Source of the DNA: Chitinophagaceae bacterium | Lineage (GTDB): Bacteria; Bacteroidota; Bacteroidia; Chitinophagales; Chitinophagaceae | Direction of reading: 5' to 3' | Assembly: GCA_041661485.1 (NCBI GenBank) | Contig: JBAZUJ010000014.1 | Location: forward strand, 9,102 to 73,101 | Length of the DNA: 64,000 nt | Position numbers and translations under genes: made by a program | Notes under the pieces: model-generated | The model's input: only the letters and a program-made list of their open reading frames with translations | Told to the model about the DNA's origin: nothing | Databases searched by the model: none | In this document: positions 1-64,000 of the stretch, piece by piece | How positions within the stretch are numbered: the stretch's first letter is position 1 | Layout of the letters: every line of letters begins with the position of its first letter

Positions 1-591
1 AGTTTTAACGACATACTTGCTCATGAAAAGCTGGAAAAGATACTATACATAGGTCATTCTATGGGCGGATATATGGGGCTGGAATTTGCTTCCCGCTATC
101 CCGAAAAGCTGGCTGGTTTGTCATTGGTTCATTCTTCTCCTTTACCCGATGATGAAGCCAGAGCAGAAGGACGTCGGAAAACAGTCGCCATTTTACAACA
201 AGGAGGCAAACGACTTTTTCTGAAAAAAATGGTCCCTGCCTTGTTTGCACCTGCGTTTTTAGAAAGTAATCCGGAAATTGTTGATCGCCAATTGAATGAA
301 TCAGTTCAGGTAAATGATGAAAGCCTTGCTGCATTTTATAAAGCTATTATGGAGAGAAGGGAAACAACCGCTACAACAAAAAATGCAGGATTTCCGGTTC
401 AGACAATTATAGGCAAAAAAGATTCTATCTCAAATATTACAAAAGAATTAGCAGGAGAGATTCTGGCAAACATTAACTTTGTAAGGGTATATGAAAATAC
501 CGGGCATATGGCCATGCTTGAAAATTCCCGGGAATTAAATGTAGATTTACTTGAATTTGCTGCTTATTGTTGGTCGCGAAATAAGGCATAA
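1..591 (+). CDS. alpha/beta-fold hydrolase (5' end cut by window edge)
   Basis: Frame 1 is open from base 1. The nucleophile-elbow motif G-H-S-M-G-G is encoded at 52-69. Downstream come ...YPEKLAGLSLVHSSP... and ...NTGHMAMLE (catalytic His context). Stop TAA at 589-591. Confidence 0.8.
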   Translation, partial: SFNDILAHEKLEKILYIGHSMGGYMGLEFASRYPEKLAGLSLVHSSPLPDDEARAEGRRKTVAILQQGGKRLFLKKMVPALFAPAFLESNPEIVDRQLNESVQVNDESLAAFYKAIMERRETTATTKNAGFPVQTIIGKKDSISNITKELAGEILANINFVRVYENTGHMAMLENSRELNVDLLEFAAYCWSRNKA

Positions 592-594
592 ACA

Positions 595-2520
595 ATGATT
601 TGGAACCACCGTATATTGAAAACTTTGTTACTGTTAGCTTCCCTTTTTTTAGGCGAGGTTCCGGATAGCTTTGCTTCACATATTGTAGGTGGAGAAGTTA
701 CTTATACTTGCCTGGGCGGTAATATGTACAGGGTTCGGCTTTCCATTTACCGCGATTGTATCGGTGGAATTCCTAATGCTATTTCTGAGGATAATCCTGC
801 TCGTATTGCTATTTATACCACTGCAGGTATGCGGATTTTATTTGACAGTATTTCAGGAAATACCCAAACCGGTGAAATCGTTCCTCCCAATTTTAAAAAT
901 GATTGTGTTAATAATCCTCCTAAAACCTGTCTGAATAAAATGGTTTTTGAAAGAGATTATTTCCTTGATAATTCTTCCACCGGTTTTAAGATTGTATATC
1001 AACGTTGTTGCCGCAATGGCTCCATTTTAAACGTAGTAAACCCCAGCAGTACCGGAGCCACATATTCTTGTATTATTCCTCAAAGAACTGCAGCATTCTG
1101 TAATAATAGCGCTGTATTCAGAAATTTTCCTCCGCAGATTATTTGTGTCAACAATCCTCTGGTTTACGACCACGCTGCATTTGATCCGGATGGCGATTCT
1201 CTGAGTTACGAATTCTGTCAGGCATTTGACGGTGCTTCTGATGGGCAGGCCCGACCTTTTGGAGAGTTTCTGGCAGAACCTTTAACCTATCGCACTCCTT
1301 ATTCATTTCCGCGTCCGATGGCTGGCAATCCGCGTGTGCAAATTGACTCGAAGACTGGCCTGATAACAGGTACACCAAACCTGCAGGGACGGTTTGTTGT
1401 TAGCGTATGCTGTCACGAATGGCGGAATGGCATCCGGATTAATACCACTACACGTGAGTTTCAATTTGTTGTTACCAACTGTTCAAAAGCTGTAGTTGCC
1501 GATATTCCACAATACTCATCAGAATTTAATACCTACATTGTTAATTGCAGAGATACCAAAGTTGATTTTGTGAACACGAGCAAAGGTGGAACAACATACT
1601 TCTGGGATTTTGGCGTGGATGAGTTTTCAGATGATACATCAGTTCAGTTTCAACCTTCTTATACTTATCCTGATTCAGGAAAGTTTGTAGTTACTCTGAT
1701 TGTCAATAAAGGAACTACCTGTTCAGACAGCATTTCCCGTTTTGTAAAAGTTTATCCAAAGCTTAATGTGAATTTTATTTCGAAGGATTTTATTTGCCCC
1801 GGCGACACAATGACCTTTGAAGATATCTCTACCTCCAGCTATTTTATTTATAATCGTTCCTGGAATTTCGATGATTTTTCACCAATTGATACCGGGAAGG
1901 AAGTTCGCCATGTTTTCCCTTATGGTGGTTTGTACAATGTTGGATTGATTGTCGAAAATCTGCAGGGATGTAAGGATACTGTTTTCAGGAAAATTTTGGT
2001 CGATCCTTTTAAGCCCAATATCGGTAAGGACACTACTATTGTGAAAGGAGAAAGGATACTTTTCCCGATTTTCGGCGGAATAAATACTGTCTGGTCTCCG
2101 GGTATTTATTTATCTGATTCAAATGTAAATAATCCGGTTGGTACATTTGTGGATACCGGAACATTTCTTTATACAGTCGTTTCCAAAAGTGAACAGACCG
2201 GATGTTTGGGAAGAGATTCAATAATTGTCCGGGTTTTGAATAATGGTTATCTGGCCGTTCCCAATGCGTTTACACCGAATGGTGATGGCAAAAATGACCG
2301 GTTCCGTCCTTTGCTGGTCGGCTATCAGAAGGTTCGTTTCTTCAGAATTTATAATCGTTATGGAGAATTGGTTTTCGATACCAATAATATAGAAGATGCC
2401 TGGGACGGGACTTTCAATGGACAGCCGGTAGAATTAGGGACTTACTTTTGGTTGATAGGAGTTACCGACAGGTTTGGAAAAGACGCTCAGGAGAAAGGAG
2501 ATGTCATAGTGATCCGGTAG
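595..2520 (+). CDS. T9SS type B sorting (gliding motility-associated C-terminal, CHU_C) domain protein with PKD-like repeats
   Basis: Signal peptide, N-terminal SHIVGGEVTYTC motif and PKD-like segments (FWDFG...YTYPDSGKFVVTLIV). The C-terminus AVPNAFTPNGDGKNDRFRP...WDGTFNGQPVELGTYFW is typical of the CHU_C/type-B sorting domain. Confidence 0.85.
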   Translation: MIWNHRILKTLLLLASLFLGEVPDSFASHIVGGEVTYTCLGGNMYRVRLSIYRDCIGGIPNAISEDNPARIAIYTTAGMRILFDSISGNTQTGEIVPPNFKNDCVNNPPKTCLNKMVFERDYFLDNSSTGFKIVYQRCCRNGSILNVVNPSSTGATYSCIIPQRTAAFCNNSAVFRNFPPQIICVNNPLVYDHAAFDPDGDSLSYEFCQAFDGASDGQARPFGEFLAEPLTYRTPYSFPRPMAGNPRVQIDSKTGLITGTPNLQGRFVVSVCCHEWRNGIRINTTTREFQFVVTNCSKAVVADIPQYSSEFNTYIVNCRDTKVDFVNTSKGGTTYFWDFGVDEFSDDTSVQFQPSYTYPDSGKFVVTLIVNKGTTCSDSISRFVKVYPKLNVNFISKDFICPGDTMTFEDISTSSYFIYNRSWNFDDFSPIDTGKEVRHVFPYGGLYNVGLIVENLQGCKDTVFRKILVDPFKPNIGKDTTIVKGERILFPIFGGINTVWSPGIYLSDSNVNNPVGTFVDTGTFLYTVVSKSEQTGCLGRDSIIVRVLNNGYLAVPNAFTPNGDGKNDRFRPLLVGYQKVRFFRIYNRYGELVFDTNNIEDAWDGTFNGQPVELGTYFWLIGVTDRFGKDAQEKGDVIVIR

Positions 2521-2652
2521 TCCATTTCATCTTTCTAAATGTTCTTTCATTCCGTTTTTTCGTAAAACATTGTTTTTGTAAAAAGAAATGTGGATTTTGC
2601 AGTATAGTATTTGCAGATACTTACTTTCCGTATTTTTTTTAAAACGAACTGA

Positions 2653-5085
2653 ATGAAAAAAATCTTTGCCGGATTATTTCTGGCTATTCCTTTTCTGTCT
2701 TTTGCCCAACATTCTTACCGGTCATATCTTAAGGATAATACTAGCTATCGCGAACATCCGCTGGATATTACCAGGATGAAGGTTGAATTGAATTTTGTTC
2801 CTGAAAATGGATTGGTAAAGGGGAAGGTTACACATAGTTTTGTGGTGTTGCAAAAAGAGGTGGATTCCATCTTTTTTGACGGGCCAGCTATCCATATTAA
2901 ATCAGCAAAACTTAATGGGCAGCCTTTAGCATTTCATGCCGTTCCGACCGGGATTTGGGTTGAACCAAAACATCCACTGAAATGGGATGAGGAAGGAACT
3001 ATCGTTTTTGAATACGAAGCCAGTCCGCGAAAAGGAATTTATTTCATTGGCTGGAATGTTCCCGAAAATCCGGTTCAGAATCCATTTGCTGTAAGAAAAC
3101 AAATCTGGACGCAAGGGCAGGGCATAGATAATCGTCATTGGATACCAATGTATGATGACATGAACGACAAATTCATCACAGAGACCATCGTGACATTTGA
3201 TAAAGATTATCAGGTATTGTCAAATGGACTATTGCAAAGCAAAACAGTGAATGCAAACAATACCATCACCTGGCATTACGCCATGAGTAAACCTCATGCA
3301 GGTTATCTGCTGATGCTGGGTATAGGTAAATATGGTATTAAGAAAACAAGCAGCCGCAGTGGTGTGCCGATGAATCTTTATTACTATCCTGAATTTGCAG
3401 ACAGGGCAGAGCCGACTTATCGTCATTCAGAACGACTTGTTGATTTTCTGGAGAAGGAAACCGGAGTTAAATATCCATGGGAATCTTATTCACAGATTAT
3501 GGTGCAGGATTTTATGTATGGTGCGATGGAAAACACGACTGCTACAATTTTTGGAGATTTTTTTAATGTAGACGAAAGAGGTTTTCTGGACAGGAATTAT
3601 GTAGGCGTGAATTGTCATGAGTTAACTCACCAATGGTTTGGTGATTGTATTACCGCTCGCGACGGAAGAGATACCTGGCTTCAGGAAAGCTATGCAACCT
3701 ATTTTCCAAAGCAATTTACAAATGAATGGTTGGGAAAACATGAGTATGACTGGCAGCGCAGAGCAGAGCAAAATACGGCACTTGAAGCCAGTAAGAAAGA
3801 TAAAAATCCAATTCGTTTTTCTGCTGCAGGTACGGCCCGTGTTTATCAGAAAGGCTCTTCTGTAATCAGTATGTTGAGTTATGTTCTGGGCGAGGAACAA
3901 TGGAAGCGTGCCTTAAATCATTATCTGAAACAACATGCTTATGGAAATGTTGAAACAAATGATTTGCAGCAAGCCATACAGGACAAACTGGGGCTTGATT
4001 TGAGCTGGTTTTTTGAAGAGTGGATTATGCACGGCGGCGAGCCGGAATATACGATTCAATATGAATCTTCAAAAAGTTCAGATGGAAAACCTTGTACCAA
4101 AATTACAGTTCAGCAAACACATGCCAGAGATGAAGTGGTGGGCCTTTTCAAAATGCCGGTTGCTTTTGAAGTGCACTATGCCGATGGTTCAAAGGATGTT
4201 TTAAAACAGACGATTGAAAAGGCGTTTGAAGTGGTGAACGTACCCAACAAAGGTGGTAAACGTATTGCATTCGTACTGTTCGATCCAAACTCGCGTATTC
4301 TGAAAAGTGTGGTTTTCAAAAAGGAATTCAAAGAGTTAAAATCGCAGGTCTTGAATGCTCCGCATATGTTGGACCGATATGATGCATTACTTGCTTTGAA
4401 GGCTTTTCCGGTAGAAAAGAAGAGAGATTTACTGCTACAGGTTTTTGCTGCGGAGAAATTTCATCAAATGAAAGCTGAAGTGGTAAACCAACTGATTAAT
4501 GATGGTGAATCCGCACCTGAATTGCAAGAGGTGTTTCAGATGACTGCCGGTTCCGCAAAGCTTTCAGCTATTAAAGGCTTAACGGGAAAAAGTAATAGCT
4601 GGAAAAGGATTTTTATCGGAGCGCTGAAAGATTCCAGTTATGAAGTGGTACAAAATGCGCTGGAAAAACTCTGTAAAACTTATCCCGCTGAAGCGTCTGT
4701 TTTTCTTGCGGCAACCAGCCGGGAAATGGGAATGAATAACAGTTTGAATATTAAGTGGCACGAAATGGCTGCTACTTATACCCGGGAAAAAGAACAGAGT
4801 ATTGCTGCCTTGGTGAATTATACATCAGCCGCATGGGAGTTCAGGACACGCGCCAATGCGTTTAACGCTATCAAGCCTTTGGCTTTTTGCAATGAAGATT
4901 TAATCGGAAATTTATTTGACGCCATGCTTAGCACAAATGGCCGTTTAGCTGCTCCGGCGGTGCAGTTAATTGATTTCATTTCGCAACAATCGCAGTATAA
5001 GATAATGATTGCTGAATATTATAAAGCGCACAATTGGAAGGATTGGCAAAAGGAAATTCTTAAGAAAAACATGAGCTTTCTTTAA
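2653..5085 (+). CDS. M1-family zinc aminopeptidase with C-terminal helical extension
   Basis: Signal peptide, GAMEN exopeptidase motif (YGAMENTT) and HELTH-X18-E zincin motif (HELTHQWFGDCITARDGRDTWLQE). Confidence 0.9.
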   Translation: MKKIFAGLFLAIPFLSFAQHSYRSYLKDNTSYREHPLDITRMKVELNFVPENGLVKGKVTHSFVVLQKEVDSIFFDGPAIHIKSAKLNGQPLAFHAVPTGIWVEPKHPLKWDEEGTIVFEYEASPRKGIYFIGWNVPENPVQNPFAVRKQIWTQGQGIDNRHWIPMYDDMNDKFITETIVTFDKDYQVLSNGLLQSKTVNANNTITWHYAMSKPHAGYLLMLGIGKYGIKKTSSRSGVPMNLYYYPEFADRAEPTYRHSERLVDFLEKETGVKYPWESYSQIMVQDFMYGAMENTTATIFGDFFNVDERGFLDRNYVGVNCHELTHQWFGDCITARDGRDTWLQESYATYFPKQFTNEWLGKHEYDWQRRAEQNTALEASKKDKNPIRFSAAGTARVYQKGSSVISMLSYVLGEEQWKRALNHYLKQHAYGNVETNDLQQAIQDKLGLDLSWFFEEWIMHGGEPEYTIQYESSKSSDGKPCTKITVQQTHARDEVVGLFKMPVAFEVHYADGSKDVLKQTIEKAFEVVNVPNKGGKRIAFVLFDPNSRILKSVVFKKEFKELKSQVLNAPHMLDRYDALLALKAFPVEKKRDLLLQVFAAEKFHQMKAEVVNQLINDGESAPELQEVFQMTAGSAKLSAIKGLTGKSNSWKRIFIGALKDSSYEVVQNALEKLCKTYPAEASVFLAATSREMGMNNSLNIKWHEMAATYTREKEQSIAALVNYTSAAWEFRTRANAFNAIKPLAFCNEDLIGNLFDAMLSTNGRLAAPAVQLIDFISQQSQYKIMIAEYYKAHNWKDWQKEILKKNMSFL

Positions 5086-5121
5086 GTAAAATGTTTTAAA
5101 AGTCACACCATTTATTCGATT

Positions 5122-5156
5122 GCCCCCAAAGTCAGACACTTTTGGGGGCATTTTTA
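5122..5156 (+). terminator. intrinsic terminator after M1 peptidase gene
   Basis: 9-bp stem GCCCCCAAA (5122-5130) / TTTGGGGGC (5141-5149), followed by a T-run at 5151-5155. Confidence 0.7.
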
Positions 5157-5297
5157 TGATATAAACTTCCTTTACAACCTTGAGATTATATAAGCACATT
5201 TTATAATCCTGTAAGGTGTCAACATACTGAATAGATTTCCTTTGTATCAGGTTTTTCAGCTTAAGGACGTTGAAAATCATTAAAACAGAATTGATAT

Positions 5298-5573
5298 TTG
5301 AATTCCTCTTTAATCAATATAATTGGTGTTTCTGCAAGTATTTGCACTGCAATATCCTTGTTGCCTCAATTGTTTAAGATTTATAGAGAAAAAAAGAGAG
5401 GAGATACATCTTTATTGATGTTGGGGGGGGGGGGGTTAGGAAACGGATTATGGGTTTTGTATGGAATTCAGAAAAATGACTGGATTATAATATGCTCGAA
5501 TTCGTTTTCTGTAATGGTAAATATTGTGTTGTCGTTTTTGCTTATTAAATACAAGAATAAATGCAAGGAATGA
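5298..5573 (+). CDS. SemiSWEET / PQ-loop small membrane transporter-like protein
   Basis: 91 aa with three hydrophobic segments and the LLPQLFKIY PQ-loop motif. The apparent start is TTG. The CDS contains the in-frame G13 tract. Confidence 0.65.
   Translation: MNSSLINIIGVSASICTAISLLPQLFKIYREKKRGDTSLLMLGGGGLGNGLWVLYGIQKNDWIIICSNSFSVMVNIVLSFLLIKYKNKCKE
5423..5435 (+). repeat. G13 homopolymer inside the SemiSWEET-like CDS
   Basis: Direct count of 13 consecutive G, encoding the Gly-Gly-Gly-Gly of ...MLGGGGLGNG... Confidence 0.95.
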
Positions 5574-6094
5574 TTTATAGTTATTACGTTGTTGTGCCGC
5601 ATAAAGTGAATGAGAATGGACAATTCCCCAATTCGGACTTGCCGGTTCTTCATTATAAAAAAGCATTTGATTCACCATGGTTTTTTCCGGTATTCAGGGT
5701 CAAACGATTGTTGGCCAGAAATGGTTGGAGAAACGCACGGGTAAATGATGTTCATAATGAAGAGCATTATCACAGTAATACCCACGAGTTATTGGGTATT
5801 ATAAGAGGAAAAATACGAATGCAGGTAGGTGGGAATGCCGGGGTTGAGTTAGTGTTGTGCAAAGGAGATATTTTATTGATTCCAGCAGGTATAGCCCATA
5901 AAAAACTTCAGACTACTGAATATTTCAGTTGCATAGGAGCTTATCCGGACGGTGTAGAATTTGATTTGAATTATCAGAAGTACGAGCAACATTCATCGGA
6001 AGCCGAAAAAATAAAATCAGTCAGTATCCCAGACAGAGATCCTGTTACAGGCCAGTTGGGAAAGCTCCATCAATTTTGGGTCAACCAGTTATAA
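5561..6094 (+). CDS. cupin-domain protein (YjlB-like)
   Basis: NSDLPVLHYKKAF N-terminal motif. Cupin motifs EHYHSNTHELLGIIRG and ...LLIPAGIAHK. The start may be ATG 5570 rather than 5561. Confidence 0.7.
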   Translation: MQGMIYSYYVVVPHKVNENGQFPNSDLPVLHYKKAFDSPWFFPVFRVKRLLARNGWRNARVNDVHNEEHYHSNTHELLGIIRGKIRMQVGGNAGVELVLCKGDILLIPAGIAHKKLQTTEYFSCIGAYPDGVEFDLNYQKYEQHSSEAEKIKSVSIPDRDPVTGQLGKLHQFWVNQL

Positions 6095-6157
6095 TACATT
6101 GATGTTTCTTGTTTCAAAAAGGACTTCATTTTTTCTTCACCTTTTAATAATTATTTT

Positions 6158-6451
6158 ATGAAAAATGTACTATTGTTTTTGTTAGTTGTGTTCAGCCTTG
6201 ATGCAAGTGCTCAGGATGTTATTGGTAAAAGAACAAAGAAAAGAACTGCTACGAAGGCGAAAGCGCAGCCTCTTGTTGCAAAAAGGGAAGCCGAGGCTTA
6301 TCCGTCCCGCAATGGTGTAATAAAAGCGCGTGAAATGGGTGATAATGAAAAAATCGACTCAATTCAAAAGTCCGATATTCAACCCTCTCATGTCAATAAA
6401 AATTATAACGAAAGTGTTCCGCCGCTTAGTCCCAGCAACGGTGGCAATTAG
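6158..6451 (+). CDS. hypothetical secreted protein
   Basis: ORF with a clear signal peptide (MKNVLLFLLVVFSLDASAQ). No recognised domain. Confidence 0.5.
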   Translation: MKNVLLFLLVVFSLDASAQDVIGKRTKKRTATKAKAQPLVAKREAEAYPSRNGVIKAREMGDNEKIDSIQKSDIQPSHVNKNYNESVPPLSPSNGGN

Positions 6452-6482
6452 AGTGTTTCTGGCAATCTTTTAATCAAAAAAA

Positions 6483-6671
6483 ATGTGTTTTATGAAAAAT
6501 AATGAGCAAGCCAAAGAACAGCAAAAGCAACATATGCTGAATGAAAAACAAAAAGTTGCTGAATCTGATTATGACCTCAAAGGAACTGCTGCAGGTAAGG
6601 ATCAGGCACTGAAAGAGTCTGTAAAAAATAAAATCCAGACTCCTCATCATTCCGGCACAAGAGGGAAATAG
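6483..6671 (+). CDS. small hydrophilic hypothetical protein
   Basis: 62-aa Lys/Gln/Glu-rich ORF. Supported only by ORF presence and its strand context. Confidence 0.3.
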   Translation: MCFMKNNEQAKEQQKQHMLNEKQKVAESDYDLKGTAAGKDQALKESVKNKIQTPHHSGTRGK

Positions 6672-6818
6672 AATCACTTAAACTCAGGTGTATAAAGGTA
6701 TCGGTCGTTGTGAACCCTGTTTTTTCTGGGTGCCTACGATTTGATGCCTTTTTATTTGCTTATTCTGAAGAAAAAAATCCGCAATTGATAATTTTATAAT
6801 TTTATAAAAATATTTTTT

Positions 6819-7556
6819 ATGAAATTGTTACAGCCTATAGTTGGTGCATTACTGGTAACTAGCCTATTGTTTTCTTTCGGTTGTGGAAGCAATAATAATT
6901 CTTCAGATAAAATGAACGATAAGAATTCTGAAGACAGCACTACAGTGATTTCTGCCGAAAAGCCTGCAAGCTCTGCCGATACTTTAACTCCTGCCTATTG
7001 CTGTATAAAGCTGGATATAGAAAAGATGAATTCGATTTACAGAGGTATCAGTCATAATATTTTTATAGCTGCCTCAGCCGAAGCTGCTGTCTCATGCAGT
7101 AATGGTGAATTACTGCATGGTGATAAAGCAGGGAAATTTTCTATTCTGGCTAAAGAAGGTGAAGAATCAACGATAACAGTAAAGGAAAACAATGGGTGCG
7201 AGCAAACCTTTAATTTGCGTTTAAAGAAAATACCTGATCCTGTTATTTATTTTGGTACTATCAAAGGGTCCGGGCAAATGACAAAAGCAGAACTTTTTTC
7301 ACAGAATGGTATTTTTGCCCGAATGGAAAATTTTGATTTCGACATTCGTTTCAGGGTAGTGAGTTTTGTGCTGACCATGAATATTAATGGTGTTTATGTA
7401 GAGAAGAAAAGCGAAGGGTCAGTTATTACTCCTGATATGAAAAGTATGCTGGCAGGTGCAAGGCCCGGCAGCAAAGTACTGATAGAACAAGTCAAAGTTC
7501 AAGGGCCGGATAGTTTGATCAGAAGTATATCTGGTGTTATTATTACCGTTCGGTAA
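6819..7556 (+). CDS. lipoprotein with GldM C-terminal-like domains
   Basis: Lipobox ...LLFSFGC. The C-terminal half KKIPDPVIYFG...MENFDFDIRFRVVSFVLTMN...GSKVLIEQVKVQGPD...ISGVIITV follows the pattern I recall for the last two domains of GldM (IPxPV ... DFDFD ... V.SF ... G..i.i). Confidence 0.6.
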   Translation: MKLLQPIVGALLVTSLLFSFGCGSNNNSSDKMNDKNSEDSTTVISAEKPASSADTLTPAYCCIKLDIEKMNSIYRGISHNIFIAASAEAAVSCSNGELLHGDKAGKFSILAKEGEESTITVKENNGCEQTFNLRLKKIPDPVIYFGTIKGSGQMTKAELFSQNGIFARMENFDFDIRFRVVSFVLTMNINGVYVEKKSEGSVITPDMKSMLAGARPGSKVLIEQVKVQGPDSLIRSISGVIITVR

Positions 7557-7561
7557 AAGCT

Positions 7562-10018
7562 TTATCTGAGTAACGTAATCTCACCTTTAAACAGTTTCTC
7601 TTCATCATCCTGCGCTTCAAATTTTACCTTTAGCATATAAAAATATACACCACCATCTAATGGAGTACCGTTTGAGGTGCCATCCCATTTGTCGTTTGGA
7701 TTGATACTGGAATATACTTCCTGCCCCCAGCGGCTCAGTATTTTGATTTGATAGCTGACCGGCGGACAATTAAATATTGGTTTGAAATAATCATTGATTC
7801 CGTCATTGTTGGGCGTAAAACCGCTTGGGAAAGCTGTGCAATTATCGCAGTTAACGAAATTGATTTTCACTTCGGATTTTCCACTGCAGGCATCTTTAAA
7901 AATGGTAATGCCATAGTTCCCACTTTCAGAAACTTCGATGGATTGGCTTGTCGCTCCGGTCGACCATTTGTAGGATACATTATCTATATCAGCTTTTAAG
8001 ATTGTTTTGGTTCCTTTGCAAAGTGAGGTGTCTTCCCCGATATTCACTTTCATCGGGAACTGTTTGACATTTACAGAATCTATAAGAGTACAACCATTCA
8101 CTGTTATAAAAACATACATTGATCCTTTTGTTGCTTTCAGCTTAGCAGTTGTATCACCAACATTCCATCTATAGGCTGCGGCGGGGTTGGGAATGGTTGC
8201 ATCCAGGATAATAGTGTCTTCGTTGCATGTAGAAGTGTCGGGGATATTGCTTGAAAAGTTGACAAAAGAAACGGTGTAATCCTGTTTTGAAATATTACAG
8301 TTAATAGTGTCTTTAGCCACAACTATGACCCGGCCGTTAGAATATAATGTTGTGTCTGTTCCTGTATTGCCGCCGTTCCATAGGTAGGTTTGAAAGGTGT
8401 TGGGAATGATAATTTTTGCTGAAGGTTTGAAACAAATGGATGTGTCTTTGGTTATATTAGTAACTTTTGACGGTTTTACAGTAACGTTAAATGTGTCGAC
8501 ACTTTGTGTACATTTTTTGTGGCTTTTTACCCAAATGTTGTAGGTGCTTGCAGCAAAGATTTTACTTTCCACTTTGCTCCCATCATACCATAGTATCGAA
8601 TCTGAACCCGGTCTGGCTCTTAATTCTATTAATCCTGACTCGCAAAATGAGGTGCTTTTGGTGGAGAAATTAGAGTCGAGATTTTGTTCAATTATATGAA
8701 ATGTGTCTCTTGTCACCAGGCAGCCATTTTCAGACTTTACCCAATAGTCCGATGTGGCAGAAGGTAGAGTTCTCTCGCCTAAGGTTAGTCCGTCAGACCA
8801 TAAAAAATTTGCAGTTCCGGCACTTTTAATCTTTATTGTTTTGCCACTGCAAATTGTATCTGTATGGGTTTTAATGCCAATTTTATTTACCCCATGTGGT
8901 ACAAATCTATTTCCAAATCCATACGAGAAGCTGGTTGCAGTAATAGAAGTAGTCAAAAAATTAAGTTGAAAATTACAGCCAGCACCTTTTGTATTTGGGT
9001 TTTGAATTCTTGAAAAGTTGGTCGGAAGAATATCTGTATAGACATAAATCATATCGTCAGGCCCTATCTTGAATCCTGCCGAAGTGCCATTATATACTTT
9101 GTATTTCGAAAGTGCTATTGCCGAAGGACTTCCTGCAGTCAGGTCATATTGATAAATCCCTCCGCTTGGCCAAAAACCAACGTACAATAATTTCCCGTCA
9201 GGAGAGAATTCTACGCCATACAAGTTTTTTCCTAAGGTAGAGTCAAATACGCTGAATCCACTCACAATTCCGGTATTGACATCAAAATCAAAAAGCTCAC
9301 ATCCCGGGTTGCCATTGATGTTTACTGCCGCAATTTTTGAAAAATCCTTCGAGATTTTCATTTCCCCGATTGTGTAATCATTTGTAAAATATTTTGAACC
9401 AACTTTGGACACTACCGGAGCCCCAATTGTAGTGGAACCGTCCAGTAAGTAGGCATAGAATATTGCAGAATCTCGATGGTGGGTAATTAGCCATTGTTTA
9501 GGGCAATAGCCGGCTATTACAGCTTTTTCACTCATCGCTGATCTGATAGGCAGGTTCTTCACTCCTGCTACAACATCTCCTTTCCCCCCATTCAGATTCA
9601 TGTTTATTAAAGAGTATTTTAACTCTCCGGGAGTTCCTTTTGCCCTGATGGTAAAAAGAAAATACAGACTGTCATTTCCCAATAAAGAACAAACAATGTA
9701 TCCCTGGGTTGAGGAGAAATCACCACTGATACTTGTGCCATTTGGCATTGCTGTGTGGGTTCTGTCAAATACAGTATACTTGCCGCAATAAAACAAAAGG
9801 CTACCTGTTTTACTGCATACTGTTGCACATCCTTCCGATGCCTCGCTGGCAGAGGTGAAAAACACCGGAGAACCAGTGCTGAAATCCATTCCATGGGATT
9901 CACCGAAGCACCAGATATTGTTTTCGCCCTGCGCAAAAGCACCAGCAGACAGCAATACAAGAAGAATGGAAATAAGTAAATGTTTTGTTTTCAAAAGATA
10001 GGATATAAGGCAAATCAA
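7562..10018 (-). CDS. T9SS type B sorting (CHU_C) domain surface protein
   Basis: The C-terminus FPSGFTPNNDGINDYFKPIF...WDGTSNGTPLDGGVYFY matches the CHU_C domain, and the N-terminus has a signal peptide. The track start at 10018 is TTG. An in-frame TTG at 9994 gives MKTKHLLISILLVLLSAGAFAQ and is at least as plausible. Confidence 0.85.
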   Translation of the reverse strand: MICLISYLLKTKHLLISILLVLLSAGAFAQGENNIWCFGESHGMDFSTGSPVFFTSASEASEGCATVCSKTGSLLFYCGKYTVFDRTHTAMPNGTSISGDFSSTQGYIVCSLLGNDSLYFLFTIRAKGTPGELKYSLINMNLNGGKGDVVAGVKNLPIRSAMSEKAVIAGYCPKQWLITHHRDSAIFYAYLLDGSTTIGAPVVSKVGSKYFTNDYTIGEMKISKDFSKIAAVNINGNPGCELFDFDVNTGIVSGFSVFDSTLGKNLYGVEFSPDGKLLYVGFWPSGGIYQYDLTAGSPSAIALSKYKVYNGTSAGFKIGPDDMIYVYTDILPTNFSRIQNPNTKGAGCNFQLNFLTTSITATSFSYGFGNRFVPHGVNKIGIKTHTDTICSGKTIKIKSAGTANFLWSDGLTLGERTLPSATSDYWVKSENGCLVTRDTFHIIEQNLDSNFSTKSTSFCESGLIELRARPGSDSILWYDGSKVESKIFAASTYNIWVKSHKKCTQSVDTFNVTVKPSKVTNITKDTSICFKPSAKIIIPNTFQTYLWNGGNTGTDTTLYSNGRVIVVAKDTINCNISKQDYTVSFVNFSSNIPDTSTCNEDTIILDATIPNPAAAYRWNVGDTTAKLKATKGSMYVFITVNGCTLIDSVNVKQFPMKVNIGEDTSLCKGTKTILKADIDNVSYKWSTGATSQSIEVSESGNYGITIFKDACSGKSEVKINFVNCDNCTAFPSGFTPNNDGINDYFKPIFNCPPVSYQIKILSRWGQEVYSSINPNDKWDGTSNGTPLDGGVYFYMLKVKFEAQDDEEKLFKGEITLLR

Positions 10019-10186
10019 ATTTAGTGATATTATATATATAATGCAATGCTAAACTGAAATTTCTTTACTTTCATTGAAAATCATTACCGGAAACGCTTAA
10101 ATTGTTCAGGCTTCAGTTACAATTCGCTTTTTCCCTGCCAAAAACCTTACTTTTGCCGCGTTTTAAAAGCATATCATTTTTAATTT

Positions 10187-11707
10187 ATGAGTCAGACACT
10201 GAGCGAACAGGAGATTATCCGCCGCGAAAAACTACAGCAATTGCTGGATCTGGGCATCGACCCTTATCCTGCTCCTACCTTTCCTGTCAGCCATACTGCC
10301 AAAAACATTAAGGCGGAGTACACAGAAGAAAAGAAGGAAGAATTTGCGAAGGTTTCAGTAGCCGGCCGTGTGATGATGGTGCGCGATATGGGTAAAGCCA
10401 ATTTTGCTGTATTGCAGGATAGCACAGAGCGTATCCAGATTTATATACGCCGCGATGATATCTGCCCTGGTGAAGACAAAACAATGTTTGACACGGTTTG
10501 GAAAAAACTGATTGATATCGGCGATATTATTGGTGTTGAAGGGTATGTGTTTACCACTAAAGTGGGCGAAACGTCCATCCATGCAACGTCTTTTACTTTG
10601 CTGACAAAATCGCTGCATCCTTTGCCCATTGTGAAGGAGAAAGATGGAGAAGTGTTTGATGCGGTTAGCGATATGGAATTCAAATATCGTCAGCGTTATG
10701 CCGACCTGATTGTGAATCCCGGAGTGCGCGATACGTTTACCAAAATCACCAAAATGAAAAATGCCATCCGCAACTTCCTCAATGAACGTGGCGGACTGGA
10801 AGTAGATACTCCTGTGCTGCAAAGCATTCCCGGTGGTGCTGCGGCGCGCCCTTTTGTAACGCATCACAATGCGCTGGATATGCCTCTGTACTTGCGTATT
10901 GCCAACGAACTTTACCTGAAACGCCTGATAGTAGGTGGTTTTGAATGGGTGTATGAATTCAGCCGTAACTTCCGCAACGAAGGGATGGATCGCACACACA
11001 ACCCTGAATTTACCGTGTTGGAATTTTATGTGGCCTACAAAGATTATTTCTGGATGATGGAAACCACGGAGCAATTGCTGGAAGCAACAGCTATCGCTAC
11101 CAACGGAACTTCTGTAGCGACAATCGATGGGGTAGAGGTAAACTTTAAAGCGCCTTATGCACGTGTCAGCATTTATGATGCGATAAAAGAACACACCGGA
11201 TTTGACGTCAGCAATATGGACGAAGCTGGTTTGCGTGATGTGTGCAGGCAATTGCATATCTCCGTAGACCCGAATGTGGGTAAAGGAAAACTGATTGATG
11301 AAATCTTCGGTGGCAAATGTGAAGATCATTATGTACAGCCAACATTCATTATCGATTATCCGGTAGAGATGAGTCCGCTAACGAAGAAACACCGCAGCAA
11401 ACCCGGATTGGTAGAGCGTTTCGAACTGATTGTAAACGGTAAAGAAATTGCCAATGCCTATTCAGAATTGAACGACCCGATCGATCAGCGCGAGCGCTTT
11501 GAAGAGCAGGTAGCTTTGATGGAGCGTGGTGATGACGAAGCGATGTTTATTGATTATGATTTCCTCAGAGCGTTGGAATATGGTATGCCACCTACTGCCG
11601 GTATCGGTTTTGGTATCGACCGTCTGGCGATGTTATTGACAGGCCAGGTTTCTATTCAGGATGTGTTATTGTTCCCACAAATGAGACCTGAAAAAGTGGT
11701 GGAATAG
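10187..11707 (+). CDS. lysS: lysine--tRNA ligase (class II)
   Basis: N-terminal OB anticodon-binding region. Class II motifs ...[15 protein letters not shown]... and ...[13 protein letters not shown]... Full length (506 aa) for LysS. Confidence 0.97.
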
Positions 11708-11733
11708 GATTTTATAGATTGTATTAATAGTAA

Positions 11734-11764
11734 GGCCTCCGAAATTTCGGAGGTCTTGTTGTTT
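11734..11764 (+). terminator. intrinsic terminator after lysS
   Basis: Palindrome CCTCCGA-AATT-TCGGAGG (11736-11753), followed by a T-rich tail. Confidence 0.65.
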
Positions 11765-11772
11765 AAAGTGGG

Positions 11773-12198
11773 TTGTTTATCTTAATATTTAAATTTTATT
11801 ACCTTGCAAGTGTACGAATCAAAGCACTTGTGGATTTTATCAATATTGAAATTGTAAAGAGTTTTTTAAGTAATAATGCATTAGAGTTTAATTCTGCCCA
11901 ATCCAGATTGTCTTATCCAATTATTGAGCGAATTTTTTATATATTAAAAGCAGGAATAATTTTTGATTTAATTAAAGTAGATCGAGAAAAAAACCTTATT
12001 GTACATGGTCATCATAGATACGTAAGTCTAGCATTGCATAATTCTGCAACAATTGAGAATATTCCTTGGACTGCTAGTTTTAGCAGTATTGCTCACCCTT
12101 GGTCTACAGTAGAAATCAGTGAAGAGGATTTCGATCAACCGGAGGATGTTGCAAGATATGTAGCAGAATATGGCGAAATTAACACTAGACCAAATTAA
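11773..12198 (+). CDS. hypothetical protein with ParB/Srx-like (xHGHHR) motif
   Basis: ORF in a very AT-rich segment. LIVHGHHRYVSLAL resembles the DGxHR...A signature of ParB/sulfiredoxin-fold domains. The start codon is uncertain (TTG in track). Confidence 0.45.
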   Translation: MFILIFKFYYLASVRIKALVDFINIEIVKSFLSNNALEFNSAQSRLSYPIIERIFYILKAGIIFDLIKVDREKNLIVHGHHRYVSLALHNSATIENIPWTASFSSIAHPWSTVEISEEDFDQPEDVARYVAEYGEINTRPN

Positions 12199-12228
12199 AA
12201 TTGTTTCAAAAATCATTAATTTTACTTT

Positions 12229-12699
12229 GTGAAAATATTTCTTGACATAGATGGTGTAATGATTAGAGGAGCTTCCTGGAAGTCTGTAGAATTATTAAAT
12301 GATGGCTTTCCTGCTTTCAGTAACAAAGCTGTATCCAGTCTTAATAAAATTATTGAAAAAACAGGAGCTTCAATTTTGTTGACAACTTCTCATAAATCTA
12401 ATTATACTATTAATCAATGGAAAGGGATTTTTAGTAAAAGGGGAATTGTTGCTTCAATTAAAAAGCTTAATAAGAATAATAACCACTTAAGCCGTAAAGA
12501 TGAAATATTGAATTGGCTTGAGAATCATCATAACGAAGACGAATCCTTCGTGATTCTTGATGACGATAAATGCTTGAACGATCTTCCTTCTGAAATTAAA
12601 GAAAGACTTGTTTTAACTAGTTCTCTTATTGGTCTTACAGATGATCATGTTGAATTAGTTGTGAATATTTTAAAGAATACAGATTCTATTTTTGTTTAA
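12229..12699 (+). CDS. HAD-superfamily phosphatase-like protein (RNA-repair-associated HAD type)
   Basis: Motif I FLDIDGVM, motif II LLTTSH and motif IV VILDDD. GTG start. 156 aa. Confidence 0.65.
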   Translation: MKIFLDIDGVMIRGASWKSVELLNDGFPAFSNKAVSSLNKIIEKTGASILLTTSHKSNYTINQWKGIFSKRGIVASIKKLNKNNNHLSRKDEILNWLENHHNEDESFVILDDDKCLNDLPSEIKERLVLTSSLIGLTDDHVELVVNILKNTDSIFV

Positions 12700-12710
12700 A
12701 AAATTAAAAA

Positions 12711-12741
12711 TGGGAGGTTTAAGAACCTCCCATTTTTTTTA
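12711..12741 (+). terminator. intrinsic terminator after HAD-like gene
   Basis: Stem TGGGAGGTT (12711-12719) / AACCTCCCA (12725-12733), followed by T8. Confidence 0.75.
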
Positions 12742-12885
12742 CCTTTTATCTTGAGCTACTTTGGCTTAGTTACCGCAAAATCCTGAATTTTCAGTGAAGA
12801 ACATTTTACATCACTGATTTTATTCTCATATAAACAACGTCTGAACCCCCTCTTTACCAAACCTACTCACCTTTTACGTAAACCA

Positions 12886-13140
12886 GTTCACCAAAAAGCT
12901 CAGACGGTTTAGCTCCGGGCTCAGTCAGTTTACTAAAGAGCTCGGACGGGTTACCAAAAAGCTCTGTCAGTTTACCTAATAGCCGGGCAGATTCGGCAAA
13001 AAGCTCAGGCGGTTCACCCTTATAGGTCAACTGTCTGAGCTTAAAAGCCGGGAGAGTTCACCAAAAAGCCCGTACAGTTCACCTAAGAGGTGGTCCCCAC
13101 CACCTCTTAGGCAGGGGTATCCACCTAAGAGGTCATGATA
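12886..13140. repeat. degenerate ~21-bp tandem repeat array (about 10-12 units, consensus GTTCACCAAAAAGCTCAGACG)
   Basis: Units read directly include gttcaccaaaaagctcagacg, gtttactaaagagctcggacgg, gttaccaaaaagctctgtca, ttcggcaaaaagctcaggcg, gttcaccaaaaagcccgtaca and gttcacctaagaggtggtcccc. The array ends in the palindrome cacctaagaggtggtccccaccacctcttagg. Confidence 0.8.
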
Positions 13141-13197
13141 ATCAATTCATTAGTAAAAATGTATAATATAATTATTGGTCTGAAGTAGTGGTTCTGT

Positions 13198-14199
13198 TTA
13201 CCAAACCTGCACTTCCCTTTCCAGTTCAATGCCAAATTTTTCCTGCACGGAAGCTACAATCTCGCCGGACAGTGACCAGATTTGTTCGCCGGTGGCATTT
13301 CCGTAATTTACCAGAACCAATGCCTGGCGTGCATGCACGCCATAGTCATCTTTGCGGTAACCTTTCCACCCGCATTGTTCAATCAGCCAACCGGCGGGCA
13401 CTTTTACCAGGGTGTCGCTGACAGGGTAGGAGGGTATGGCCGGATGTTCCTTTTTCAGGTCAAGGTATTGTTGAATAGAGATAGTTGGGTTTTTAAAGAA
13501 GGAACCTGCATTGCCTATCTCTTTCGGGTTGGGCAATTTGCTGCTGCGGATATTAATCACAGCCTGCGCCACATCTTTGGCCGTTGGGTTGTCAATATTC
13601 AATACTTTCAGTTCTTCTTCGATGGCACCATAAGAGGTGTTGAGTTTCGCATTTTTGTTCAACCTGAATTGGACAGAGGTGATAAAAAAACGGTCTTTCA
13701 ATTCGTTTTTAAAAATACTGTCGCGGTAGGCAAAACGACATTCCTCGTTGGATAAAGTATGGAAAGATTCGTCTTCCCAACTCCAGTAAGTAACCGATTG
13801 AATCGTGTCTTTTACCTCAACACCATAGGCGCCGATATTCTGTATGGGGGCAGCTCCCACGGTTCCGGGGATGAGTGCCAGGTTTTCAATTCCGTTCAGG
13901 TTTTTATCAATGGCATATAATACAAAATCGTGCCATACTTCACCGGAAGCTACTTCTATCAGTACCGATTCTCCACTCTCGCTCAGTAATTTTATTCCTT
14001 TGATCCGGTTGGCTATCAGCAGCCCTTTGATGTTTTGGGTGCATAAAACATTGCTGCCTCCACCAATGATTTTCCTGCCGCCTATTTTGCTTAGCTCCGG
14101 CAATAAATTGGTGTTTGTCAATTCGATAAAATCTTCCGCTAAAACCTCGATACCAAATGTGGTATTGCTTTTCAATGAAACATTATGTTGTGTCTGCAT
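13198..14199 (-). CDS. murB: UDP-N-acetylenolpyruvoylglucosamine reductase
   Basis: FAD-binding region with GGGSNVL. C-terminal ...RSSKLP...GNAGSFFKNP...AGWLIEQCGWKG... typical of long-form MurB. Confidence 0.93.
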   Translation of the reverse strand: MQTQHNVSLKSNTTFGIEVLAEDFIELTNTNLLPELSKIGGRKIIGGGSNVLCTQNIKGLLIANRIKGIKLLSESGESVLIEVASGEVWHDFVLYAIDKNLNGIENLALIPGTVGAAPIQNIGAYGVEVKDTIQSVTYWSWEDESFHTLSNEECRFAYRDSIFKNELKDRFFITSVQFRLNKNAKLNTSYGAIEEELKVLNIDNPTAKDVAQAVINIRSSKLPNPKEIGNAGSFFKNPTISIQQYLDLKKEHPAIPSYPVSDTLVKVPAGWLIEQCGWKGYRKDDYGVHARQALVLVNYGNATGEQIWSLSGEIVASVQEKFGIELEREVQVW

Positions 14200-14214
14200 A
14201 AACTGTTTTCTTTT

Positions 14215-15255
14215 TTAAAAATAACTCCTCACCTGTTGCCTTCCCCAAAAACGTACACCCATTCCTGGTCGATGCGCCGTGCTGACCATGCCGTTTTCGT
14301 ATTTCAATCCGTCAGCGATATCTTCACTCAGGAGCAAAGGGCCATCTGCATCCAGTTCGTCCACCAGCGGCGACAGGTGCACCATTGCTGCTGTGCCGAT
14401 ACTGCTTTCATTCATCGAGCCAAGCATAATTTTTAGCCCGAGCTGCCGTGCTTCTGTAATCATGCGCATAGCTGGTGTTATGCCCCCACATTTGGTCAAC
14501 TTGATATTGATGCCATCAAAAGAATCTGCGCATCTGGCAACATCCTTTTCTGTTACACAACTTTCGTCAGCAAATAAAGGAATGTCAGAAATTGCTTTTA
14601 ATTCTTTCATCGCATCCCATTCCGTTTTGGCAAGTGGCTGTTCTATTAAATGCACACCCAGTTTTTTCAGTTCCGGCAGCATTAGTTTTGCTTCTTCAAA
14701 AGTAAAAGCTTCATTGGCATCCACCCTGAAAGGCTTGTCGGTATGTGTTCTCAGAGTGTCAAGAATATCAATGTCTGCTGTGCTGCGCATTTTTATTTTG
14801 TAGGTATTCCAGGAATGAGCCTGCATTTTCTCTAACATTTTTTCGGGTGTGTCGATTCCCAAAGTATAATCTGACGCCGGTGTTTCGTCGGAGGTAATTC
14901 CTAATATTCGGCGCAAGGGTGCGTTGCGCATTTGGGCAAATAAATCCCATCCGGCAATATCCAATGCTGCAATCAGAAAATTGTTTCCCGGAAATAAATG
15001 GTGCAGAAAATGCCAGAAGCGTTGAGGGTCAGTTAGCGCATAACGTTCTATGGGCAGGCGTTTGGCGTTCAGTTCTTCAATCATCGCCTCGACTGAAACA
15101 CCATAATAATTAATCGCCGGTGCTTCTCCGTACCCGCACCAGTTGCGCAGCCCCAAAGAAACAATTAAAGTTGGTTGATGTGTTTTTGTACCTTTCGAAA
15201 TCGTAAACGGATATTCAAAAGGCAATTCAAAAGAATAATGACGCAGTTGCAGCAT
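14215..15255 (-). CDS. dipeptide epimerase (L-Ala-D/L-Glu epimerase-like, enolase superfamily)
   Basis: Enolase-superfamily barrel with YKIKM, metal-ligand contexts VDANEAF / IEQP / ADES, and catalytic Lys context INIKLTKCGG. Confidence 0.85.
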   Translation of the reverse strand: MLQLRHYSFELPFEYPFTISKGTKTHQPTLIVSLGLRNWCGYGEAPAINYYGVSVEAMIEELNAKRLPIERYALTDPQRFWHFLHHLFPGNNFLIAALDIAGWDLFAQMRNAPLRRILGITSDETPASDYTLGIDTPEKMLEKMQAHSWNTYKIKMRSTADIDILDTLRTHTDKPFRVDANEAFTFEEAKLMLPELKKLGVHLIEQPLAKTEWDAMKELKAISDIPLFADESCVTEKDVARCADSFDGINIKLTKCGGITPAMRMITEARQLGLKIMLGSMNESSIGTAAMVHLSPLVDELDADGPLLLSEDIADGLKYENGMVSTAHRPGMGVRFWGRQQVRSYF

Positions 15256-15299
15256 TGGATAAAATTGCGACTATTTTTGCAGACAATAAAACAAAATTA

Positions 15300-16982
15300 A
15301 TGCCTCGTATTCCATTCTGGATTTTTGCAGTTATTGCAGTGCTTTATTTTTCGGCTGTCAGGGTCGATCTGATGGATATTGACACCACGCAATATGCCGA
15401 AATCAGTCGTGAAATGGCGCAAACCGGCGATTATCTGCATATCTATGACAGAGGCAATAATTACCTGGACAAACCGCCTTTTCTTTTTTGGATCAGCGCT
15501 GCGAGCATTAAGGTTTTTGGTGCTACCAATTTTGGCTATAAGTTGCCATCTATACTATTAGCACTGCTGGCTGTTTATGCTACTTATCGTCTGGCGAAAT
15601 TATTGTACGATGAAAATACCGCGCGGGTTGCGGCTCTCATCCTGGCGAGCTGCCAGGGAATGTTCCTGATGACACAGGATGTTCGCTGTGATTTGACTTT
15701 GATGGGACTTGTCATCACCAGTCTCTGGATGATAAAGGAAGCGGAAATCAAGCGGAAATGGTGGAATGTTTTAGGGGGAAGCTTTGCAATTGCCTGCGGC
15801 ATGATGACAAAAGGACCGATAGCACTAATGGTACCTGCTTTTTGTTTTGGAACAGATTGGGTATTGAAGCGCAACTGGAAGCATATTTTTAATTACAGGC
15901 ATTTGGTGGATGTTACGATCATTGTGATTTTACTGATCCCGATGAGTATTGGTTTGTACCAGCAATACGACCTTCATCCGGATAAGTTTATTGATGGGAA
16001 GTCGGGTGTTTCGGGTTTGCGATTTTATTTCTGGACCCAGAGTTTCGGCCGCATTACTGGTGAAAATGTGTGGAATAACGGGGCTGATATTTCCTTTCAG
16101 CTGGTAAATATGCTGTGGTCTTTCCTGCCCTGGATTTTTGTTTTGCTCCCGGCACTTTTCCTCAATGTTCGTACGATATTTCGTCAAAAATTCAAACTGA
16201 ATCAGCAGCAGGAATGGATTTCTACCGGTGGTTTTATGTTGAGTTACCTTGCTGTTGGCCTGTCCAAATACCAATTGCCCCATTACATTTTTGTAGCCTT
16301 CCCTTTAGCATCAATTGTTTGTGCGCAATTCTTCAGGGATTGCTTTACGCTGAACCTATATCCTAAGCTCACAAAGGTTCTGACAAAAGTAATGATTGGT
16401 GCCGGTGCGCTGTTATTTGTAGGCGTTTTGATGATTCTGTTGTTTGTTTTTCCGGCGGCCTGGTATTGGTTGGTCCTGTGTGCAGCTTGTCTTTCAGTTT
16501 ACTTTTTTATTGTGCTGCGCAAAAAATTACTGGGTAAAATTATTTGGGTGGGTGCAGCAGTGATGATTTTGATAAACATTTTTCTTACCCATCATTTTTA
16601 TTATGAACTGATGAAATACCAGGTAGGAACCGTTGTTGGAAAATATATCCGTGCTCATCATATTCCGAATGAAAAAATAATGGTTTACCGGATGAGCGAT
16701 CCGCTTAATTCTTTGCACTATAATGCAGACCGGGTCATCAGGATTCAGCGCGACAAAGGTTATTTGCCTTCGCAAGCCGGAGATTACATTTTAACCCAAA
16801 AAGCAGGATTGGATGAATTGCGGGAAAGAGGTTATTCCTTGCAGATTTTGATTGAAAACGAATTGTTCAAAGTAAGCGAACTGAAAGGAAAATTTATGCT
16901 GCCGTCTACCCGTAAAGAAGCGACAACTACTTATTATTTCTGTAAAGTGCTGCAGCAAGGAAATAGTTTGGCGGTGCAGTAA
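15300..16982 (+). CDS. GT-C fold glycosyltransferase (family 39 / ArnT-like)
   Basis: Polytopic membrane protein with the YLDKPPFLFW motif. The track ORF starts at TTG 15255. The in-frame ATG 15300 (MPRIPFWIFAVIAVLYF) is more plausible. Confidence 0.8.
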   Translation: MPRIPFWIFAVIAVLYFSAVRVDLMDIDTTQYAEISREMAQTGDYLHIYDRGNNYLDKPPFLFWISAASIKVFGATNFGYKLPSILLALLAVYATYRLAKLLYDENTARVAALILASCQGMFLMTQDVRCDLTLMGLVITSLWMIKEAEIKRKWWNVLGGSFAIACGMMTKGPIALMVPAFCFGTDWVLKRNWKHIFNYRHLVDVTIIVILLIPMSIGLYQQYDLHPDKFIDGKSGVSGLRFYFWTQSFGRITGENVWNNGADISFQLVNMLWSFLPWIFVLLPALFLNVRTIFRQKFKLNQQQEWISTGGFMLSYLAVGLSKYQLPHYIFVAFPLASIVCAQFFRDCFTLNLYPKLTKVLTKVMIGAGALLFVGVLMILLFVFPAAWYWLVLCAACLSVYFFIVLRKKLLGKIIWVGAAVMILINIFLTHHFYYELMKYQVGTVVGKYIRAHHIPNEKIMVYRMSDPLNSLHYNADRVIRIQRDKGYLPSQAGDYILTQKAGLDELRERGYSLQILIENELFKVSELKGKFMLPSTRKEATTTYYFCKVLQQGNSLAVQ

Positions 16983-17027
16983 TTCCTTCTCCCAAAACAA
17001 AAGAAAATGTAATTATCATAAATTAAA

Positions 17028-17061
17028 CTCAGCCACATACTGTCATTCCGTAGGAATCTAT
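17028..17061. repeat. 34-bp unit containing small palindrome (copy A)
   Basis: ctcagccacatactgtcATTCCgtaGGAATctat. Matches copy B at 17361-17394. Confidence 0.7.
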
Positions 17062-17360
17062 AAACGCTGCACAATCACAACTTAAGTACTTTCCCCTCCT
17101 TGGAGGCTTAGGGTGGGTTATTTTCTTTCCTCAATTTTTATTCCCGCTAAAGTGGGACAGTTTCGTCAGGCTTGCAACCGCTATTTGTTTCTTTTGTCAC
17201 TTTTTTGCTTCGCCAAAAAAGTAACCAAAAAAGGCGACCTAAAAAGAACGGCTCCGCCATTTTTAGGGGCTCTGCACCAGCAATACCCAACTCTTTACGA
17301 AAGCTCCGATTTGGTTAATAATTCGCTTCAGAATTCCATCTGTTTCAAAATAATCTGCAA

Positions 17361-17394
17361 CTCAGCCGCACGTTTTCATTGCTTAGGAATCTAT
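17361..17394. repeat. 34-bp unit (copy B, degenerate)
   Basis: ctcagccgcacgttttcattgcttaggaatctat. Shares the ctcagcc and aggaatctat ends with copy A. Confidence 0.7.
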
Positions 17395-17397
17395 TGC

Positions 17398-18549
17398 CTA
17401 AATAGAGTTAAGTAATTGTTGAACCGTCGAGAAAACCTGCTCTGGTTTTATACTTTCCATATCTTTCGATACAGCTTTGTAAGCTTTATTTTTTTTGCTG
17501 TTCAGATATTCTTGTGTGTAAACAGTTTTTACATTCTTAAATCCGGCTTCTTTATAAGCTACAAAACGGTTGGCGTTTACGCCGTTCGCCAGAATTACTG
17601 TTGGTTTGTTGAAAGAAACAGCTGAGTGTGCAGCCATTGTATCGCCCGTGATAACAGCTGCTGCGCCAGATATAGCCTCTAATGTTCCAACTAAGTTTGT
17701 TTGCCCGACAATAGATTTGCATTGGGTAGAAGCTGTAATTTTCTCCGCAATTTCTTTTTCATTTTTGCCGCCCGACAACAAAGGCTCATATCCTTTTTGC
17801 TGTAATAATTTCACCAGTTCAATCCAGTAATCTATAGGCCAGGTCTTGCTTTTGGCTGAAGCGCCAATAAAACAAATAACCTGCTTTGGAAAATAATTCG
17901 AATTTAAAGCAGGAAGGATTGGACCATCAAGATTGACATTCATTCCGCTTGCGAAAGTGGTGAATTTCCGGTTAAAGATAAATTCGTGCTCTACATTTTT
18001 CTCAGGGAAAAACTGATTATAAACTGCGTCAGATATTTTATTGGCTTTGGATATAGCGCGGGAATTATGAACTCCGATACGCACAGAAGCACCTGTCGCC
18101 AGTGCAATCAAATCATCCAGCAGCAAGGGTCTGGTGCGTGAGGGACAAATGACTGTTCCAAAATTTTTATTCCGGATTTCTTTCAGGAATTTTTCTCTGT
18201 ATAATGAATCGGAAAGGTATAAATGCTTGTCAATCCAGATGGTTTCATCCACCGTTGCTGAATCGTAAGCTTCAAAAACTGGCCTCCAGACGATGTTGCC
18301 AATCAATGTGACTTTGTAATCTATAAAGCGAGCTGAGTTTTTATAAACGGCTAAGCAATTGCGCCATAACAAATAATCACCAATATCGTCCAGGCGAACA
18401 AGGGCTAGTTTGTTCTCTATAGGATTGGAGGTTCTGTTTTGTTCAAACAGAACACTCCATTTTTTAAATAATCGCAATGCCTGCTGTTCTTGCTTTAGCT
18501 GGCTTCGCCACCGGAGAAATAGTGCTATTTGTCGAATCATATTTCCCAC
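17398..18549 (-). CDS. glycosyltransferase family 9 (heptosyltransferase-like)
   Basis: GT-B pattern with ...VICFIGASAKSKTWP... and ...ITGDTMAAHSAV..., typical of GT9 LPS core transferases. Confidence 0.8.
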   Translation of the reverse strand: MGNMIRQIALFLRWRSQLKQEQQALRLFKKWSVLFEQNRTSNPIENKLALVRLDDIGDYLLWRNCLAVYKNSARFIDYKVTLIGNIVWRPVFEAYDSATVDETIWIDKHLYLSDSLYREKFLKEIRNKNFGTVICPSRTRPLLLDDLIALATGASVRIGVHNSRAISKANKISDAVYNQFFPEKNVEHEFIFNRKFTTFASGMNVNLDGPILPALNSNYFPKQVICFIGASAKSKTWPIDYWIELVKLLQQKGYEPLLSGGKNEKEIAEKITASTQCKSIVGQTNLVGTLEAISGAAAVITGDTMAAHSAVSFNKPTVILANGVNANRFVAYKEAGFKNVKTVYTQEYLNSKKNKAYKAVSKDMESIKPEQVFSTVQQLLNSI

Positions 18550-18558
18550 AAAAAGAGA

Positions 18559-20502
18559 TTAAGACAATTGTTCTTCCAATGCCATCAACTCTTCAAAAGC
18601 CTTGTCATACTGTTTGTTCAGCGTGTCTGCCTGTTGGCTCAGCTTTTTATATTGCTCATCCAGTTGTTTGAATTTTTCTTTATCCTGGTATACGCGGGGA
18701 TCTGCCAGTGAAGCTTCCACTTTAGTTTGTTCAGCCTTGCATTTATTCAAATCTTCTTCCAGCTTCTGAAATGATTTTTGTTTTGTCTGAAATTCCTTTT
18801 TCAGGTTTCTCAGTTCGTCATCATTTACCTTTTTTTTTTCGGGTTTGGGCGCGGCTACCTTCTGTGTGGATGCTGGTTGCTCAGCCAGTTTTGCACGAGC
18901 GGCTTTATCAGCTTTATAAACAAGCCATTCATCATATGGGCCATTAAATTCTTTGATGATTCCTTCTTCAATTTCCCAGATTTTGTTCGCTGTTTTGCTC
19001 ACAAAATAACGGTCATGCGATACCAATACCAAAGTTCCCTGGTATTTGTTCAAGGCTTCGATCAGCATTTCCACACTCTGCATATCCAGGTGATTGGTAG
19101 GTTCATCCAGCATCAGGAAGTTTCCTTTTGCGACAATGGTTTTGGCCAATGCCACACGTGCTTTTTCTCCACCCGATAATACTTTGATTTTCTTGAAAAC
19201 GTCGTCGCCGCTAAACAGGAAACAGCCAAGGATCTGGCGCAGTTCCACCTCGGTTTTGCCGCTGCCGCACATTTTCAGTTCTTCCAGAATCTCATGGTTA
19301 ACATCCAGTGATTCCAGTTGATGTTGGGCATAGAAACTTTCTTCAACATTGTGACCCGGCTTGCGTTCACCCTCTATTTCTTCAGCACCGGAGATGACGC
19401 GAAGCAGCGTGGATTTACCTTTACCATTGGCACCCAACAAAGCGATTTTATCACCACGAATAATTTCGGCAGAAGTATTTTTGAGGATGGTGAGTTTGCC
19501 ATACGATTTACTCACATTATTCAAGGTGCAAATGATCTTACCAGGTTGTGTACCCACATGGAAATTGATATTCATTACCGGTACACTTGCATCCGGTGCT
19601 TCAATCATTTCCAGTTTATCCAAACGTTTCACCGCAGATTGTGCCTGTGCAGCTTTGGTCGCCTGAGCACGGAAACGTTCAATAAAACGCTCCTCTTTTT
19701 TGATATAATCCTGTTGGTTTTCGTATGCCCGTTGTTGCAGTTCCATACGTTCGGCTTTTTCTTTCAGGTACCAGGAATAGTTGCCGGTGTATTGCACCAG
19801 GTCGCGCTGCCAAACTTCCACTATCTTGGTCACCATCTTATCCAGGAAATGACGGTCATGCGAAACCACCACCACAGAACCCGGATAGCTTTGCAGATAA
19901 CGTTCCAGCCATTCGATAGACGGTAAATCAAGGTGATTGGTAGGTTCATCCAGCAGCAATAATTCCGGTGCCTGCAGCATCATTTTAGCCAGCAAAACAC
20001 GCATGCGCCATCCTCCTGAAAAGGTATCGTAAGGTCGTTGCAGGTCTTCGGTAGTAAAACCCAGTCCTTCCAGAACTTCAGCCGTTTTATGATCCATCTC
20101 ATAGCCACCTGCCATTTCGAAATCGTGCAGGGCGTGGCTATAATCATCCAGTAATTTTTCGTCGTCAGGTTTTGTTTCCAGTTCAGCAAGAATATCATTC
20201 ATTTCCTGCTCAATTTTATGGGCCTTTTCGAAGGCCTGCATCCCAACTTTTAAGATTGATTCTGAAGTAGAGAAACTCAAAAGATCCTGGTTGAAAAAAC
20301 CAAGACTCACATCTTTGGGTTTGTTCACGGTTCCGCTATCCGGCGAATAAGCGCCTGTCATAATGCGGAGTACGGTTGATTTTCCTGCACCATTTACACC
20401 AACAAGCCCAATGCGCTCATTGTTTCCGATCTGCCAATTAACCTCGTCGAGCATCGTACGCGCGCCGAAGGAAAAACTTAAATTTTGTAATGAAAGTAAC
20501 AT
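18559..20502 (-). CDS. ABC-F family ATPase (two ABC cassettes, no TM domain)
   Basis: Walker A GVNGAGKST and GANGKGKST. Signatures FSGGWRMRV and LSGGEKARV. Walker B LLLLDEPTNHLD and FLMLDEPTNHLD. Lys/Glu-rich coiled-coil tail. Confidence 0.93.
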   Translation of the reverse strand: MLLSLQNLSFSFGARTMLDEVNWQIGNNERIGLVGVNGAGKSTVLRIMTGAYSPDSGTVNKPKDVSLGFFNQDLLSFSTSESILKVGMQAFEKAHKIEQEMNDILAELETKPDDEKLLDDYSHALHDFEMAGGYEMDHKTAEVLEGLGFTTEDLQRPYDTFSGGWRMRVLLAKMMLQAPELLLLDEPTNHLDLPSIEWLERYLQSYPGSVVVVSHDRHFLDKMVTKIVEVWQRDLVQYTGNYSWYLKEKAERMELQQRAYENQQDYIKKEERFIERFRAQATKAAQAQSAVKRLDKLEMIEAPDASVPVMNINFHVGTQPGKIICTLNNVSKSYGKLTILKNTSAEIIRGDKIALLGANGKGKSTLLRVISGAEEIEGERKPGHNVEESFYAQHQLESLDVNHEILEELKMCGSGKTEVELRQILGCFLFSGDDVFKKIKVLSGGEKARVALAKTIVAKGNFLMLDEPTNHLDMQSVEMLIEALNKYQGTLVLVSHDRYFVSKTANKIWEIEEGIIKEFNGPYDEWLVYKADKAARAKLAEQPASTQKVAAPKPEKKKVNDDELRNLKKEFQTKQKSFQKLEEDLNKCKAEQTKVEASLADPRVYQDKEKFKQLDEQYKKLSQQADTLNKQYDKAFEELMALEEQLS

Positions 20503-20734
20503 AAGGGCGCAAAATTAAGCATTTGGAAGAGGATTTTAAAAGGAATTTTGTCAATGTCCGGTCACTGGAATCACAATTTAATTTCAATTTTTGAAACGCA
20601 TTAGAATTTCTGGTCAGTGTGGCTATGTATCCCGGTAGCCCAGATTGGCATAAATAGGGTGTTTTTCCTCTTGTAGGGTAAAAAACCGGGTCAGACATTT
20701 GTGTCGTTCTTAACCATTTTTAAAAATAATTTTT

Positions 20735-21151
20735 ATGAAAAAAGTATGGATGATCTTTCTCGTGCCCATTATGGCCTTATCTGTTAGTTGCAACCAACAG
20801 CCACCGGCTACCGGCACGTCAAATTGTGGCGATATGTCGGGCTACGAAATTGTAACCGCTGAAACACCTGTAAACAGTGATGTGACAAAACAAGTGGAAA
20901 TAAAATGCCCAGGCAACAAACGCGCTATGGGGGCAGGTTGGTCTGTTGAAGATTCTACCAGCGCTATCCTGGAGGGCGAGGCAACTTATTTCCAACCCGG
21001 TTACGACGGGAAATCGTGGTTAGTGAATGCAAAAAACAAAAGTGCCTTTTCGCCCAACTGGAAACTAAAAGTGACTTGTATTTGCGCCAACATTTGTGAT
21101 ACAACTGATGATTCTGTAACCCCTCCAGCCGACACAGCAACCGATAATTAA
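20735..21151 (+). CDS. hypothetical lipoprotein
   Basis: Signal peptide with lipobox ...MALSVSC. No recognised domain. Confidence 0.55.
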   Translation: MKKVWMIFLVPIMALSVSCNQQPPATGTSNCGDMSGYEIVTAETPVNSDVTKQVEIKCPGNKRAMGAGWSVEDSTSAILEGEATYFQPGYDGKSWLVNAKNKSAFSPNWKLKVTCICANICDTTDDSVTPPADTATDN

Positions 21152-21169
21152 TTGTCCTGTATTTTCTTC

Positions 21170-21206
21170 GCCTCAACATCAACAACATTGGTGTTGAGGC
21201 TTTTTT
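21170..21206 (+). terminator. intrinsic terminator
   Basis: Stem GCCTCAACA (21170-21178) / TGTTGAGGC (21192-21200), followed by T6. Confidence 0.75.
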
Positions 21207-21462
21207 GATTAGCTCTATGCTTTTAAAAGATTAGCTGTTTCATTGACAGGCACTGCGTTAATGGTCAAATTCACGGAACATTATCACTTTATGCCACAAA
21301 TAAGTTTTATCTTTGCTTATTCTTTCAGAAGAACGTACGCTCTGTACTTGTAAAGTATTAACCATTACATTTCAGTCTTCTCCCTTACATTTTTCTTTGG
21401 AGTATTTTAAAATCTGTGTTGCACAACGCAATATGGAAGACTATAATTATTAAAAAACAACA

Positions 21463-22590
21463 ATGACATTTAAAGAATTAAATTTAATACAGCCCTTACT
21501 GGGCGCACTTGACAAAATAGGCTATACCCAACCAACACCCATCCAGGAGCAATCCATTCCCCATTTACTTGAAGGCCGCGACATATTCGGTTGCGCACAA
21601 ACCGGAACCGGAAAAACGGCAGCTTTTGCCTTACCCATCTTACAATTATTAGACGCACAGAAAATTGGTCCACGCAGCGGAATTAAAGCGCTGATTTTGG
21701 CTCCTACACGCGAACTGGCCATACAAATCCACGAGAATGTGGTCGCTTACAGTGAAAATCTGAATATCACATCAGCCGTAATCTTTGGTGGAGTTAACCA
21801 ACACAGCCAGGTGCAGGCTTTGCGTTCAGGTGTTAATATCCTGATTGCCACTCCGGGCCGTTTGCTCGATTTGATGCAACAAGGGTTTATCAAATTGAAT
21901 ATGGTAACGCATTTCGTATTAGACGAAGCAGATCGTATGCTGGATATGGGTTTTATCCACGATATCAAAAAAATTATTCCAAAATTACCTACACAAAAGC
22001 AAACCATTTTCTTCTCCGCAACGGTTGCGCCGGATATCAAAAAACTTGCCGATAGTTTGTTGCACAAACCGGTAACGGTGGAAGTGACACCGATTTCTAC
22101 AGCGGCAGAATTGGTTGACCAGTCTGTTTATTTTGTAGACAAAAATCATAAAAGAACTTTACTGAAGCACCTGATTAAAGAGAATAACATTCAGCAGGCT
22201 TTGGTGTTTACCCGTACCAAACACGGTGCTGATAAAGTGGTAAAAGAGCTGAATAAAAGCGGTATTTCTGCGGAAGCCATTCATGGCAACAAATCGCAGA
22301 ATGCCCGCGAACGTGCCCTTTCCGGATTCAAGAATCACGCCATCCGTATTCTGGTGGCTACTGATATCGCTTCGCGCGGTATTGATGTGGACAAATTGGG
22401 CCACGTGATCAACTTCGAATTACCGGAAGTTGCCGAAACGTATGTGCATCGTATTGGTCGTACCGGCCGTGCGGGTTCTGAAGGTGTGGCTTTCTCTTTT
22501 TGCGATGCAGATGAAATGCAATATTTCAAAGGCATTACCAAACTGATGAAACGTGATATCCGCAAAGTAGAACATCCGTTTAATAACTAA
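21463..22590 (+). CDS. rhlE: DEAD-box ATP-dependent RNA helicase
   Basis: Q-motif region, AQTGTGKT (motif I), VLDEADRM (DEAD), SAT, and HRIGRTGRAG (motif VI). Confidence 0.92.
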   Translation: MTFKELNLIQPLLGALDKIGYTQPTPIQEQSIPHLLEGRDIFGCAQTGTGKTAAFALPILQLLDAQKIGPRSGIKALILAPTRELAIQIHENVVAYSENLNITSAVIFGGVNQHSQVQALRSGVNILIATPGRLLDLMQQGFIKLNMVTHFVLDEADRMLDMGFIHDIKKIIPKLPTQKQTIFFSATVAPDIKKLADSLLHKPVTVEVTPISTAAELVDQSVYFVDKNHKRTLLKHLIKENNIQQALVFTRTKHGADKVVKELNKSGISAEAIHGNKSQNARERALSGFKNHAIRILVATDIASRGIDVDKLGHVINFELPEVAETYVHRIGRTGRAGSEGVAFSFCDADEMQYFKGITKLMKRDIRKVEHPFNN

Positions 22591-22614
22591 ACAGATTTTA
22601 ATAGTATAAATCAA

Positions 22615-22645
22615 AACGGCTCCGATATTCGGGGCCGTTTTTGTT
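22615..22645 (+). terminator. intrinsic terminator after helicase gene
   Basis: 10-bp stem AACGGCTCCG / CGGGGCCGTT with a 5-nt loop, followed by a T-rich tail. Confidence 0.75.
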
Positions 22646-22707
22646 ATTTAAAGAATTACGGGAAAAAACGAATTCATCGCTGATTCAGTTCTTAAAATGA
22701 GTACTCA

Positions 22708-22911
22708 TTAAACACCCTTTCCTTCTGATATGTCATCACCAAATTCAAGGTCAGGATATAGTTTCGTAATTTCCTGTATTTCCATCTGGTACAGTTCAAT
22801 CTTATTGTCTTCTATTGGTTCCAGCTTGCCATTAACATCTCTGTATTGCTTTGCCAAAAGATCCTTTATCTGCGCCATGCGTGCGCGAATTTGTTCAATT
22901 GTAAATTCCAT
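22708..22911 (-). CDS. small hypothetical protein
   Basis: 67-aa acidic helical ORF starting with ATG. No recognisable motif. Confidence 0.4.
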   Translation of the reverse strand: MEFTIEQIRARMAQIKDLLAKQYRDVNGKLEPIEDNKIELYQMEIQEITKLYPDLEFGDDISEGKGV

Positions 22912-23148
22912 AATTGCAGGTTTTACTAAAAGTAGCTTTTTTTCACCTGTAGGGCTAATTCTATAGAGTATCCTTGCGATTTTTAGGATAATGCTTAGAA
23001 AGTGTATTTCAATGAGCTCTCTTTTCGAAATTAAAAATGCGTTTTTTAACTGATGAAATGTAACCTGTAAATAACACTGGTTATTGTTTAGTAATTTAGC
23101 TAAAATGAAATTGTTAGCGTTCGTTATCGAAAGTAAATTTCACCCAAT

Positions 23149-23180
23149 AAAAAAAGGACAATCATTGGTATGATTGTCCT
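23149..23180 (-). terminator. intrinsic terminator downstream of tRNA-Glu (bidirectional hairpin)
   Basis: Stem AGGACAATCA (23155-23164) / TGATTGTCCT (23171-23180). It is flanked by A7 on the plus strand (T7 on the minus strand) and by T4 on the other side. Confidence 0.7.
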
Positions 23181-23186
23181 TTTTGC

Positions 23187-23261
23187 TGGTACCATGTACG
23201 GGAGTCGAACCCGTCATTCCTCCGTGAAAGGGAGGCGTCTTAACCGATTGACCAACACGGC
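23187..23261 (-). tRNA. tRNA-Glu (anticodon UUC)
   Basis: The hand-folded reverse complement is GCCGTGT-TG-GTCA...AGAC-G-CCTCC-CTTTCAC-GGAGG-AATG-ACGGG-TTCGACT-CCCGT-ACATGGT-A-CCA. It forms a cloverleaf with U33, anticodon TTC, A37, a GTTCGA T-loop and an encoded CCA. The acceptor stem has two G-U pairs. Confidence 0.85.
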
Positions 23262-23328
23262 ATTTCCTGTTTCGGAGTGCAAAGATAGGCAGGATTTTAT
23301 TTCTGCCAAATTTTCTTTGAATTATTTT

Positions 23329-24099
23329 TTACTTTTTTTCTACCATCGCTTTAATGATGCCCAAAAAGTCGTCTGCAAGCAATGATGCGCCACCAATCAG
23401 ACCACCGTCTACATCCGCTCCTGCAAAGAGTTCTGCAGCGTTTGAAGCTTTACAGCTGCCGCCATACAGAATACTTGTTTTGTTGGCCACATCAGCACCA
23501 TATTGGGCAGCTAATACCTGGCGGATGTGTTGGTGCATATCCTGCGCCTGTTCGGCAGAAGCGGTGCGTCCTGTACCAATTGCCCAGATGGGTTCGTATG
23601 CAATCACAATATTGCTCATCGCAGCCGCATCAAGGTGAAATAAACTTTCTTTTAATTGTTGTCCTACAAAATCATTCTGCGTACCTGCATCACGAATGGC
23701 CAATGATTCCCCGCAGCAGAAAATGACGGTCAGTTTTTCTGCTAATGCAGCATTTGTTTTTGCAGCAAGCAGGGCATTGTCTTCATTGTTGTAGGCACGT
23801 CGTTCAGAATGGCCGATAATAACATAGCGCACACCGGCATCTTTCAGCATCGGAGCCGATATTTCACCCGTATAAGCACCTGATTTTTCCTGGTGGCAGG
23901 TTTGTGCTGCTACAGAAACAAAAGCAGTGTATTGCGTTTGTGCAACAGCTTGTGAAAGGTGTAAAAAAGGTGTGGCAAACACAACCTGGTTTTCTTCGCT
24001 CAAAGCAGGTAATTTATCCAGAATGGCTGTGATTAAAGCGTTTCCTTCACCAAGAGTCAGATTCATTTTCCAGTTGCCTGCTACTATTTTTTTGCGCAT
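23329..24099 (-). CDS. tpiA: triose-phosphate isomerase
   Basis: AGNWKMN, IIGHSERR, AYEPIWAIGTG and YGGS motifs. 256 aa. Confidence 0.96.
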   Translation of the reverse strand: MRKKIVAGNWKMNLTLGEGNALITAILDKLPALSEENQVVFATPFLHLSQAVAQTQYTAFVSVAAQTCHQEKSGAYTGEISAPMLKDAGVRYVIIGHSERRAYNNEDNALLAAKTNAALAEKLTVIFCCGESLAIRDAGTQNDFVGQQLKESLFHLDAAAMSNIVIAYEPIWAIGTGRTASAEQAQDMHQHIRQVLAAQYGADVANKTSILYGGSCKASNAAELFAGADVDGGLIGGASLLADDFLGIIKAMVEKK

Positions 24100-24155
24100 T
24101 ATAAATGTTGTTTTTAGTTTTATAAAATTAGATGTTGTTTGATTTTGATAGAATA

Positions 24156-25334
24156 CTATGCTCTGTTATCGAACAGATATTGATACATTTTCAATTCAGC
24201 TTCGCTCATGCTAATGCCGCGCCTTTCCATCATTCTGCCGGCTGTTTCCATTGCTTTATCGAATGCATAAACTGCAGTTTCTCCAGCCGCACCCCAACTG
24301 AATGATGGCACAAATTTATCCGGAAAACTGCTGCCGAATACATTACTGCTCACACCAACTACCGTACCGGTATTGAACATGGTATTGATACCGCTTTTGG
24401 AATGGTCGCCCATCATCAGGCCACAAAACTGAAGTCCTGTGCTGATCAGTTTATTTTGTTGCTCGTCCCACACTTTCACCAGGTCATAATTGTTTTTGAG
24501 GTTGCTGCAGTTTGTATCCGCACCAAGGTTGCACCATTCGCCAATCACAGCGTTGCCGATAAAACCGTCGTGCCCTTTGTTGCTGTTCGCAAAAAATACG
24601 ACATTGCTTACTTCTCCGCCAACTTTACAACCTTCACCAATTGTGGTCGCGCCATATACTTTTGCGCCCATTTTCAGTACGGCATTTTTGCCCAAAGCTA
24701 TTGGTCCGCGCAGCATACAGCCTTCCATTACTTCCGCATGGGCAGCAATATAAACCGGACCTTTTGATGCGTTGATGATACAAGGATTCAGGATGGCTCC
24801 TTCTTCAATAAAAATATGTTCAGGATCAATAGCAGTAACGTAATGGGGAACAGGCTGAGAGATTTTGCCTTTCGTCATTAAAAGAAAATCAGCATGAATG
24901 GTGGCTTCATTTTGCAGAAAAATATCCCAGATTCTATTCAGGCTTTTTACATCACCATTGAATGAAATGGCTTTAAAATTTTTTATGCTTTCAGTAAAAT
25001 GTTCAAACGTAATTTCAGTATTGTTTTCCACCAGTGCTGCAATCACAATGCCGTTTTGTTCCAGCTTTTCGTTTCCTTTTAAAGACTTTATTGCGGTAAC
25101 AATTTCGGGATTCGCAAATACGGAACCATTAATATAAGTGGTGGCATTAGGATTCCCTGCCGGAAAAACCTCTTGCATATAAGCCGGGCAAAGGGTAGTG
25201 GTGCTTTGGCCTAACATCAACTCCCAGCGCTCACGCATCGTCATTATCCCGCAACGGATATCCGCCACAGGACGTGTATGTGTGAAGGGAAGCAATTGAA
25301 GGCGGACTTCAGAATCGAATAAGGTGTAGTTCAT
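24156..25334 (-). CDS. GlmU-family putative sugar nucleotidyltransferase with left-handed beta-helix
   Basis: N-terminal LFDSEVRLQLLPFTHTRPVADIRCGIMTMRERW pattern, plus hexapeptide-repeat-like C-terminal half. Confidence 0.75.
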   Translation of the reverse strand: MNYTLFDSEVRLQLLPFTHTRPVADIRCGIMTMRERWELMLGQSTTTLCPAYMQEVFPAGNPNATTYINGSVFANPEIVTAIKSLKGNEKLEQNGIVIAALVENNTEITFEHFTESIKNFKAISFNGDVKSLNRIWDIFLQNEATIHADFLLMTKGKISQPVPHYVTAIDPEHIFIEEGAILNPCIINASKGPVYIAAHAEVMEGCMLRGPIALGKNAVLKMGAKVYGATTIGEGCKVGGEVSNVVFFANSNKGHDGFIGNAVIGEWCNLGADTNCSNLKNNYDLVKVWDEQQNKLISTGLQFCGLMMGDHSKSGINTMFNTGTVVGVSSNVFGSSFPDKFVPSFSWGAAGETAVYAFDKAMETAGRMMERRGISMSEAELKMYQYLFDNRA

Positions 25335-25343
25335 TTTTCCTAT

Positions 25344-25373
25344 AAAAAAATCCCAACGAATGTCGGGATTTTT
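25344..25373 (-). terminator. intrinsic terminator after rpmE (bidirectional hairpin)
   Basis: Imperfect stem AATCCCAAC / GTCGGGATT, flanked by A7 (T7 on the minus strand) and T5. Confidence 0.6.
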
Positions 25374-25403
25374 ATTTGATAATATAATGACTGAAATTCA
25401 GTA

Positions 25404-25655
25404 TTAAGCTTTTTTCGCGTAACGGTTTTTGAATTTCTCGATACGACCTGCAGTATCAACGAACATAGATTTACCGGTGTAGAAAGGATGAGAAGTGTTT
25501 GAAATCTCCACTTTGATAACCGGATATTCGTTACCATCTTCCCAAACGATCGTTTCTTTGCTTGCAGCTGTAGAGCGTGTCAGGAAAGTAGTTTCGTTAG
25601 ACATATCTTTGAAAACTACTAAACGGTAATTTTCCGGGTGAATTGCTTTTTTCAT
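25404..25655 (-). CDS. rpmE: 50S ribosomal protein L31, type B (no Zn-ribbon cysteines)
   Basis: [17 protein letters not shown]... start and ...HPFYTGK... motif. No CxxC motifs, hence type B. Confidence 0.93.
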
Positions 25656-25747
25656 TGCTTAAAAAATTGTTTTGGAGTATGGATTTTGCCATACAGATTG
25701 TAAAATAAGATTGCAAAGGTAGGTAAACCCGACTATTTGAAAAAATA

Positions 25748-26272
25748 TTATTTCACTAATTTATTCAAATCAGCCACAGCTTCTTCTGCACTCATATATT
25801 TTGCAAGAATTTTTCCGTCTGCGCCAATCAGGAACGCCTGCGGAACATATTGAATACCATATATTTCAGCTGCTTTTGACTGCCATGCACCCAAATCACT
25901 CATATGATATGGCCATTCCAGTTTGTCAGCTGTAATTGCCTGCATCCAGGCTTCTTTTGCTTTATCCAGGGAAACACTCACGACGGTAAAGCCATTTTTA
26001 GCTCCTTTAAAGCTTTTTTTCTTGTAATCGTTATACAATTTCACAAGAGCGGGGTTTGAACGACGGCAAGGGCCACACCAGGATGCCCAGAAATCCAACA
26101 GTATTACACGGCCTTTATTAATTTCAGATAAAACCAGTTTTTTGCCTGCAGGATCCTCAAAGGCAAGTTCCGGAGCTTTCGCACCAACTATAATCTTTGT
26201 ATTTTCGTATTGAGCTGAAGCAGAAAGGCTGATAGCGCAGCAAAATAATAGGGCAGAGAAGATTTTTTTCAT
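25748..26272 (-). CDS. TlpA/ResA-family thiol:disulfide oxidoreductase
   Basis: Signal peptide and thioredoxin-fold active site WASWCGPC. Confidence 0.88.
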   Translation of the reverse strand: MKKIFSALLFCCAISLSASAQYENTKIIVGAKAPELAFEDPAGKKLVLSEINKGRVILLDFWASWCGPCRRSNPALVKLYNDYKKKSFKGAKNGFTVVSVSLDKAKEAWMQAITADKLEWPYHMSDLGAWQSKAAEIYGIQYVPQAFLIGADGKILAKYMSAEEAVADLNKLVK

Positions 26273-26422
26273 TGTTTGTTTTCCTTTTACGAAATTTTGA
26301 ACCGTAAATGTATTGAAAAATTAATTTAGTTTTTTGAATTTACTTTAGTTGCTTCGTTAAAATTTGGTTTAACTATTTTTTGCGATTAACTTACGCTTCT
26401 TAATATTAGAAACACAACAATT

Positions 26423-27538
26423 ATGATAATAGGTGTTTTAAAGGAACAATTACCCGAAACCCGCGTTTCGCTCGTGCCTGAGGTTGTAGCGGCACTTACC
26501 AAAATGAAAGCAGTAATCTGGATAGAATCCGGAGCCGGAGATGGTGCTTTCTTCTCCGACAAAGCCTATTCCGATGCAGGTGCAATTATCAAGTCTTCTT
26601 CAGAAATTACAAGTGGTGCAGATTTAATTTTGGCCATAAATCCTGCATTAGTCGAGGCTTCTGTAAAGCCTTCAGCAGTTTTGATGGGTGTTTATCAGCC
26701 TTTGTTTAATCCTTCTTTGATGACAAAACTGGCTGGTGCAAATCAGACAGTTTTTAGTCTGGATACCATTCCCCGTACCACCCGTGCGCAAAGTATGGAT
26801 GTACTGAGTTCGCAGGCAAATATAGCAGGTTACAAAGCAGTGTTGATGGCTGCAATGCAATACAGCCGTTACTTTCCGATGTTTATGACTGCGGCAGGAA
26901 GTATTCCTCCGGCCAAAGTAATGATTCTCGGTGCAGGTGTTGCCGGCTTGCAGGCTATTGCAACCGCACGTCGTCTTGGTGCAGTTGTTGAAGTGTTTGA
27001 TACCCGTCCTGCGGTAAAAGAAGAAGTAGGAAGTCTTGGTGCAAAATTTATTGAAGTGGAAGGAGCTGCTGATGCTTCAAAAGCCGGTGGATACGCCGTT
27101 CAGCAATCTGAAGAGTTTCAGGCCAAGCAAAAGGCAAAAATTCATGAGCATATCCGCAAAAGCGATATTGTTATCACGACGGCACAAATTCCGGGCATGA
27201 AAGCGCCTATCCTCATTACAAAGGAAATGATGGAAGATATGCGTTCGGGTTCGGTGATTATTGACCTTGCTTCGGCAACAGGGGGCAATACAGACTTTAC
27301 AAAAGACAAGGAAACAGTTGTTCATAATGGTGTCACGATTATCGGGAACTCTGCTTTAGCAGCTTCTATGTCATCCGACGCCAGCAAAATGTATTCGAAA
27401 AATGTGTTGAATTTCCTGAAGTTAATCATCGACGCAGAAGGAAATATGAACCTCAACTTCGAAGACGATATTGTAAAAGGAACATGTATTGTACATAACG
27501 GAACAATCGTCAATGAAAGAGTCGCAGCACTTGGCTAG
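26423..27538 (+). CDS. pntAA: NAD(P) transhydrogenase subunit alpha part 1 (dI)
   Basis: Alanine-dehydrogenase/PNT-like domain with the Rossmann motif VMILGAGVAGLQAI. Followed by the pntAB and pntB genes. Confidence 0.92.
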   Translation: MIIGVLKEQLPETRVSLVPEVVAALTKMKAVIWIESGAGDGAFFSDKAYSDAGAIIKSSSEITSGADLILAINPALVEASVKPSAVLMGVYQPLFNPSLMTKLAGANQTVFSLDTIPRTTRAQSMDVLSSQANIAGYKAVLMAAMQYSRYFPMFMTAAGSIPPAKVMILGAGVAGLQAIATARRLGAVVEVFDTRPAVKEEVGSLGAKFIEVEGAADASKAGGYAVQQSEEFQAKQKAKIHEHIRKSDIVITTAQIPGMKAPILITKEMMEDMRSGSVIIDLASATGGNTDFTKDKETVVHNGVTIIGNSALAASMSSDASKMYSKNVLNFLKLIIDAEGNMNLNFEDDIVKGTCIVHNGTIVNERVAALG

Positions 27539-27582
27539 TTGTTTCCTTAACTAATTCTTTATTCAAATTAATATTTCATAAA

Positions 27583-27903
27583 ATGGAAGCTATTCAAAAC
27601 CTTTTTACAGACCCGGCAACGTATCGTTTGCTCACCATTGTTATTCTTTCCATCTTTTTGGGAATAGAAGTGATTGGCCGTGTGCCATCTGTATTGCATA
27701 CGCCGCTCATGAGCGGAGCCAATGCTATTCATGGTGTGGTGATTATCGGGGCGATTATCGTAATGGGACAAGCCCCTTCAGACGATTACCTGGCGCTTAC
27801 TTTAGGCTTTCTTGCGGTGATACTTGGAACGCTGAATGTAGTCGGTGGTTTTGTGGTGACAGATAGAATGCTGGAAATGTTCTCCAAGAAAAAGAAAAAA
27901 TAA
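27583..27903 (+). CDS. pntAB: NAD(P) transhydrogenase subunit alpha part 2 (membrane dII-alpha)
   Basis: 106-aa three-TM protein with ...TPLMSGANAIHG... It lies between pntAA and pntB. Confidence 0.88.
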   Translation: MEAIQNLFTDPATYRLLTIVILSIFLGIEVIGRVPSVLHTPLMSGANAIHGVVIIGAIIVMGQAPSDDYLALTLGFLAVILGTLNVVGGFVVTDRMLEMFSKKKKK

Positions 27904-27955
27904 CCGAACACACTTCATTTTCAACCAAATTATTTCAAGCAACTTTTTTATAAAT

Positions 27956-29347
27956 ATGGAAAACATTATTCTTCCACTCAGTTACTTAATCGGTTCTATC
28001 ACATTTATACTCGGGCTCAAAATGCTTTCCCATCCTGATTCTGCACGCAAAGGGAATCTGGTTGCAGCTTTTGGAATGACGCTGGCCATTTTCGCAACCA
28101 TCTTTTTGTACAAAGGACATGATGGCAATGGCTTAGGTAATTATCCATGGATTTTTGCCGCCTTAATTATAGGAACGGTTGTAGGAACAATGGCTGCCAA
28201 AAAAGTACAGATGACGGCGATGCCGGAAATGGTGAGTCTGTTTAATGGTATGGGTGGTGCTTGTGCGATGCTGATTTCGGTTATTGAATATCATCATAAT
28301 CCTACGCCATCTGTTGGAATGTTGGTGGTGATTGTTCTGGGTATGATTATCGGTACCGTTTCTTTTGCCGGTAGTATCATAGCCTGGGGCAAGTTGAACG
28401 GAAAAATTAAAGACAAAACTATTCCGGGTGCGCAATACATCAATTTTATCCTTTGGGGCGCATTGATCGCTTTGTCTGTCATGCTGATTGGCGGCTATTC
28501 TACCGAACCAATGGTGTTTTATGGTATTCTTATTGTAGCAGCTATTTATGGTGTTCTTTTTGTAATGCCTATTGGTGGTGCGGACATGCCGGTGGTGATT
28601 TCTTTGCTGAATTCTTTTACGGGTGTTGCCGCTGCTTTTGGTGGATTTTTGTATGATAATCCTGTAATGTTGACGGGCGGTATCTTGGTAGGTTCTGCCG
28701 GTACAATCCTTACCATGCTGATGTGTAAAGCGATGAACCGTTCCCTGAAAAACGTATTGGTCGGTTCCTTTGGAGCAGCCAAAACCGGTGGAGCTGCAGT
28801 TTCGGGTGAGCAGGGTAATTTTAAAGAAATTTCTTTGAACGATACAGCAACCATTATGGTTTATGCTACGAAAGTGTGCATTATTCCGGGATATGGATTG
28901 GCTGTGGCGCAGGCGCAACATGCCTGCCACGAACTTGAAAAATTATTGGGTGAAAAAGGTGTGGAAGTTACATATGGTATTCACCCTGTGGCTGGCCGTA
29001 TGCCGGGGCATATGAACGTATTGCTGGCAGAAGCTGATGTTCCTTATGAAAAATTGTTGGAAATGGAAGATGCCAACGACCAGATGGCCAGTACCAATGT
29101 CGTTCTGATTCTTGGTGCTAATGATGTGGTGAATCCGGCTGCAAAGGAAGATCCTTCCAGTCCGATTTATGGAATGCCTATTCTTGAAGTGGAAAAAGCA
29201 GACCATGTGATTGTCAACAAACGCAGTATGAAACCAGGTTATGCAGGTATCGAAAACGAATTGTTCTTCCGTCCAAAAACATCTATGCTGTTTGGTGATG
29301 CCAAAAAAGTATTGCAGGACCTGGTGAGCGAGATGAAGCAGATGTAA
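27956..29347 (+). CDS. pntB: NAD(P) transhydrogenase subunit beta
   Basis: Polytopic N-terminus plus the dIII NADP(H) domain (...PGYGLAVAQAQH...HPVAGRMPGHMNVLLAEA...GANDVVNP...). Confidence 0.95.
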   Translation: MENIILPLSYLIGSITFILGLKMLSHPDSARKGNLVAAFGMTLAIFATIFLYKGHDGNGLGNYPWIFAALIIGTVVGTMAAKKVQMTAMPEMVSLFNGMGGACAMLISVIEYHHNPTPSVGMLVVIVLGMIIGTVSFAGSIIAWGKLNGKIKDKTIPGAQYINFILWGALIALSVMLIGGYSTEPMVFYGILIVAAIYGVLFVMPIGGADMPVVISLLNSFTGVAAAFGGFLYDNPVMLTGGILVGSAGTILTMLMCKAMNRSLKNVLVGSFGAAKTGGAAVSGEQGNFKEISLNDTATIMVYATKVCIIPGYGLAVAQAQHACHELEKLLGEKGVEVTYGIHPVAGRMPGHMNVLLAEADVPYEKLLEMEDANDQMASTNVVLILGANDVVNPAAKEDPSSPIYGMPILEVEKADHVIVNKRSMKPGYAGIENELFFRPKTSMLFGDAKKVLQDLVSEMKQM

Positions 29348-29368
29348 ATAATTGAATAAGATGCTCGT

Positions 29369-29398
29369 AAAACCACGCTATTTAGCGTGGTTTTTTTT
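29369..29398 (+). terminator. intrinsic terminator after pntB
   Basis: Stem CCACGC (29373-29378) / GCGTGG (29385-29390), followed by T8. It overlaps the 3' end of the convergent ORF 29378-30085. Confidence 0.7.
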
Positions 29399-30085
29399 GT
29401 CTTCAATCGGTTGATTTTGAATTGGTACTGCAATGCCACCCATTATCATTGGCTTCGGTGGTTTTACCGTATCAATTTCAGGTTGAGGAGGTACTGCTAT
29501 CTTGCCCATCATTTCTCTAACCGTATCCATCACAGCGGGCTCTTCCTGCCATATAGGTGCTCTCTGCGTTATTTCACGATCCGGTACTCCTATCGCAACA
29601 TCGCCGGTTAGTATAGGCCCGGGATGATTGATCATTTCTACTTTTGGGGGAGGAAGAGTGTCTTGTTCATCCATTGCAATATCGCCCACCATTTTGTTGG
29701 TGTCAGCGACTGGGCTGTTAAAAATTGTTGTATCCGGCCGTACATCACCGGTAGTAGTAGAATTAAAATCGCAGGAACTCACACCCAGCACAAAAAATAC
29801 AGCCACTGCATAAAATATTTGTTTGGTGAATGGTAAATGGCGATACCAAACCGGGTCAATGTTGATGCTTTGGTTTTCTAACGGACGGCCAATTTGCGTT
29901 GCATAAAAGCGCCCGCAGGTATTTTTATTTTTTTTGTCGAGCAAATAGTTTTTGACCTGCTCATCGCTCATTTTTGTAAAATCAACTACGGTTTTCTGAC
30001 AGGAGCCGCAAAATCTTCCCTTGCTTTCCGGAGTCATTTCATTCCAGTTTTCGTGGCATAGCTCGGGGATATGTAGTACAAACAT
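29378..30085 (-). CDS. hypothetical membrane-anchored protein with N-terminal Cys-cluster (CHENW...CGSCQK)
   Basis: N-terminus LCHENWNEMTPESKGRFCGSCQKTVVDFT, then one TM segment (FYAVAVFFVLGV) and a Pro-rich tail. This N-terminal pattern recurs in Bacteroidota hypothetical proteins. Confidence 0.6.
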   Translation of the reverse strand: MFVLHIPELCHENWNEMTPESKGRFCGSCQKTVVDFTKMSDEQVKNYLLDKKNKNTCGRFYATQIGRPLENQSINIDPVWYRHLPFTKQIFYAVAVFFVLGVSSCDFNSTTTGDVRPDTTIFNSPVADTNKMVGDIAMDEQDTLPPPKVEMINHPGPILTGDVAIGVPDREITQRAPIWQEEPAVMDTVREMMGKIAVPPQPEIDTVKPPKPMIMGGIAVPIQNQPIEDKKNHAK

Positions 30086-30138
30086 AAAATAGGTTTATAC
30101 TTAGAGGCGGCGGCATCGTTTTTCCATAAATATTGTGC

Positions 30139-30230
30139 AAAAAAAAGCAGTCCCTAAGAATAGGGACCGCTTAACCAATAAACCGTATATAAAATGAAAC
30201 TACTTATTTAATATCAAATTCCGTGCCACA
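30139..30230 (-). repeat. ~92-nt direct repeat copy 1, ending in minus-strand intrinsic terminator (candidate sRNA or leader)
   Basis: Minus strand reads TGTGGCACGGAATTTGATATT...GGTTAAGCGGTCCCTATTCTTAGGGACTGCTTTTTTTT. Confidence 0.85.
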
Positions 30231-30519
30231 AATCCATTTTAATTGTAAAGATGAAAAAATAAATGACTGATTTTAATAAAAAAATTACTGCAAAGTTTTA
30301 ATCATTTATTATAATAACTATATACAGGTAAAATATTTTACTTTGTTTGATTCTTATAGATTATGCACAGTAATGTACAAATAATTATATATCACATCAA
30401 AAATTGTGCCAATATATTAAATATTGGAAGTCAATTTTATTTAATAATTTGTTAATAAACTTATAGTTTATTTCTGTTAGACGTATAGATTTTAAAGTGA
30501 ATATTTAATATATTGGTAT

Positions 30520-30610
30520 AAAAAAATCAGTCCCTAAGAATAGGGACCGATTAACCAATAAACCGTATATAAAATGAAACTACTTACTTATATTCAAATA
30601 CCGTGCCACA
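30520..30610 (-). repeat. ~92-nt direct repeat copy 2, ending in minus-strand intrinsic terminator
   Basis: Near-identical to copy 1 over the hairpin and the following ~45 nt. Minus strand reads TGTGGCACGGTATTTGAATAT...GGTTAATCGGTCCCTATTCTTAGGGACTGATTTTTTT. Confidence 0.85.
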
Positions 30611-30777
30611 GTTTTATTTTTTGATTAAAAATTTAATATTTATTTTGTCGTAATGCGAAATTTCCTTTTACCGTTTTTTTTCCTCAGTTGGATTAATTGT
30701 AAGAGAATTATTTTTTATCAGGAATAAAGAGTTGTATTTTTGAGAGTTCAGCAATTATTACACGGCAATTACGAATT

Positions 30778-33021
30778 ATGGAAGCAGCATATAACCTTAA
30801 TGAAGAAGAAGAAAAAAAATTAATTCTAAGAGAATATCGTGCGTTGTTGAGGGCCTTAAAAGTTCGGATCAAAAAAGGGGATAAAGCGCTGATTAGAAGA
30901 GCATTCGAAATTTCAGCCGATGCTCATAAGGATATGCGCAGAAAATCAGGCGAACCTTATATTTTACATCCGCTGGCAGTATCCCGGATAGTAGTGGAAG
31001 AAATCAGCCTGGGGGTGACCTCGGTAATTTGCGCCTTACTACACGATGTGGTAGAAGATACCGAACTGACCCTGGAAGATATGCAGCAGGAGTTTGGTGG
31101 TACAGTAGCCAAGATTATTGATGGATTGACCAAAATTGCAATTGTTGTTGACGGGAATTCTGAAACCTCAATGCAGGCAGAGAATTTTCGTAAAATATTA
31201 ATGGCTCTTGCAGAAGACCCCAGAGTTATCCTCATAAAACTGGCCGATCGCCTGCATAATATGCGCACATTGGGTAGTATGGCACGCGACAAGCAATTGA
31301 AAATCTGCTCCGAAACAACTTACATCTATGCCCCGCTGGCTCATCGGCTTGGTCTTTATGAAATAAAATCTGAACTGGAAGACCTTGCTTTAAAATACAC
31401 CCAGCCGGAAACATATATTGCTATCGCTAACGGACTGCGTGAAACCAAACGCGAACGTACGCGCTATATCAACGAATTTATACGACCCATAAAAGACGAG
31501 CTTACCAAAATGGGGCTCAAATTTGAAATTTATGGCCGGCCGAAATCTATCAATTCCATCTGGAACAAAATCCGCACCAAGCATGTGACTTTTGAAGAAG
31601 TGTACGATTTGTTCGCTATCCGTATTGTGCTCGATTCGGAATATGAAAAGGAGAAGGAAGATTGCTGGAAAGTGTACTCCATGATTACCAATTTCTACAA
31701 ACCCAGCCCTGAGCGGCTGCGCGATTGGGTAAGTGTGCCGAAAGGAAATGGTTATGAAGCTTTGCATACCACTGTTATGGGGCCAGGCGGCCGCTGGGTG
31801 GAAGTGCAAATCAAAACGGAAAGAATGAATGCCATTGCCGAAAAAGGTTTGGCGGCTCACTGGAAATATAAAGAAGGCGCTCCCCGTCCGCAGGAAAATA
31901 AACTGGACGCATGGCTACAACATCTGCGTGAAGTATTGAATAATCCTGATACCGACACGCTCGATTTCATGCAGGATTTCAAGCTGGACTTATTTACAGA
32001 AGAGATTTATGTTTATACCCCGAAAGGTGATATGCGGGTGTTGCCCAAAGGCGCTACAGCACTGGATTTTGCCTTCGATATTCACTCTGAGTTAGGTGCC
32101 CGCTGCATCGGTGCAAAAGTGAATTATAAACTTGTTCCCCTCAGTCATCCGCTTAAAAGTGGCGACCAGATTGAAGTAATCTCTTCCGGCAAGCAAAAGC
32201 CCGGTGAAGATTGGCTCAACTTTGTTGTAACCGCCAAGGCAAAGTCACGGATAAAATATTACCTCAAAGAACAAAAACGAACGATAGCCGAAGACGGGAA
32301 AGAAATCCTGGAACGGAAAATGAACAATCTGGGTGTTCCGCTGAATCCGTATAACGCCAATGAACTGGCCGTTTATTTCAAAAAGCCTTCACCCCTGGAT
32401 GTATATTATGCAATTGCAGTCGGCAATATCGATGTAAAGGAATTAAAGGATTTTACAGTTCATGGAGATAAGCTGATACCCCCGGTTAAACACGTTGAAA
32501 TAAAAAATACAGATGTTCAGCATGATGAAGTAAAACACCAGAAACCAGCCAAAGGCACTGAGTTGGTTATCTTCGGAGAGAGCTCGGATAAGATTCTGTA
32601 TAAGTTGGCTCAATGTTGCCAGCCTATCCCGGGAGACGATGTGTTTGGATTTATTACTGCGGGCGAAGGGTTGAAAATTCACCGTTCCGATTGTCCGAAT
32701 GCAGCGCGTTTATTGTCGCATTATGGCCATAGGGTTGTGAAGACGAAGTGGGCAAAAAATAAAGAAATTTCTTTCCTGAGCGGGGTGCGTATTACCGGTC
32801 TCGACGATGTGGGTGTAATCAAGAAAATTACAAACATCATTTCCGATTCGCTCAACATGAACATGCGTTCTATCAGCATCGATTCGCAGGATGGGATTTT
32901 TGAAGGAACCATCATGGTTTATGTTCACGACAAGGAAGAGTTTGAACAATTGTGTAATCAGTTGGCTTCACTGGAGGGAATTATTACTGTTGAAAGAATA
33001 GAAACGACCGAACAGAAATAA
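30778..33021 (+). CDS. rel: bifunctional (p)ppGpp synthetase/hydrolase, long RelA/SpoT homolog
   Basis: HD hydrolase motif LLHDVVEDT. Synthetase region (RPKSINSIWNKI..., GYEALHTTV). TGS-like (IYVYTPKGD...LPKGATALDFAF) and C-terminal ACT-like domains. 747 aa. Confidence 0.94.
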   Translation: MEAAYNLNEEEEKKLILREYRALLRALKVRIKKGDKALIRRAFEISADAHKDMRRKSGEPYILHPLAVSRIVVEEISLGVTSVICALLHDVVEDTELTLEDMQQEFGGTVAKIIDGLTKIAIVVDGNSETSMQAENFRKILMALAEDPRVILIKLADRLHNMRTLGSMARDKQLKICSETTYIYAPLAHRLGLYEIKSELEDLALKYTQPETYIAIANGLRETKRERTRYINEFIRPIKDELTKMGLKFEIYGRPKSINSIWNKIRTKHVTFEEVYDLFAIRIVLDSEYEKEKEDCWKVYSMITNFYKPSPERLRDWVSVPKGNGYEALHTTVMGPGGRWVEVQIKTERMNAIAEKGLAAHWKYKEGAPRPQENKLDAWLQHLREVLNNPDTDTLDFMQDFKLDLFTEEIYVYTPKGDMRVLPKGATALDFAFDIHSELGARCIGAKVNYKLVPLSHPLKSGDQIEVISSGKQKPGEDWLNFVVTAKAKSRIKYYLKEQKRTIAEDGKEILERKMNNLGVPLNPYNANELAVYFKKPSPLDVYYAIAVGNIDVKELKDFTVHGDKLIPPVKHVEIKNTDVQHDEVKHQKPAKGTELVIFGESSDKILYKLAQCCQPIPGDDVFGFITAGEGLKIHRSDCPNAARLLSHYGHRVVKTKWAKNKEISFLSGVRITGLDDVGVIKKITNIISDSLNMNMRSISIDSQDGIFEGTIMVYVHDKEEFEQLCNQLASLEGIITVERIETTEQK

Positions 33022-33039
33022 CTGTACTAAAATTAGGAA

Positions 33040-33555
33040 ATGAATTCGCTGGTCAGAAACGATTATTATCTTGAAGTGCTTCGGCCTTCGGAACTGGATT
33101 TCCTGAAAAAGAAAGCAGGGAAGGAAGGTCGTTTATACCAACGCCTGTTGAAGATTCTGATTGTTGGTGCCATCGTTGTTTCTTTTGGAGGAGCCTGGAA
33201 AAACATTCAGAAAGAAGGAAAGCTTTTTGATACAGTCACTATTTTTTCCTGGGAAAATTATTTTATTACGCTCCTGATACTAAGCATTATTTTTTACATT
33301 GCTATTCGTTTTTCCCGCAGTGGCGAACTCAGTAAAATTCACCAGGACCTGAGGCAAAAAACTAAAATTGTGGAACGCGTCATTATCGAGCGGAAAACCT
33401 TTTTGCCCCACAATAATACCTTTCATTTTTATATCAATTCTGCACGAAAATTGAGTATCCAGGTGGAAGAAAGGGATTTTGCCCTTTTATCAGAAGGGGA
33501 TGAAATTAATATTGAGTATTCTAAAAATGCCGGAATATATTTCGGCTATTTTTAA
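33040..33555 (+). CDS. hypothetical membrane protein
   Basis: 171-aa ORF with two hydrophobic segments. It starts 18 nt after the rel stop codon. Confidence 0.55.
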   Translation: MNSLVRNDYYLEVLRPSELDFLKKKAGKEGRLYQRLLKILIVGAIVVSFGGAWKNIQKEGKLFDTVTIFSWENYFITLLILSIIFYIAIRFSRSGELSKIHQDLRQKTKIVERVIIERKTFLPHNNTFHFYINSARKLSIQVEERDFALLSEGDEINIEYSKNAGIYFGYF

Positions 33556-33658
33556 AACTGTTTAAGTAGCTGTAATCTTCTTTGCAGGAGTTTTAAGATA
33601 TTTTATATCAAGTTGGATTTTCTTCAGAACTAGCTTTAGGAGCTAAATCAGCCAGGTC

Positions 33659-34051
33659 ATGAAAAGTGTAATCGTTTTGCTTACTGCAGTAATATTCTTA
33701 TCATGCAAATCTGAGGATTCGGAACGCAAAAAGATATTTATGGCGGGAACCTTAATGGAAAAACTCAGGCATAATGCTGCTTATGCTGATTCACTCAAGG
33801 TAGAGGTTTTTCTGGTGGACGAAAAGGCTGCAAATTATCTGGTGGAAATTCCGGGTGGCGGTTATGCTTTCAGTAAGCAGTATAAAATGAAAGTAGCGGA
33901 CAATAAAGAGTTGTCGGCACTGGTAGAAAAATGTAATGTCAGTGTGTTGGCTTATGGTACGTTGAAAACCTATATTGCCAAAGAAATTATCGCTAAAATT
34001 CCCGGTAAATCAGGTGATAGTCTCAAACATATTTTCAGCACTTTACGCTAA
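33659..34051 (+). CDS. hypothetical lipoprotein
   Basis: Signal peptide with lipobox ...VIFLSC. Confidence 0.55.
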   Translation: MKSVIVLLTAVIFLSCKSEDSERKKIFMAGTLMEKLRHNAAYADSLKVEVFLVDEKAANYLVEIPGGGYAFSKQYKMKVADNKELSALVEKCNVSVLAYGTLKTYIAKEIIAKIPGKSGDSLKHIFSTLR

Positions 34052-34070
34052 ATATTTCCTTGTAAGGATT

Positions 34071-34110
34071 AAAAAAGCCTGCAGAATATTAATCTGCAGG
34101 CTTTCTTATT
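34071..34110. terminator. bidirectional intrinsic terminator between convergent genes
   Basis: Stem AGCCTGCAGA (34076-34085) / TCTGCAGGCT (34093-34102), flanked by A6 and a T-rich tail. Confidence 0.75.
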
Positions 34111-34124
34111 TGATGGTTTTGAAA

Positions 34125-34553
34125 TTATACAATCTCAACCAATTCGATATCGAAAGTCAATTCTTTACCGGCTAATGGATGGTTAGCATCCAGTACTACA
34201 GTATCTTCTTTTATTTCAGCAATCACAACCGGGAAATTGTTTCCTTCGTTGTCGCTCATATGTAATTCCAAACCAACTTCCGGTTTCATATCTTCAGGGA
34301 AATCAGACAAAGGATATTCTATTTTATTTTGTTCTGAAACTTCACCGTAAGCGTGTTCTGCAGGAATAACAACTGTTTTTTTATCTCCTACTTTCATATC
34401 GACAAGTGCATCATCAAATCCTTTGATCACCTGGCCAATACCCACTTCAAATTCAAGGGGCGCCCTTCCTTCAGACGAATCGAAAGTGCTGCCATCATTT
34501 AGTTTGCCGTGGTAATGTACGCGCACTTTGTCGCCATTTTTTACTTGTGTCAT
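34125..34553 (-). CDS. slyD: FKBP-type peptidyl-prolyl cis-trans isomerase (SlyD-like, with insert-in-flap domain)
   Basis: [18 protein letters not shown]...[16 protein letters not shown]..., followed by ...[21 protein letters not shown], typical of short SlyD/FkpB-type FKBPs. Confidence 0.88.
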
Positions 34554-34636
34554 ATATGATTAAAATTAAGTCCTGCAAGGTAATATTAATATTTCAAGAT
34601 GCCTTTATACCTTAGCTGAAATATTGTTAAATAATT

Positions 34637-35845
34637 ATGTTGCGTATCCCTTTATTACGTTCCCTTTTTAGCTTTTTCCTTGCAGTGTTTTTATGTTCGG
34701 GCTTTACTGTGGCTTTTGGCCAGATGAACCGGCACGCAGATATTAAAACAGGAGCGGAACGTTTCAGCGAATATTTGCCTTTGCTGAAAGGGAAAAGAGT
34801 GGCTGTAATTATAAATCAGACCGCTGTGATTGATAGTGCGTTATTGCTGGATGAATTGATAGACAGTGGCGTAAATGTGGTTAAGATTTTTGTGCCTGAG
34901 CATGGATTCCGGGGTACCGCAGATGCAGGTGCTCGCATTAAGAACGAGATGGATGCAGCAACAGGTTTGCCTGTTATTTCATTATATGGAAATAATAAAA
35001 AACCGGGTAAGGCACAGCTCGAAAACGTTGATGTGCTGATTTATGATTTACAGGATGTGGGCGTTCGTTTCTATACCTATATTTCTACGCTCGAATATGC
35101 CATGGACGCCTGTATTGAATCAAAAAAGCAATTGCTGATTCTGGATCGGCCAAATCCCAACGGACACCTTGTTGACGGTCCGGTGCTGGATACGAGCTTA
35201 CGCTCCTTTGTGGGAATGCAGCCTGTACCGATAGTTTACGGAATGACTGCCGGAGAATATGCAAAAATGCTGCTTGGGGAGAAGTGGATTAAAAATGCCT
35301 CTCAACTCGATTTGAAAATCATTCCTTGCAAAAACTACCGCCATGGACGCCGATATCAACTTCCTGTTGCGCCATCGCCCAATCTCAAGACGATGGCAGC
35401 AATTTATCTTTATCCGTCTCTATGTTTTTTTGAAGGTACAATAATTAGCCTCGGGCGTGGTACCGACAAGCCATTCCAGCAATGGGGGCATCCGGATTAT
35501 AATGAGAAATTCAATTATTCGTTTGTACCAAAGAGCGTAGGAGGTGCCAGCAAACCATTACTTGAAAACCAGGCGTGTTTTGGCGAATTGGTGGCTGTTG
35601 AGGCAGATTCTGCTTATGGGCTCACACATTCGCAGCTTAATCTCAGTTACCTGCTCAAAGCTTACCGGTTATCTCCTCAAAAAGAGAAATTTTTTATTCC
35701 TTTCTTTGAAAAACTGGCGGGTACAAAAGTATTGCGTCAGCAAATAATTGCAGGGAAAAGTGAGGCTGAAATCCGCACCTCCTGGCAACCGGAATTAGAC
35801 AAGTTCAAAAAAATAAGGAAAAAATATTTGCTCTACGAAGATTAA
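34637..35845 (+). CDS. namZ: DUF1343 / NamZ-family exo-beta-N-acetylmuramidase-like protein
   Basis: GKRVAVIINQTAV...FVPEHGFRGTADAG...LIYDLQDVGVRFYTYISTL...LDRPNP pattern of the DUF1343 family. Signal peptide present. Confidence 0.85.
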   Translation: MLRIPLLRSLFSFFLAVFLCSGFTVAFGQMNRHADIKTGAERFSEYLPLLKGKRVAVIINQTAVIDSALLLDELIDSGVNVVKIFVPEHGFRGTADAGARIKNEMDAATGLPVISLYGNNKKPGKAQLENVDVLIYDLQDVGVRFYTYISTLEYAMDACIESKKQLLILDRPNPNGHLVDGPVLDTSLRSFVGMQPVPIVYGMTAGEYAKMLLGEKWIKNASQLDLKIIPCKNYRHGRRYQLPVAPSPNLKTMAAIYLYPSLCFFEGTIISLGRGTDKPFQQWGHPDYNEKFNYSFVPKSVGGASKPLLENQACFGELVAVEADSAYGLTHSQLNLSYLLKAYRLSPQKEKFFIPFFEKLAGTKVLRQQIIAGKSEAEIRTSWQPELDKFKKIRKKYLLYED

Positions 35846-36585
35846 AAATTTGTAGCAGCACTAAGTTCAGCAATCAACGATTTATCTTTTTCAATCGCGT
35901 TGCCCACAACGATAATATCCGCACCGGCTTTGCAGTTTGCACTTACTTTTTCAACCGTATTAATGCCACCTCCTACAATGAGCGGTATGCCGATATTACT
36001 GCTCACTTTATGAATCATTTCTTCGCTGATAGATTGGCGGGCGCCGCTTCCTGCGTCCATATAGATAAGGTGTTTGCCTTGCATCTCACCAGCCCATGCC
36101 GTGCACAAAGCTATATCCGATTTGTCGGAAGGAATAGGGTGGGAGTTGCTCATGTAAGAGACAGTCGTAGGAACGCCTCCGTCTATCACCATATATCCGG
36201 TTGATAATATTTCGAGTCCGCTGCTGCGCACCATTGGTGCAGATACCACGTGTTGCCCGATCAATAATTCCGGATTGCGGCCGGATATCAATGATAGATA
36301 AAGCAGCGCATCTGCCTCAGGCGTTACCTGGGAGGGATTTCCTGGAAATAAAAGAACCGGGATATTGCTGTTTTCTTTAAAGATATTGATGCACAAACCA
36401 ATCTGGTGCTGCAATACCAGGCTGCCGCCAACAAACAGAAAATCAACCTTGGCGTCATTGCACAACTGAGCGAATTGCTCCATTTTGTTCGGGGCAATTT
36501 TATCAGGGTCGATTAAAACGGCAAAACCATGTTTGCTGTTTTCTTTCAGCGATTTCAGTTGTTGTAATACCGGTCCGGCTTTCAT
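35842..36585 (-). CDS. pcrB: geranylgeranylglyceryl / heptaprenylglyceryl phosphate synthase (PcrB family)
   Basis: TIM-barrel pattern ...DPDK...FLFVGGS...YMDAGSGA...PLIVGGGI... Its stop codon overlaps the stop of convergent namZ (35842-35845, TTAA). Confidence 0.8.
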   Translation of the reverse strand: MKAGPVLQQLKSLKENSKHGFAVLIDPDKIAPNKMEQFAQLCNDAKVDFLFVGGSLVLQHQIGLCINIFKENSNIPVLLFPGNPSQVTPEADALLYLSLISGRNPELLIGQHVVSAPMVRSSGLEILSTGYMVIDGGVPTTVSYMSNSHPIPSDKSDIALCTAWAGEMQGKHLIYMDAGSGARQSISEEMIHKVSSNIGIPLIVGGGINTVEKVSANCKAGADIIVVGNAIEKDKSLIAELSAATNF

Positions 36586-36605
36586 ATATGCGGAGGCGAA
36601 GGTAG

Positions 36606-36641
36606 TAAAAAAGGCAGCACATTAAAATATTGTGCTGCCTT
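36606..36641 (-). terminator. intrinsic terminator after mscL
   Basis: Stem AAGGCAGCACA (36611-36621) / TGTGCTGCCTT (36631-36641). A-run on the plus strand gives a T-run on the minus strand. Confidence 0.7.
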
Positions 36642-36647
36642 GGTATT

Positions 36648-37031
36648 TTATTTTTTCAATAAGTCCCTGATTTCTGTCAGGAGAACTTCTTCTTTTGTCA
36701 GGGCAACCGGTGCAGCAGGAGCGGCCTCTTCTTTCTTTTTCATGTTATTCGCTGCTTTGATAATGATAAACAACACCAATGCAACAATTATAAAAGAGAG
36801 AAGTTGCGACAGGAAATTACCGTATTTGATGGCTGTGCCGGCAATAGTCAGTTTGCTCAGGTCTTCGAGCCCTGCGGCTTTTAATGCCGGCCCCAAAACT
36901 GCCGGCGTGATGATGTCTTCAACAAGCGAGCTGACAATTTTCCCGAATGCAGCACCAATAATCACACCTACCGCCAGGTCCAACACATTGCCTTTGATGG
37001 CAAACTCTTTAAATTCTTTTACAAAGCCCAT
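36648..37031 (-). CDS. mscL: large-conductance mechanosensitive channel
   Basis: [43 protein letters not shown] is the canonical MscL N-terminus. The track ORF extends to 37241, but the conserved start is ATG at 37031. Confidence 0.93.
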
Positions 37032-37166
37032 AGTATCATTTTGGGACAAAGATATTTCAATATGGGTTAAATTAAAGCATTGTGAATTTTTGTTAATAAT
37101 GTTATCATTGGGGATATCATGGCGTTTTCTTTGTTTACTTTGAGGCCAGAAACTAAACACACGATT

Positions 37167-37730
37167 ATGAAGAACAAATTCATGAAATTTATCGGGCCAT
37201 TCGCTGTTGCAGCAATGATGAGTTTTAGCGCCTTGGCACAAAACGCAAGAGAAGTAAGTATTGAAATTAACAACGCGGCGAAAACCGGTTATCAGCAGGA
37301 TTATAAAATCCCGAAAAGCCTGATGAAAACCACATTGGATGACCGTTTTAAAAAAGCAGGTATTTCCGGTGGAAAAAAGTCAAAAGGCTACATGAAGTAT
37401 ACCGGCGTTAATTTTCCTGAATTGTCGCCTAACAAAATTGATATCTACACTAAAATATCCGGCAAAAAAGACAATTCCGCCGTTTTGATGTTGGTTTCAA
37501 CCGGTTATGATAATTTTATCAGTACCACTACCGACCCCACTATTGCTGCAAATACCATCGTTTTCCTCAACAACCTGAATGAAGACGCCATCAAAATGAA
37601 AAAGGCCATAGAGCTGGAAATTCAACAAAAGGAACTGAAAAAAGCGGAAGAGAAATTGAAAAAAGCAGATGCTGAAAAAGCAAAACTGGAAAAGAAAAAA
37701 GCAAACCTTGAGAAAAAAATGATGGGTTAA
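37167..37730 (+). CDS. hypothetical secreted protein with Lys/Glu-rich coiled-coil tail
   Basis: The in-frame ATG at 37167 gives the signal peptide [25 protein letters not shown]. The track start 37119 lies inside the mscL coding region. Confidence 0.55.
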
Positions 37731-37812
37731 TCCTTTTTGAACATTTAATCTTTCTTTCTTTTATACGGTCTTAATAGCCGGATTTCTTCAAAAAAAGAAG
37801 TCCGGCTAATTT

Positions 37813-38529
37813 GTGAATATAAAAACACTTAAAATCCCGCTGCTGCGTTATTTTGCAATAGAATTGACTAAGAAAATCAGATATTTTATTGTGCTTGTTT
37901 GTTGTCTTTTTATCACGGTAAAAAGCAATGCGCAGGGAACGCAGGATGAACATCTTGTGCCGGCTATTATTGTAGGTAATGACACGGTCGCATTCGTATA
38001 TCTGGATGAAGTGATTATATATGAAAATCTGACTCCGGCACAACGACGCAGGCTGAACCGCCAGGCCCGTCGCGACGAAAGAAGGCAGGAAAAACAGGAT
38101 GCCTCCTTCGCAAGGCTTCGCTACAATGTTTATAAAGTTTATCCTTATGCCAACATCGCTGCCTTTCTATTAAAAGATGTGCATGCCAACCTGGAGAAAA
38201 TGCCCAACAAGGATGCACGGAAAAAATACCTCAAAGGCGTTGAAAAGGAACTAAACAAACGTTTTAAAGGTGAGCTGGAAGAGTTTACCATATCGCAGGG
38301 CATTGTACTGGTGAAATTAATCAACCGGCAAACCGGTCGAAGCTGTTTTGATATTATCCAGGAAGTGAAAGGTGGGTTTAATGCCGTGGTGTGGCAGGGT
38401 GTGGCGCTGGTGTTCAGCAACAACCTGAAGCGTGAGTATGAACCGCAGGACCGGGACAAAGACATTGAAGCCATCGTGCAGGAACTGGAAGCCAGTGCAC
38501 GGGCAGCGGCTGCCGCCAAAAGAAAATAA
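37813..38529 (+). CDS. DUF4294-like protein
   Basis: ...YNVYKVYPYANIAA... and ...FTISQGIVLVKLINRQTGRSCFDIIQEVKGGFNAVVWQG..LVFSNNLKREYEP follow the pattern I recall for the Bacteroidota DUF4294 family. GTG start. Confidence 0.6.
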   Translation: MNIKTLKIPLLRYFAIELTKKIRYFIVLVCCLFITVKSNAQGTQDEHLVPAIIVGNDTVAFVYLDEVIIYENLTPAQRRRLNRQARRDERRQEKQDASFARLRYNVYKVYPYANIAAFLLKDVHANLEKMPNKDARKKYLKGVEKELNKRFKGELEEFTISQGIVLVKLINRQTGRSCFDIIQEVKGGFNAVVWQGVALVFSNNLKREYEPQDRDKDIEAIVQELEASARAAAAAKRK

Positions 38530-38547
38530 GAACAGCATTTACAAAGA

Positions 38548-39309
38548 ATGATCATAGATACACATACTCATCTGTATGATGAGGAAACCATTGAATTGCA
38601 GGACGCCCATATCAACAGGGCCATACAGGCGGGGGTACACAAAATGTACATGCCCAATTGTGACAGCAACACGATTGAGGGAATGATGGGAATTGCCCAA
38701 CGTTTCCCCGAAAATTGTTTCCCGATGATGGGTCTGCACCCATGTTATGTAAAAGAAAATTACAAAGATGAACTGGCTATTGTGGAGGCACAACTGGCTA
38801 AAAACAAATTCTCCGCCATCGGCGAAATCGGACTTGATTTTTACTGGGACAAAACCTTTGCACACGAACAAAAACTGGCTTTCGAGCAACAGATAGACTG
38901 GGCTCTGGCTTATGATTTGCCTATCGTTATCCATAGCCGCTCCTCCACCCAGGAATGCCTGGATATTGTGAAACGCAAACAAAACGGCAAGCTGGTCGCC
39001 ATTTTTCATTGTTTCAGCGGTACACCTGAGCAGGCACAGCGGGTGGCTGGTTTGGGGGGATATATCGGCATTGGCGGTGTGGTTACTTTCAAAACCTCTA
39101 ATCTGCCGGAAGTGCTCAGGGCAGTTTCCCTGGAGAATGTAGTGCTGGAAACGGATGCACCATACCTTGCGCCGGTGCCTTACCGGGGCAAACGAAACGA
39201 GAGTACCTATCTGCCACTGATAGCCCAGCGCATAGCAGACGTGTATGAGATGCCGCTGGAAGCGATAGAAAAGGCCACAACAGCCAATGCAGAAAAAATT
39301 TTTCGATAA
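38548..39309 (+). CDS. tatD: TatD-family metal-dependent hydrolase
   Basis: MIIDTHTHL, ...GEIGLDFYW..., ...VIHSR..., ...HCFSG..., ...ETDAPYL... motifs. Confidence 0.92.
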   Translation: MIIDTHTHLYDEETIELQDAHINRAIQAGVHKMYMPNCDSNTIEGMMGIAQRFPENCFPMMGLHPCYVKENYKDELAIVEAQLAKNKFSAIGEIGLDFYWDKTFAHEQKLAFEQQIDWALAYDLPIVIHSRSSTQECLDIVKRKQNGKLVAIFHCFSGTPEQAQRVAGLGGYIGIGGVVTFKTSNLPEVLRAVSLENVVLETDAPYLAPVPYRGKRNESTYLPLIAQRIADVYEMPLEAIEKATTANAEKIFR

Positions 39310-39359
39310 CAATCAAGGGATTGCTTACATTTGCAGCCCTTCAAGGAAAAACGTTTTAC

Positions 39360-39446
39360 GGAGACGTGTCCGAGTGGCTGAAGGAGCACGCCTGGAAAGT
39401 GTGTATACGGGCAACCGTATCGGGGGTTCGAATCCGCCCGTCTCCG
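39360..39446 (+). tRNA. tRNA-Ser (anticodon GGA), long variable arm
   Basis: GGAGACG-TG-TCC...GGA-G-CACGC-CTGGAAA-GTGTG-(T ATACGG GCAA CCGTAT C)-GGGGG-TTCGAAT-CCGCC-CGTCTCC-G. The acceptor stem is perfect. The T-stem has a central G:G mismatch. No encoded CCA. Confidence 0.85.
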
Positions 39447-39474
39447 CACAGAGCATTATCAAAGCTTTTAAATG

Positions 39475-39506
39475 CCTACATATCGTTGATTTGTAGGTAT
39501 TTTTTA
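39475..39506 (+). terminator. hairpin plus T-run after tRNA-Ser
   Basis: Stem AATGCCTACA (39471-39480) / TGTAGGTATT (39492-39501) with one G-U pair, followed by a T-run to 39505. Confidence 0.55.
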
Positions 39507-39696
39507 TTTAGCCCTACAGTCAATATTTTCAAAAGCAGTCAAAATTAGCCAGCGTCATTCGTAGCGTCTTAATTATTTCAAAAAAGAACGCACAAATTAT
39601 GGGTTAACTATCTGATTGTCAAGATGTACATAGCTTATACATCTTGTTTGGCACAATTTGCATTTCCAATTTTACAAATCTTTAAAACGTTATGTT

Positions 39697-40923
39697 ATGT
39701 TGGAAAAAAGCTTCGGGTTGTTCTTCTTTTTGAAACAGCCCAAAAATCAAAAGAATGGCCCCCGTTATGTTTACCTAAGGATCACCGTCGATGGAGTTTC
39801 AAAAGAACTCTCTACAAAAAGACTGTGGACAGTTGAGAGATGGAACCAGTCAGCAGGAAGGGCTGTGGGGACTAAGGAAGATGCAAGATCGCTGAATGTT
39901 TTTCTGGAAACACTTTGTTCTAAAATCTATCAGGCAAAGGTTTCCTTATTAGAAGAAAATAAATCGGTTACGGCAGAGAGCTTAAAAAATGTGGTTACCG
40001 GCCAGGGCGATGATAAGCGAATGCTGCTTGGGATTTTCAGGGAACACAACAAAAAAATGGAGGGCCTTGTAGGCGTTGACTATGTTTATGAGACATTGCA
40101 GCGCTATCATACCACATACGATCATACAGAGAATTTTATCAGGTGGAAGTATAACCTTGATGATTTTGTCATTAATGAATTGGATTATGAATTTGTTTCA
40201 GAATTTGCCTTCTGGCTCAAGAGCATTCGTCACTGCGGCCACAACTCAACAATGAAATATATTGGTAATCTTAAGAAGGTTTTATTGGAGTGTATCCGGA
40301 AAGGTTGGTTAAGGCGTGATCCGTTCCTGGATTTTAAGACTACCCGAAAAGTGGTAAAGATATCTCCCTTAACACAAGATGAACTTAATCGCATAAACAA
40401 TAAAGAATTTAGCATTGAACGGTTGGACCACGTGAGAGATATTTTCCTGTTTAGCTGTTATACGGGTTTAGCGTATGTCGATGTAAAGAAACTAAAACGT
40501 ACCAACATAGTAAAAGGTGTTGATGGTGGCCAATGGATTATTACCAACCGCCAAAAAACAGATGCTTCTACCAGACTACCTTTACTGCCAAAGGCATTGG
40601 AAATAATGGAAAAATATCATTGCCATGAAAGGGTAGTAAATCAGGATTACGTTCTGCCTGTTCTGACAAACCAGAAAATGAATTCCTATTTAAAGGAGAT
40701 AGCTGATACTTGTGGCATTACCAAGAATCTTACTTTTCATATTGCACGGCACACTTTTGCAACTACGGTGACACTTAGCAATGGCGTTCCGCTAGAAACT
40801 GTTTCGAAGATGTTGGGGCACAGTTCAATAAAGCAAACACAACACTATGCCAAATTACTGGATTCAAAAATCAGTGATGATATGGGTAGATTAAGGTTAA
40901 AGTTGGAAACCCAAATCAGTTAA
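39697..40923 (+). CDS. tyrosine-type site-specific integrase (Bacteroidota Arm-binding + SAM-like + catalytic domains)
   Basis: The N-terminus MLEKSFGLFFFLKQPKNQKNGPRYVYLRITVDGVSKELSTKR is typical of Bacteroidota integrases. Catalytic HIARHTFAT and LGHSSIKQTQHYAK (R...HxxR...H..Y). The start is taken at ATG 39697 rather than the track's 39658. Confidence 0.9.
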   Translation: MLEKSFGLFFFLKQPKNQKNGPRYVYLRITVDGVSKELSTKRLWTVERWNQSAGRAVGTKEDARSLNVFLETLCSKIYQAKVSLLEENKSVTAESLKNVVTGQGDDKRMLLGIFREHNKKMEGLVGVDYVYETLQRYHTTYDHTENFIRWKYNLDDFVINELDYEFVSEFAFWLKSIRHCGHNSTMKYIGNLKKVLLECIRKGWLRRDPFLDFKTTRKVVKISPLTQDELNRINNKEFSIERLDHVRDIFLFSCYTGLAYVDVKKLKRTNIVKGVDGGQWIITNRQKTDASTRLPLLPKALEIMEKYHCHERVVNQDYVLPVLTNQKMNSYLKEIADTCGITKNLTFHIARHTFATTVTLSNGVPLETVSKMLGHSSIKQTQHYAKLLDSKISDDMGRLRLKLETQIS

Positions 40924-41086
40924 TCTGTTGATGGTTCTGATCTCGCACTATTCGCACAATTGGTGAGGTTGTAAAAATTATTTTGCTTTCGCCAAATTCA
41001 AATTATTTTGACGATCTACAGGCATTTTAACAGCCTGATTTTTGTATATTAGACCAAATAAACACTAGTCTTAAAGTAGCAAGGTT

Positions 41087-41425
41087 ATGAATCCGCCAAA
41101 TACAGAACACCACAAGGGTGCTCCGAAATCGGTCCAAATTGACCTGAAGGATGGAGCCGTCGAATTGGAAGAACCGGATATGTATGTACTGACAGAAACC
41201 AGCAGTGCTATACTCAACGAATTAATTGCCTATACGGGCAGGGAGGAAATGAAAGAGCTTAAGAAGTCCAACCCCGATCCAGAGCGGCTTGAAGAATTAG
41301 ATGTTCTATTTAAAGAGGTTCACACCATAAACCGTGAACCGGCTAATTTTGGAAACCAGGTCCGCATGCAGGAAATAATCGATAAGTATGCCCCAAAGGT
41401 TCGTGAAATATATGGCAGGCTGTAA
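41087..41425 (+). CDS. hypothetical protein (island-borne)
   Basis: 112-aa acidic ORF with ATG start. No recognisable motif. Confidence 0.45.
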   Translation: MNPPNTEHHKGAPKSVQIDLKDGAVELEEPDMYVLTETSSAILNELIAYTGREEMKELKKSNPDPERLEELDVLFKEVHTINREPANFGNQVRMQEIIDKYAPKVREIYGRL

Positions 41426-41949
41426 ATATGCTTATAAAAATCTGTCCTGATTATCTGTAGCCATTAAACTCCAAAAGTGAACGAAGCCGCAACGCTTATT
41501 TACAAGATTAACGGAGAGTAACGTTCACACCAACAACCACGCTGGGTAGCGATAAACCCGTAACGGCATTTAACATTACAAGCTTAGATACCGCTGCAGG
41601 TAATAATGGAAGGCTCACCATAATGGATATTGTAACCAAACAGTTTTGGCAATCAGACCTTCTGGCTGAACTTTACAAGGACAACCCTTAGTTTCTTTTG
41701 ATCTCAGCTCAATCCTTCGGCTTAGGTTTCTTTTTATTATCGACATAAGCTCTGCGAGGCTCCGGGTAATTACGATAAAGCAAATCTGGAAGTTCAAATT
41801 CCACTTGAAAAAACTCAAAAAATCGTGGATATTTCCCTGTTCGTTTTATTATGTTGAGCCCTACATTTGCATTCTTCTAAATCACAATAAATATAAAATA
41901 TTCACGATAGAAACTAAAAATATTTAGCGTTAGCTATTATACCATACTG

Positions 41950-42093
41950 CCGATAGAAGTTCGAAAATTAAGGGAGCAGTCAAGTATAAAGTGTAACGCC
42001 TGCGCTAGGTAGCGTAGGTGTTTGCTTTACTTGCTCCCAGGGTCTTCGAACACCTTATCGGCGAGAAAGAGCAAAGCCTGCGCTACCTTTTTT
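41950..42093 (+). promoter_or_regulatory. long imperfect inverted repeat with alternative terminator-like pairing upstream of island operon
   Basis: Hand-paired helices: 41950-41955/42056-42061, 41960-41965/42045-42050, 41972-41978/42032-42038, and the apical hairpin 41999-42006/42011-42018. Segment 42008-42018 can alternatively pair with 42077-42087, which is followed by T6. Confidence 0.3.
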
Positions 42094-42296
42094 ATTGCAG
42101 GTGAGTTAAAAAGTCATTTTTAAAACCTGGTTTGTGCTATATAAGCAAGTTGAGTAGACATCAAATAAATATTACATAAGCAAAAATTATTTACAAAGAT
42201 TTATTCTTGAAAACACAGTTTTCTAATTTTTCTGACAGACATTCACTGACCGTTTTAACAAAACAATAAGTTAAAGCAATAAATCAAATATTCCCT

Positions 42297-45215
42297 ATGT
42301 GCCGGATAGCAATTTTACTGCTATGTATTTTCTCAGCGAAACTCTCGCGGGGTCACGGTTTTATAGATTCTACAATTCTAACTTCCGATTTTCCTGTTTC
42401 GATAAAGGGGAATAAATTTTCTCAGCGTGTTTCCTATCAGATTAGTCAGGATACGACCATCAACATCCGTATCAGCAGTTTCTATTATAGAAGTATACAT
42501 GACAGTCTTGCGTTATATGATTTATTGTTTGAAGATGTAAAAGTGCATTTAGGTGCAGGTTTTATTGACCTGCCTTTTGAAAAAGCCGTGAGCAGGCACA
42601 AAATGCACGCTGATTTCTTTGAGGTCATTTCACACTTTAAGATGGTGCCAGCAGGGATGTACAAAACACAGGTTATTTTAATTTCTTCCAAAGAAAAGAA
42701 CAAAGTTTTATATCATCAGATAATAGATCAGTTTGCCGATACTGCTTTATCCCAATCTTCGGGCCTTCGGGACAAAATGAATGCCGCAGTTGCCCTGCCC
42801 AAAAAAGCAGTTTCCTCAAAAGTTTCTAGATCCGGCAAAAAGCAAACTGCGACTAATGATGCCCAGATAAAAGCAGCTGAAACTAAAATGAAGCGTCAGC
42901 TCCGTAATATCAAAGGCCTGGACCTGCGCCCGATTAAACAAAACGGAAAGACCTATAGCGAAGCGTATTATAAAGGTTTCTTACTTGGTCGTTACGAAAT
43001 GGCCTCAGTTGATGAACTTAATGAGCGTGCTGCAAACGAATCGAAGAAAATAAGCAGCAATGCATCTTCGTTAGTTAATAATGAATTGGACGGTTTCAAA
43101 AGTGTAGGCTCGCAACTAAAAGGTTTAAACTCCAAAACTGACAGGGAAGATAAACTGAAAGGAATACTTGAGCTGAATACTTATCGTGGCTCGGCACAGG
43201 ATCCCCAATCTGAAATAGAACAGAACTATACTGAATTCCTTGGTGGAGTAGACGTTGAAGTAAGGGGAATGCCTTTTTCGATAGAAGGTTTTTATACCAC
43301 ACAGGATGCCAACCGTAAAGCAAAGGCCAGCTACTTCCGCGTACACTATGATGTGGAGTCAGCCAAATCAAAATTACAAAGCACAATCAATGGTTATAAA
43401 TCCAAGCTGAACGAAACTGTTTCAAAAGGAAAGGGGCTGGAAAGTGTATATGGAACTTATGCCAAAAGCCTGGAATCCCAGAAAGAAAGTATGCTCAATA
43501 AAATGGCAAAGGAGTACGATGTGGATCCAAAAGTAATCAAAGAGAATAATGGTGACGCCGGTAAAATTGCTGCTTCCATTCCGGATGTTGAGGATACGGC
43601 TAAATTAACCGGGCTGGCCGAAAAGACTGCATCCAAATCATCAAAAGGACAAAGCACAACAGCTAAAAAAGACAAACTACTGAAGGATAAGAAGGATATT
43701 GAAGAACGCTACCAAAAAATAGTTGCACTGGAGCAAAAGGCAGAAAAGTATTATAAAATGCTGGATAATTACCGCACCCAGACGCAATTGGATTCCGCTG
43801 TAAACTATAAGAAAATGGCTGGCCTGGATGAAAACGGGGATGCCTCTTACAAGGATATGGCCAAAGCAGCTTCCGGTATTTTACCCGAAGGCAAAACAAA
43901 AAACTTTATAACCGGTCTGACCAGCTTCGATGCCGGCATTATCAATAAATATGAGTCTGACTACACCATGGCCGGGCAAACAATGAAAGGCCTGAGTTTT
44001 GGTTATGATCTGGGTATCTGTAAAACCGGTGTAACACTTGGCAGCACTGAGTACGTATCCCGTGAAGGGAACGTTGACCATTACAGCTCAATGTTGATCC
44101 GGGTGGATAACAAAGGTTCTAAAAACCACAAACTGGGTTTTCTGTATAATGTCAACACCCCTGCCAGGTCAATGGGGCAGGATGACAATTTTATAGGTCA
44201 GCAGGGTGTCCGGTACCCCAGCTTTAATACCCCGACACAAATCTTCTCCGTGATATATGATGGTAAAATCGGTAAATACCTTGTGGTGCATTCGGAAGTT
44301 GCCAGCTCCTATAAAAAGACCTACAGCAGCAATTTTGATATGGCCCATTCGGCCCTCAATAACAGCCTGGCTTTTATGATCCCGAAAACGTCTGTCAATA
44401 TCAACGCAGCCTGGGAACATCTTGGTCATTCATTTGAAAACAATGCTTTGCCCTATATCCGTTCCGGTACAGAACGCTACACCATCGGTACTTCAATGGA
44501 TCTGTTCAAATCATTCCTGAGCGTGAAAGTCGATTATAATTTCCTGCTCCAGGAGAATTTTGCAGTCAGAAGCTATAACAGGAAATGGGGTTTTGAAATG
44601 AAGACCCACTCCAAAAGATATCCATCGGTGAGTTTGTCCTACAAACCATTTTCAACCTTCCGATCACTTTCCGATACATTACAAATTGCCCAACGGCCTA
44701 TACAGGGCGAAGTGTGGACCGCAAGAGCAGGCTACCAGATTAAACGAAACAAAAAAGTGCATCGTTTTACAGTAATGTATAACCAAAACAGCAGTACAGC
44801 CGACACGATAAATTATACTTCCAGCACAGCGCAGCTGGGTTATATGTTTACCACACCGGCTATATCGGTAAATGCCAATGTGAGCAGGGTGCAGTTGCCC
44901 GAAAGCTTTGCAGATGGCTCAGGTGTGATCAGCAGTTATATTCTTGGTGCAGGAATTTCAAAGAACATAGGAAAGAGCCTGAGTGTTTCTTTAAGTCCCG
45001 ATGTCGCATTCTGTGATTGGGGAACCCAGCGCATATCCGCAACGGCAGGAATGGTTTGGAGAATGGAACGCAAACCGCTGACCTGGCGACTCGTTTTCCG
45101 CTATTCAAATTACAAATTAAGCCAGGCGGCGGTACCGATGGAACTCTACGCAGGGCAACTGGGGCTCAGCTGGCAATTTAAAACAGTGAGAAAACCAAAG
45201 AACATTTTGAATTAA
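42297..45215 (+). CDS. putative outer-membrane beta-barrel protein with N-terminal beta-sandwich-like and Lys-rich coiled-coil regions
   Basis: Hydrophobic N-terminus. About 350 aa of Lys/Glu/Ser-rich low-complexity or coiled-coil sequence. The C-terminal ~430 aa show alternating hydrophobic beta-strand periodicity ending ...YAGQLGLSWQF, followed by an 11-aa basic tail. Confidence 0.6.
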   Translation: MCRIAILLLCIFSAKLSRGHGFIDSTILTSDFPVSIKGNKFSQRVSYQISQDTTINIRISSFYYRSIHDSLALYDLLFEDVKVHLGAGFIDLPFEKAVSRHKMHADFFEVISHFKMVPAGMYKTQVILISSKEKNKVLYHQIIDQFADTALSQSSGLRDKMNAAVALPKKAVSSKVSRSGKKQTATNDAQIKAAETKMKRQLRNIKGLDLRPIKQNGKTYSEAYYKGFLLGRYEMASVDELNERAANESKKISSNASSLVNNELDGFKSVGSQLKGLNSKTDREDKLKGILELNTYRGSAQDPQSEIEQNYTEFLGGVDVEVRGMPFSIEGFYTTQDANRKAKASYFRVHYDVESAKSKLQSTINGYKSKLNETVSKGKGLESVYGTYAKSLESQKESMLNKMAKEYDVDPKVIKENNGDAGKIAASIPDVEDTAKLTGLAEKTASKSSKGQSTTAKKDKLLKDKKDIEERYQKIVALEQKAEKYYKMLDNYRTQTQLDSAVNYKKMAGLDENGDASYKDMAKAASGILPEGKTKNFITGLTSFDAGIINKYESDYTMAGQTMKGLSFGYDLGICKTGVTLGSTEYVSREGNVDHYSSMLIRVDNKGSKNHKLGFLYNVNTPARSMGQDDNFIGQQGVRYPSFNTPTQIFSVIYDGKIGKYLVVHSEVASSYKKTYSSNFDMAHSALNNSLAFMIPKTSVNINAAWEHLGHSFENNALPYIRSGTERYTIGTSMDLFKSFLSVKVDYNFLLQENFAVRSYNRKWGFEMKTHSKRYPSVSLSYKPFSTFRSLSDTLQIAQRPIQGEVWTARAGYQIKRNKKVHRFTVMYNQNSSTADTINYTSSTAQLGYMFTTPAISVNANVSRVQLPESFADGSGVISSYILGAGISKNIGKSLSVSLSPDVAFCDWGTQRISATAGMVWRMERKPLTWRLVFRYSNYKLSQAAVPMELYAGQLGLSWQFKTVRKPKNILN

Positions 45216-45255
45216 TAACAACAAGAAATAAATGCATGCTTAAAAAGTCAATACT

Positions 45256-46422
45256 ATGAATAATTCAGTTAAAAAACCGCAAGGAAGGAGCTTAAAATAC
45301 CTGGGCGTAATTGCCCTGCTTTTAGCCTCATTTTTTGCAATTCCTAAAAAGGCATCCGCGCAGATCCGTGATATGGATGTGGATATGGGCATGATTGATG
45401 GGGTGGAGATCAACAGCGAGAATATCTTCAATTACCGGATCAATAATATGACCAGCCAATCTCAGCAGGTGGATGTATTGGGACGGGTGCATTACCGAAG
45501 ATCAGGCTTATGGTTTACCTACCGGTACAGTATGACAGTTCAACCCGGCTACACGCAAATCAGCAGAAGCAGCATACCCACACCCGTATGGGCATTTTCA
45601 GAAACGGGTCTGAAAGATCTGTTCCTGACCTATAACAAACTCCCGCAGGGTACTTATGAATATTGTGTGAGCGTAGCTGTCAGAAAACCCGGAGCAGAAT
45701 CCGCGATCAATGACCCTTCTGCATGCGTGTATCAAACGGTGGAAGACTTGTTTCTCATCAACCTGGTAACACCTGAAAATGATGCAAAGATTTATGAATA
45801 CAACCCGATGCTGGGCTGGGTGGTGAATTATCCCTTTGCCAGTGAACTGACCTATAAGCTCCGTGTCGCTGAATTGAAGCAGGGACAGAACCCACAGAAT
45901 GCCATCACACGGAATAACCCGATGTACAAAGACGACCACCTGATGACAACCGGTACAGTTTATCCTGTAACTGCAAAACCACTGGTAAAATGGCAACCTT
46001 ATGTATGGACTGTTGATGCCTATTATAAAGGCATCCTGCTTGGAGGCGCCGAGGTCTGGAAGTTTACGATTATTGATGATAGTGAGTTGATAGCAGCACC
46101 AGGAGACCAATCTTACTATGAATTTGAAAAACACCAGGGAGATACCAGGCTGAATGCAGTTGGAGCAATTAAGTTGAAATATATCTGTGATTTGAATACC
46201 GACACTTTGCGATTTGTACTGAAAGACCAAAGTGGGGAAGAGCTATCTATTAACCAAAAACAGCAGATAGTTAAGCTGGGTGACAACCGAATGATATTTG
46301 AGATTTATGACAAAATCAATTTAAAACATAAAGGCAAATACACATTGTTCATTAAGGGAAGTAAACAGGAAACGTTTACTGTTCCATTCATTTATATCAA
46401 TCCCCTCTACAATAAAAAATAA
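45256..46422 (+). CDS. hypothetical secreted beta-rich protein
   Basis: Signal peptide ...LLASFFAIPKKASAQ. Shares an LPxGxY-terminated module with the N-terminus of the 972-aa protein. Its stop overlaps the next start (TAATG). Confidence 0.6.
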   Translation: MNNSVKKPQGRSLKYLGVIALLLASFFAIPKKASAQIRDMDVDMGMIDGVEINSENIFNYRINNMTSQSQQVDVLGRVHYRRSGLWFTYRYSMTVQPGYTQISRSSIPTPVWAFSETGLKDLFLTYNKLPQGTYEYCVSVAVRKPGAESAINDPSACVYQTVEDLFLINLVTPENDAKIYEYNPMLGWVVNYPFASELTYKLRVAELKQGQNPQNAITRNNPMYKDDHLMTTGTVYPVTAKPLVKWQPYVWTVDAYYKGILLGGAEVWKFTIIDDSELIAAPGDQSYYEFEKHQGDTRLNAVGAIKLKYICDLNTDTLRFVLKDQSGEELSINQKQQIVKLGDNRMIFEIYDKINLKHKGKYTLFIKGSKQETFTVPFIYINPLYNKK

Positions 46423-46913
46423 TGGAAAAGCAAAAGTCAGACAGAATTATCCTTTACAGTACATCATTGATTGTACTGGCTATGGCAGGAATAATGCTAA
46501 AAGGTAAAATTCAAAAATCACCCGTTGCCTATATCGATATCAGTAAAATGGTTGAAGGCTACAAGTTCAAAAAAGATATGGAGGCCGAGGGAACTAAAAA
46601 CTTATACCAGATAAAAAATACGGTTGACAGCTTAAAGCTAATACAGAAAATGGGCACTAGTCCATCAGTCGATTCACAGGTAATGTATGCAGAACGGGCA
46701 TTTGAGCAGTATTACACCTATTCAAACCAGGAAATGACCAAAAAAATATGGGAGCGCCTAAACCCTTTATTGGAAGAGTTCGGAAAGGAAGCTGGCTGTG
46801 AATTGATTGTAGGTGCTAATGGAGCGGGCAGTGTTTTATACGGGTCAAAAAAAATTGATGTTACCGAAGCGGCAATTGGCTTTATAAACAGAAAATATGA
46901 AAAAGGGAATTAG
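46422..46913 (+). CDS. OmpH/Skp-like periplasmic chaperone
   Basis: N-terminal anchor/signal, then PVAYIDISKMVEGYKFKKDMEAEG... and helical heptad-rich sequence as in OmpH/Skp. 163 aa. Confidence 0.6.
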   Translation: MEKQKSDRIILYSTSLIVLAMAGIMLKGKIQKSPVAYIDISKMVEGYKFKKDMEAEGTKNLYQIKNTVDSLKLIQKMGTSPSVDSQVMYAERAFEQYYTYSNQEMTKKIWERLNPLLEEFGKEAGCELIVGANGAGSVLYGSKKIDVTEAAIGFINRKYEKGN

Positions 46914-47499
46914 AGGACTGCTTATTCTTTTGACTTTACTATCCTGTAATAGCCCGGGTAATCTTTCTCCGGCTAACTATACTGCTTACCTGGAAAATCC
47001 TGAACATGATTTTTGCAGAAAAGTGGTGGTTGGTAACAATGAATATACGATTCAATTGGCTCCTGCTGAATACATGGTTTGTAAAGAAACGGAACAATCG
47101 GATTCTTCAAAACGGATAATGGCAGCACGCCTTAAAGAATTGGACGGCACTATATTTTTTTTAATAAAAATAGGCGCAACAAAGGAAAGCCGTATTCAGC
47201 AAGGAGGCAAACGAACGTCTGAAGAGCAAATTAATGCGAACGCAAAAGTTTCTTATTACGATCAGCTTGCTGTAAAAGATATTAGTCTGGAGAATGGAGA
47301 ACAAATGATCTATCCCTCTACTTATGTTTTTGAAAACAACTACGACCTGTCGCCCTTCAATACGATAGTTGTGGGCTTTGATGCGGTCACCACGGAGAAT
47401 TTGAAATTGACTTTTAATGACCGGTATACCGGTGTACCGGCTATACGTGCCTCTTTTTCCAAAGAGCAACTCACAAAACTACCTAAGCTTACTTTTTAA
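46897..47499 (+). CDS. hypothetical lipoprotein
   Basis: Lipobox LLTLLSC. Overlaps the upstream gene by 17 nt. Confidence 0.6.
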   Translation: MKKGIRGLLILLTLLSCNSPGNLSPANYTAYLENPEHDFCRKVVVGNNEYTIQLAPAEYMVCKETEQSDSSKRIMAARLKELDGTIFFLIKIGATKESRIQQGGKRTSEEQINANAKVSYYDQLAVKDISLENGEQMIYPSTYVFENNYDLSPFNTIVVGFDAVTTENLKLTFNDRYTGVPAIRASFSKEQLTKLPKLTF

Positions 47500-47528
47500 T
47501 TTATTGCGTATTTCATTAATCTAATTAT

Positions 47529-50500
47529 ATGAAAAAGAGGTTTTTCAAATTTATTGCAAAAGCGATGTTGGTTACACTGACTTATCAGCTTGTTTTCCCG
47601 GCCTGTGCCTATGCATTAACATCAGGCCCTTCACAACCGGAAGTTGAAAGTTTTGAACCTGTTGGGACAACAGAGATGGTGGATATGTTATCAGGTGACT
47701 TCAACTATAATATTCCTTTGATGGATGTGGAGGGATATCCAATCAATATATTTTACCATAGTGGAGTTGGTATTGAGCAGGAGGCAAGCTGGGTAGGACT
47801 TGGTTGGAATATTAATCCCGGCGAAATTAACAGGAGTGTACGGGGACTCCCGGATGATTTTAACGGGGAAATCATTGAAAAATTTACGAAACTTAAAGAG
47901 GAAAGAGACGTAAGGGTGGGGGTTGGAGCGAATATTGCAGCGGAGGCTTTCGGATTTGATCTCAGTAAAATGGGAATTGACATTTCTCTGGGTGCCGGGT
48001 TTTATGTTGCACACAATAATTATCGGGGACTGAGTGCCGGAGTTTCTCAAAGCATAGGAATTAAGGTGGGTATGGTTAGTACCGGAATTACCATGGGCGT
48101 TGGTTCACAATCTGGTGCAGATGTGGATTTGAATGTATCAGCTTCGATATCTCAGACATATGCGAGTGCAAATAACTCCGAGACAAGTTATGGTGTTTCT
48201 GCAGGTGTAGGTACAGGTTTTAATTCCAGAAGCGGGTTAAAGGACATTTCGTTGAGCATTACACCAACGCAATCGTATAAGTATTTAAAAACCAAAAAAA
48301 ATAGTGATGGGACATTTACTACAAAAGCCCATACTGCAAACGGTGGGAATGATGGAGGACTCAATGCCTCAATACCGGTTGGTTTGCAAAATTACGTACC
48401 GGTTATCACCAACCCAATGGTGCAGGATGCTTATGGTTTTCAACTGAAAGCTGGCCCTGAAGTATATGGAGGTATTGTCACACTTTACCTGGATGTGATG
48501 CTTTCTAATATAAAAATGGAAAACAATGGATCAAGGGACGGATATGGCTACCTGTATTCAGAGAATGCAAAGAAAGAAAGTATAATGGACTTTAGCCGGG
48601 ATAAAGACGGCGCGTATAATGAGACGATGAATAATCTTCCGCTAAGTACTAATACTTATGATATCTACTCAGTGAATGGACAGGGTACAGGCGGTATGTT
48701 CCGCCCTTTCAGAAACGATATCGGTACAATTCACGATCCTTATGTTGATCCGGGAAATGAAAGCGATAATTTCAGAGCATTGGTAGAAGTTGGGGCAACA
48801 AGTTTGTTTGAGGCAGGTGGCGATTTGACCACAGTAAGGACCAGGAATGAATGCGGCCCCTGGGGACGGATTGCATATGGAGGTGATAAACCCGGAACCC
48901 TATATGAGAAAGTTTTTTACAAACATGGGGGAGACCTTTCGTATAATCAACAACAGGAAACTCCACAATTGTTTAACCTGTCCACACAATATGTTGCCCC
49001 GGATTTGAATTCCCTTATCTCACACGGATTTGCAAATATTGGAAGTTTACCTGCAGAACATAACGGAACAAAAATATTCTGGAACAACAGTGTAATTGAC
49101 CGGTCTTCAAGGACAACTCACATAGGTTATCAGACTTCGGAGCAAATTGATAAAATACCCGAATTACCGCAATCAAAGAAAATAGTAAGTTATGAACCGG
49201 GTTCAGCCAATCATTTTTATGACCCTAAAGTAAAGGAATATAACAGGTCTTATAAATCTAAAGCAACGCTTTCAGGTGCCAATCACAACGCGGAACCTCA
49301 TCATATCAGTGTTTTTACTCAGACACAGGCAGATGGCAGGCGGTATGTTTATGGCATACCTGCTATGAATAATGCTACAAGAGAAGTCTCCTTTGCCGTA
49401 GACGAAAGTAAAGCAAATCTTGCGAATGGATATGTGGGTTATACCCCGGGCACTGACGATGGCCCCGGAAATGAAAAAGGTAGAGATAAGTATTATTCTT
49501 CGACCGGAACACCTGCCTATGCGCACAGTTATTTATTGACCAATGTTCTGTCAAATGATTATGTTGATATACTTGGGGACGGGGTAAGCGATGACGACCT
49601 TGGTTCGTTTACCAAAATTAATTACACGCTTTCTGACAGTGATTACAGGTGGAGAACACCTTATCACAATGATAGTGCCCAGTTCAATCCGGGCTTCAGG
49701 AGCGATAGTAAAGACGGCAAAGGTAATTATCTGGTGGGCTCCAGGCAGCAATGGTATGTACGTTCGGTAGAGACTAAAAATTACATAGCAGAGTTCTATA
49801 CTTCAAAACGAAAAGATGCGAAAGGAATACAGGCAGCAGTTTTACAGAGCGATTCAAAAATAAAAACGAACAAACTGAATTTGAAATCTGCTAAATCAGA
49901 TACCTCTTATTCCTATCAGCTGGATTCAATAAGGCTGTACAATAAACATGACCGGTATATTAATAAAGACAATGCCGTTCCGGTTAAAACGGTCGTGTTG
50001 CAATATGACTATAGTTTATGCAAAAACACACCTAACAGCACAGCTTCTACAAAAGGAAAACTAACCTTAAAAAAGATTTTTATAAAGTACGGCAATTCCC
50101 AAAAAAACCTCTTAAGCCCCTATACTTTTGAATATAACACATCGAATCCTGATTATAATTTTTCGGCAAAAGACCGCTGGGGAAATTACAAACTGGCATT
50201 ACCGGGTAGCCGTAACAATGAGTTTCCTTACACTGCGCAACCGAATAATTCTACAGAGGCAATAGATTTGAATGACCAGTTGTCTGCCTGGAATCTGAAC
50301 GATATTAAACTGCCTTCGGGAGGGAAAATTCATATCGATTATGAAAGCGATGATTATGCTTTCGTACAGGATAAGAGAGCGATGCAAATGTTGAAAATTG
50401 CCGGAGTGGGGAGCAGTAAGGAGTTCGCTCCAAAGAACTTTTTGTACACCGGACAAGACAATATTAATGACTATGTATACTTCAAAAGGCGGAAGACAAA

Positions 50501-53500
50501 AGAACGGGCAGGAGTTTCGATGAAAGACAATTACCTGGAAAATCAGGAAGTGATTTATTACAGTTTCAATTTAGATATTAATGGGAAAGGAAGCTATGAA
50601 AATATAAAAGGCTATGCCAAGTTTGATGAAGTGGGTATTTGTACCGGGAATGATGATTATGGGTATGTAAGGCTATTAAGAGATGAGGCCGGAAATGCAA
50701 AATTTCATCCCGCTACCGTTTATGGCATAAACACAGCCAGGTATTATATTCCTCACATTTTTTATGATGGCTATGAAGAAAGCAGTGATTTGAAAAAGGT
50801 TGCCAAAGGATTGTTTGCTTCAGGAAAAGAAATGTTTGGCACAATCATTATGAGAAACCCGTTCAAACGCTGGGTTGGAGAAAAAAGAGGAAGGATTTTC
50901 AATATTGATCAATCCTTCATCAGGTTACATGCGCCGGATTTAGCTAAAAAAGGCGGCGGTATCAGGGTACGTCAGCTAACCCTTTCAGATAATTGGTCGG
51001 CATTGTCCGGTAATGAATCAGCTACTTACGGAAAGAAATATGACTACACCACTTCCATAGGTAATTATGGTGTAGTCAGTAGTGGTGTTGCTGTTTATGA
51101 ACCTATGATCGGTAACGATGAAAATCCGTTTCGTAAACCTGTTTTTTACGCAATGGATAAAGGCCGGTTATTACCAGCTGTAAATTTTTTCCAGGAAGAA
51201 CCCTTTGGTGAAAGCTTTTTCCCGAGTCCGGGTGTAGGCTATAGTAGTGTTAAAGTAACAAGCATTCATCAGGAAGAAGGTCGTTCAGCACAATCTATGG
51301 ATGAACATTTATTTTATACTGCAAAAGATTTTCCTGTTAAAATCGACTACACCCAAATCGGTGGAGATAAAAATTCATCTCAGCGTAAATTATTCAAGTA
51401 CACCAAGAAGGCCGAAGTTCTACAGGGTTATTCTTTGATTTTTAATGATATGCACGGCAAGCCTAAAGCCGTAAATAATTATACGATTCATCAGGATGGT
51501 TCTTCTGTTACGATGAAGAAGATTACAGGAGTTGCCTATAAATACTTTACTGATGCAAATGAAAAGAACCTTGATAATAAAGTAACAGCATTAGTCCGTA
51601 ACAGAGGAACAACCGATGGTTATGAAATAAGACAAGTGACCCTGGGTCAGGATATTGATGTCTCAATTGATAGCAGGCACAGGAAAACGCAAACCACTAC
51701 GACGCAAACAAACCTGAATCTTAATGTTTTTTTAATCGGGATATTCCCAATATTTCCGTTTACTGTTTTTCATACAGAAAAAGAAAAGAACCTTGAATTT
51801 GGCTCATTGGTCACAACCAAAATTGTTCAGCAATATGGCATTTTGAAGTCAATTGAGCAATTTGATCACGACGCGATTACCAAAACAGAAAATCTTGTTT
51901 TTGATGCAGAAACCGGGGGTGTTCTGTTAAGTAAGACCAATAATCAGTACAACGATAATATTTACACACGGAAAGATCCTGCCTATCTGGCTTACAAGGG
52001 GATGGGGCCGGCTTACACCAATATGGACTACGAGGAAACAGCTACGCTTGTGGTCGATAATGCCAGAAATGGATTTTTGCAAACTTCACACATGGAGAGA
52101 TTTGGACCCGGAGATGAAATTCTGGTTGATATTTCTGAACGTCTGGGCATGAGACTTGTAACATCTTATCTCAAAATCTGGATATTGAACGAAACCGGAG
52201 GCCGTGTCTGCAGGAAAGATACTGCAATCAGTAATGTTGCCTTTTGGAAAGCTTCTGACAGCTTATGTAATTGCAGCGAAGGATATTATTTTGAAGCCAT
52301 CTCCGGTTCAGTTTCCGTTTCAATTTACAAGAGTGCCACACCAAGCGTATTGTTTGCATCCGGCACATTAAGCAGTTCTGCTGTTATGCCTGCGCCAGCA
52401 TGTACGGAGTCGACAAAATTCTTAGGATTCAATCTCCCTCCTGGCAATTACAATTATACTTTGAGTGGTTCCGGTATTTATAATACAACTGGGTATTCGA
52501 GTCCCAAATCCGGGACATTTACGGTACCATCAACAAATGGTATCAGTATCGGATTGCAAAATTGCAGACAGGATTACAATGGCCCGCAACTTTATACATA
52601 TTGGACGACCACAGCTTGTACGTCACCGTTCACTCCTTGCATTCGCACAGGCATTACGGATTCTACAGGTCCATGTTCTTATGCAGTGGCGCCAAGATTT
52701 AAGGACGAATTTGATGCAGCAGATCTGACAAAAAACATCAGCAAATGGCCGACAACGGCAAAGACATTTAGCAATGTGCCAATAAAAGTATTGCGATCTG
52801 GAAGAAGGAATAACCTGGACAAAATGGTTCAGCAAATTGTATTTGCGGATCCGGCTAACAGGACATCTTATCCAACAGATACAAGAGGATACTTTGAAAA
52901 GTATGATAACGTTATTTCTGCCGGTGCAAATACTTTTACCGATACGGCTCAGAACTATGCAGGATTTGAAGACTCTGTTGTTATCCCTTATTTGAAAAAA
53001 TACAGAAAACTCAATGCATTTGTATTAGGGCTCAATGGCAATTACAGACCATCGGCTTCTTTTACACCCATTACCAAAAGAACTTACGCAAAAGAGCATA
53101 CCCGGTTTAATGGAACTTATACCATTGATACTCCGTTCTGGGTTTACCTGGCTCCTAAATGCCCTTACAAATGTGCCAGCGGACAAACAATAATGTCGCC
53201 AAATGAATTTACACAGATTCCATTCTGGAAAAGGGCGTCAACCATTACACGTTATGACCCTAATGGGAATGCCCTGGAAGAAAGGGATGTTTTGGGTAAT
53301 TACTCCTCCGCACAATATGGGTATAACAGGTTATTGCCTGTTGGGGTTGCTGCAAATGTCCAGGCCCAGCATTTTATGTTTGAAGGCTTTGAAGATTACA
53401 ATATGCTACTGCCGCAAAATACAGCGGAATTGTATAAAAAACGGCAGCTGCACAGCCTGCTGGGTTGGCCATTTGCCGAACCGGTTTCCAGTGTAACGGG

Positions 53501-54158
53501 CGCTTACCCTTCCGAACAATCATCAGGAGACCCTGCCGTATTTACAAGAAGCGGACAACGTTTTTACCTGATGCAAAAAGCTCCTTCGGGTTTGGGGATG
53601 GAACTAAGCAATGATGCAAGCCATACCGGTAATTTCAGCCTGAAATTCACCTCAACGAAATCTATTGATTTTGCCATTGCAGATAATAATCCAACAGCAA
53701 TAAGCCCTTTCACAATGGATCATGCGCAGAACTATTTAGTCAACTTCTGGGCTAAGTCGACAAGCGGTGCTGCTATAACTGCCGCATCATTTACAGCAAG
53801 TATTGCACCGTCCTCTACCAGTGGTACTGTTAGCGTAAAATCAGGCAATATCGATGGTTGGTATCTGGTGCAGATTAATCTTGACCTGAAACTGATTACC
53901 TCTGTGCTTCCGCTTACTGCAACAATAGACTTTCCTGCAGATATCTATGTGGATGACCTGCGCTTTATTCCTTCTCAATCGAACATGAAGAGTTTTGTGT
54001 ACGATCCTATCACTTTCAAGCTGATGGCTCAGTTAGATGAAAATCACTTTGCCACATTCTTTGAGTATGACCAGGAGGGATTGCTGATCAGGACCAAAAA
54101 AGAAACCAGTCGTGGTATAATGACTATCAGTGAAAGCAGAAGATCAAACGCAAAATAA
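47529..54158 (+). CDS. giant secreted protein with SpvB/TcB-like N-terminal region and C-terminal jelly-roll + YD-like terminus
   Basis: Signal peptide. SGPSQPEVESFEPVG..MVDMLSGDFNYNIPLMDVEGYPINIFYHSGVGIEQEASWVGLGWNINPGEINRSVRGLPDDF parallels the SpvB/TcaC N-terminal signature (G..F.....tG.f.y.IPl...g..P.L.Y.S......G.GW.l....I.R...G.P.Y). The C-terminus is ...VDDLRFIPSQSNMKSFVYDPITFKLMAQLDENHFATFFEYDQEGLLIR... Confidence 0.75.
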   Translation: MKKRFFKFIAKAMLVTLTYQLVFPACAYALTSGPSQPEVESFEPVGTTEMVDMLSGDFNYNIPLMDVEGYPINIFYHSGVGIEQEASWVGLGWNINPGEINRSVRGLPDDFNGEIIEKFTKLKEERDVRVGVGANIAAEAFGFDLSKMGIDISLGAGFYVAHNNYRGLSAGVSQSIGIKVGMVSTGITMGVGSQSGADVDLNVSASISQTYASANNSETSYGVSAGVGTGFNSRSGLKDISLSITPTQSYKYLKTKKNSDGTFTTKAHTANGGNDGGLNASIPVGLQNYVPVITNPMVQDAYGFQLKAGPEVYGGIVTLYLDVMLSNIKMENNGSRDGYGYLYSENAKKESIMDFSRDKDGAYNETMNNLPLSTNTYDIYSVNGQGTGGMFRPFRNDIGTIHDPYVDPGNESDNFRALVEVGATSLFEAGGDLTTVRTRNECGPWGRIAYGGDKPGTLYEKVFYKHGGDLSYNQQQETPQLFNLSTQYVAPDLNSLISHGFANIGSLPAEHNGTKIFWNNSVIDRSSRTTHIGYQTSEQIDKIPELPQSKKIVSYEPGSANHFYDPKVKEYNRSYKSKATLSGANHNAEPHHISVFTQTQADGRRYVYGIPAMNNATREVSFAVDESKANLANGYVGYTPGTDDGPGNEKGRDKYYSSTGTPAYAHSYLLTNVLSNDYVDILGDGVSDDDLGSFTKINYTLSDSDYRWRTPYHNDSAQFNPGFRSDSKDGKGNYLVGSRQQWYVRSVETKNYIAEFYTSKRKDAKGIQAAVLQSDSKIKTNKLNLKSAKSDTSYSYQLDSIRLYNKHDRYINKDNAVPVKTVVLQYDYSLCKNTPNSTASTKGKLTLKKIFIKYGNSQKNLLSPYTFEYNTSNPDYNFSAKDRWGNYKLALPGSRNNEFPYTAQPNNSTEAIDLNDQLSAWNLNDIKLPSGGKIHIDYESDDYAFVQDKRAMQMLKIAGVGSSKEFAPKNFLYTGQDNINDYVYFKRRKTKERAGVSMKDNYLENQEVIYYSFNLDINGKGSYENIKGYAKFDEVGICTGNDDYGYVRLLRDEAGNAKFHPATVYGINTARYYIPHIFYDGYEESSDLKKVAKGLFASGKEMFGTIIMRNPFKRWVGEKRGRIFNIDQSFIRLHAPDLAKKGGGIRVRQLTLSDNWSALSGNESATYGKKYDYTTSIGNYGVVSSGVAVYEPMIGNDENPFRKPVFYAMDKGRLLPAVNFFQEEPFGESFFPSPGVGYSSVKVTSIHQEEGRSAQSMDEHLFYTAKDFPVKIDYTQIGGDKNSSQRKLFKYTKKAEVLQGYSLIFNDMHGKPKAVNNYTIHQDGSSVTMKKITGVAYKYFTDANEKNLDNKVTALVRNRGTTDGYEIRQVTLGQDIDVSIDSRHRKTQTTTTQTNLNLNVFLIGIFPIFPFTVFHTEKEKNLEFGSLVTTKIVQQYGILKSIEQFDHDAITKTENLVFDAETGGVLLSKTNNQYNDNIYTRKDPAYLAYKGMGPAYTNMDYEETATLVVDNARNGFLQTSHMERFGPGDEILVDISERLGMRLVTSYLKIWILNETGGRVCRKDTAISNVAFWKASDSLCNCSEGYYFEAISGSVSVSIYKSATPSVLFASGTLSSSAVMPAPACTESTKFLGFNLPPGNYNYTLSGSGIYNTTGYSSPKSGTFTVPSTNGISIGLQNCRQDYNGPQLYTYWTTTACTSPFTPCIRTGITDSTGPCSYAVAPRFKDEFDAADLTKNISKWPTTAKTFSNVPIKVLRSGRRNNLDKMVQQIVFADPANRTSYPTDTRGYFEKYDNVISAGANTFTDTAQNYAGFEDSVVIPYLKKYRKLNAFVLGLNGNYRPSASFTPITKRTYAKEHTRFNGTYTIDTPFWVYLAPKCPYKCASGQTIMSPNEFTQIPFWKRASTITRYDPNGNALEERDVLGNYSSAQYGYNRLLPVGVAANVQAQHFMFEGFEDYNMLLPQNTAELYKKRQLHSLLGWPFAEPVSSVTGAYPSEQSSGDPAVFTRSGQRFYLMQKAPSGLGMELSNDASHTGNFSLKFTSTKSIDFAIADNNPTAISPFTMDHAQNYLVNFWAKSTSGAAITAASFTASIAPSSTSGTVSVKSGNIDGWYLVQINLDLKLITSVLPLTATIDFPADIYVDDLRFIPSQSNMKSFVYDPITFKLMAQLDENHFATFFEYDQEGLLIRTKKETSRGIMTISESRRSNAK

Positions 54159-54168
54159 TCGAAGAGAC

Positions 54169-54873
54169 ATGAAAAAATCATTTCTGACAATTTTAATTTG
54201 TTGTGCATCCTGTTCAGGATTTGCCCAGGTTTTCTGGCCTTACACACAATTATTTAATCAATTGAAAACAAGCACACAATCACAAATGACCTACAATTAT
54301 AAGGTTATACTCATTGATGTGAAGACGGGAGTGGCGGTGGATAGTATGTTTGGGTTACTTGCCTGTAAGGACAAGAAATTCCTCGATAGTAACTCACTCT
54401 ATTTTATGGCAAAAACTGAAAAAGAGTATTGCAAGTTTGATCATACAGACCAGACTGCCATGGTATTTGACCTTAAAGATTTATCCAAAAAAATGAAGTT
54501 GCCTCTCATTGATGAGCCCAATAAAATGATTTCCATTTCAGAGGATTTTATTTCAGATGAAGGTGGAAAGATTGAATATGATTTCAGAAATAATTTCTAT
54601 TACCGCCTGAAGTTTACGCCGAAAAATCAGGCCCTTTATTATGGACATGTTGATTTCAATAAACAGAATCACAGTTTTATAGGGGCTTATCTCGAAATGG
54701 ATGATGTGAATCCTGTTGAAAACACGCACTTCCGAAAGGCAGTTTATATCTACAATGTCAGCTTCAAAGTCAATGATGCCGTATTCAATATGGCAAGGTA
54801 TTATACCATTAGAAAAGGGCAGCTTTCAATGGGAAAGCAATACAGTACTTATAAAATCACTAAAATACTATAA
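54169..54873 (+). CDS. hypothetical secreted protein between the two giant genes
   Basis: ATG 54169 gives the signal peptide MKKSFLTILICCASCSGFAQ and lies 10 nt after the upstream stop codon. The track start 54130 would overlap the 2209-aa CDS. Confidence 0.6.
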   Translation: MKKSFLTILICCASCSGFAQVFWPYTQLFNQLKTSTQSQMTYNYKVILIDVKTGVAVDSMFGLLACKDKKFLDSNSLYFMAKTEKEYCKFDHTDQTAMVFDLKDLSKKMKLPLIDEPNKMISISEDFISDEGGKIEYDFRNNFYYRLKFTPKNQALYYGHVDFNKQNHSFIGAYLEMDDVNPVENTHFRKAVYIYNVSFKVNDAVFNMARYYTIRKGQLSMGKQYSTYKITKIL

Positions 54874-54883
54874 AACTATTTTT

Positions 54884-57800
54884 ATGAACAGGAGATTATG
54901 GCTTATAATCGGATTGGTATTATACAATTCAATTTGTTTTGCGCAGGATTTCAAATTTTTCCCGGATAAGTTTACACGAAGGGTTTCCAGTGGTCAAATT
55001 GCTGCGGGTGGTACATTTCCATATCTGATGATTCAAACTGAGAATGACATGTGGGGTGATATGACTTCCGACCCTTTTTTCGATTCTAAGCATCAGTTTA
55101 AAAATGTCGAAGATATTGTTCGGGTGGGGATCCGGCACGATACGGGTGTTATCATTCCTGCGTACAAGTATCAGGTTAGTTTTGAAATTACCTGTTATGA
55201 TTATCATTCGCCATGGAGTCCTGTAATTAAAAATACCACCCTTGAGTTCTCTTATAACCCGGATTCTCTAACACAATATAAGGATCTGGTTTTATACAGG
55301 TTTACAGGATACCATGCTATTCAGGTTACAATTACAGGAATAGATGATGTGACTTCAGGACCTCCTTCATCGTTGGTGGCTGCTGCTATTGCCAAAAATT
55401 TCTATGTAGAATCAGAAGTTTCAGTCCATCGCTATGATCTTACACCACAATTTGTAGTAATGGGAAATAATCCTTCCCCTGATGGAAAGGAGTTGAAGGT
55501 CTTTTGGGAAATGTTTGACGTCGGATCTCCGGTCACCTGTCCTTTAACAACTCCGGGTGGCGGGAATGATTTTAAGCCTGCTATTTATGAATTGGAGTGG
55601 TGCTATATTGATGATTACCAATATGACTTTTCCACTAATGATAGTTCTTATGCTTTTTCAACTCCCGGAAATATTAATTATGATTTCAGGAAAAACAGTA
55701 CCAGGGTACAGATTAGTAAAGGCCGCTCATTCAGTATCCCATTAATTTACGAACATGGAGCAATAGTTTATCGTGTCAGAGCAATCAGGCCCGATGCTAC
55801 CCGATATAAAGATATCGAAATCGGGGGATGGACCCTTAGTGATTATGGCACGGTAGATGCAAGTGCATCCTGCTTCTCCAAAGAAGGGTTTTTAATTACT
55901 GATGCCCATTTGCATGATAGTATGAATTGGCAGTACACTATCAATTTTGCCGAAGAAGGGAAGTACAAGCACGTCATCAATTATTTTGACGGCTCTTTAA
56001 AAGACCGGCAGACCCAGACAAAAATTAATACCGATAATGGCTATGTTATAGCTGTTGATAAAGTATATGATTATGAAGGCCGGCCTTCACTTGTCTCTTT
56101 ACCAACCCCTGTTTATGGCCAGGATAACCTTCAATACCGTTCGGATATTTTATTGAATACTGCTACCGGTAATCCATACAAAGCAGCTGATTTTGATTTT
56201 ATAGGTTGCAGCCGGCCCGATTCCATACCTTATTTGTCCACATCGGCTCAGGCTAATATCTATTATTCTCCGCTCAACAGCGACCAGGCAGACATGCAAA
56301 AATTTGTTCCGGATGCTGAAGGTTACCCAATGGTTCAAACAATCTACTCGCCTGACAATACCAATAAAGTATTATGGCAGGGTGGAGCCGGACAGGAACA
56401 GCAAATCTGGAAAGGACATGCTACGCAGTATGAATATTCAAGGCCCAATCAAAAGGAAATTGACCGGTACCTGGGTACAGAAGTAGGTATAGCACAATTC
56501 TATCCGAAACAAGTTGTGACCGATCCGAACGGACAATCCAGTTATTCTATTTTAGACCCTTCAGGTAAAGTGGTTATTTCCGGGCTTCAGGGGCCAAGTC
56601 CCGACTCCTCACAAATTCCTGTTGATACCCTGGCTAATTTCGTAAGAGGCAAATCAGAGTGTGACGACTTGCTTGAAGGTTATACCCAGGAGAATTCAGG
56701 GAACAGTAAAAAAGCGCAACTACCTGCTTATAATGATGAATACGGAGACGGCACATTTAAATATAGCGTGCGCACGTTTCCTTTTGATACAAGATGTGCC
56801 GGTCAATACCTCTGGGTTCCGGCTGCTTATACAATGAAGGTGACTAACGATTGCGGTGTTATCAAAAATAATACTACAGGTATTGCGGGCGAACATAAAG
56901 TAACTCCTTCTGATGGTTCTGCTTATGAAGTTTCAAGCCAGGTCGTTACAGGTATGTCTAAAGGGAATTACCTGGTCAATAAGGAACTTTCCTTTTCGGA
57001 AAAGGAAGTGTATAATATGGTGGACAGTTTTGTTTATGCGAACGAACCTGCTTGCTATAATGACGTACATTATTTTATTAAAAAGACCATTGACTCCACT
57101 AAATTTCCCTGTGAAGGCTTTGTAGATACCAACACCAGCCATTGTGATCAGATGAAGAAGCTGATGATGGCAGAAATGTATCCGGGCGCTAAGTATGGTA
57201 AATATTTTAAGGACAGTTCAGGTGCGTTTGCAGGAGGTTACGATAATTCAATATTTACAACAAAAGTAAAACCTTATCTTACAACTGCTCCCCCAAAGAG
57301 TGTTGTTAAGTTCCTTGCCCGTACGGGTTGTGACCCTACTTTACAGGACACGCTGGCTCATGGCTCTGTTGATACTGCCTGGAAGTTTTCAACCAATTTG
57401 ATTGGTCCCTATGTTTGTTCAGTTTTTGATCCTATCCGGACCCGGGATTCTCTTACGCTATATGGAGGTAATATCACAGCAGATAATACACTTCCTGCCC
57501 ACTATAATCTCACTGCCGGGTATACCATACGCCATGGGATGTATTCGGGAGCCGCTTCATGGAAAACGAGTGTTTATATTGACAGCACAGTACCGCTTGA
57601 TATGGTATACGCTTATTTTATGTACGATGACGAGGCCGAAAATCTCATCGTTAATGGCGTGGTAAATGAACTTGATCATGGGATTTATTATTATTCTCAT
57701 GGCTACAATTACAATGTCAAAGGTTTTCATCATGGATATAATGATATTACCGTTACAGGTTACGATTGGCTGGCTATGCCAACAGGTGTGACCCCGGAAG

Positions 57801-60800
57801 CTTTCTTTGTTCCGGCTGCATATACACCGGATGGGGACCGCATTTTTGCTATGAATGCTGCTTCATTACTGGGTGTGATTGCATCCTATGATACCAGCGG
57901 ATATCGTTATAGGGACTCCTGTATTAAATTACCCGATTCTGTCGTAAAAGACGGCAAAGTGTACAAGAACTTAAAAAACCTGCCTGTTGAAGTCCTGATT
58001 GAAATTTTCAATGATGACATTGCAGAAGCTCTGCTGCCTTTGCATCCTGAATATTGTAAATTACTGAATTGTAATGATGCTAATTTTGACCAGACCCTGG
58101 CGGAAACGATCAGTTTTCAACAGGCAGAAAACAATAACATGTTTTACCTGGACTCGCTGATAGCCCACGATCCGCTGGTCTTATTGGGAGGTGGTCTTGC
58201 AACAGCACACCGCTTAAAGTACATGAAAGGATTTTTAGGTAAACGAATTGATTCGCTCGCCATGGAGCAAACCTACTGTGGTGCCGGAAACGGGGAAGAA
58301 TACGCCTACTGTGTTGCAAAAGATTATAAGTATCAGATCGACAACTTTATTTTTGCCAGCGATGATATCAGGCAAACTTATTTCACCAATCTGAAAAGCC
58401 TGTATATCGGTAATCGCGCACTGATCAAACAAGGAAAATTAGACTCTACAACTTCTTCATGCGTGAAGTGTGCAAGCAATCGTATGACTCAAAAAGGATT
58501 ACCCGTATTCCACACCCTTGACAGTATGTTTAATTCTGTCGGAATGGGTTCATCATCCGGCGGAGGAGACGGTGATGGAGATGAGCAATTACCTGAATGG
58601 ATGAGGGAGAAGTTTAAAAAAGCAAAAGACAATGACTCTGTGGGCATGTCCACCGTTCCGGGACCACTGAAGGATTCTATGTTTGTGTTAGATTATGATT
58701 TCGCAGAAATTCAGGCCATTTCTGTTAAGAAACATTTGCTCAATTGTACATTGGATACTGCTGTACAAAACAGGATTTATAAAGCAACCATAAATGTACT
58801 GATGAGTGGCAGGAAACTTACACCAGCCATTATGACCAGTATCATCACCGATACAGTTTCCCTGGCTATAACCGATCTTTGCCACCCTTTCCTGGTCGCT
58901 TACGATCTCATTCCGGATACCAGGGAAGCTACTACGCATTATTCATGCGGCACTATAGAACTGTATGAAGGGTTGCGCGATTTTCTGCAAAGGCCACAGG
59001 TGACCAATGAATTGAAAAATGCCACAACTTCGCTCTCAGGAGGAACCTCTGTTCCCGGTCCCTATAATGTATTCGAATCCCAGTTTTCTTCGGGACCCGC
59101 TATTAATGTATCGACCTATATGGACGGTACTTCGCTGGTATGTTCCACCTGTTATGTCAACCTGATTGTTTCTTCCAATCTTAAAACAGATACTTTCCAT
59201 ATCTCTCCTGCAAACTATGGTGCCACACCCGATATTGCAACGTTCCTGAGCAGCGTAAGCCCGGTCAACACAATAGTAAACGCACGTTGCCTCAATAGTC
59301 TGGCAACGGCTATGGCCACCGGTGTGGTGGCAAAAAATACTGCTGTGATTGAGGCCGGACAGGCTTTCACTTCTACTTCGGATGCCTATTTCATCTGGAG
59401 TCACAACACCACTTTTATGGAGGATGCGCCGTCTGTTACCACACTCAAAAACAGTGTTACCTGCCAGGATATAAAAGCCGCGTTGGAAGACTTTAATGCA
59501 GAACAATCCAGCTATGGATATTCGGAGGCTACCAACCATCCTTTGTATGAATATACGGTAACCAACTATCTCAATTTCAAGCTGAATAAAAGCTACTATT
59601 TCGCCGACTACGAAAAATTGATGAATGGTTGCGCGGTTACAGATAAAGTGCTGCTGAAAAGATTAATTACGACCTATAGAATAGAATTCAGTTCTGATGC
59701 GGACGCTACAGGATTTACAACTGCCTTGCACGCTTATGGTGAATATAAACCTGACTATCTGCGATACAAACTCACATCGGGCAATCCGGTTGTGTTCGTC
59801 AACTTCAGTTCTTTAGACAACGATACCTTATTGGCCTATAAGCAAATGATTGACGGATACACCACCGGCGTGGTTTCCCGCAATTATAATTACAATCCTG
59901 CAGATGCCAATACCAATCTTTTGTTTGCGTCATCATCCTGCTCTTTCAATCCTTCATCCTACGCACCGATATACACTACAGACGATGTGGCGGTCTGGGA
60001 AGATGGGGCTTACAATTCCGCTTACAAATTACACACCTTCCGCTTGTCTTTTGCTTCACCCATACAGGAAGCCGATAACCAGGCCGATATCGAAAAATAT
60101 CTCCACGATCTTACGCTGGTTTCTTCTCCGATGTGTAATGTGGGTTATAGCTTTTATGGTCAGGAATTATTCCGCAGCAGCGATTATGCAACAGCATTAA
60201 AAACGGAGTACCTCAATTTTGTCTATGGGCTTTCCGGCACGCACGATGCTATTATAGCAGACATTGACCCGGCCAACCTTCCTGCCAATATACCATCTTA
60301 CTCCGGCTCGATTTTCACCTACGACGATCCTTATTGTCGCGGCAGCCGCACGAACGTGTATGCTTTTAAAACCGCACCATCGCCATTACCTCAGGGTATG
60401 GACTCAATCAGAAACAAGATTTTGGCCAATGTAGGATCTGTATTGTTCCCCAACCAGGATTTTACCTATGTATCCGGAATGGGAAGCCGACTGGCAGTAA
60501 TCCGCAAAGCAAACGGAGACTATTGGTACCGCTATTTCGACCTTGGCAATCACTTATATAATATCTTCATTACACCGCCATCGCGCAGCCTGGGCATCCC
60601 ATGGGAAAATTTCACCTTCTCCCTGTCAGACCTTGAGGCAGGACCGCATCCCAATACTTTTGTTGTAGAGGTTACATCCGGCAGCCATACAGTGAGATGC
60701 AACGGGTACGCTGAATTTATGGTGTCCGACCGCTCGGTTGTAGCCGAAAATGTGATACTCGATAAAGATCCGAAAGGGGTGTATTGCTTTGATAGTCTTG

Positions 60801-63800
60801 ACTGCGAGCACGATCTCCTTGCCAGGGCTATCCGCAATGGGCAGGCTAGTTACCGCAGGCATTTCGATTCTACGGTGAAGCAGATCAGTGGTGATATGAT
60901 GACCCACCTGATGACCACCACTAAGGACTCGCTCGTGTTTTGTGGGCAAAGGCAGCAATACCAGCAGACTTTGTATTATTACGATCTTGCCGGAAACCTC
61001 ACTTCCACGGTGCCACCCGCTGGCATCGAAACCGTGCCTGACAATCGCTTAAATGAAGTCAAAATCAACCGCAGCATTTCAGCGCCCGAAACAGCAATGA
61101 CCACGCATAAAAAAACATCTGTCTACCGCTACAATTCGCTCAATCAGCTGGAGTATCAGCACACTCCGGATGGTGGCACTACGGTGTTCTTTTATGATGC
61201 AGCCGGCCGGCAGATATTCTCGCAAAGCAGCCGGCAAAGGCCTTTTGGTACTTATTCTTACAGCATTTACGATGCACAGGGACGCCCCGAGGAGTCCGGC
61301 GAATTTCAGGCAGGATGTACCTATACACCCGACCCCCTGGTAGACTTCGACACCACCGCATGCACCCTGGGTTCTGTTACCGCCGCACATCCGCCTTTCA
61401 TCCGGTATTCGTTCAATGACATGGTGTATCATTACGATACGCTGAAAAGTATGATACGGGCCAAAGACCGCACAGAAGTGGTACGCACCTCTTATGACGA
61501 AGCACCTATCGACCTCAGCACTATAATCAGCTATCTGCTCAAGGCACAGGAGAATCTCCGCAACAGGGTAGCGGCAATTCAGTACTATGATAACATAGAA
61601 TCATATCTCACTAATCCCTCGCTGCCCGGCCCTACCTTTGCCACTTATTACAGTTACGATATTGGTGGCAATGTCAAAAACATCGTCTACGATTATCCCT
61701 ACCTGGGTCGTTTTCAGCAGCAATTCAAATCCATTGATTATGATTTTGATCTTATCAGTGGAAAAGTAAACATGTTGAGTTACAACCCCGGTTATCCCGA
61801 CCAGTTTTATCAGCAATATGAATATGATGCAGATAACAGGATTACGAAGGTGTTGACAAGTAATGACGGCCTTATCTGGAACAATGATGCGCAGTATGAA
61901 TATTACAAGCATGGGCCGCTGGCGCGCCTGAAACTGGGCGAGCATCAGGTACAGAGCCTGGAGTATGCCTATACCATACAGGGCTGGCTCAAAGCCATCA
62001 ACGGTGACCTGTTGAATCCTGATTTGGAAATGGGTAGCAATGGTCGTAGCGGAGATATGACCTTTTCAAGAGATGTTATAGCACATGCCCTGAGGTATTT
62101 TGAAAAAGACTACAAATCTATCAGCAGTACAGCGGTGACGAATCTTACTGCCAGTACAGCAAAGAACCTGTATAATGGCAACATCACGCAGCAGACCACA
62201 GGGATTGGCGGATTGGGCAATATGCAGCGCGTATATCAGTACGACCAGTTGCAAAGGCTCAAAATGACAGGTAACGTCACAGTGGATGATTATACACCTG
62301 CCCTGGCCTCCACACCTGCCGATTTGTTCAAAAGTACTTATGCCTACGACATGGATGGTAATATCTCCGCCCTTCAGCGCTGGGATGGCACATCGGGCAG
62401 CCCTGTGCAGATCGACAATTTCAGCTATACCTACGATCCTGCCACGCCAAACAACAGGCTGACGCAGGTACGCGACCTGGCGGCTCCTACAGCAGGCACC
62501 GACCTGCAGCCGGGCCAGGTGAGCGACAACTATGTGTACGACCCATCGGGCAACCTGGTGGAAGACAAACAGGCGCAGAGCATCATTGCCTGGGACAGAT
62601 TTGGCAAAGTGAAAAGCATACACCAGAATGCGACCAGCCAGGCAATCAAATTTAAGTACGATGGCAAGGGCAACCGCATATGGAAAGATGTGATAAACCC
62701 TGACCTGGCTATAATAATGGACCCGCCGGAAGTGCACCAGGCGGAATATTATGTACGGGATGCCGGTGGCAACATTTTGGCAACCTATCATACCTGGTTT
62801 AAAGACCAGCCATCCGGACCACTTTCTTACGCGCTGCCCGGCGACACCTTTAGCCTGGCCGAACACCATATCTACGGTAGCAGCCGACTGGGTGTACACC
62901 GCTACGACAGTACCAGCCTTTCTAACAGGATAATGCCCCTGCCGGGCGAAGCTCCGCAAACCGTGCTGAACACACAGGTGCAATGGTACAGCTATGCTTA
63001 TACCGACATGATAGACATTGGCTATACCGAGCCTTATGGCACAGCCGGCAACACATTTTTGGGAGATTTAACAACATCCCGTACCTTAGGGCGTAGATAT
63101 TATGAGTTGACCGACCATTTAGGGAATGTGCTGGCTACCGTGCTGGACAGGAAGACCGGAGCCGGAACGCTATCAGGAAGCAGTGGAACATTGTATGACC
63201 ACTGGTCTGCTGACTTAGCGAGTACGGCTGATTATTACCCGGGTGGTATGATGATGCCGGGAAGGAATACAGAGCATAGCTGGAGCAGGATGGGGTATAA
63301 TGGACAGGCCAAAGATGATGAGGTGTACGGAAAAGGTAATTTGAATACTGCTTTGTTCTGGGAAATGGATACGAGGATATTAAGGAGGTGGAATTTTGAT
63401 CCAGTACTGAAGCCATGGGAAAGTAGTTATGCAGTTTTCGCAAATAGTCCTATAGTAATGGTTGATCCGCTTGGAAATACAAGTTTTTACAACACAAGCG
63501 GGGTATTTATCGGGTCGGACTGGATTAATAATAATATAAAGTTGATGGCAGTAAATGAAGCAACTGTAAAAAATATAATTGCAAATACACAGTTGTCTAT
63601 ATTGGGTTTGCCAGTTGTAAGATATAATGAGCAAAATAAATCCCAATTTGACTTATTTCCCGTTGTTTCAGAGTCTGAGATAGAAGGGATGGAAAAGGTG
63701 TATGATGTCTCATTTTCTAAATCAACAGAAAATGGGATGGTTGGAGGAGCAAATAATAGTGGCGGGAGAAGCGCAAAAGTTAATGTAATGGGATCTCTAA

Positions 63801-64000
63801 ATGCTAGTTTTAATGGAACTGAATTAACAAGATCATTTTATAAATCAGAAAGGAGGCCAACAGAATATGATGGGCATTCTCATCCCCCTATCTTTAGATA
63901 TTTGGGTGACGATAAATTTTCTATATCGAGTTTTACGTCTAGTCTAGCGGATAGAGATGGTGGATTTGGGACTTCCGGTCTTGGTGTTGTTTTTGGTTGG
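54884..64000 (+). CDS. giant RHS/YD-repeat polymorphic toxin precursor (3' end beyond window; at least 3039 codons)
   Basis: Hand translation of the frame from ATG 54884 to base 64000 found no stop codon. Signal peptide MNRRLWLIIGLVLYNSICFAQ. DUF6443-like segment (NWQYTINFAEEGKYKHVINYFDGSLKDRQTQTK...YDYEGRPSLVSLPTP...DPNGQSSYSILDPSGKVV). YD repeats from ~60971 (YYYDLAGNLTST, YRYNSLNQLEYQHTPDGGTTVFFYDAAGRQ, YSIYDAQGRPEE ...). RHS core RRYYELTDHLGNVLA (63092-) ...YYPGGMMMPGR...GYNGQAKDDE...RRWNFDPVLKPWESSYAVFANSPIVMVDPLGN (ends 63478), followed by a C-terminal variable domain. Confidence 0.9.
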   Translation, partial: MNRRLWLIIGLVLYNSICFAQDFKFFPDKFTRRVSSGQIAAGGTFPYLMIQTENDMWGDMTSDPFFDSKHQFKNVEDIVRVGIRHDTGVIIPAYKYQVSFEITCYDYHSPWSPVIKNTTLEFSYNPDSLTQYKDLVLYRFTGYHAIQVTITGIDDVTSGPPSSLVAAAIAKNFYVESEVSVHRYDLTPQFVVMGNNPSPDGKELKVFWEMFDVGSPVTCPLTTPGGGNDFKPAIYELEWCYIDDYQYDFSTNDSSYAFSTPGNINYDFRKNSTRVQISKGRSFSIPLIYEHGAIVYRVRAIRPDATRYKDIEIGGWTLSDYGTVDASASCFSKEGFLITDAHLHDSMNWQYTINFAEEGKYKHVINYFDGSLKDRQTQTKINTDNGYVIAVDKVYDYEGRPSLVSLPTPVYGQDNLQYRSDILLNTATGNPYKAADFDFIGCSRPDSIPYLSTSAQANIYYSPLNSDQADMQKFVPDAEGYPMVQTIYSPDNTNKVLWQGGAGQEQQIWKGHATQYEYSRPNQKEIDRYLGTEVGIAQFYPKQVVTDPNGQSSYSILDPSGKVVISGLQGPSPDSSQIPVDTLANFVRGKSECDDLLEGYTQENSGNSKKAQLPAYNDEYGDGTFKYSVRTFPFDTRCAGQYLWVPAAYTMKVTNDCGVIKNNTTGIAGEHKVTPSDGSAYEVSSQVVTGMSKGNYLVNKELSFSEKEVYNMVDSFVYANEPACYNDVHYFIKKTIDSTKFPCEGFVDTNTSHCDQMKKLMMAEMYPGAKYGKYFKDSSGAFAGGYDNSIFTTKVKPYLTTAPPKSVVKFLARTGCDPTLQDTLAHGSVDTAWKFSTNLIGPYVCSVFDPIRTRDSLTLYGGNITADNTLPAHYNLTAGYTIRHGMYSGAASWKTSVYIDSTVPLDMVYAYFMYDDEAENLIVNGVVNELDHGIYYYSHGYNYNVKGFHHGYNDITVTGYDWLAMPTGVTPEAFFVPAAYTPDGDRIFAMNAASLLGVIASYDTSGYRYRDSCIKLPDSVVKDGKVYKNLKNLPVEVLIEIFNDDIAEALLPLHPEYCKLLNCNDANFDQTLAETISFQQAENNNMFYLDSLIAHDPLVLLGGGLATAHRLKYMKGFLGKRIDSLAMEQTYCGAGNGEEYAYCVAKDYKYQIDNFIFASDDIRQTYFTNLKSLYIGNRALIKQGKLDSTTSSCVKCASNRMTQKGLPVFHTLDSMFNSVGMGSSSGGGDGDGDEQLPEWMREKFKKAKDNDSVGMSTVPGPLKDSMFVLDYDFAEIQAISVKKHLLNCTLDTAVQNRIYKATINVLMSGRKLTPAIMTSIITDTVSLAITDLCHPFLVAYDLIPDTREATTHYSCGTIELYEGLRDFLQRPQVTNELKNATTSLSGGTSVPGPYNVFESQFSSGPAINVSTYMDGTSLVCSTCYVNLIVSSNLKTDTFHISPANYGATPDIATFLSSVSPVNTIVNARCLNSLATAMATGVVAKNTAVIEAGQAFTSTSDAYFIWSHNTTFMEDAPSVTTLKNSVTCQDIKAALEDFNAEQSSYGYSEATNHPLYEYTVTNYLNFKLNKSYYFADYEKLMNGCAVTDKVLLKRLITTYRIEFSSDADATGFTTALHAYGEYKPDYLRYKLTSGNPVVFVNFSSLDNDTLLAYKQMIDGYTTGVVSRNYNYNPADANTNLLFASSSCSFNPSSYAPIYTTDDVAVWEDGAYNSAYKLHTFRLSFASPIQEADNQADIEKYLHDLTLVSSPMCNVGYSFYGQELFRSSDYATALKTEYLNFVYGLSGTHDAIIADIDPANLPANIPSYSGSIFTYDDPYCRGSRTNVYAFKTAPSPLPQGMDSIRNKILANVGSVLFPNQDFTYVSGMGSRLAVIRKANGDYWYRYFDLGNHLYNIFITPPSRSLGIPWENFTFSLSDLEAGPHPNTFVVEVTSGSHTVRCNGYAEFMVSDRSVVAENVILDKDPKGVYCFDSLDCEHDLLARAIRNGQASYRRHFDSTVKQISGDMMTHLMTTTKDSLVFCGQRQQYQQTLYYYDLAGNLTSTVPPAGIETVPDNRLNEVKINRSISAPETAMTTHKKTSVYRYNSLNQLEYQHTPDGGTTVFFYDAAGRQIFSQSSRQRPFGTYSYSIYDAQGRPEESGEFQAGCTYTPDPLVDFDTTACTLGSVTAAHPPFIRYSFNDMVYHYDTLKSMIRAKDRTEVVRTSYDEAPIDLSTIISYLLKAQENLRNRVAAIQYYDNIESYLTNPSLPGPTFATYYSYDIGGNVKNIVYDYPYLGRFQQQFKSIDYDFDLISGKVNMLSYNPGYPDQFYQQYEYDADNRITKVLTSNDGLIWNNDAQYEYYKHGPLARLKLGEHQVQSLEYAYTIQGWLKAINGDLLNPDLEMGSNGRSGDMTFSRDVIAHALRYFEKDYKSISSTAVTNLTASTAKNLYNGNITQQTTGIGGLGNMQRVYQYDQLQRLKMTGNVTVDDYTPALASTPADLFKSTYAYDMDGNISALQRWDGTSGSPVQIDNFSYTYDPATPNNRLTQVRDLAAPTAGTDLQPGQVSDNYVYDPSGNLVEDKQAQSIIAWDRFGKVKSIHQNATSQAIKFKYDGKGNRIWKDVINPDLAIIMDPPEVHQAEYYVRDAGGNILATYHTWFKDQPSGPLSYALPGDTFSLAEHHIYGSSRLGVHRYDSTSLSNRIMPLPGEAPQTVLNTQVQWYSYAYTDMIDIGYTEPYGTAGNTFLGDLTTSRTLGRRYYELTDHLGNVLATVLDRKTGAGTLSGSSGTLYDHWSADLASTADYYPGGMMMPGRNTEHSWSRMGYNGQAKDDEVYGKGNLNTALFWEMDTRILRRWNFDPVLKPWESSYAVFANSPIVMVDPLGNTSFYNTSGVFIGSDWINNNIKLMAVNEATVKNIIANTQLSILGLPVVRYNEQNKSQFDLFPVVSESEIEGMEKVYDVSFSKSTENGMVGGANNSGGRSAKVNVMGSLNASFNGTELTRSFYKSERRPTEYDGHSHPPIFRYLGDDKFSISSFTSSLADRDGGFGTSGLGVVFGW

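Follow-up and report, generated by a model that had tools for sequence, protein, structure and literature searches.

How a bacterial cell might bring a giant RHS toxin with a signal peptide to its outside, and whether the six genes packed upstream of the toxin gene belong to that task, are the questions raised by a locus at the end of the window, that is, the whole 64,000-nucleotide stretch of DNA that was analysed. The seven genes, A to G, lie on the same strand, and each of their products has a signal-peptide-like N-terminus. The features are as follows.

39360-39447, + strand: tRNA-Ser(GGA), found by ARAGORN; context only, outside the conserved module
39697-40923, + strand: tyrosine integrase (Pfam Phage_integrase 1.5e-16, SAM_5, Arm-DNA-bind_5); context only
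42297-45215, + strand: A, outer-membrane protein of 972 aa with a signal peptide (AF2, Foldseek)
45256-46422, + strand: B, secreted all-beta protein of 388 aa, LamG/jelly-roll-like, in 57 of 57 loci
46422-46913, + strand: C, periplasmic chaperone of the OmpH/Skp family, 163 aa (Pfam OmpH)
46897-47499, + strand: D, lipoprotein of 200 aa from an uncharacterised family (lipobox LLS|C, Cys17)
47529-54158, + strand: E, giant partner protein of 2209 aa with a signal peptide
47613-47858, + strand: E, extremely conserved N-terminal motif, residues 29-110
47862-48548, + strand: E, Gly/Ser-rich amphipathic beta-meander, residues 112-340
53937-54155, + strand: E, C-terminal YD-type hairpin, residues 2137-2209
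54169-54873, + strand: F, putative periplasmic LolA3-family (LolA-fold) protein of 234 aa, directly upstream of G
54884-64000 and ending beyond, + strand: G (P0121), RHS polymorphic toxin of 3104 aa with a signal peptide
55946-56293, + strand: G, DUF6443-like region, about residues 355-470 (DUF6443 in family members)
60968-63478, + strand: G, YD/RHS repeats (Pfam RHS_repeat) and putative RHS core, residues 2029-2865
63479 onward, + strand: G, variable C-terminal toxin, from about residue 2866

The spans and spacers of all seven reading frames match exactly those given in the original prediction, with a gap of 40 nt between A and B, a TAATG overlap of B and C, a 17-nt overlap of C and D, a gap of 29 nt between D and E, and gaps of 10 nt each between E and F and between F and G. 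Such tight packing by itself proves little about a unit, and promoter and terminator scans gave counts at chance level (53 versus 51.7 and 21 versus 16.2, respectively). The tRNA-Ser gene is probably where an island bearing the cluster integrated in this genome; its 3' end is not repeated elsewhere within the 64-kb window. The cluster had been described as integrase-linked, and the tRNA and integrase genes are indeed present, but the link is incidental: in the flanks of 80 homologous loci, integrase homologues lie upstream of the cluster at only two others, Taibaiella soli carries the same cassette without an integrase, and the cassette is also borne on plasmids in Aureispira and other genera.

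It is the comparison of neighbourhoods that bears most directly on the unity of the genes. At least 565 homologous loci exist in GTDB species-representative genomes, and 80 were analysed, the upstream genes being counted in the 57 loci with enough upstream DNA and the downstream genes in the 64 with enough downstream DNA. Upstream, B is present in 57 of 57 loci, D in 53, A in 44 and C in 40; downstream, F is present in 62 of 64 and G in all 64, with E immediately 5' of F-G in every one of the 64. The near-universal core is B, D, E, F and G, A being missing from 13 of 57 loci (about 23%) as well as from the plasmid-borne Aureispira copy, and C from 17 of 57. Gene order and strand are identical across loci, except that A is sometimes inverted, and they are kept over dozens of genera, whether the locus is chromosomal or on a plasmid and whether or not an integrase is present. 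Because the same order is kept across these 57-64 independent loci, A to G can be taken as one unit, as had been proposed from the layout. The seven-gene cassette is a real conserved unit over hundreds of Bacteroidota species; all credible hosts belong to this phylum. Within 10 kb on either side of the 80 loci, no extra gene family recurs, those of the T6SS included. A single, recently spread element as the source of the loci is excluded by protein identities of 32-65%.

The toxin itself had been given as an RHS protein of at least 3039 residues whose C-terminus lies beyond the window. The statement holds, with the qualification that the full length is 3104 residues and only the last 66 lie past the window end, so that the window contains the greater part of the toxin domain. 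Its reading as an RHS polymorphic toxin with a Sec signal is upheld by the repeats, the variable C-terminus and the signal peptide. The N-terminal side comprises about 2000 uncharacterised residues, the DUF6443-like region among them. Several YD motifs occur within residues 2029-2600, and Pfam RHS_repeat matches residues 2083-2110 (E=2.7e-6; 28 bits, cut-off 22). RHS-core models of NCBIfam gave no match to the G of the window at E<=0.1, and its homologues are named 'RHS repeat-associated core domain-containing'. A cleavage-type motif, SPIVMVDPLGN, stands at residues 2855-2865, preceded by GYNGQAKDDEVYGKGN...DPV as read directly. When identity to 15 homologues is profiled in bins of 100 residues, it drops from bin 2901 and falls to about 0.1 over the C-terminal 200 or so residues, a collapse that would be consistent with a toxin boundary at the DPLGN motif (residue 2861). 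The toxin domain in the window has no match to known toxin families; those of the homologues fall into at least nine different C-terminal Pfams, including lysozyme, Hydrolase_2, HNH, Tox-REase-5, Ntox24, Ntox43 and PT-HINT. At homologous loci, ORFs of 132-165 aa begin 0-20 nt after G, and these small ORFs look immunity-like; the immunity gene belonging to the G analysed here would fall past the window end. Judged by these sequence features, the last 240 or so residues of G are a swappable toxin.

E, the second giant, had been called SpvB/TcB-like at its N-terminus. A short motif there (IPL...P.NI.YHS...GLGWN...I.R..RG.PDD) does share 30-41% identity with N-terminal stretches of proteins annotated as RHS-repeat, but the likeness does not extend to the Pfam SpvB domain, to PDB sequences or to a known fold. 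Pfam SpvB matched neither E (E<=0.1) nor any of 20 family members (E<=1); FG-GAP, TcdB_mid, RHS_repeat and IAT_beta matched neither E nor 19 homologues; and the family profile matched nothing among PDB sequences. Foldseek of an AF2 model of residues 1-1200, of medium confidence, gave 0 PDB matches at E<=1e-3, and the matches listed include no structure of a Tc, RHS or teneurin protein. In a tblastn search of the motif against a plasmid collection that presumably holds the spvB virulence plasmids (E<=10), Salmonella is not among the named genera listed. The family is large, with more than 3641 homologues, nearly all lacking any Pfam domain, and 8064 clusters at 50% identity matching the N-terminal profile.

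Behind the motif, the meander at residues 112-340 is modelled, at a pLDDT of about 50-75, as some 11 strands averaging 14 aa with one strongly hydrophobic face. Its highest-probability Foldseek matches are transmembrane beta-barrels (E 0.03-0.1, TM-scores mostly below 0.3). The other face has 64% small and 21% charged residues, which in the model matches the A barrel (49% and 21%), unlike soluble strands (22-27% and 31%), and is suggestive of a transmembrane-barrel-like segment. A compact relative of E in Chondrinema is without the segment entirely, and at this reduced locus the E-like gene is still adjacent to a DUF6443-RHS gene. Beyond the meander lie a large beta-rich body with no known fold, a CBM-like region (CBM_4_9 was found in 4 of 20 homologues) and the terminal hairpin, which resembles three YD repeats of G and is the one point at which the E and G profiles are similar.

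A, which had been predicted to end in an outer-membrane barrel, is modelled by AF2 (25-sequence MSA, pLDDT 79) with an N-terminal beta-sandwich at residues 27-147, a mixed domain at 208-351, a long coiled coil at 353-512 and a beta-barrel of about 22 strands at 541-965 (nt 43917-45191). The barrel is borne out by Foldseek against the PDB, in which the 50 listed of 358 matches at E<=1e-3 (best E=7.9e-9) are all membrane barrels, among them TonB-dependent transporters, MtrB, the FimD usher, porins and AlgE. The protein does not end at ...LGLSWQF, as had been stated; this closes the last strand, and the true end (...WQFKTVRKPKNILN) lies 11 residues further on. A has no Pfam or NCBIfam match, and none of the PorP/SprF type. 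Since about 23% of loci lack A, a role as the cassette's universal exporter is unlikely; given how often A and C are missing, neither can act as translocon or chaperone for all loci, unless a copy is encoded at some other site. B, in turn, had been overlooked as a LamG/lectin-like module that gains adhesin domains: homologues carry the RefSeq name 'LamG domain-containing protein', and variants elsewhere reach 900-2000 aa through inserted SprB repeats, Ig (Ig_7), CUB or Big_2 domains. It has no match among PDB sequences.

The smaller genes largely conform to what was foreseen. C is OmpH/Skp-like, with a Pfam OmpH match at E=4.7e-9 (37 bits, above the cut-off of 32.4) and an N-terminal hydrophobic segment, and D is a lipoprotein whose lipobox cysteine is nearly invariant in a 16-member alignment. 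D has no Pfam or PDB match; a LolB- or LolA-like nature was considered for it and rejected, hhalign against the F family showing no such likeness. F was rightly seen as secreted, but its length is 234 aa from the ATG, not 235, and its family had been missed. The F of the window matches the NCBIfam model NF053579 (LolA3_fam) at E=1.9e-4 and 21 bits against a curated cut-off of 83 bits, with an alignment that, if weak, is near full length (1-230 versus 1-231 of 232). The same model is matched by 12 of 16 same-position proteins from other loci (best 2.6e-44), which are tied to the window F by an iterated HMM. On this sequence evidence, F is probably a member of the orphan LolA3 family.

On balance, and with modest confidence, we favour a Sec-dependent, T6SS-independent apparatus of the envelope or surface, specific to Bacteroidota and built around an RHS toxin directed against other bacteria. 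Since the toxin is coupled to a partner, chaperones, a lipoprotein, a lectin-like protein and a barrel, the cassette probably delivers it without a T6SS. All seven products would cross the inner membrane via Sec, D by the lipoprotein route, and the Skp-like C and LolA-like F would act in the periplasm to keep soluble those parts that are bound for the outer membrane or tend to aggregate; their clients may be the barrel of A, the amphipathic meander in E, the lipoprotein D and the giant unfolded chains. E, as the obligatory partner of G, may use its N-terminal barrel-like segment to anchor in, or pass, the outer membrane and expose its body, the carbohydrate-binding-type region of which could, with the LamG-like B, serve as a target-binding element. 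D, and A where present, would complete an outer-membrane platform that exports and holds G, the RHS cage enclosing the toxin. As to the outer-membrane route, we infer that G could go through barrels of the cassette itself or through the T9SS of the host. The toxin would then be freed by autoproteolysis at the DPLGN motif and passed to a neighbouring cell, with an immunity protein shielding kin. Bacterial targets are indicated by toxin repertoires that contain peptidoglycan hydrolases and nucleases, with immunity-like ORFs beside them, and the SprB, Ig, CUB and LamG domains of B variants, with CBM_4_9 in E homologues, suggest a surface or adhesion character.

The main rival to this apparatus is dependence on the T9SS, which we regard as rather unlikely. 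It would have B, E and G exported by the host T9SS through a non-canonical signal or a partner, with A, C, D and F as cargo-specific accessory, adaptor or anchoring factors, by analogy with the PorP/SprF-like barrels beside SprB-type cargo. That all credible hosts belong to the phylum possessing the T9SS fits this, as do the dispensability of A in many loci, the SprB repeats and 'CHU_C-associated' Ig_7 of long B variants, which are typical of T9SS cargo, and a Hymenobacter plasmid on which the place of F-G, behind an E-like gene, is taken by a 'T9SS type A sorting domain-containing protein'. Moreover, Kharade and McBride reportedly placed, in 2015, the products of Fjoh_0601, Fjoh_0602, Fjoh_0604 and Fjoh_0606, which are without recognisable CTDs, in the T9SS-dependent secretome; these genes are the neighbours of lolA3 (Fjoh_0605) in F. 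johnsoniae. Against it, no sorting domain was detected in A-G, as had been anticipated for E, by Pfam or by NCBIfam (E<=0.1), which presumably includes the type A and type B sorting-domain models; the C-terminus of G, where a CTD would have to sit, is the variable toxin; A has no PorP/SprF-type match; and dedicated Skp-like and LolA-like chaperones are, to our knowledge, not a feature of T9SS cargo loci.

An improbable reading is that E and G co-assemble a closed RHS-type shell round the toxin, in the manner of TcB-TcC; this shell would leave the cell as a soluble particle, its targets possibly being eukaryotic predators, and the remaining genes would help in its assembly. The N-terminal motif that E has in common with annotated RHS-repeat proteins, its terminal hairpin and the adjacency of the E-like and DUF6443-RHS genes even in Chondrinema would all suit such a cocoon. 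However, E and its homologues lack the Pfam domains expected of it, no PDB sequence or listed Foldseek structure of the Tc, RHS or teneurin kind was recovered, the similarity of E to G is limited to one hairpin, no TcA-like gene lies in the flanks of the 80 loci, and the toxin repertoire with its immunity-like ORFs indicates bacterial targets. That unrelated secreted and envelope genes merely came together on an integrated island deserves very little credence: here they do follow a tRNA-Ser gene and an integrase, and the scans for promoters and terminators offer no guidance, but such chance adjacency is at odds with an order and strand retained across so many genera and replicons.

The apparatus favoured above also has a bolder form, which we hold only tentatively and think doubtful as a whole: a new, self-contained Bacteroidota export and delivery pathway in which E, D and B (with A) make up an outer-membrane machine served by private Skp-like and LolA3 chaperones, independent of the T6SS, the T9SS and two-partner secretion. 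If true, it would move an RHS toxin of about 350 kDa to the surface and into rival bacteria, and the orphan LolA3 family would gain its function. No description of the seven-gene cassette was found in the literature searched, in keeping with the view that the architecture is undescribed.

Set beside known systems, the cassette is a mosaic of likenesses. The original prediction saw no T6SS, TpsB/POTRA or TcA gene, and indeed none is present in the cluster or recurrent within 10 kb of the 80 loci; PAAR, VgrG, Hcp and TssBC have no Pfam or NCBIfam match in the cluster, and G, unlike the Rhs effectors of the T6SS, bears a Sec-type signal peptide. With two-partner secretion and CDI (CdiB-CdiA-CdiI) it has in common an outer-membrane barrel gene that lies in one cluster with a giant polymorphic toxin dependent on Sec and with a putative immunity gene, and likely contact-dependent interbacterial antagonism; it differs in that A has about 22 strands instead of 16 and no POTRA or Omp85 signature, that G has no TPS or FHA domains (POTRA, ShlB and Haemagg_act had no Pfam match in A, E or G), and that B, C, D, E and F are extra. 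E recalls the inverse autotransporters (type Ve, intimin/invasin) in its signal peptide, predicted N-terminal barrel-like segment and very large C-terminal body, which has features of adhesins or of carbohydrate binding, but has no IAT_beta or LysM match and is the partner of a separate toxin. The SprB/SprF type of T9SS cargo is likewise confined to Bacteroidota and combines giant beta-rich surface proteins with an adjacent outer-membrane barrel gene, and SprB or Ig_7 domains occur in some B variants; unlike it, the cassette has no type A/B sorting domain, and A lacks a PorP/SprF signature.

The Tc toxins of Photorhabdus and Yersinia offer, in TcB-TcC, two adjacent large genes, the second ending in an RHS core and variable toxin; E, for its part, opens with a short motif that recalls the start of SpvB/TcB and has a YD hairpin at its end. 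Yet E has no SpvB domain, beta-propeller or RHS repeats (by HMM, and by the fold of the 1-1200 model), there is no TcA, all cassette proteins have Sec signals, the toxin repertoire looks antibacterial, and outer-membrane, Skp-like and LolA-like components are added. G is closest to the polymorphic RHS/YD toxins, among which the Sec-dependent WapA of Bacillus subtilis and 'T2SS'- or 'TcdB/TcaC'-trafficked members have been described (Zhang et al. 2012, PMC3482391): it has RHS repeats, a candidate RHS-core/DPxG-type motif, a hypervariable C-terminal toxin, immunity-like ORFs at homologous loci, and a Sec signal in place of a PAAR or VgrG adaptor. It differs in that it always goes with the giant E, a protein of the LolA3 family and other envelope genes, and RHS toxins are not known to have such a set of accessory genes. 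Finally, the F family shares with LolA3 (Fjoh_0605 of F. johnsoniae, PGN0947 of P. gingivalis) the match to LolA3_fam, a periplasmic LolA fold and an SPI signal. In the published work LolA3 is treated as an orphan with no LolB partner and no phenotype, deletion of Fjoh_0605 leaving gliding and the T9SS unaffected (PMC11885536, PMC13103446). The F-family members of the cassette, by contrast, lie between E and G at 62 of the 64 loci, a placement that hints at a dedicated role for the LolA3-family protein here.

Seven co-oriented genes, A to G, run from position 42297 to the end of the window, and the set that they form recurs as a conserved cassette across Bacteroidota.

Features of the cassette and its upstream region (A to G by ORF reading)
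39360-39447, tRNA-Ser(GGA), upstream of A to G
39697-40923, tyrosine integrase, upstream of A to G, starting 250 nt past the tRNA-Ser
42297-45215, forward strand, A, outer-membrane barrel protein (972 aa)
45256-46422, forward strand, B, secreted protein (388 aa)
46422-46913, forward strand, C, OmpH/Skp protein
46897-47499, forward strand, D, lipoprotein with lipobox LLS|C
47529-54158, forward strand, E, giant partner protein (2209 aa)
54169-54873, forward strand, F, LolA3-family protein
54884 to window end, forward strand, G, RHS polymorphic toxin

All seven same-strand ORFs are at the exact positions given by the original prediction, the spacers and overlaps that it listed are all present, and the export signals that it assigned to every product are borne out, all seven N-termini being signal-peptide-like and D carrying its lipobox. 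Scans for consensus promoters and terminators performed no better than on shuffled sequence, so the tight packing of the genes is by itself no proof of an operon. The tRNA-Ser(GGA) and tyrosine integrase (39360-40923) constitute the signature of an integrated island, and a second copy of the tRNA-Ser 3' end was not found within the window, which places the right end of the island beyond 64000. Downstream of the integrase lies a 112-aa ORF (41087-41425) with weak Epsilon_antitox similarity (E-value 0.018), and between this ORF and gene A a non-coding spacer of ~870 nt (41426-42296) holds a terminator-like hairpin with a 12-bp stem (41995-42022) and, just 5' of gene A, a repeated GCCTGCGCTA motif.

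A profile of the E family recovered at least 565 loci in one-genome-per-species Bacteroidota, of which 80 were retrieved with 10-kb flanks and their ORFs searched by iterated HMMs seeded with the proteins of the window. Counted only at loci with at least 5.5 kb of upstream sequence, B is present in 57/57, D in 53/57, A in 44/57 and C in 40/57; counted only at loci with at least 2.5 kb downstream, F is present in 62/64 and G in 64/64. The gene order is (A)-B-(C)-D-E-F-G in every case among the 80 loci analysed, with A sometimes on the opposite strand. The grouping of barrel, OmpH, E and RHS toxin into one module is thereby upheld by gene neighbourhoods across Bacteroidota, where the four co-occur as a conserved unit, and the cassette lies outside T6SS loci, a context that the original prediction had named as speaking against its proposal. 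The integrase link stressed in the original prediction proves incidental, as an integrase homologue lies upstream of the cassette in only 2 other loci of the flank survey of 80 and Taibaiella soli carries all seven genes, adjoining an RND pump, without an integrase; an integrase or mobile element as the defining feature is ruled out. No further gene family recurs in the ±10-kb flanks of the 80 loci, none being shared by more than 6 loci, and those closely related. Given the conserved order, the lack of recurrent flanking families and the rarity of the integrase, the unit of conservation is the cassette rather than the island. Plasmid-borne E-like genes were found by tblastn in Aureispira, Aureibacter, Pontibacter, Bernardetia, Fulvitalea, Persicobacter and Hymenobacter, the Aureispira plasmid carrying B-C-D-E-F-G with a small ORF downstream, and several genomes hold two or three copies of the cassette.

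A subgroup of loci with a very long B and no A (L046 1832-5131; L049, L063) has four extra co-oriented upstream genes, the first coding for 438 aa with weak PilN similarity (E-value 3e-4). Some cassette contigs from MAG records (loci L042, L059, L063 and L075; protein record P0253) go under the names Rhizobium, Burkholderiales, Hydrocarboniphaga, Akkermansia or Phycisphaerales, and are most likely mis-binned Bacteroidota rather than a true spread outside the phylum.

The toxin G is 3104 aa at full length, with a DUF6443-like region near residues 355-470, the position at which homologues show Pfam DUF6443, and RHS repeats from about residue 2029. RHS-core-type sequence, as read by eye, ends at residue 2865 with SPIVMVDPLGN as its last motif, and over the C-terminal ~240 residues all conservation with homologues is lost. 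The toxin domain matches no known toxin in Pfam or among PDB sequences, and the immunity gene expected for it would lie past the end of the window. The C-termini of homologues include lysozyme, Hydrolase_2, HNH, Tox-REase-5, Ntox24, Ntox43 and PT-HINT domains among others, and such a range suggests that the targets are bacteria. ORFs of 132-165 aa start 0-20 nt 3' of G homologues, followed in one locus by a string of further small ORFs, and the toxin with such ORFs appears to be a classic polymorphic toxin/immunity arrangement. At L084 (Chitinophagaceae bacterium MMS25-I14, CP197396; 20202-30040), ~11 further same-strand ORFs without Pfam matches sit downstream of the G homologue and a putative immunity gene, and may be orphan toxin-tip and immunity cassettes.

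The partner E stands for a very large family. Its homologues number more than 3641 and measure about 2000-2300 aa; Pfam domains are nearly absent from them, and the named ones are called 'hypothetical' or after a single accessory domain. A representative search with the N-terminal profile of E hit 8064 clusters at 50% identity (2578 with E-value <=1e-30), and the best 150 of the 8064 matches are all E-like. The SpvB/TcB-like N-terminus originally attributed to E survives as a short N-motif found also in some RHS-repeat proteins and fails as a family assignment: Pfam SpvB, RHS_repeat, FG-GAP and TcdB domains are absent from E and 19 homologues, neither E itself nor the family profile matches a PDB sequence, and SpvB/TcB identity is rejected on these searches and NCBIfam, as well as on AF2/Foldseek comparison (PDB, BFVD) and tblastn against plasmids. 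By tblastn, annotated RHS-repeat proteins from Chondrinema, Hymenobacter and Streptomyces carry the N-motif near their N-termini (30-41% identity), and the two of these that were scanned (Streptomyces, Chondrinema) have no Pfam SpvB domain. Paralogy of E and G is likewise rejected, BLASTP and hhalign being negative save for one YD hairpin; this is the terminal hairpin of E, FATFxEYDQEGxLxRT, which aligns with three separate YD repeats in G (E-values 0.1-0.26).

An AF2 model covering residues 1-1200 only (54% of E; 40-sequence MSA) is of medium confidence (pLDDT 66). The most conserved stretch, residues 29-110, is unmodelled in it (pLDDT about 25), while residues 112-340 are predicted as ~11 long antiparallel strands and residues 530-1200 as a confident β-rich body. 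Foldseek of this model against PDB and BFVD returned no significant match and, among the matches listed, no Tc, RHS or teneurin structure; the highest-probability matches were LpxR, PgaA, designed TM barrels and BrkA/Hbp/AIDA β-domains, the transmembrane β-barrel matches being weak (E-values 0.03-0.1). The strands of residues 112-340 average 14 aa, as against 12.8 aa in the A barrel and 10.8-11.8 aa in soluble strands of E and A; on the polar face, small residues make up 64%, 49% and 22-27%, and charged residues 21%, 21% and 31%, respectively, and the opposite face of the 112-340 strands is strongly hydrophobic. In another subgroup (L041, L043, L045-L048, L056, L066, L075, L080, L082), the tblastn match to E extends up to about 2980 codons, with 2.5-5 kb of extra sequence between the main ORF-level match and F, which could be explained by additional sequence inserted into E's variable C-terminal third.

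For A, the prediction of a C-terminal outer-membrane β-barrel is well supported by an AF2 model (25-sequence alignment, pLDDT 79), which has a β-sandwich at the N-terminus, followed by a mixed domain and a long coiled coil, and then a ~22-strand barrel (residues 541-965). Foldseek found 358 PDB matches at E-value <=1e-3, the best 50 of which are all membrane barrels (TonB-dependent transporters, MtrB, FimD usher, porins, AlgE); Pfam and NCBIfam gave no POTRA, Omp85 or PorP/SprF signature. B has neither a Pfam nor a PDB sequence match, and its homologues are named LamG or jelly-roll proteins in RefSeq. In nine loci B reaches 900-1680 aa, with SprB repeats, Ig_7, Big_2 or CUB between conserved ends, domain insertion of a kind typical of a surface or target-binding module; these long forms are not A-B fusions, the B profile covering both ends and the A HMM giving no match. 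Residues 80-133 of A (42534-42695) and 92-145 of B (45529-45690) align by hhalign with 48% probability (E-value 2e-4) and have an LP.G.Y motif in common, a sign that one module may be shared between A, in its N-terminal β-sandwich, and B, in its first domain. C scores above the Pfam OmpH threshold. D is a lipoprotein with a near-invariant Cys in the family alignment and no known relatives in Pfam or PDB; it is neither LolA- nor LolB-like, and a role as LolB-like partner of F is rejected, hhalign similarity being confined to the signal peptide.

F aligns end to end with NCBIfam LolA3_fam, weakly in the window (E-value 1.9e-4), and 12/16 proteins in the F position of other loci match the same family, the best at 2.6e-44. 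LolA3 (Fjoh_0605, PGN0947) is a recently named LolA paralogue whose deletion gave neither a gliding nor a T9SS phenotype, and which does not bind LolB and is credited with 'a separate function' in the passages searched, where the cassette neighbourhood is not mentioned (PMC11885536, PMC13103446). The cassette offers a concrete hypothesis for the role of LolA3, left unexplained by two recent studies.

Two plasmid loci widen the picture. A reduced relative on the Chondrinema litorale plasmid NZ_CP111045 (L086, 7255-23423) comprises a PKD protein, a 700-aa protein with a weak DUF2490 match, a 1275-aa E-like protein, a DUF6443-RHS toxin (2388 aa) and a small ORF, and lacks OmpH and LolA3 genes. 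The E-like protein has the same N-motif (E-value 9e-12) and C-terminal hairpin (E-value 7e-6) without the β-meander. This compact relative stands directly before a DUF6443-RHS toxin. E is therefore one member of a broader class of proteins that obligatorily accompany such toxins, and the barrel-like segment is an insertion peculiar to the large E family. On the Hymenobacter sp. DG01 plasmid NZ_CP040937 (L088, 12315-26871), a cassette variant encodes a LamG-like B (2009 aa), OmpH, D and a 1725-aa E-like 'RHS repeat protein', with a 'T9SS type A sorting domain-containing protein' in place of LolA3 and the RHS toxin, a possible link between the cassette and type IX secretion.

We lean towards reading the cassette as a Sec-dependent envelope or surface apparatus for the RHS toxin, with a presumed outer-membrane route. 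Skp-like C and LolA3-like F would serve the cassette as its own chaperones in the periplasm. The outer-membrane part would consist of lipoprotein D, E's amphipathic N-terminal segment and, in loci that have it, barrel A. The E body (Pfam finds CBM_4_9 in 4/20 E homologues) and LamG-like B would be exposed binding elements, and G would be the exported RHS cage, its toxin freed at the DPLGN motif. The main rival, that the host T9SS does the transport and the cassette genes are cargo-specific accessories, is rather unlikely. The confinement of the cassette to Bacteroidota, the SprB and Ig_7 domains of B variants and the replacement of F-G by a sorting-domain protein in Hymenobacter argue for it, as do the F. 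johnsoniae lolA3 neighbours, which reportedly belong to the T9SS-dependent secretome, but NCBIfam detected no sorting domain in B, E or G. A Tc-like cocoon built of E and G is improbable, and chance adjacency of the genes is excluded. That the favoured apparatus amounts to an autonomous new delivery pathway is possible but less likely than not.

[quoted passage not shown] The cassette provides a testable gene set. Hundreds of Bacteroidota species from soil, from water and from hosts have it, many of them in multiple copies and on plasmids and islands too, and E, A, B and D are very large families with essentially nil Pfam coverage. If autonomous, it would represent a new secretion or delivery pathway; if T9SS-dependent, it would reveal T9SS cargo of a new class, devoid of a CTD and served by chaperones of its own. 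Either outcome is relevant to interbacterial competition in Bacteroidota-rich communities.

Finally, G belongs among the polymorphic RHS toxins. Taken together, the genes of the cassette fit none of the systems tested (T6SS, TPS/CDI, Tc, T9SS cargo, inverse autotransporters), and the TANFOR toxins (Jana et al. 2020) form a different class. Zhang et al. 2012 (PMC3482391) include RHS toxins that bear signal peptides and a mode of 'TcdB/TcaC' trafficking in Bacteroidetes, and the passages retrieved from that work do not mention the cassette gene set; in the searchable literature, which excludes subscription content, no description of the cluster and no paper with the term DUF6443 was found. As no described gene set was found and no tested family fits, we rate the cassette as a polymorphic toxin system of the RHS type to which a module for accessory functions or export, both conserved and new, is joined.

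Follow-up and report, generated by a model that had tools for sequence, protein, structure and literature searches.

A giant RHS protein with a signal peptide is encoded in a conserved envelope gene cluster of Chitinophagaceae

RESULTS

A seven-gene cluster of envelope proteins

The window (the whole stretch of 64,000 nucleotides analyzed here) carries a cluster of seven genes that is conserved and has never been described before. The RHS gene is its last member, a context that the original prediction had not seen and the most informative feature. Its members, designated here by product size or family, are as follows.

42297 to 45215, plus strand: first cluster gene, encoding a 972-aa putative outer-membrane beta-barrel protein
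45256 to 46422, plus strand: 388-aa exported protein with an N-terminal hydrophobic signal ending ...ASAQ
46422 to 46913, plus strand: 163-aa candidate OmpH/Skp-like periplasmic chaperone, assigned by Pfam OmpH
46897 to 47499, plus strand: 200-aa probable lipoprotein (MKKGIRGLLILLTLLSC...), assigned by a lipobox-like LLSC
47529 to 54158, plus strand: 2209-aa exported partner protein, recognized by the conservation of its homologues upstream of the RHS gene
54169 to 54873, plus strand: 234-aa LolA3-family periplasmic protein, assigned by NCBIfam LolA3_fam
54884 to 64000, plus strand: giant RHS gene, codons 1 to 3039 of 3104, running off the window end

Across this operon, which extends from position 42297 to beyond position 64000, intergenic gaps range from -17 to +40 nucleotides, a terminator-like hairpin lies directly upstream, and export signals are present on 7/7 of the encoded proteins. 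A search of the 64-kb window for the attR copy that an island hypothesis would call for found no repeat of the tRNA-Ser 3' end.

The 972-aa protein consists of a signal peptide, a Lys-rich, coiled-coil-like middle, and a beta-rich C-terminal half whose end reads ...LGLSWQF plus 11 aa. It had no match in Pfam, NCBIfam, or the PDB, and its 25 homologues are all "hypothetical" apart from one whose UniRef name begins "Outer membrane protein beta-". Single members of the family weakly match Porin_4 (0.008) and Surface_Ag_2 (0.002), weak hints that suggest an outer-membrane location, and a homologue holds the equivalent position at three further loci (L003, L084, and L085). The 388-aa protein, for which family scans gave no match, has a homologue at most Chitinophagaceae loci. 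Pfam OmpH matched the 163-aa protein with 37 bits (cutoff, 32.4; E value, 4.7e-9) and also matched its orthologues in L002, L084, and L085. In the 200-aa protein, which was likewise without a match in family scans and is conserved in position, the lipobox-like LLSC follows a short hydrophobic signal. The order of the cluster genes is maintained beside unrelated neighbors in L084 and L085. The only universal part of the cluster across loci is the trio of partner, LolA3-family, and RHS genes, to which the Chitinophagaceae operon adds the putative outer-membrane protein, the 388-aa protein, the Skp-like protein, and the lipoprotein; tblastn searches for the 388-, 163-, and 200-aa genes were negative in the majority of the distant Saprospiraceae and Flavobacteriales loci.

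The partner and LolA3-family genes

A homologue of the 2209-aa partner is encoded upstream of the RHS gene in 68/68 loci with sufficient upstream DNA, and the partner measures ~2000 to 2300 aa across the family. The core of the protein (aa ~1 to 1550) is conserved and its C-terminal third is variable, with YD-like hairpins at the extreme C terminus; a single hydrophobic segment inside the protein, at aa 1396 to 1416, is conserved. Its family comprises at least 3641 proteins, nearly all of them unnamed or "hypothetical" and two bearing domain-based UniRef names; among the homologues listed, just one carried a Pfam domain. Neither the single sequence nor a 30-sequence profile matched any PDB sequence, and no relationship between the partner and the RHS protein could be detected, including by hhalign against the RHS shell.

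The LolA3-family reading frame is open from a GTG at 54130, and the ATG at 54169 yields the signal peptide MKKSFLTILICCASCSGFAQ. The match of the window copy to LolA3_fam (NF053579) is weak (21.1 bits; E value, 1.9e-4; cutoff, 83) and runs end to end, pairing residues 1 to 230 with positions 1 to 231 of 232. Positional orthologues matched LolA3_fam in 38/45 cases (best E value, 4.2e-36) and LolA1 in 4/45, and a signal-peptide protein of 205 to 300 aa occupies this position in ~77 loci. In the window copies, LolA3, DUF6443, and the RHS core each fall short of their curated cutoffs, and the evidence for them is strong only at the level of the family.

The RHS gene is intact

Retranslation of the window from the ATG at 54884 to base 64000 gave 3039 codons and no stop, as the original prediction had stated. 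The window's own protein is present in the database at its full length of 3104 aa, which leaves 65 residues beyond the window and places the true stop ~195 nucleotides past its end. The start codon is supported by the family alignment, in which M1 is almost invariant, and by the conserved end of the signal peptide, and lies 10 nucleotides beyond the end of the LolA3-family gene at 54873. Relatives with 59 to 60% identity align collinearly across 2864 residues, and neither translation nor these alignments revealed an internal stop or frameshift. The RHS gene is thus one intact gene for a 3104-aa protein with a signal peptide.

Its absence from the supplied list of open reading frames had been ascribed to the missing terminator, and this is correct, since the lister leaves out any frame that runs off either window end. 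In its place the list shows short plus-strand frames, such as those starting at 57402 and 59850 (both offset +1), together with antisense frames. The six plus-strand starts quoted in the original prediction do share one frame, but all are offset by +1 from the RHS frame, so they are overlapping shadows and not fragments of the gene.

Domain layout of the RHS protein

The protein encoded by this gene is divided as follows.

54884 to 54943, plus strand: signal peptide, aa 1 to 20 (...ICFA, followed by Q), from sequence
54944 to 55903, plus strand: N-terminal all-beta domains, aa 21 to 340, from an AlphaFold model with block pLDDT mostly 72 to 95
55922 to 56599, plus strand: DUF6443-like segment and YD-like hairpins, aa 347 to 572, from Pfam DUF6443 and column identity
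56690 to 57178, plus strand: predicted Cys-containing beta-sandwich and three helices, aa 603 to 765, from alignment and model
57281 to 57898, plus strand: variable insert, aa ~800 to 1005, from BLAST coverage and column identity
57986 to 58858, plus strand: conserved helical domain, aa 1035 to 1325, from the predicted model and invariant residues
58940 to 60748, plus strand: three predicted alpha/beta and beta-rich domains, aa 1353 to 1955, from a model with pLDDT mostly 80 to 95
60803 to 60919, plus strand: predicted long helix, aa 1974 to 2012, from alignment and model
60959 to 63268, plus strand: YD-repeat shell, aa 2026 to 2795, from Pfam RHS_repeat, TIGR01643, and profile search
63269 to 63475, plus strand: RHS-associated core with autoprotease residues, from TIGR03696 and residue conservation
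63464 to 63475, plus strand: predicted cleavage site ...MVDPLG, aa 2861 to 2864, from core residues
63476 to 64000, plus strand: putative C-terminal toxin domain, aa 2865 to 3104, its last 65 aa outside the window

Signal peptidase I substrates of Bacteroidota often have Gln as their first residue, and the signal peptide here ends in a conserved A/G-Q, with Q21 present in 42/44 members of the RHS family. Scans of aa 21 to 340 against Pfam and NCBIfam gave no match, so that a signal peptide and a stretch of about 340 aa outside known families, both anticipated from the sequence, were borne out. So was the DUF6443-like segment: with aa 225 to 575 scanned, DUF6443 (PF20041) matched the window copy in two stretches (aa 354 to 433 and 437 to 518) with 25.5 bits against a cutoff of 27.8, and it matched 20/22 relatives (best E value, 4.2e-11). 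Nowhere else in the N-terminal region is conservation as high as in residues 347 to 572, where column identity is 0.56 to 0.72. Because comparison of the DUF6443 segment with the YD-shell repeats gave a single weak hairpin match (E value, 0.011; probability, 4%), that the N-terminal part may form the first turn of the shell is something we infer from fold matches to SGS1, RhsA, and teneurin.

The ~1450 aa between this segment and the shell had been described as Cys containing and free of recognizable motifs. Profile scans of aa ~570 to 2030 indeed returned nothing recognizable: the region has no sequence match in Pfam, NCBIfam, or the PDB, and ahead of the first YD hairpin the family profile matches nothing in the PDB. 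The region is nevertheless conserved, Cys rich, and confidently predicted to fold. In the beta-sandwich and helices at its start, C638, C724, C743, and C754 are invariant in the family. The insert that follows occurs in only the ~12 closest relatives, with BLAST coverage falling from 119 subjects to between 11 and 18 and column identity at about 0.1. The helical domain bears the motifs LPLHPEYCKLxxC (aa 1050 to 1063) and CxxC (aa 1193 to 1196) and resembles no fold in the PDB or BFVD at an E value of <=1e-3, and the fold search with aa 1353 to 1955 returned just weak, generic ferredoxin-like matches. The long helix begins at the invariant pair C1974-E1975 and runs into the shell. A self-BLAST of the 3104-aa protein, run as a check for internal repeats, gave no off-diagonal matches, and the middle region is therefore no repeat array.

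Among 44 family members, 19 cysteines are conserved, all of them within aa 442 to 1974. Overall, conservation across a large Bacteroidota family extends through the first 2000 residues, for which the fold prediction is confident. Structure prediction covered the non-shell regions on both sides of the variable insert and the first YD hairpins (aa 2029 to 2094). In these models the N-terminal 800 aa are beta rich and closest to the giant Rhs protein SGS1 (E value, 1.6e-9, at a low TM-score of 0.18 and with no residue mapping), and the next ~1000 aa have no structural relatives.

The shell, the core, and the C-terminal domain

YD repeats and core come last, as predicted, and extend from aa ~2029 to the DPLG at 2861, or ~830 aa (the earlier figure was ~700). 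The window copy was matched by RHS_repeat (PF05593; 28 bits; cutoff, 22) and TIGR01643 (20.8 bits; cutoff, 15.8), and the family profile matched the solved Rhs structures 8h8a (2.7e-15), 7q97 (8.6e-14), Tse5 (2.6e-11), and YenC2 (4.9e-10). The shell is compact, with shell and core together amounting to 846 aa, versus 1100 to 1490 in most relatives. In the core, TIGR03696 gave 11.7 bits against a cutoff of 32.5, in the expected place (aa ~2800 to 2865) and over profile positions 13 to 75 of 76, and the tail of the family core matched the core of SGS4 at an E value of 0.0011 and that of YenC2 weakly. The core of the window copy reads ...RRWNFDP...MVDPLG, and its putative autoprotease residues are R2831 (42/44 members), D2839 (44/44), and D2861 (37/44, with Glu in 3 more), with G2864 in 40/44. 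These sequence matches identify the C-terminal third as an Rhs/YD shell that carries the conserved autoprotease Arg/Asp/Asp and leads to a variable tip of toxin type.

Conservation of the RHS family stops sharply at aa ~2865. Beyond this point, relatives carry Ntox43, Tox-REase-5, HNH, Tox-MPTase3, PT-HINT, lysozyme, and other tips; small ORFs come after their RHS genes, and orphan core-tail cassettes lie downstream in loci L001 and L003, four extra ones in each. The tip of the window protein is of a rare type, matching 15 representative clusters among 1.84 billion, mostly C-terminal pieces of RHS proteins. One 1437-aa protein, in which 13 stretches matched the domain, was set aside as a repetitive low-complexity artifact. 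Neither the individual members nor their profile matched anything in Pfam or the PDB. Four residues (E2949, H2998, H3000, and D3023), all inside the window, are invariant in 14 sequences of the domain and point to toxin activity, and because of this invariant E/HxH/D set the domain is probably a metal-dependent hydrolase. The arrangement is JAB/MPN-like (E...HxH...SxxD, with Ser usually three residues ahead of Asp). A JAB/MPN (JAMM) identity has support from the motif and found none in the Pfam and PDB searches; the spacing from HxH to SxxD exceeds the canonical JAB/MPN spacing.

Spread of the family

The RHS family comprises 423 proteins at an E value of <=1e-3, and the same layout was found at 112 loci in species-representative genomes, mostly of Chitinophagaceae. 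Cultivable carriers are Taibaiella, Edaphocola aurantiacus, Rurimicrobium arvi, and the Chitinophagaceae strains LGM1 and MMS25-I14. The layout is thus the fixed architecture of a large family, and its original description as unusual would hold only by contrast with the short DUF6443-RHS proteins of Bacteroidota (PF20041 plus PF05593), and not in the sense of a one-off. Those proteins also place a DUF6443-like segment ahead of their YD repeats, but in them, as the original prediction states, DUF6443 would normally abut the shell, whereas here ~1450 aa lie between the two and ~340 aa precede DUF6443.

DISCUSSION

In our reading, to which we give a probability of about 0.6, the open reading frame encodes a giant, functional polymorphic toxin of the RHS type and is the final structural gene in an envelope operon of seven genes. 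The protein is probably disulfide stabilized and probably relies for export or delivery on the envelope proteins encoded with it. It would cross the inner membrane via Sec and fold in the periplasm or outside the cell, with disulfides forming across its Cys-rich first 2000 aa; the 19 conserved cysteines suggest such oxidative folding outside the cytoplasm. By analogy, the shell would enclose the C-terminal domain, which would be cleaved off at DPLG. The RHS protein and the 2209-aa partner would be moved to the cell surface by LolA3, the Skp-like protein, the lipoprotein, and the putative outer-membrane protein, and there the non-shell domains may mediate attachment or delivery to a competitor cell, and an immunity gene just beyond the window end would protect the producer.

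A bolder version, which we offer tentatively and at odds somewhat against it, is that the cluster constitutes an unrecognized, self-contained, Sec-dependent Bacteroidota pathway that carries both the giant RHS protein and the 2209-aa partner through the outer membrane for display, with LolA3 as a dedicated periplasmic chaperone, possibly shielding the conserved hydrophobic segment of the partner, and the ~1450-aa novel-fold insertion as a device for target recognition or translocation. LolA3 paralogues that belong to the same family as the gene upstream of the RHS gene are Fjoh_0605 of Flavobacterium johnsoniae and PGN0947 of Porphyromonas gingivalis, for which there is a crystal structure, and the cluster protein shares the type I signal peptide known from LolA3. 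These paralogues show no gliding or T9SS phenotype and very weak LolB binding and have been assigned no function, and an RHS context is not mentioned in either report (PMC11885536, PMC13103446). In P. gingivalis, LolA3 may well not be part of a cluster of this kind. Literature searches on DUF6443, Chitinophagaceae Rhs, signal-peptide Bacteroidota Rhs, and Fjoh_0603-0607 found nothing relevant.

Comparison with classical Rhs toxins (RhsA of Pseudomonas protegens, 7q97; Vibrio Rhs, 8h8a; and Tse5, 8cp6) shows a common shell and Arg/Asp/Asp core, a cleavage motif ending in DPxG, a variable C-terminal toxin, and, in relatives of the window protein, orphan downstream cassettes. Classical Rhs toxins, however, are 1100 to 1600 aa long, lack a signal peptide, and travel by the T6SS via PAAR/VgrG, whereas the RHS protein here has 3104 aa, a Sec signal, ~2000 extra aa of conserved, Cys-rich domains ahead of the shell, and an envelope operon of its own. 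Mosquito SGS1 (8fjp) is likewise a giant Rhs/YD protein (~3300 aa) with non-shell domains on or in the shell, and its inserts comprise beta-propellers, a CBM, a lectin, and a wedge (PMC9935623). The middle 1000 aa of the RHS protein differ from these inserts in being predicted as helical plus alpha/beta and in matching nothing.

The RHS protein and its partner could instead be exported by the general T9SS, with the cluster genes supplying accessory factors such as chaperones and anchors, a reading that we regard as unlikely. Por_Secre_tail proteins lie within a few kilobases of the cluster at L085, and such lineages encode T9SS-type cargo; but neither Por_Secre_tail (type A) nor type B sorting domains were detected by Pfam or NCBIfam on the RHS protein or the partner, and no T9SS sorting domain was found on the cluster proteins with a model that does detect the L085 neighbors. 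Since a variable toxin domain appears to occupy the C terminus of the RHS protein, there is no room for a conserved sorting domain, and deletion of lolA3 in F. johnsoniae left the T9SS unaffected (PMC11885536). The TANFOR toxins of Bacteroidetes offer a precedent: like the RHS protein, they are large and carry Sec signals, a conserved N-terminal region of unknown function, and polymorphic C-terminal toxins. Immunity genes lie downstream of them, and the T9SS has been proposed as the route by which they cross the outer membrane (PMC7073777). They differ in having another N-terminal domain, no RHS cocoon, and neighborhoods rich in SprB/T9SS cargo, and the NCBIfam TANFOR model matched neither the whole RHS protein nor its aa 1 to 339.

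It is rather improbable that the cluster encodes a Tc-like (ABC) complex directed against eukaryotes, with a TcA- or TcB-like partner and the RHS protein as a TcC-like cocoon that is released and not displayed. The match of the family shell profile to the TcC protein YenC2 (4igl), a Tc-toxin BC cocoon, fits such a complex, as does the structural match of the N-terminal 800 aa to SGS1, itself a Tc-like Rhs/YD cocoon with shell-inserted domains. The partner also ends in YD-like hairpins, and its N terminus (...GDFNYNIPL...YHSG...WVGLGWNI...R..GLPDDF) resembles the N-terminal motif of SpvB/TcB. The SpvB model of Pfam, however, does not match the partner even at an E value of <=1, the Pfam models for SpvB, TcdB, and TcA matched neither the RHS protein nor the partner, and the 30-sequence partner profile found no Tc component in the PDB; hhalign also showed no relationship to the RHS shell, so that an SpvB/TcB-like identity of the partner was not supported, and a TcA-like partner was not detected here. 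Tc components are not known to have the Sec signals that all seven cluster proteins carry. Relatives of the RHS protein, moreover, have orphan cassettes and typically antibacterial tips (nucleases and lysozymes).

A nontoxin surface or structural role like that of teneurins or SGS1, with the C-terminal domain serving adhesion or signaling, is very unlikely. The C-terminal domain of the window protein matches no toxin family, and the 2000-aa N-terminal region resembles display or binding domains; against this, relatives with an equivalent body bear bona fide toxin tips and orphan cassettes, an E/HxH/D set of catalytic appearance is invariant in the tip family, and the autoprotease Arg/Asp/Asp residues are conserved here, whereas teneurins lack the last Asp (PMC9935623). 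Most characterized Gram-negative Rhs toxins are type VI secretion effectors, and the nearest solved shells by sequence profile (8h8a, RhsA 7q97, and Tse5) are such effectors, but that the RHS protein is one too is barely credible given its Sec signal peptide, whose Gln at the cleavage site is conserved, its 19 conserved cysteines, the absence of PAAR, VgrG, or other T6SS domains on the protein or in the cluster, and the envelope proteins encoded by the flanking genes.

Gram-negative Rhs toxins are understood almost wholly through the T6SS and Tc complexes. The toxin reading preferred here concerns a large, widespread Bacteroidota RHS family that has Sec signals and conserved cysteines as well as ~2000 additional residues, of which half lack structural relatives, and that is tied to a fixed envelope gene set named in no database. 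If this linkage is functional, it would point to a route for cocoon-toxin export and delivery that is independent of the T6SS and probably of the T9SS, give LolA3 a concrete, testable job, and provide several new domains for structural work. Should the self-contained pathway prove true, an orphan LolA3 paralogue would gain a function and polymorphic toxins a new route of export and delivery. Chitinophagaceae of soil and fresh water frequently carry the family, often with several copies per genome, and it thus likely matters for competition in such communities.

An intact giant RHS gene

The RHS gene is intact; its product has an Rhs shell, conserved autoprotease residues and a variable tip. 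As the original prediction had claimed, one giant open reading frame (ORF) runs from ATG 54884 to the end of the window; translation of 54884-64000 (+) gave 3039 codons with zero stops. The presumption that this ORF went unlisted for want of a terminator was also right, as the ORF lister leaves out ORFs running off either end. Its listing for the 54.9-64 kb stretch gives short ORFs only, the plus-strand ones being at offset +1 relative to the giant frame and therefore its shadows. The full-length product is present in the protein database (P0001, the window's own RHS protein; 3104 aa, on a 75,998-bp contig), and thus the window lacks the last 65 residues only.

The start codon assignment is sound, with 10 nt between the end of the preceding gene and the ATG, a nearly invariant M1 in the family alignment, and a conserved A/G-Q at the signal-peptide end (Q21 in 42/44 sequences). 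Alignment with relatives of 59-60% identity is collinear over 2864 residues, and nothing suggests a frameshift, a pseudogene or a split into two genes. Minus-strand ORFs opposite the RHS gene at 59036-59539 (167 aa) and 62066-62983 (305 aa) were treated as antisense shadows of the long stop-free coding frame.

Family, shell and toxin tip

A homologue search with aa 1-2030 returned 423 proteins, nearly all of 3000-3550 aa, with the organism-named members coming from Chitinophagaceae and related Bacteroidota. The window protein is not a one-genome curiosity; it belongs to a large and as yet uncharacterised family of giant RHS toxins from Bacteroidota that are probably exported. In single-sequence scans, Pfam RHS_repeat scored 28 bits (above cutoff), NCBIfam gave no match, and DUF6443 appeared as two sub-threshold pieces (aa 354-433 and 437-518). 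Across the family, 20 of 22 members matched DUF6443; the window copy scored 25.5 bits (cutoff 27.8). The segment layout first proposed is correct, its DUF6443 and Rhs assignments holding at the family level.

Conservation, mapped by BLAST coverage of 119 relatives and a 44-sequence alignment, extends over aa 1-790 and 1005-2860 in all 119 relatives and ends at aa ~2865 by both measures. An insert of ~200 aa rich in Tyr, Gly and His (aa ~800-1005; 57281-57898) occurs solely in the ~12 nearest relatives and may provide a further binding domain. A profile of aa 2025-2870 matches solved Rhs cocoons (8h8a, 2.7e-15; RhsA 7q97, 8.6e-14; Tse5, 2.6e-11) and the TcC protein YenC2 (4.9e-10). The core itself is very divergent (TIGR03696, 11.7 bits); the window copy keeps the ...MVDPLG motif and autoprotease residues R2831, D2839 and D2861, which are conserved in 42/44, 44/44 and 37(+3)/44 sequences, respectively. 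Its shell-plus-core is compact, at 846 aa versus 1100-1490 aa in most relatives, and most relatives carry an extra 250-650 aa at an indel hot-spot in the shell (aa ~2637-2653; ~62795-62840). By analogy with the SGS1 wedge domain, this extra sequence may be another inserted surface domain, which the window copy lacks.

The tip, aa 2865-3104, has no Pfam or PDB match, and an exhaustive HMMER search across 1.84 billion representatives returned no more than 15 clusters, most of them RHS C-terminal pieces in which a core tail (...NNPIxFIDPxG) precedes the tip domain. E2949, H2998, H3000 and D3023 are invariant in the tip alignment, usually with a Ser three residues before the Asp. These residues look like a JAB/MPN-type metal site; member-wise Pfam scans and a PDB profile search did not support a JAB/MPN fold. 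The tip is thus rare and unclassified and, from its residue pattern, probably a metal-dependent hydrolase. On the same body, relatives have the known tips Ntox43, Tox-REase-5, HNH, Tox-MPTase3 and lysozyme, and four extra core-tail cassettes lie 3' of the main gene in each of two related loci (L001 and L003). Varied known tips and extra cassettes are also typical of classic Rhs polymorphic toxins.

Regions outside the shell

Two AlphaFold models, based on alignments of the family, cover aa 20-820 (mean pLDDT 82; almost entirely beta up to aa ~705) and aa 1001-2100 (mean pLDDT 79; 854/1100 residues at >=70). In these models, the sequence outside the shell folds with confidence and is without known relatives.

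Modelled parts of the RHS protein outside the shell
aa 20-820: two beta domains; DUF6443 region with hairpins, e.g., VYDYEGRPSLVSLP; Cys-containing beta-sandwich; then three helices
aa 1035-1325: helical domain with invariant LPLHPEYCKLxxC and CxxC motifs
aa 1353-1955: several alpha/beta and beta-rich domains
aa 1974-2012: long helix
beyond the helix: first YD hairpins

The top Foldseek match of aa 20-820 was mosquito SGS1 (8fjp; E 1.6e-9, probability 1.0, 755 columns), followed by FN3/MG-type beta-sandwich arrays; RhsA, teneurin-4 and an N-terminally extended Rhs of Salmonella bongori matched weakly. SGS1 itself, at ~3300 aa, is a Tc-like Rhs/YD cocoon with receptor domains inserted into its shell (PMC9935623). 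By analogy, we infer that aa ~350-575 may begin the shell or plug and that aa 575-2030 may form a giant insertion; when their profiles were compared, the DUF6443 segment and the shell shared one insignificant hairpin match only. The aa 1001-2100 model had no match at E<=1e-3 among PDB and predicted viral structures, and the family profile of this region matched no PDB sequence before the first YD hairpin. The original description of a ~1450-aa Cys-containing stretch with no recognised motif was right. Self-BLAST found no internal repeats in the RHS protein. Nineteen cysteines are conserved in at least 39/44 sequences, all within aa 442-1974, with none at that level in the shell. Taken with the signal peptide, these conserved cysteines point to oxidative folding outside the cytoplasm.

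A fixed accessory operon

Seven genes on one strand, with gaps of -17 to +40 nt, end with the RHS gene, and all seven products have N-terminal export signals.

Seven-gene cluster in the window
42297-45215 (+): 972 aa, putative outer-membrane protein; only weak outer-membrane hints in its family
45256-46422 (+): 388 aa
46422-46913 (+): 163 aa, above the Pfam OmpH cutoff
46897-47499 (+): 200 aa, LLSC lipobox
47529-54158 (+): 2209 aa, partner
54169-54873 (+): 234 aa, probable LolA paralogue
54884 onward (+): RHS gene

A homologue of the 2209-aa partner lies upstream of the RHS gene in all 68 loci with enough upstream DNA, and a signal-peptide protein of 205-300 aa lies between the two in ~77 loci; the partner-LolA3-RHS trio is strictly linked. 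The 234-aa window copy aligns end to end but weakly with NCBIfam LolA3_fam (21 bits), while 38/45 of its positional orthologues match LolA3_fam (best E 4.2e-36) and 4/45 match LolA1, identifying the family by profile as a LolA paralogue. LolA3 (Fjoh_0605, PGN0947) is reported as a paralogue without a gliding or T9SS phenotype, with a more polar cavity, only very weak binding to LolB and "a separate function"; the neighbours of LolA3 genes are not mentioned in these reports (PMC11885536, PMC13103446).

The partner family has at least 3641 matches, none functionally named, and a Pfam domain is absent from all but one listed homologue; the 2209-aa protein has no PDB relatives, even by profile. 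A conserved stretch of the family includes its aa 1396-1416 (51714-51776; NLNVFLIGIFPIFPFTVF), the sole strongly hydrophobic segment inside either of the two giant cluster proteins; this segment could insert into a membrane or bind a chaperone and, more speculatively, might be a LolA3 client. A highly conserved N-terminal motif (aa ~40-110; 47650-47850), ...GDFxYNIPLxDVEGYPINISYHSG...WVGLGWNINPGEINRxVRGxPDDF, resembles the SpvB/TcB N-terminal motif, a likeness that HMM and profile searches did not confirm.

Possible mechanism

The RHS protein would be exported by Sec with formation of disulfides, and its tip would be encapsulated and then released at DPLG. LolA3-like and Skp-like chaperones, the lipoprotein and the putative outer-membrane protein may bring both giants to the surface, where the non-shell domains could serve attachment or delivery; immunity may be encoded downstream of the RHS gene, past the window end. 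The T9SS might be the export route, although scans revealed no sorting domain. A Tc-like complex of the RHS protein and its partner is echoed at the fold level, but neither SpvB nor TcA gave a signal. The signal peptide, cysteines and gene context contradict a T6SS effector; a non-toxic surface protein is contradicted by conservation of the protease residues and by the toxins at the tips of relatives.

TANFOR toxins run parallel to these proteins in Bacteroidetes: they have Sec signals and no known route of export (PMC7073777), but are built on another domain. No paper in the searchable library mentioned DUF6443 or such a locus. With its novel, putative 1450-aa insertion and fixed accessory operon including LolA3, the family opens LolA3 function and the export of Rhs toxins outside the T6SS to direct testing.

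Distribution and genomic setting

A scan of species-representative genomes gave 112 related loci (80 fetched) in Taibaiella, Flavipsychrobacter, Edaphocola, Rurimicrobium, Sphingobacteriales, Saprospiraceae and Flavobacteriales, with two or three copies in some genomes; the nearest is in Bacteroidetes bacterium UBA7688 (95% identity). Most Chitinophagaceae loci with the trio also have the 388-, 163- and 200-aa genes. The full seven-gene order recurs in loci L084 and L085, and all but one gene in L003, next to unrelated neighbours; therefore, the module is self-contained.

In the window, tRNA-Ser(gga) (39360-39447) is directly followed by a tyrosine integrase (39658-40923; Phage_integrase, SAM_5 and Arm-DNA-bind_5 domains) and then the RHS cluster, an arrangement that resembles a genomic island inserted at the tRNA gene and bearing the entire cluster. 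The window has no second copy of the tRNA-Ser 3' end, and GC content is not clearly different. The 1.37 kb between integrase and cluster (40924-42296) matched no Rfam families and holds a 112-aa ORF (41087-41425) and, ahead of the cluster, a strong terminator-like hairpin with a 12-bp stem (41995-42022). In L084, from a 4-Mb genome, a two-component system of a HisKA_3 kinase and a GerE/LuxR response regulator (2751-4197) lies directly upstream of the seven-gene cluster and possibly regulates it. A 17-kb contig (L007; JASGCQ010000058.1) with a Bacteroidota-type cluster of 67% identity occurs in a MAG labelled Phycisphaerales (Planctomycetota) and is probably mis-binned.
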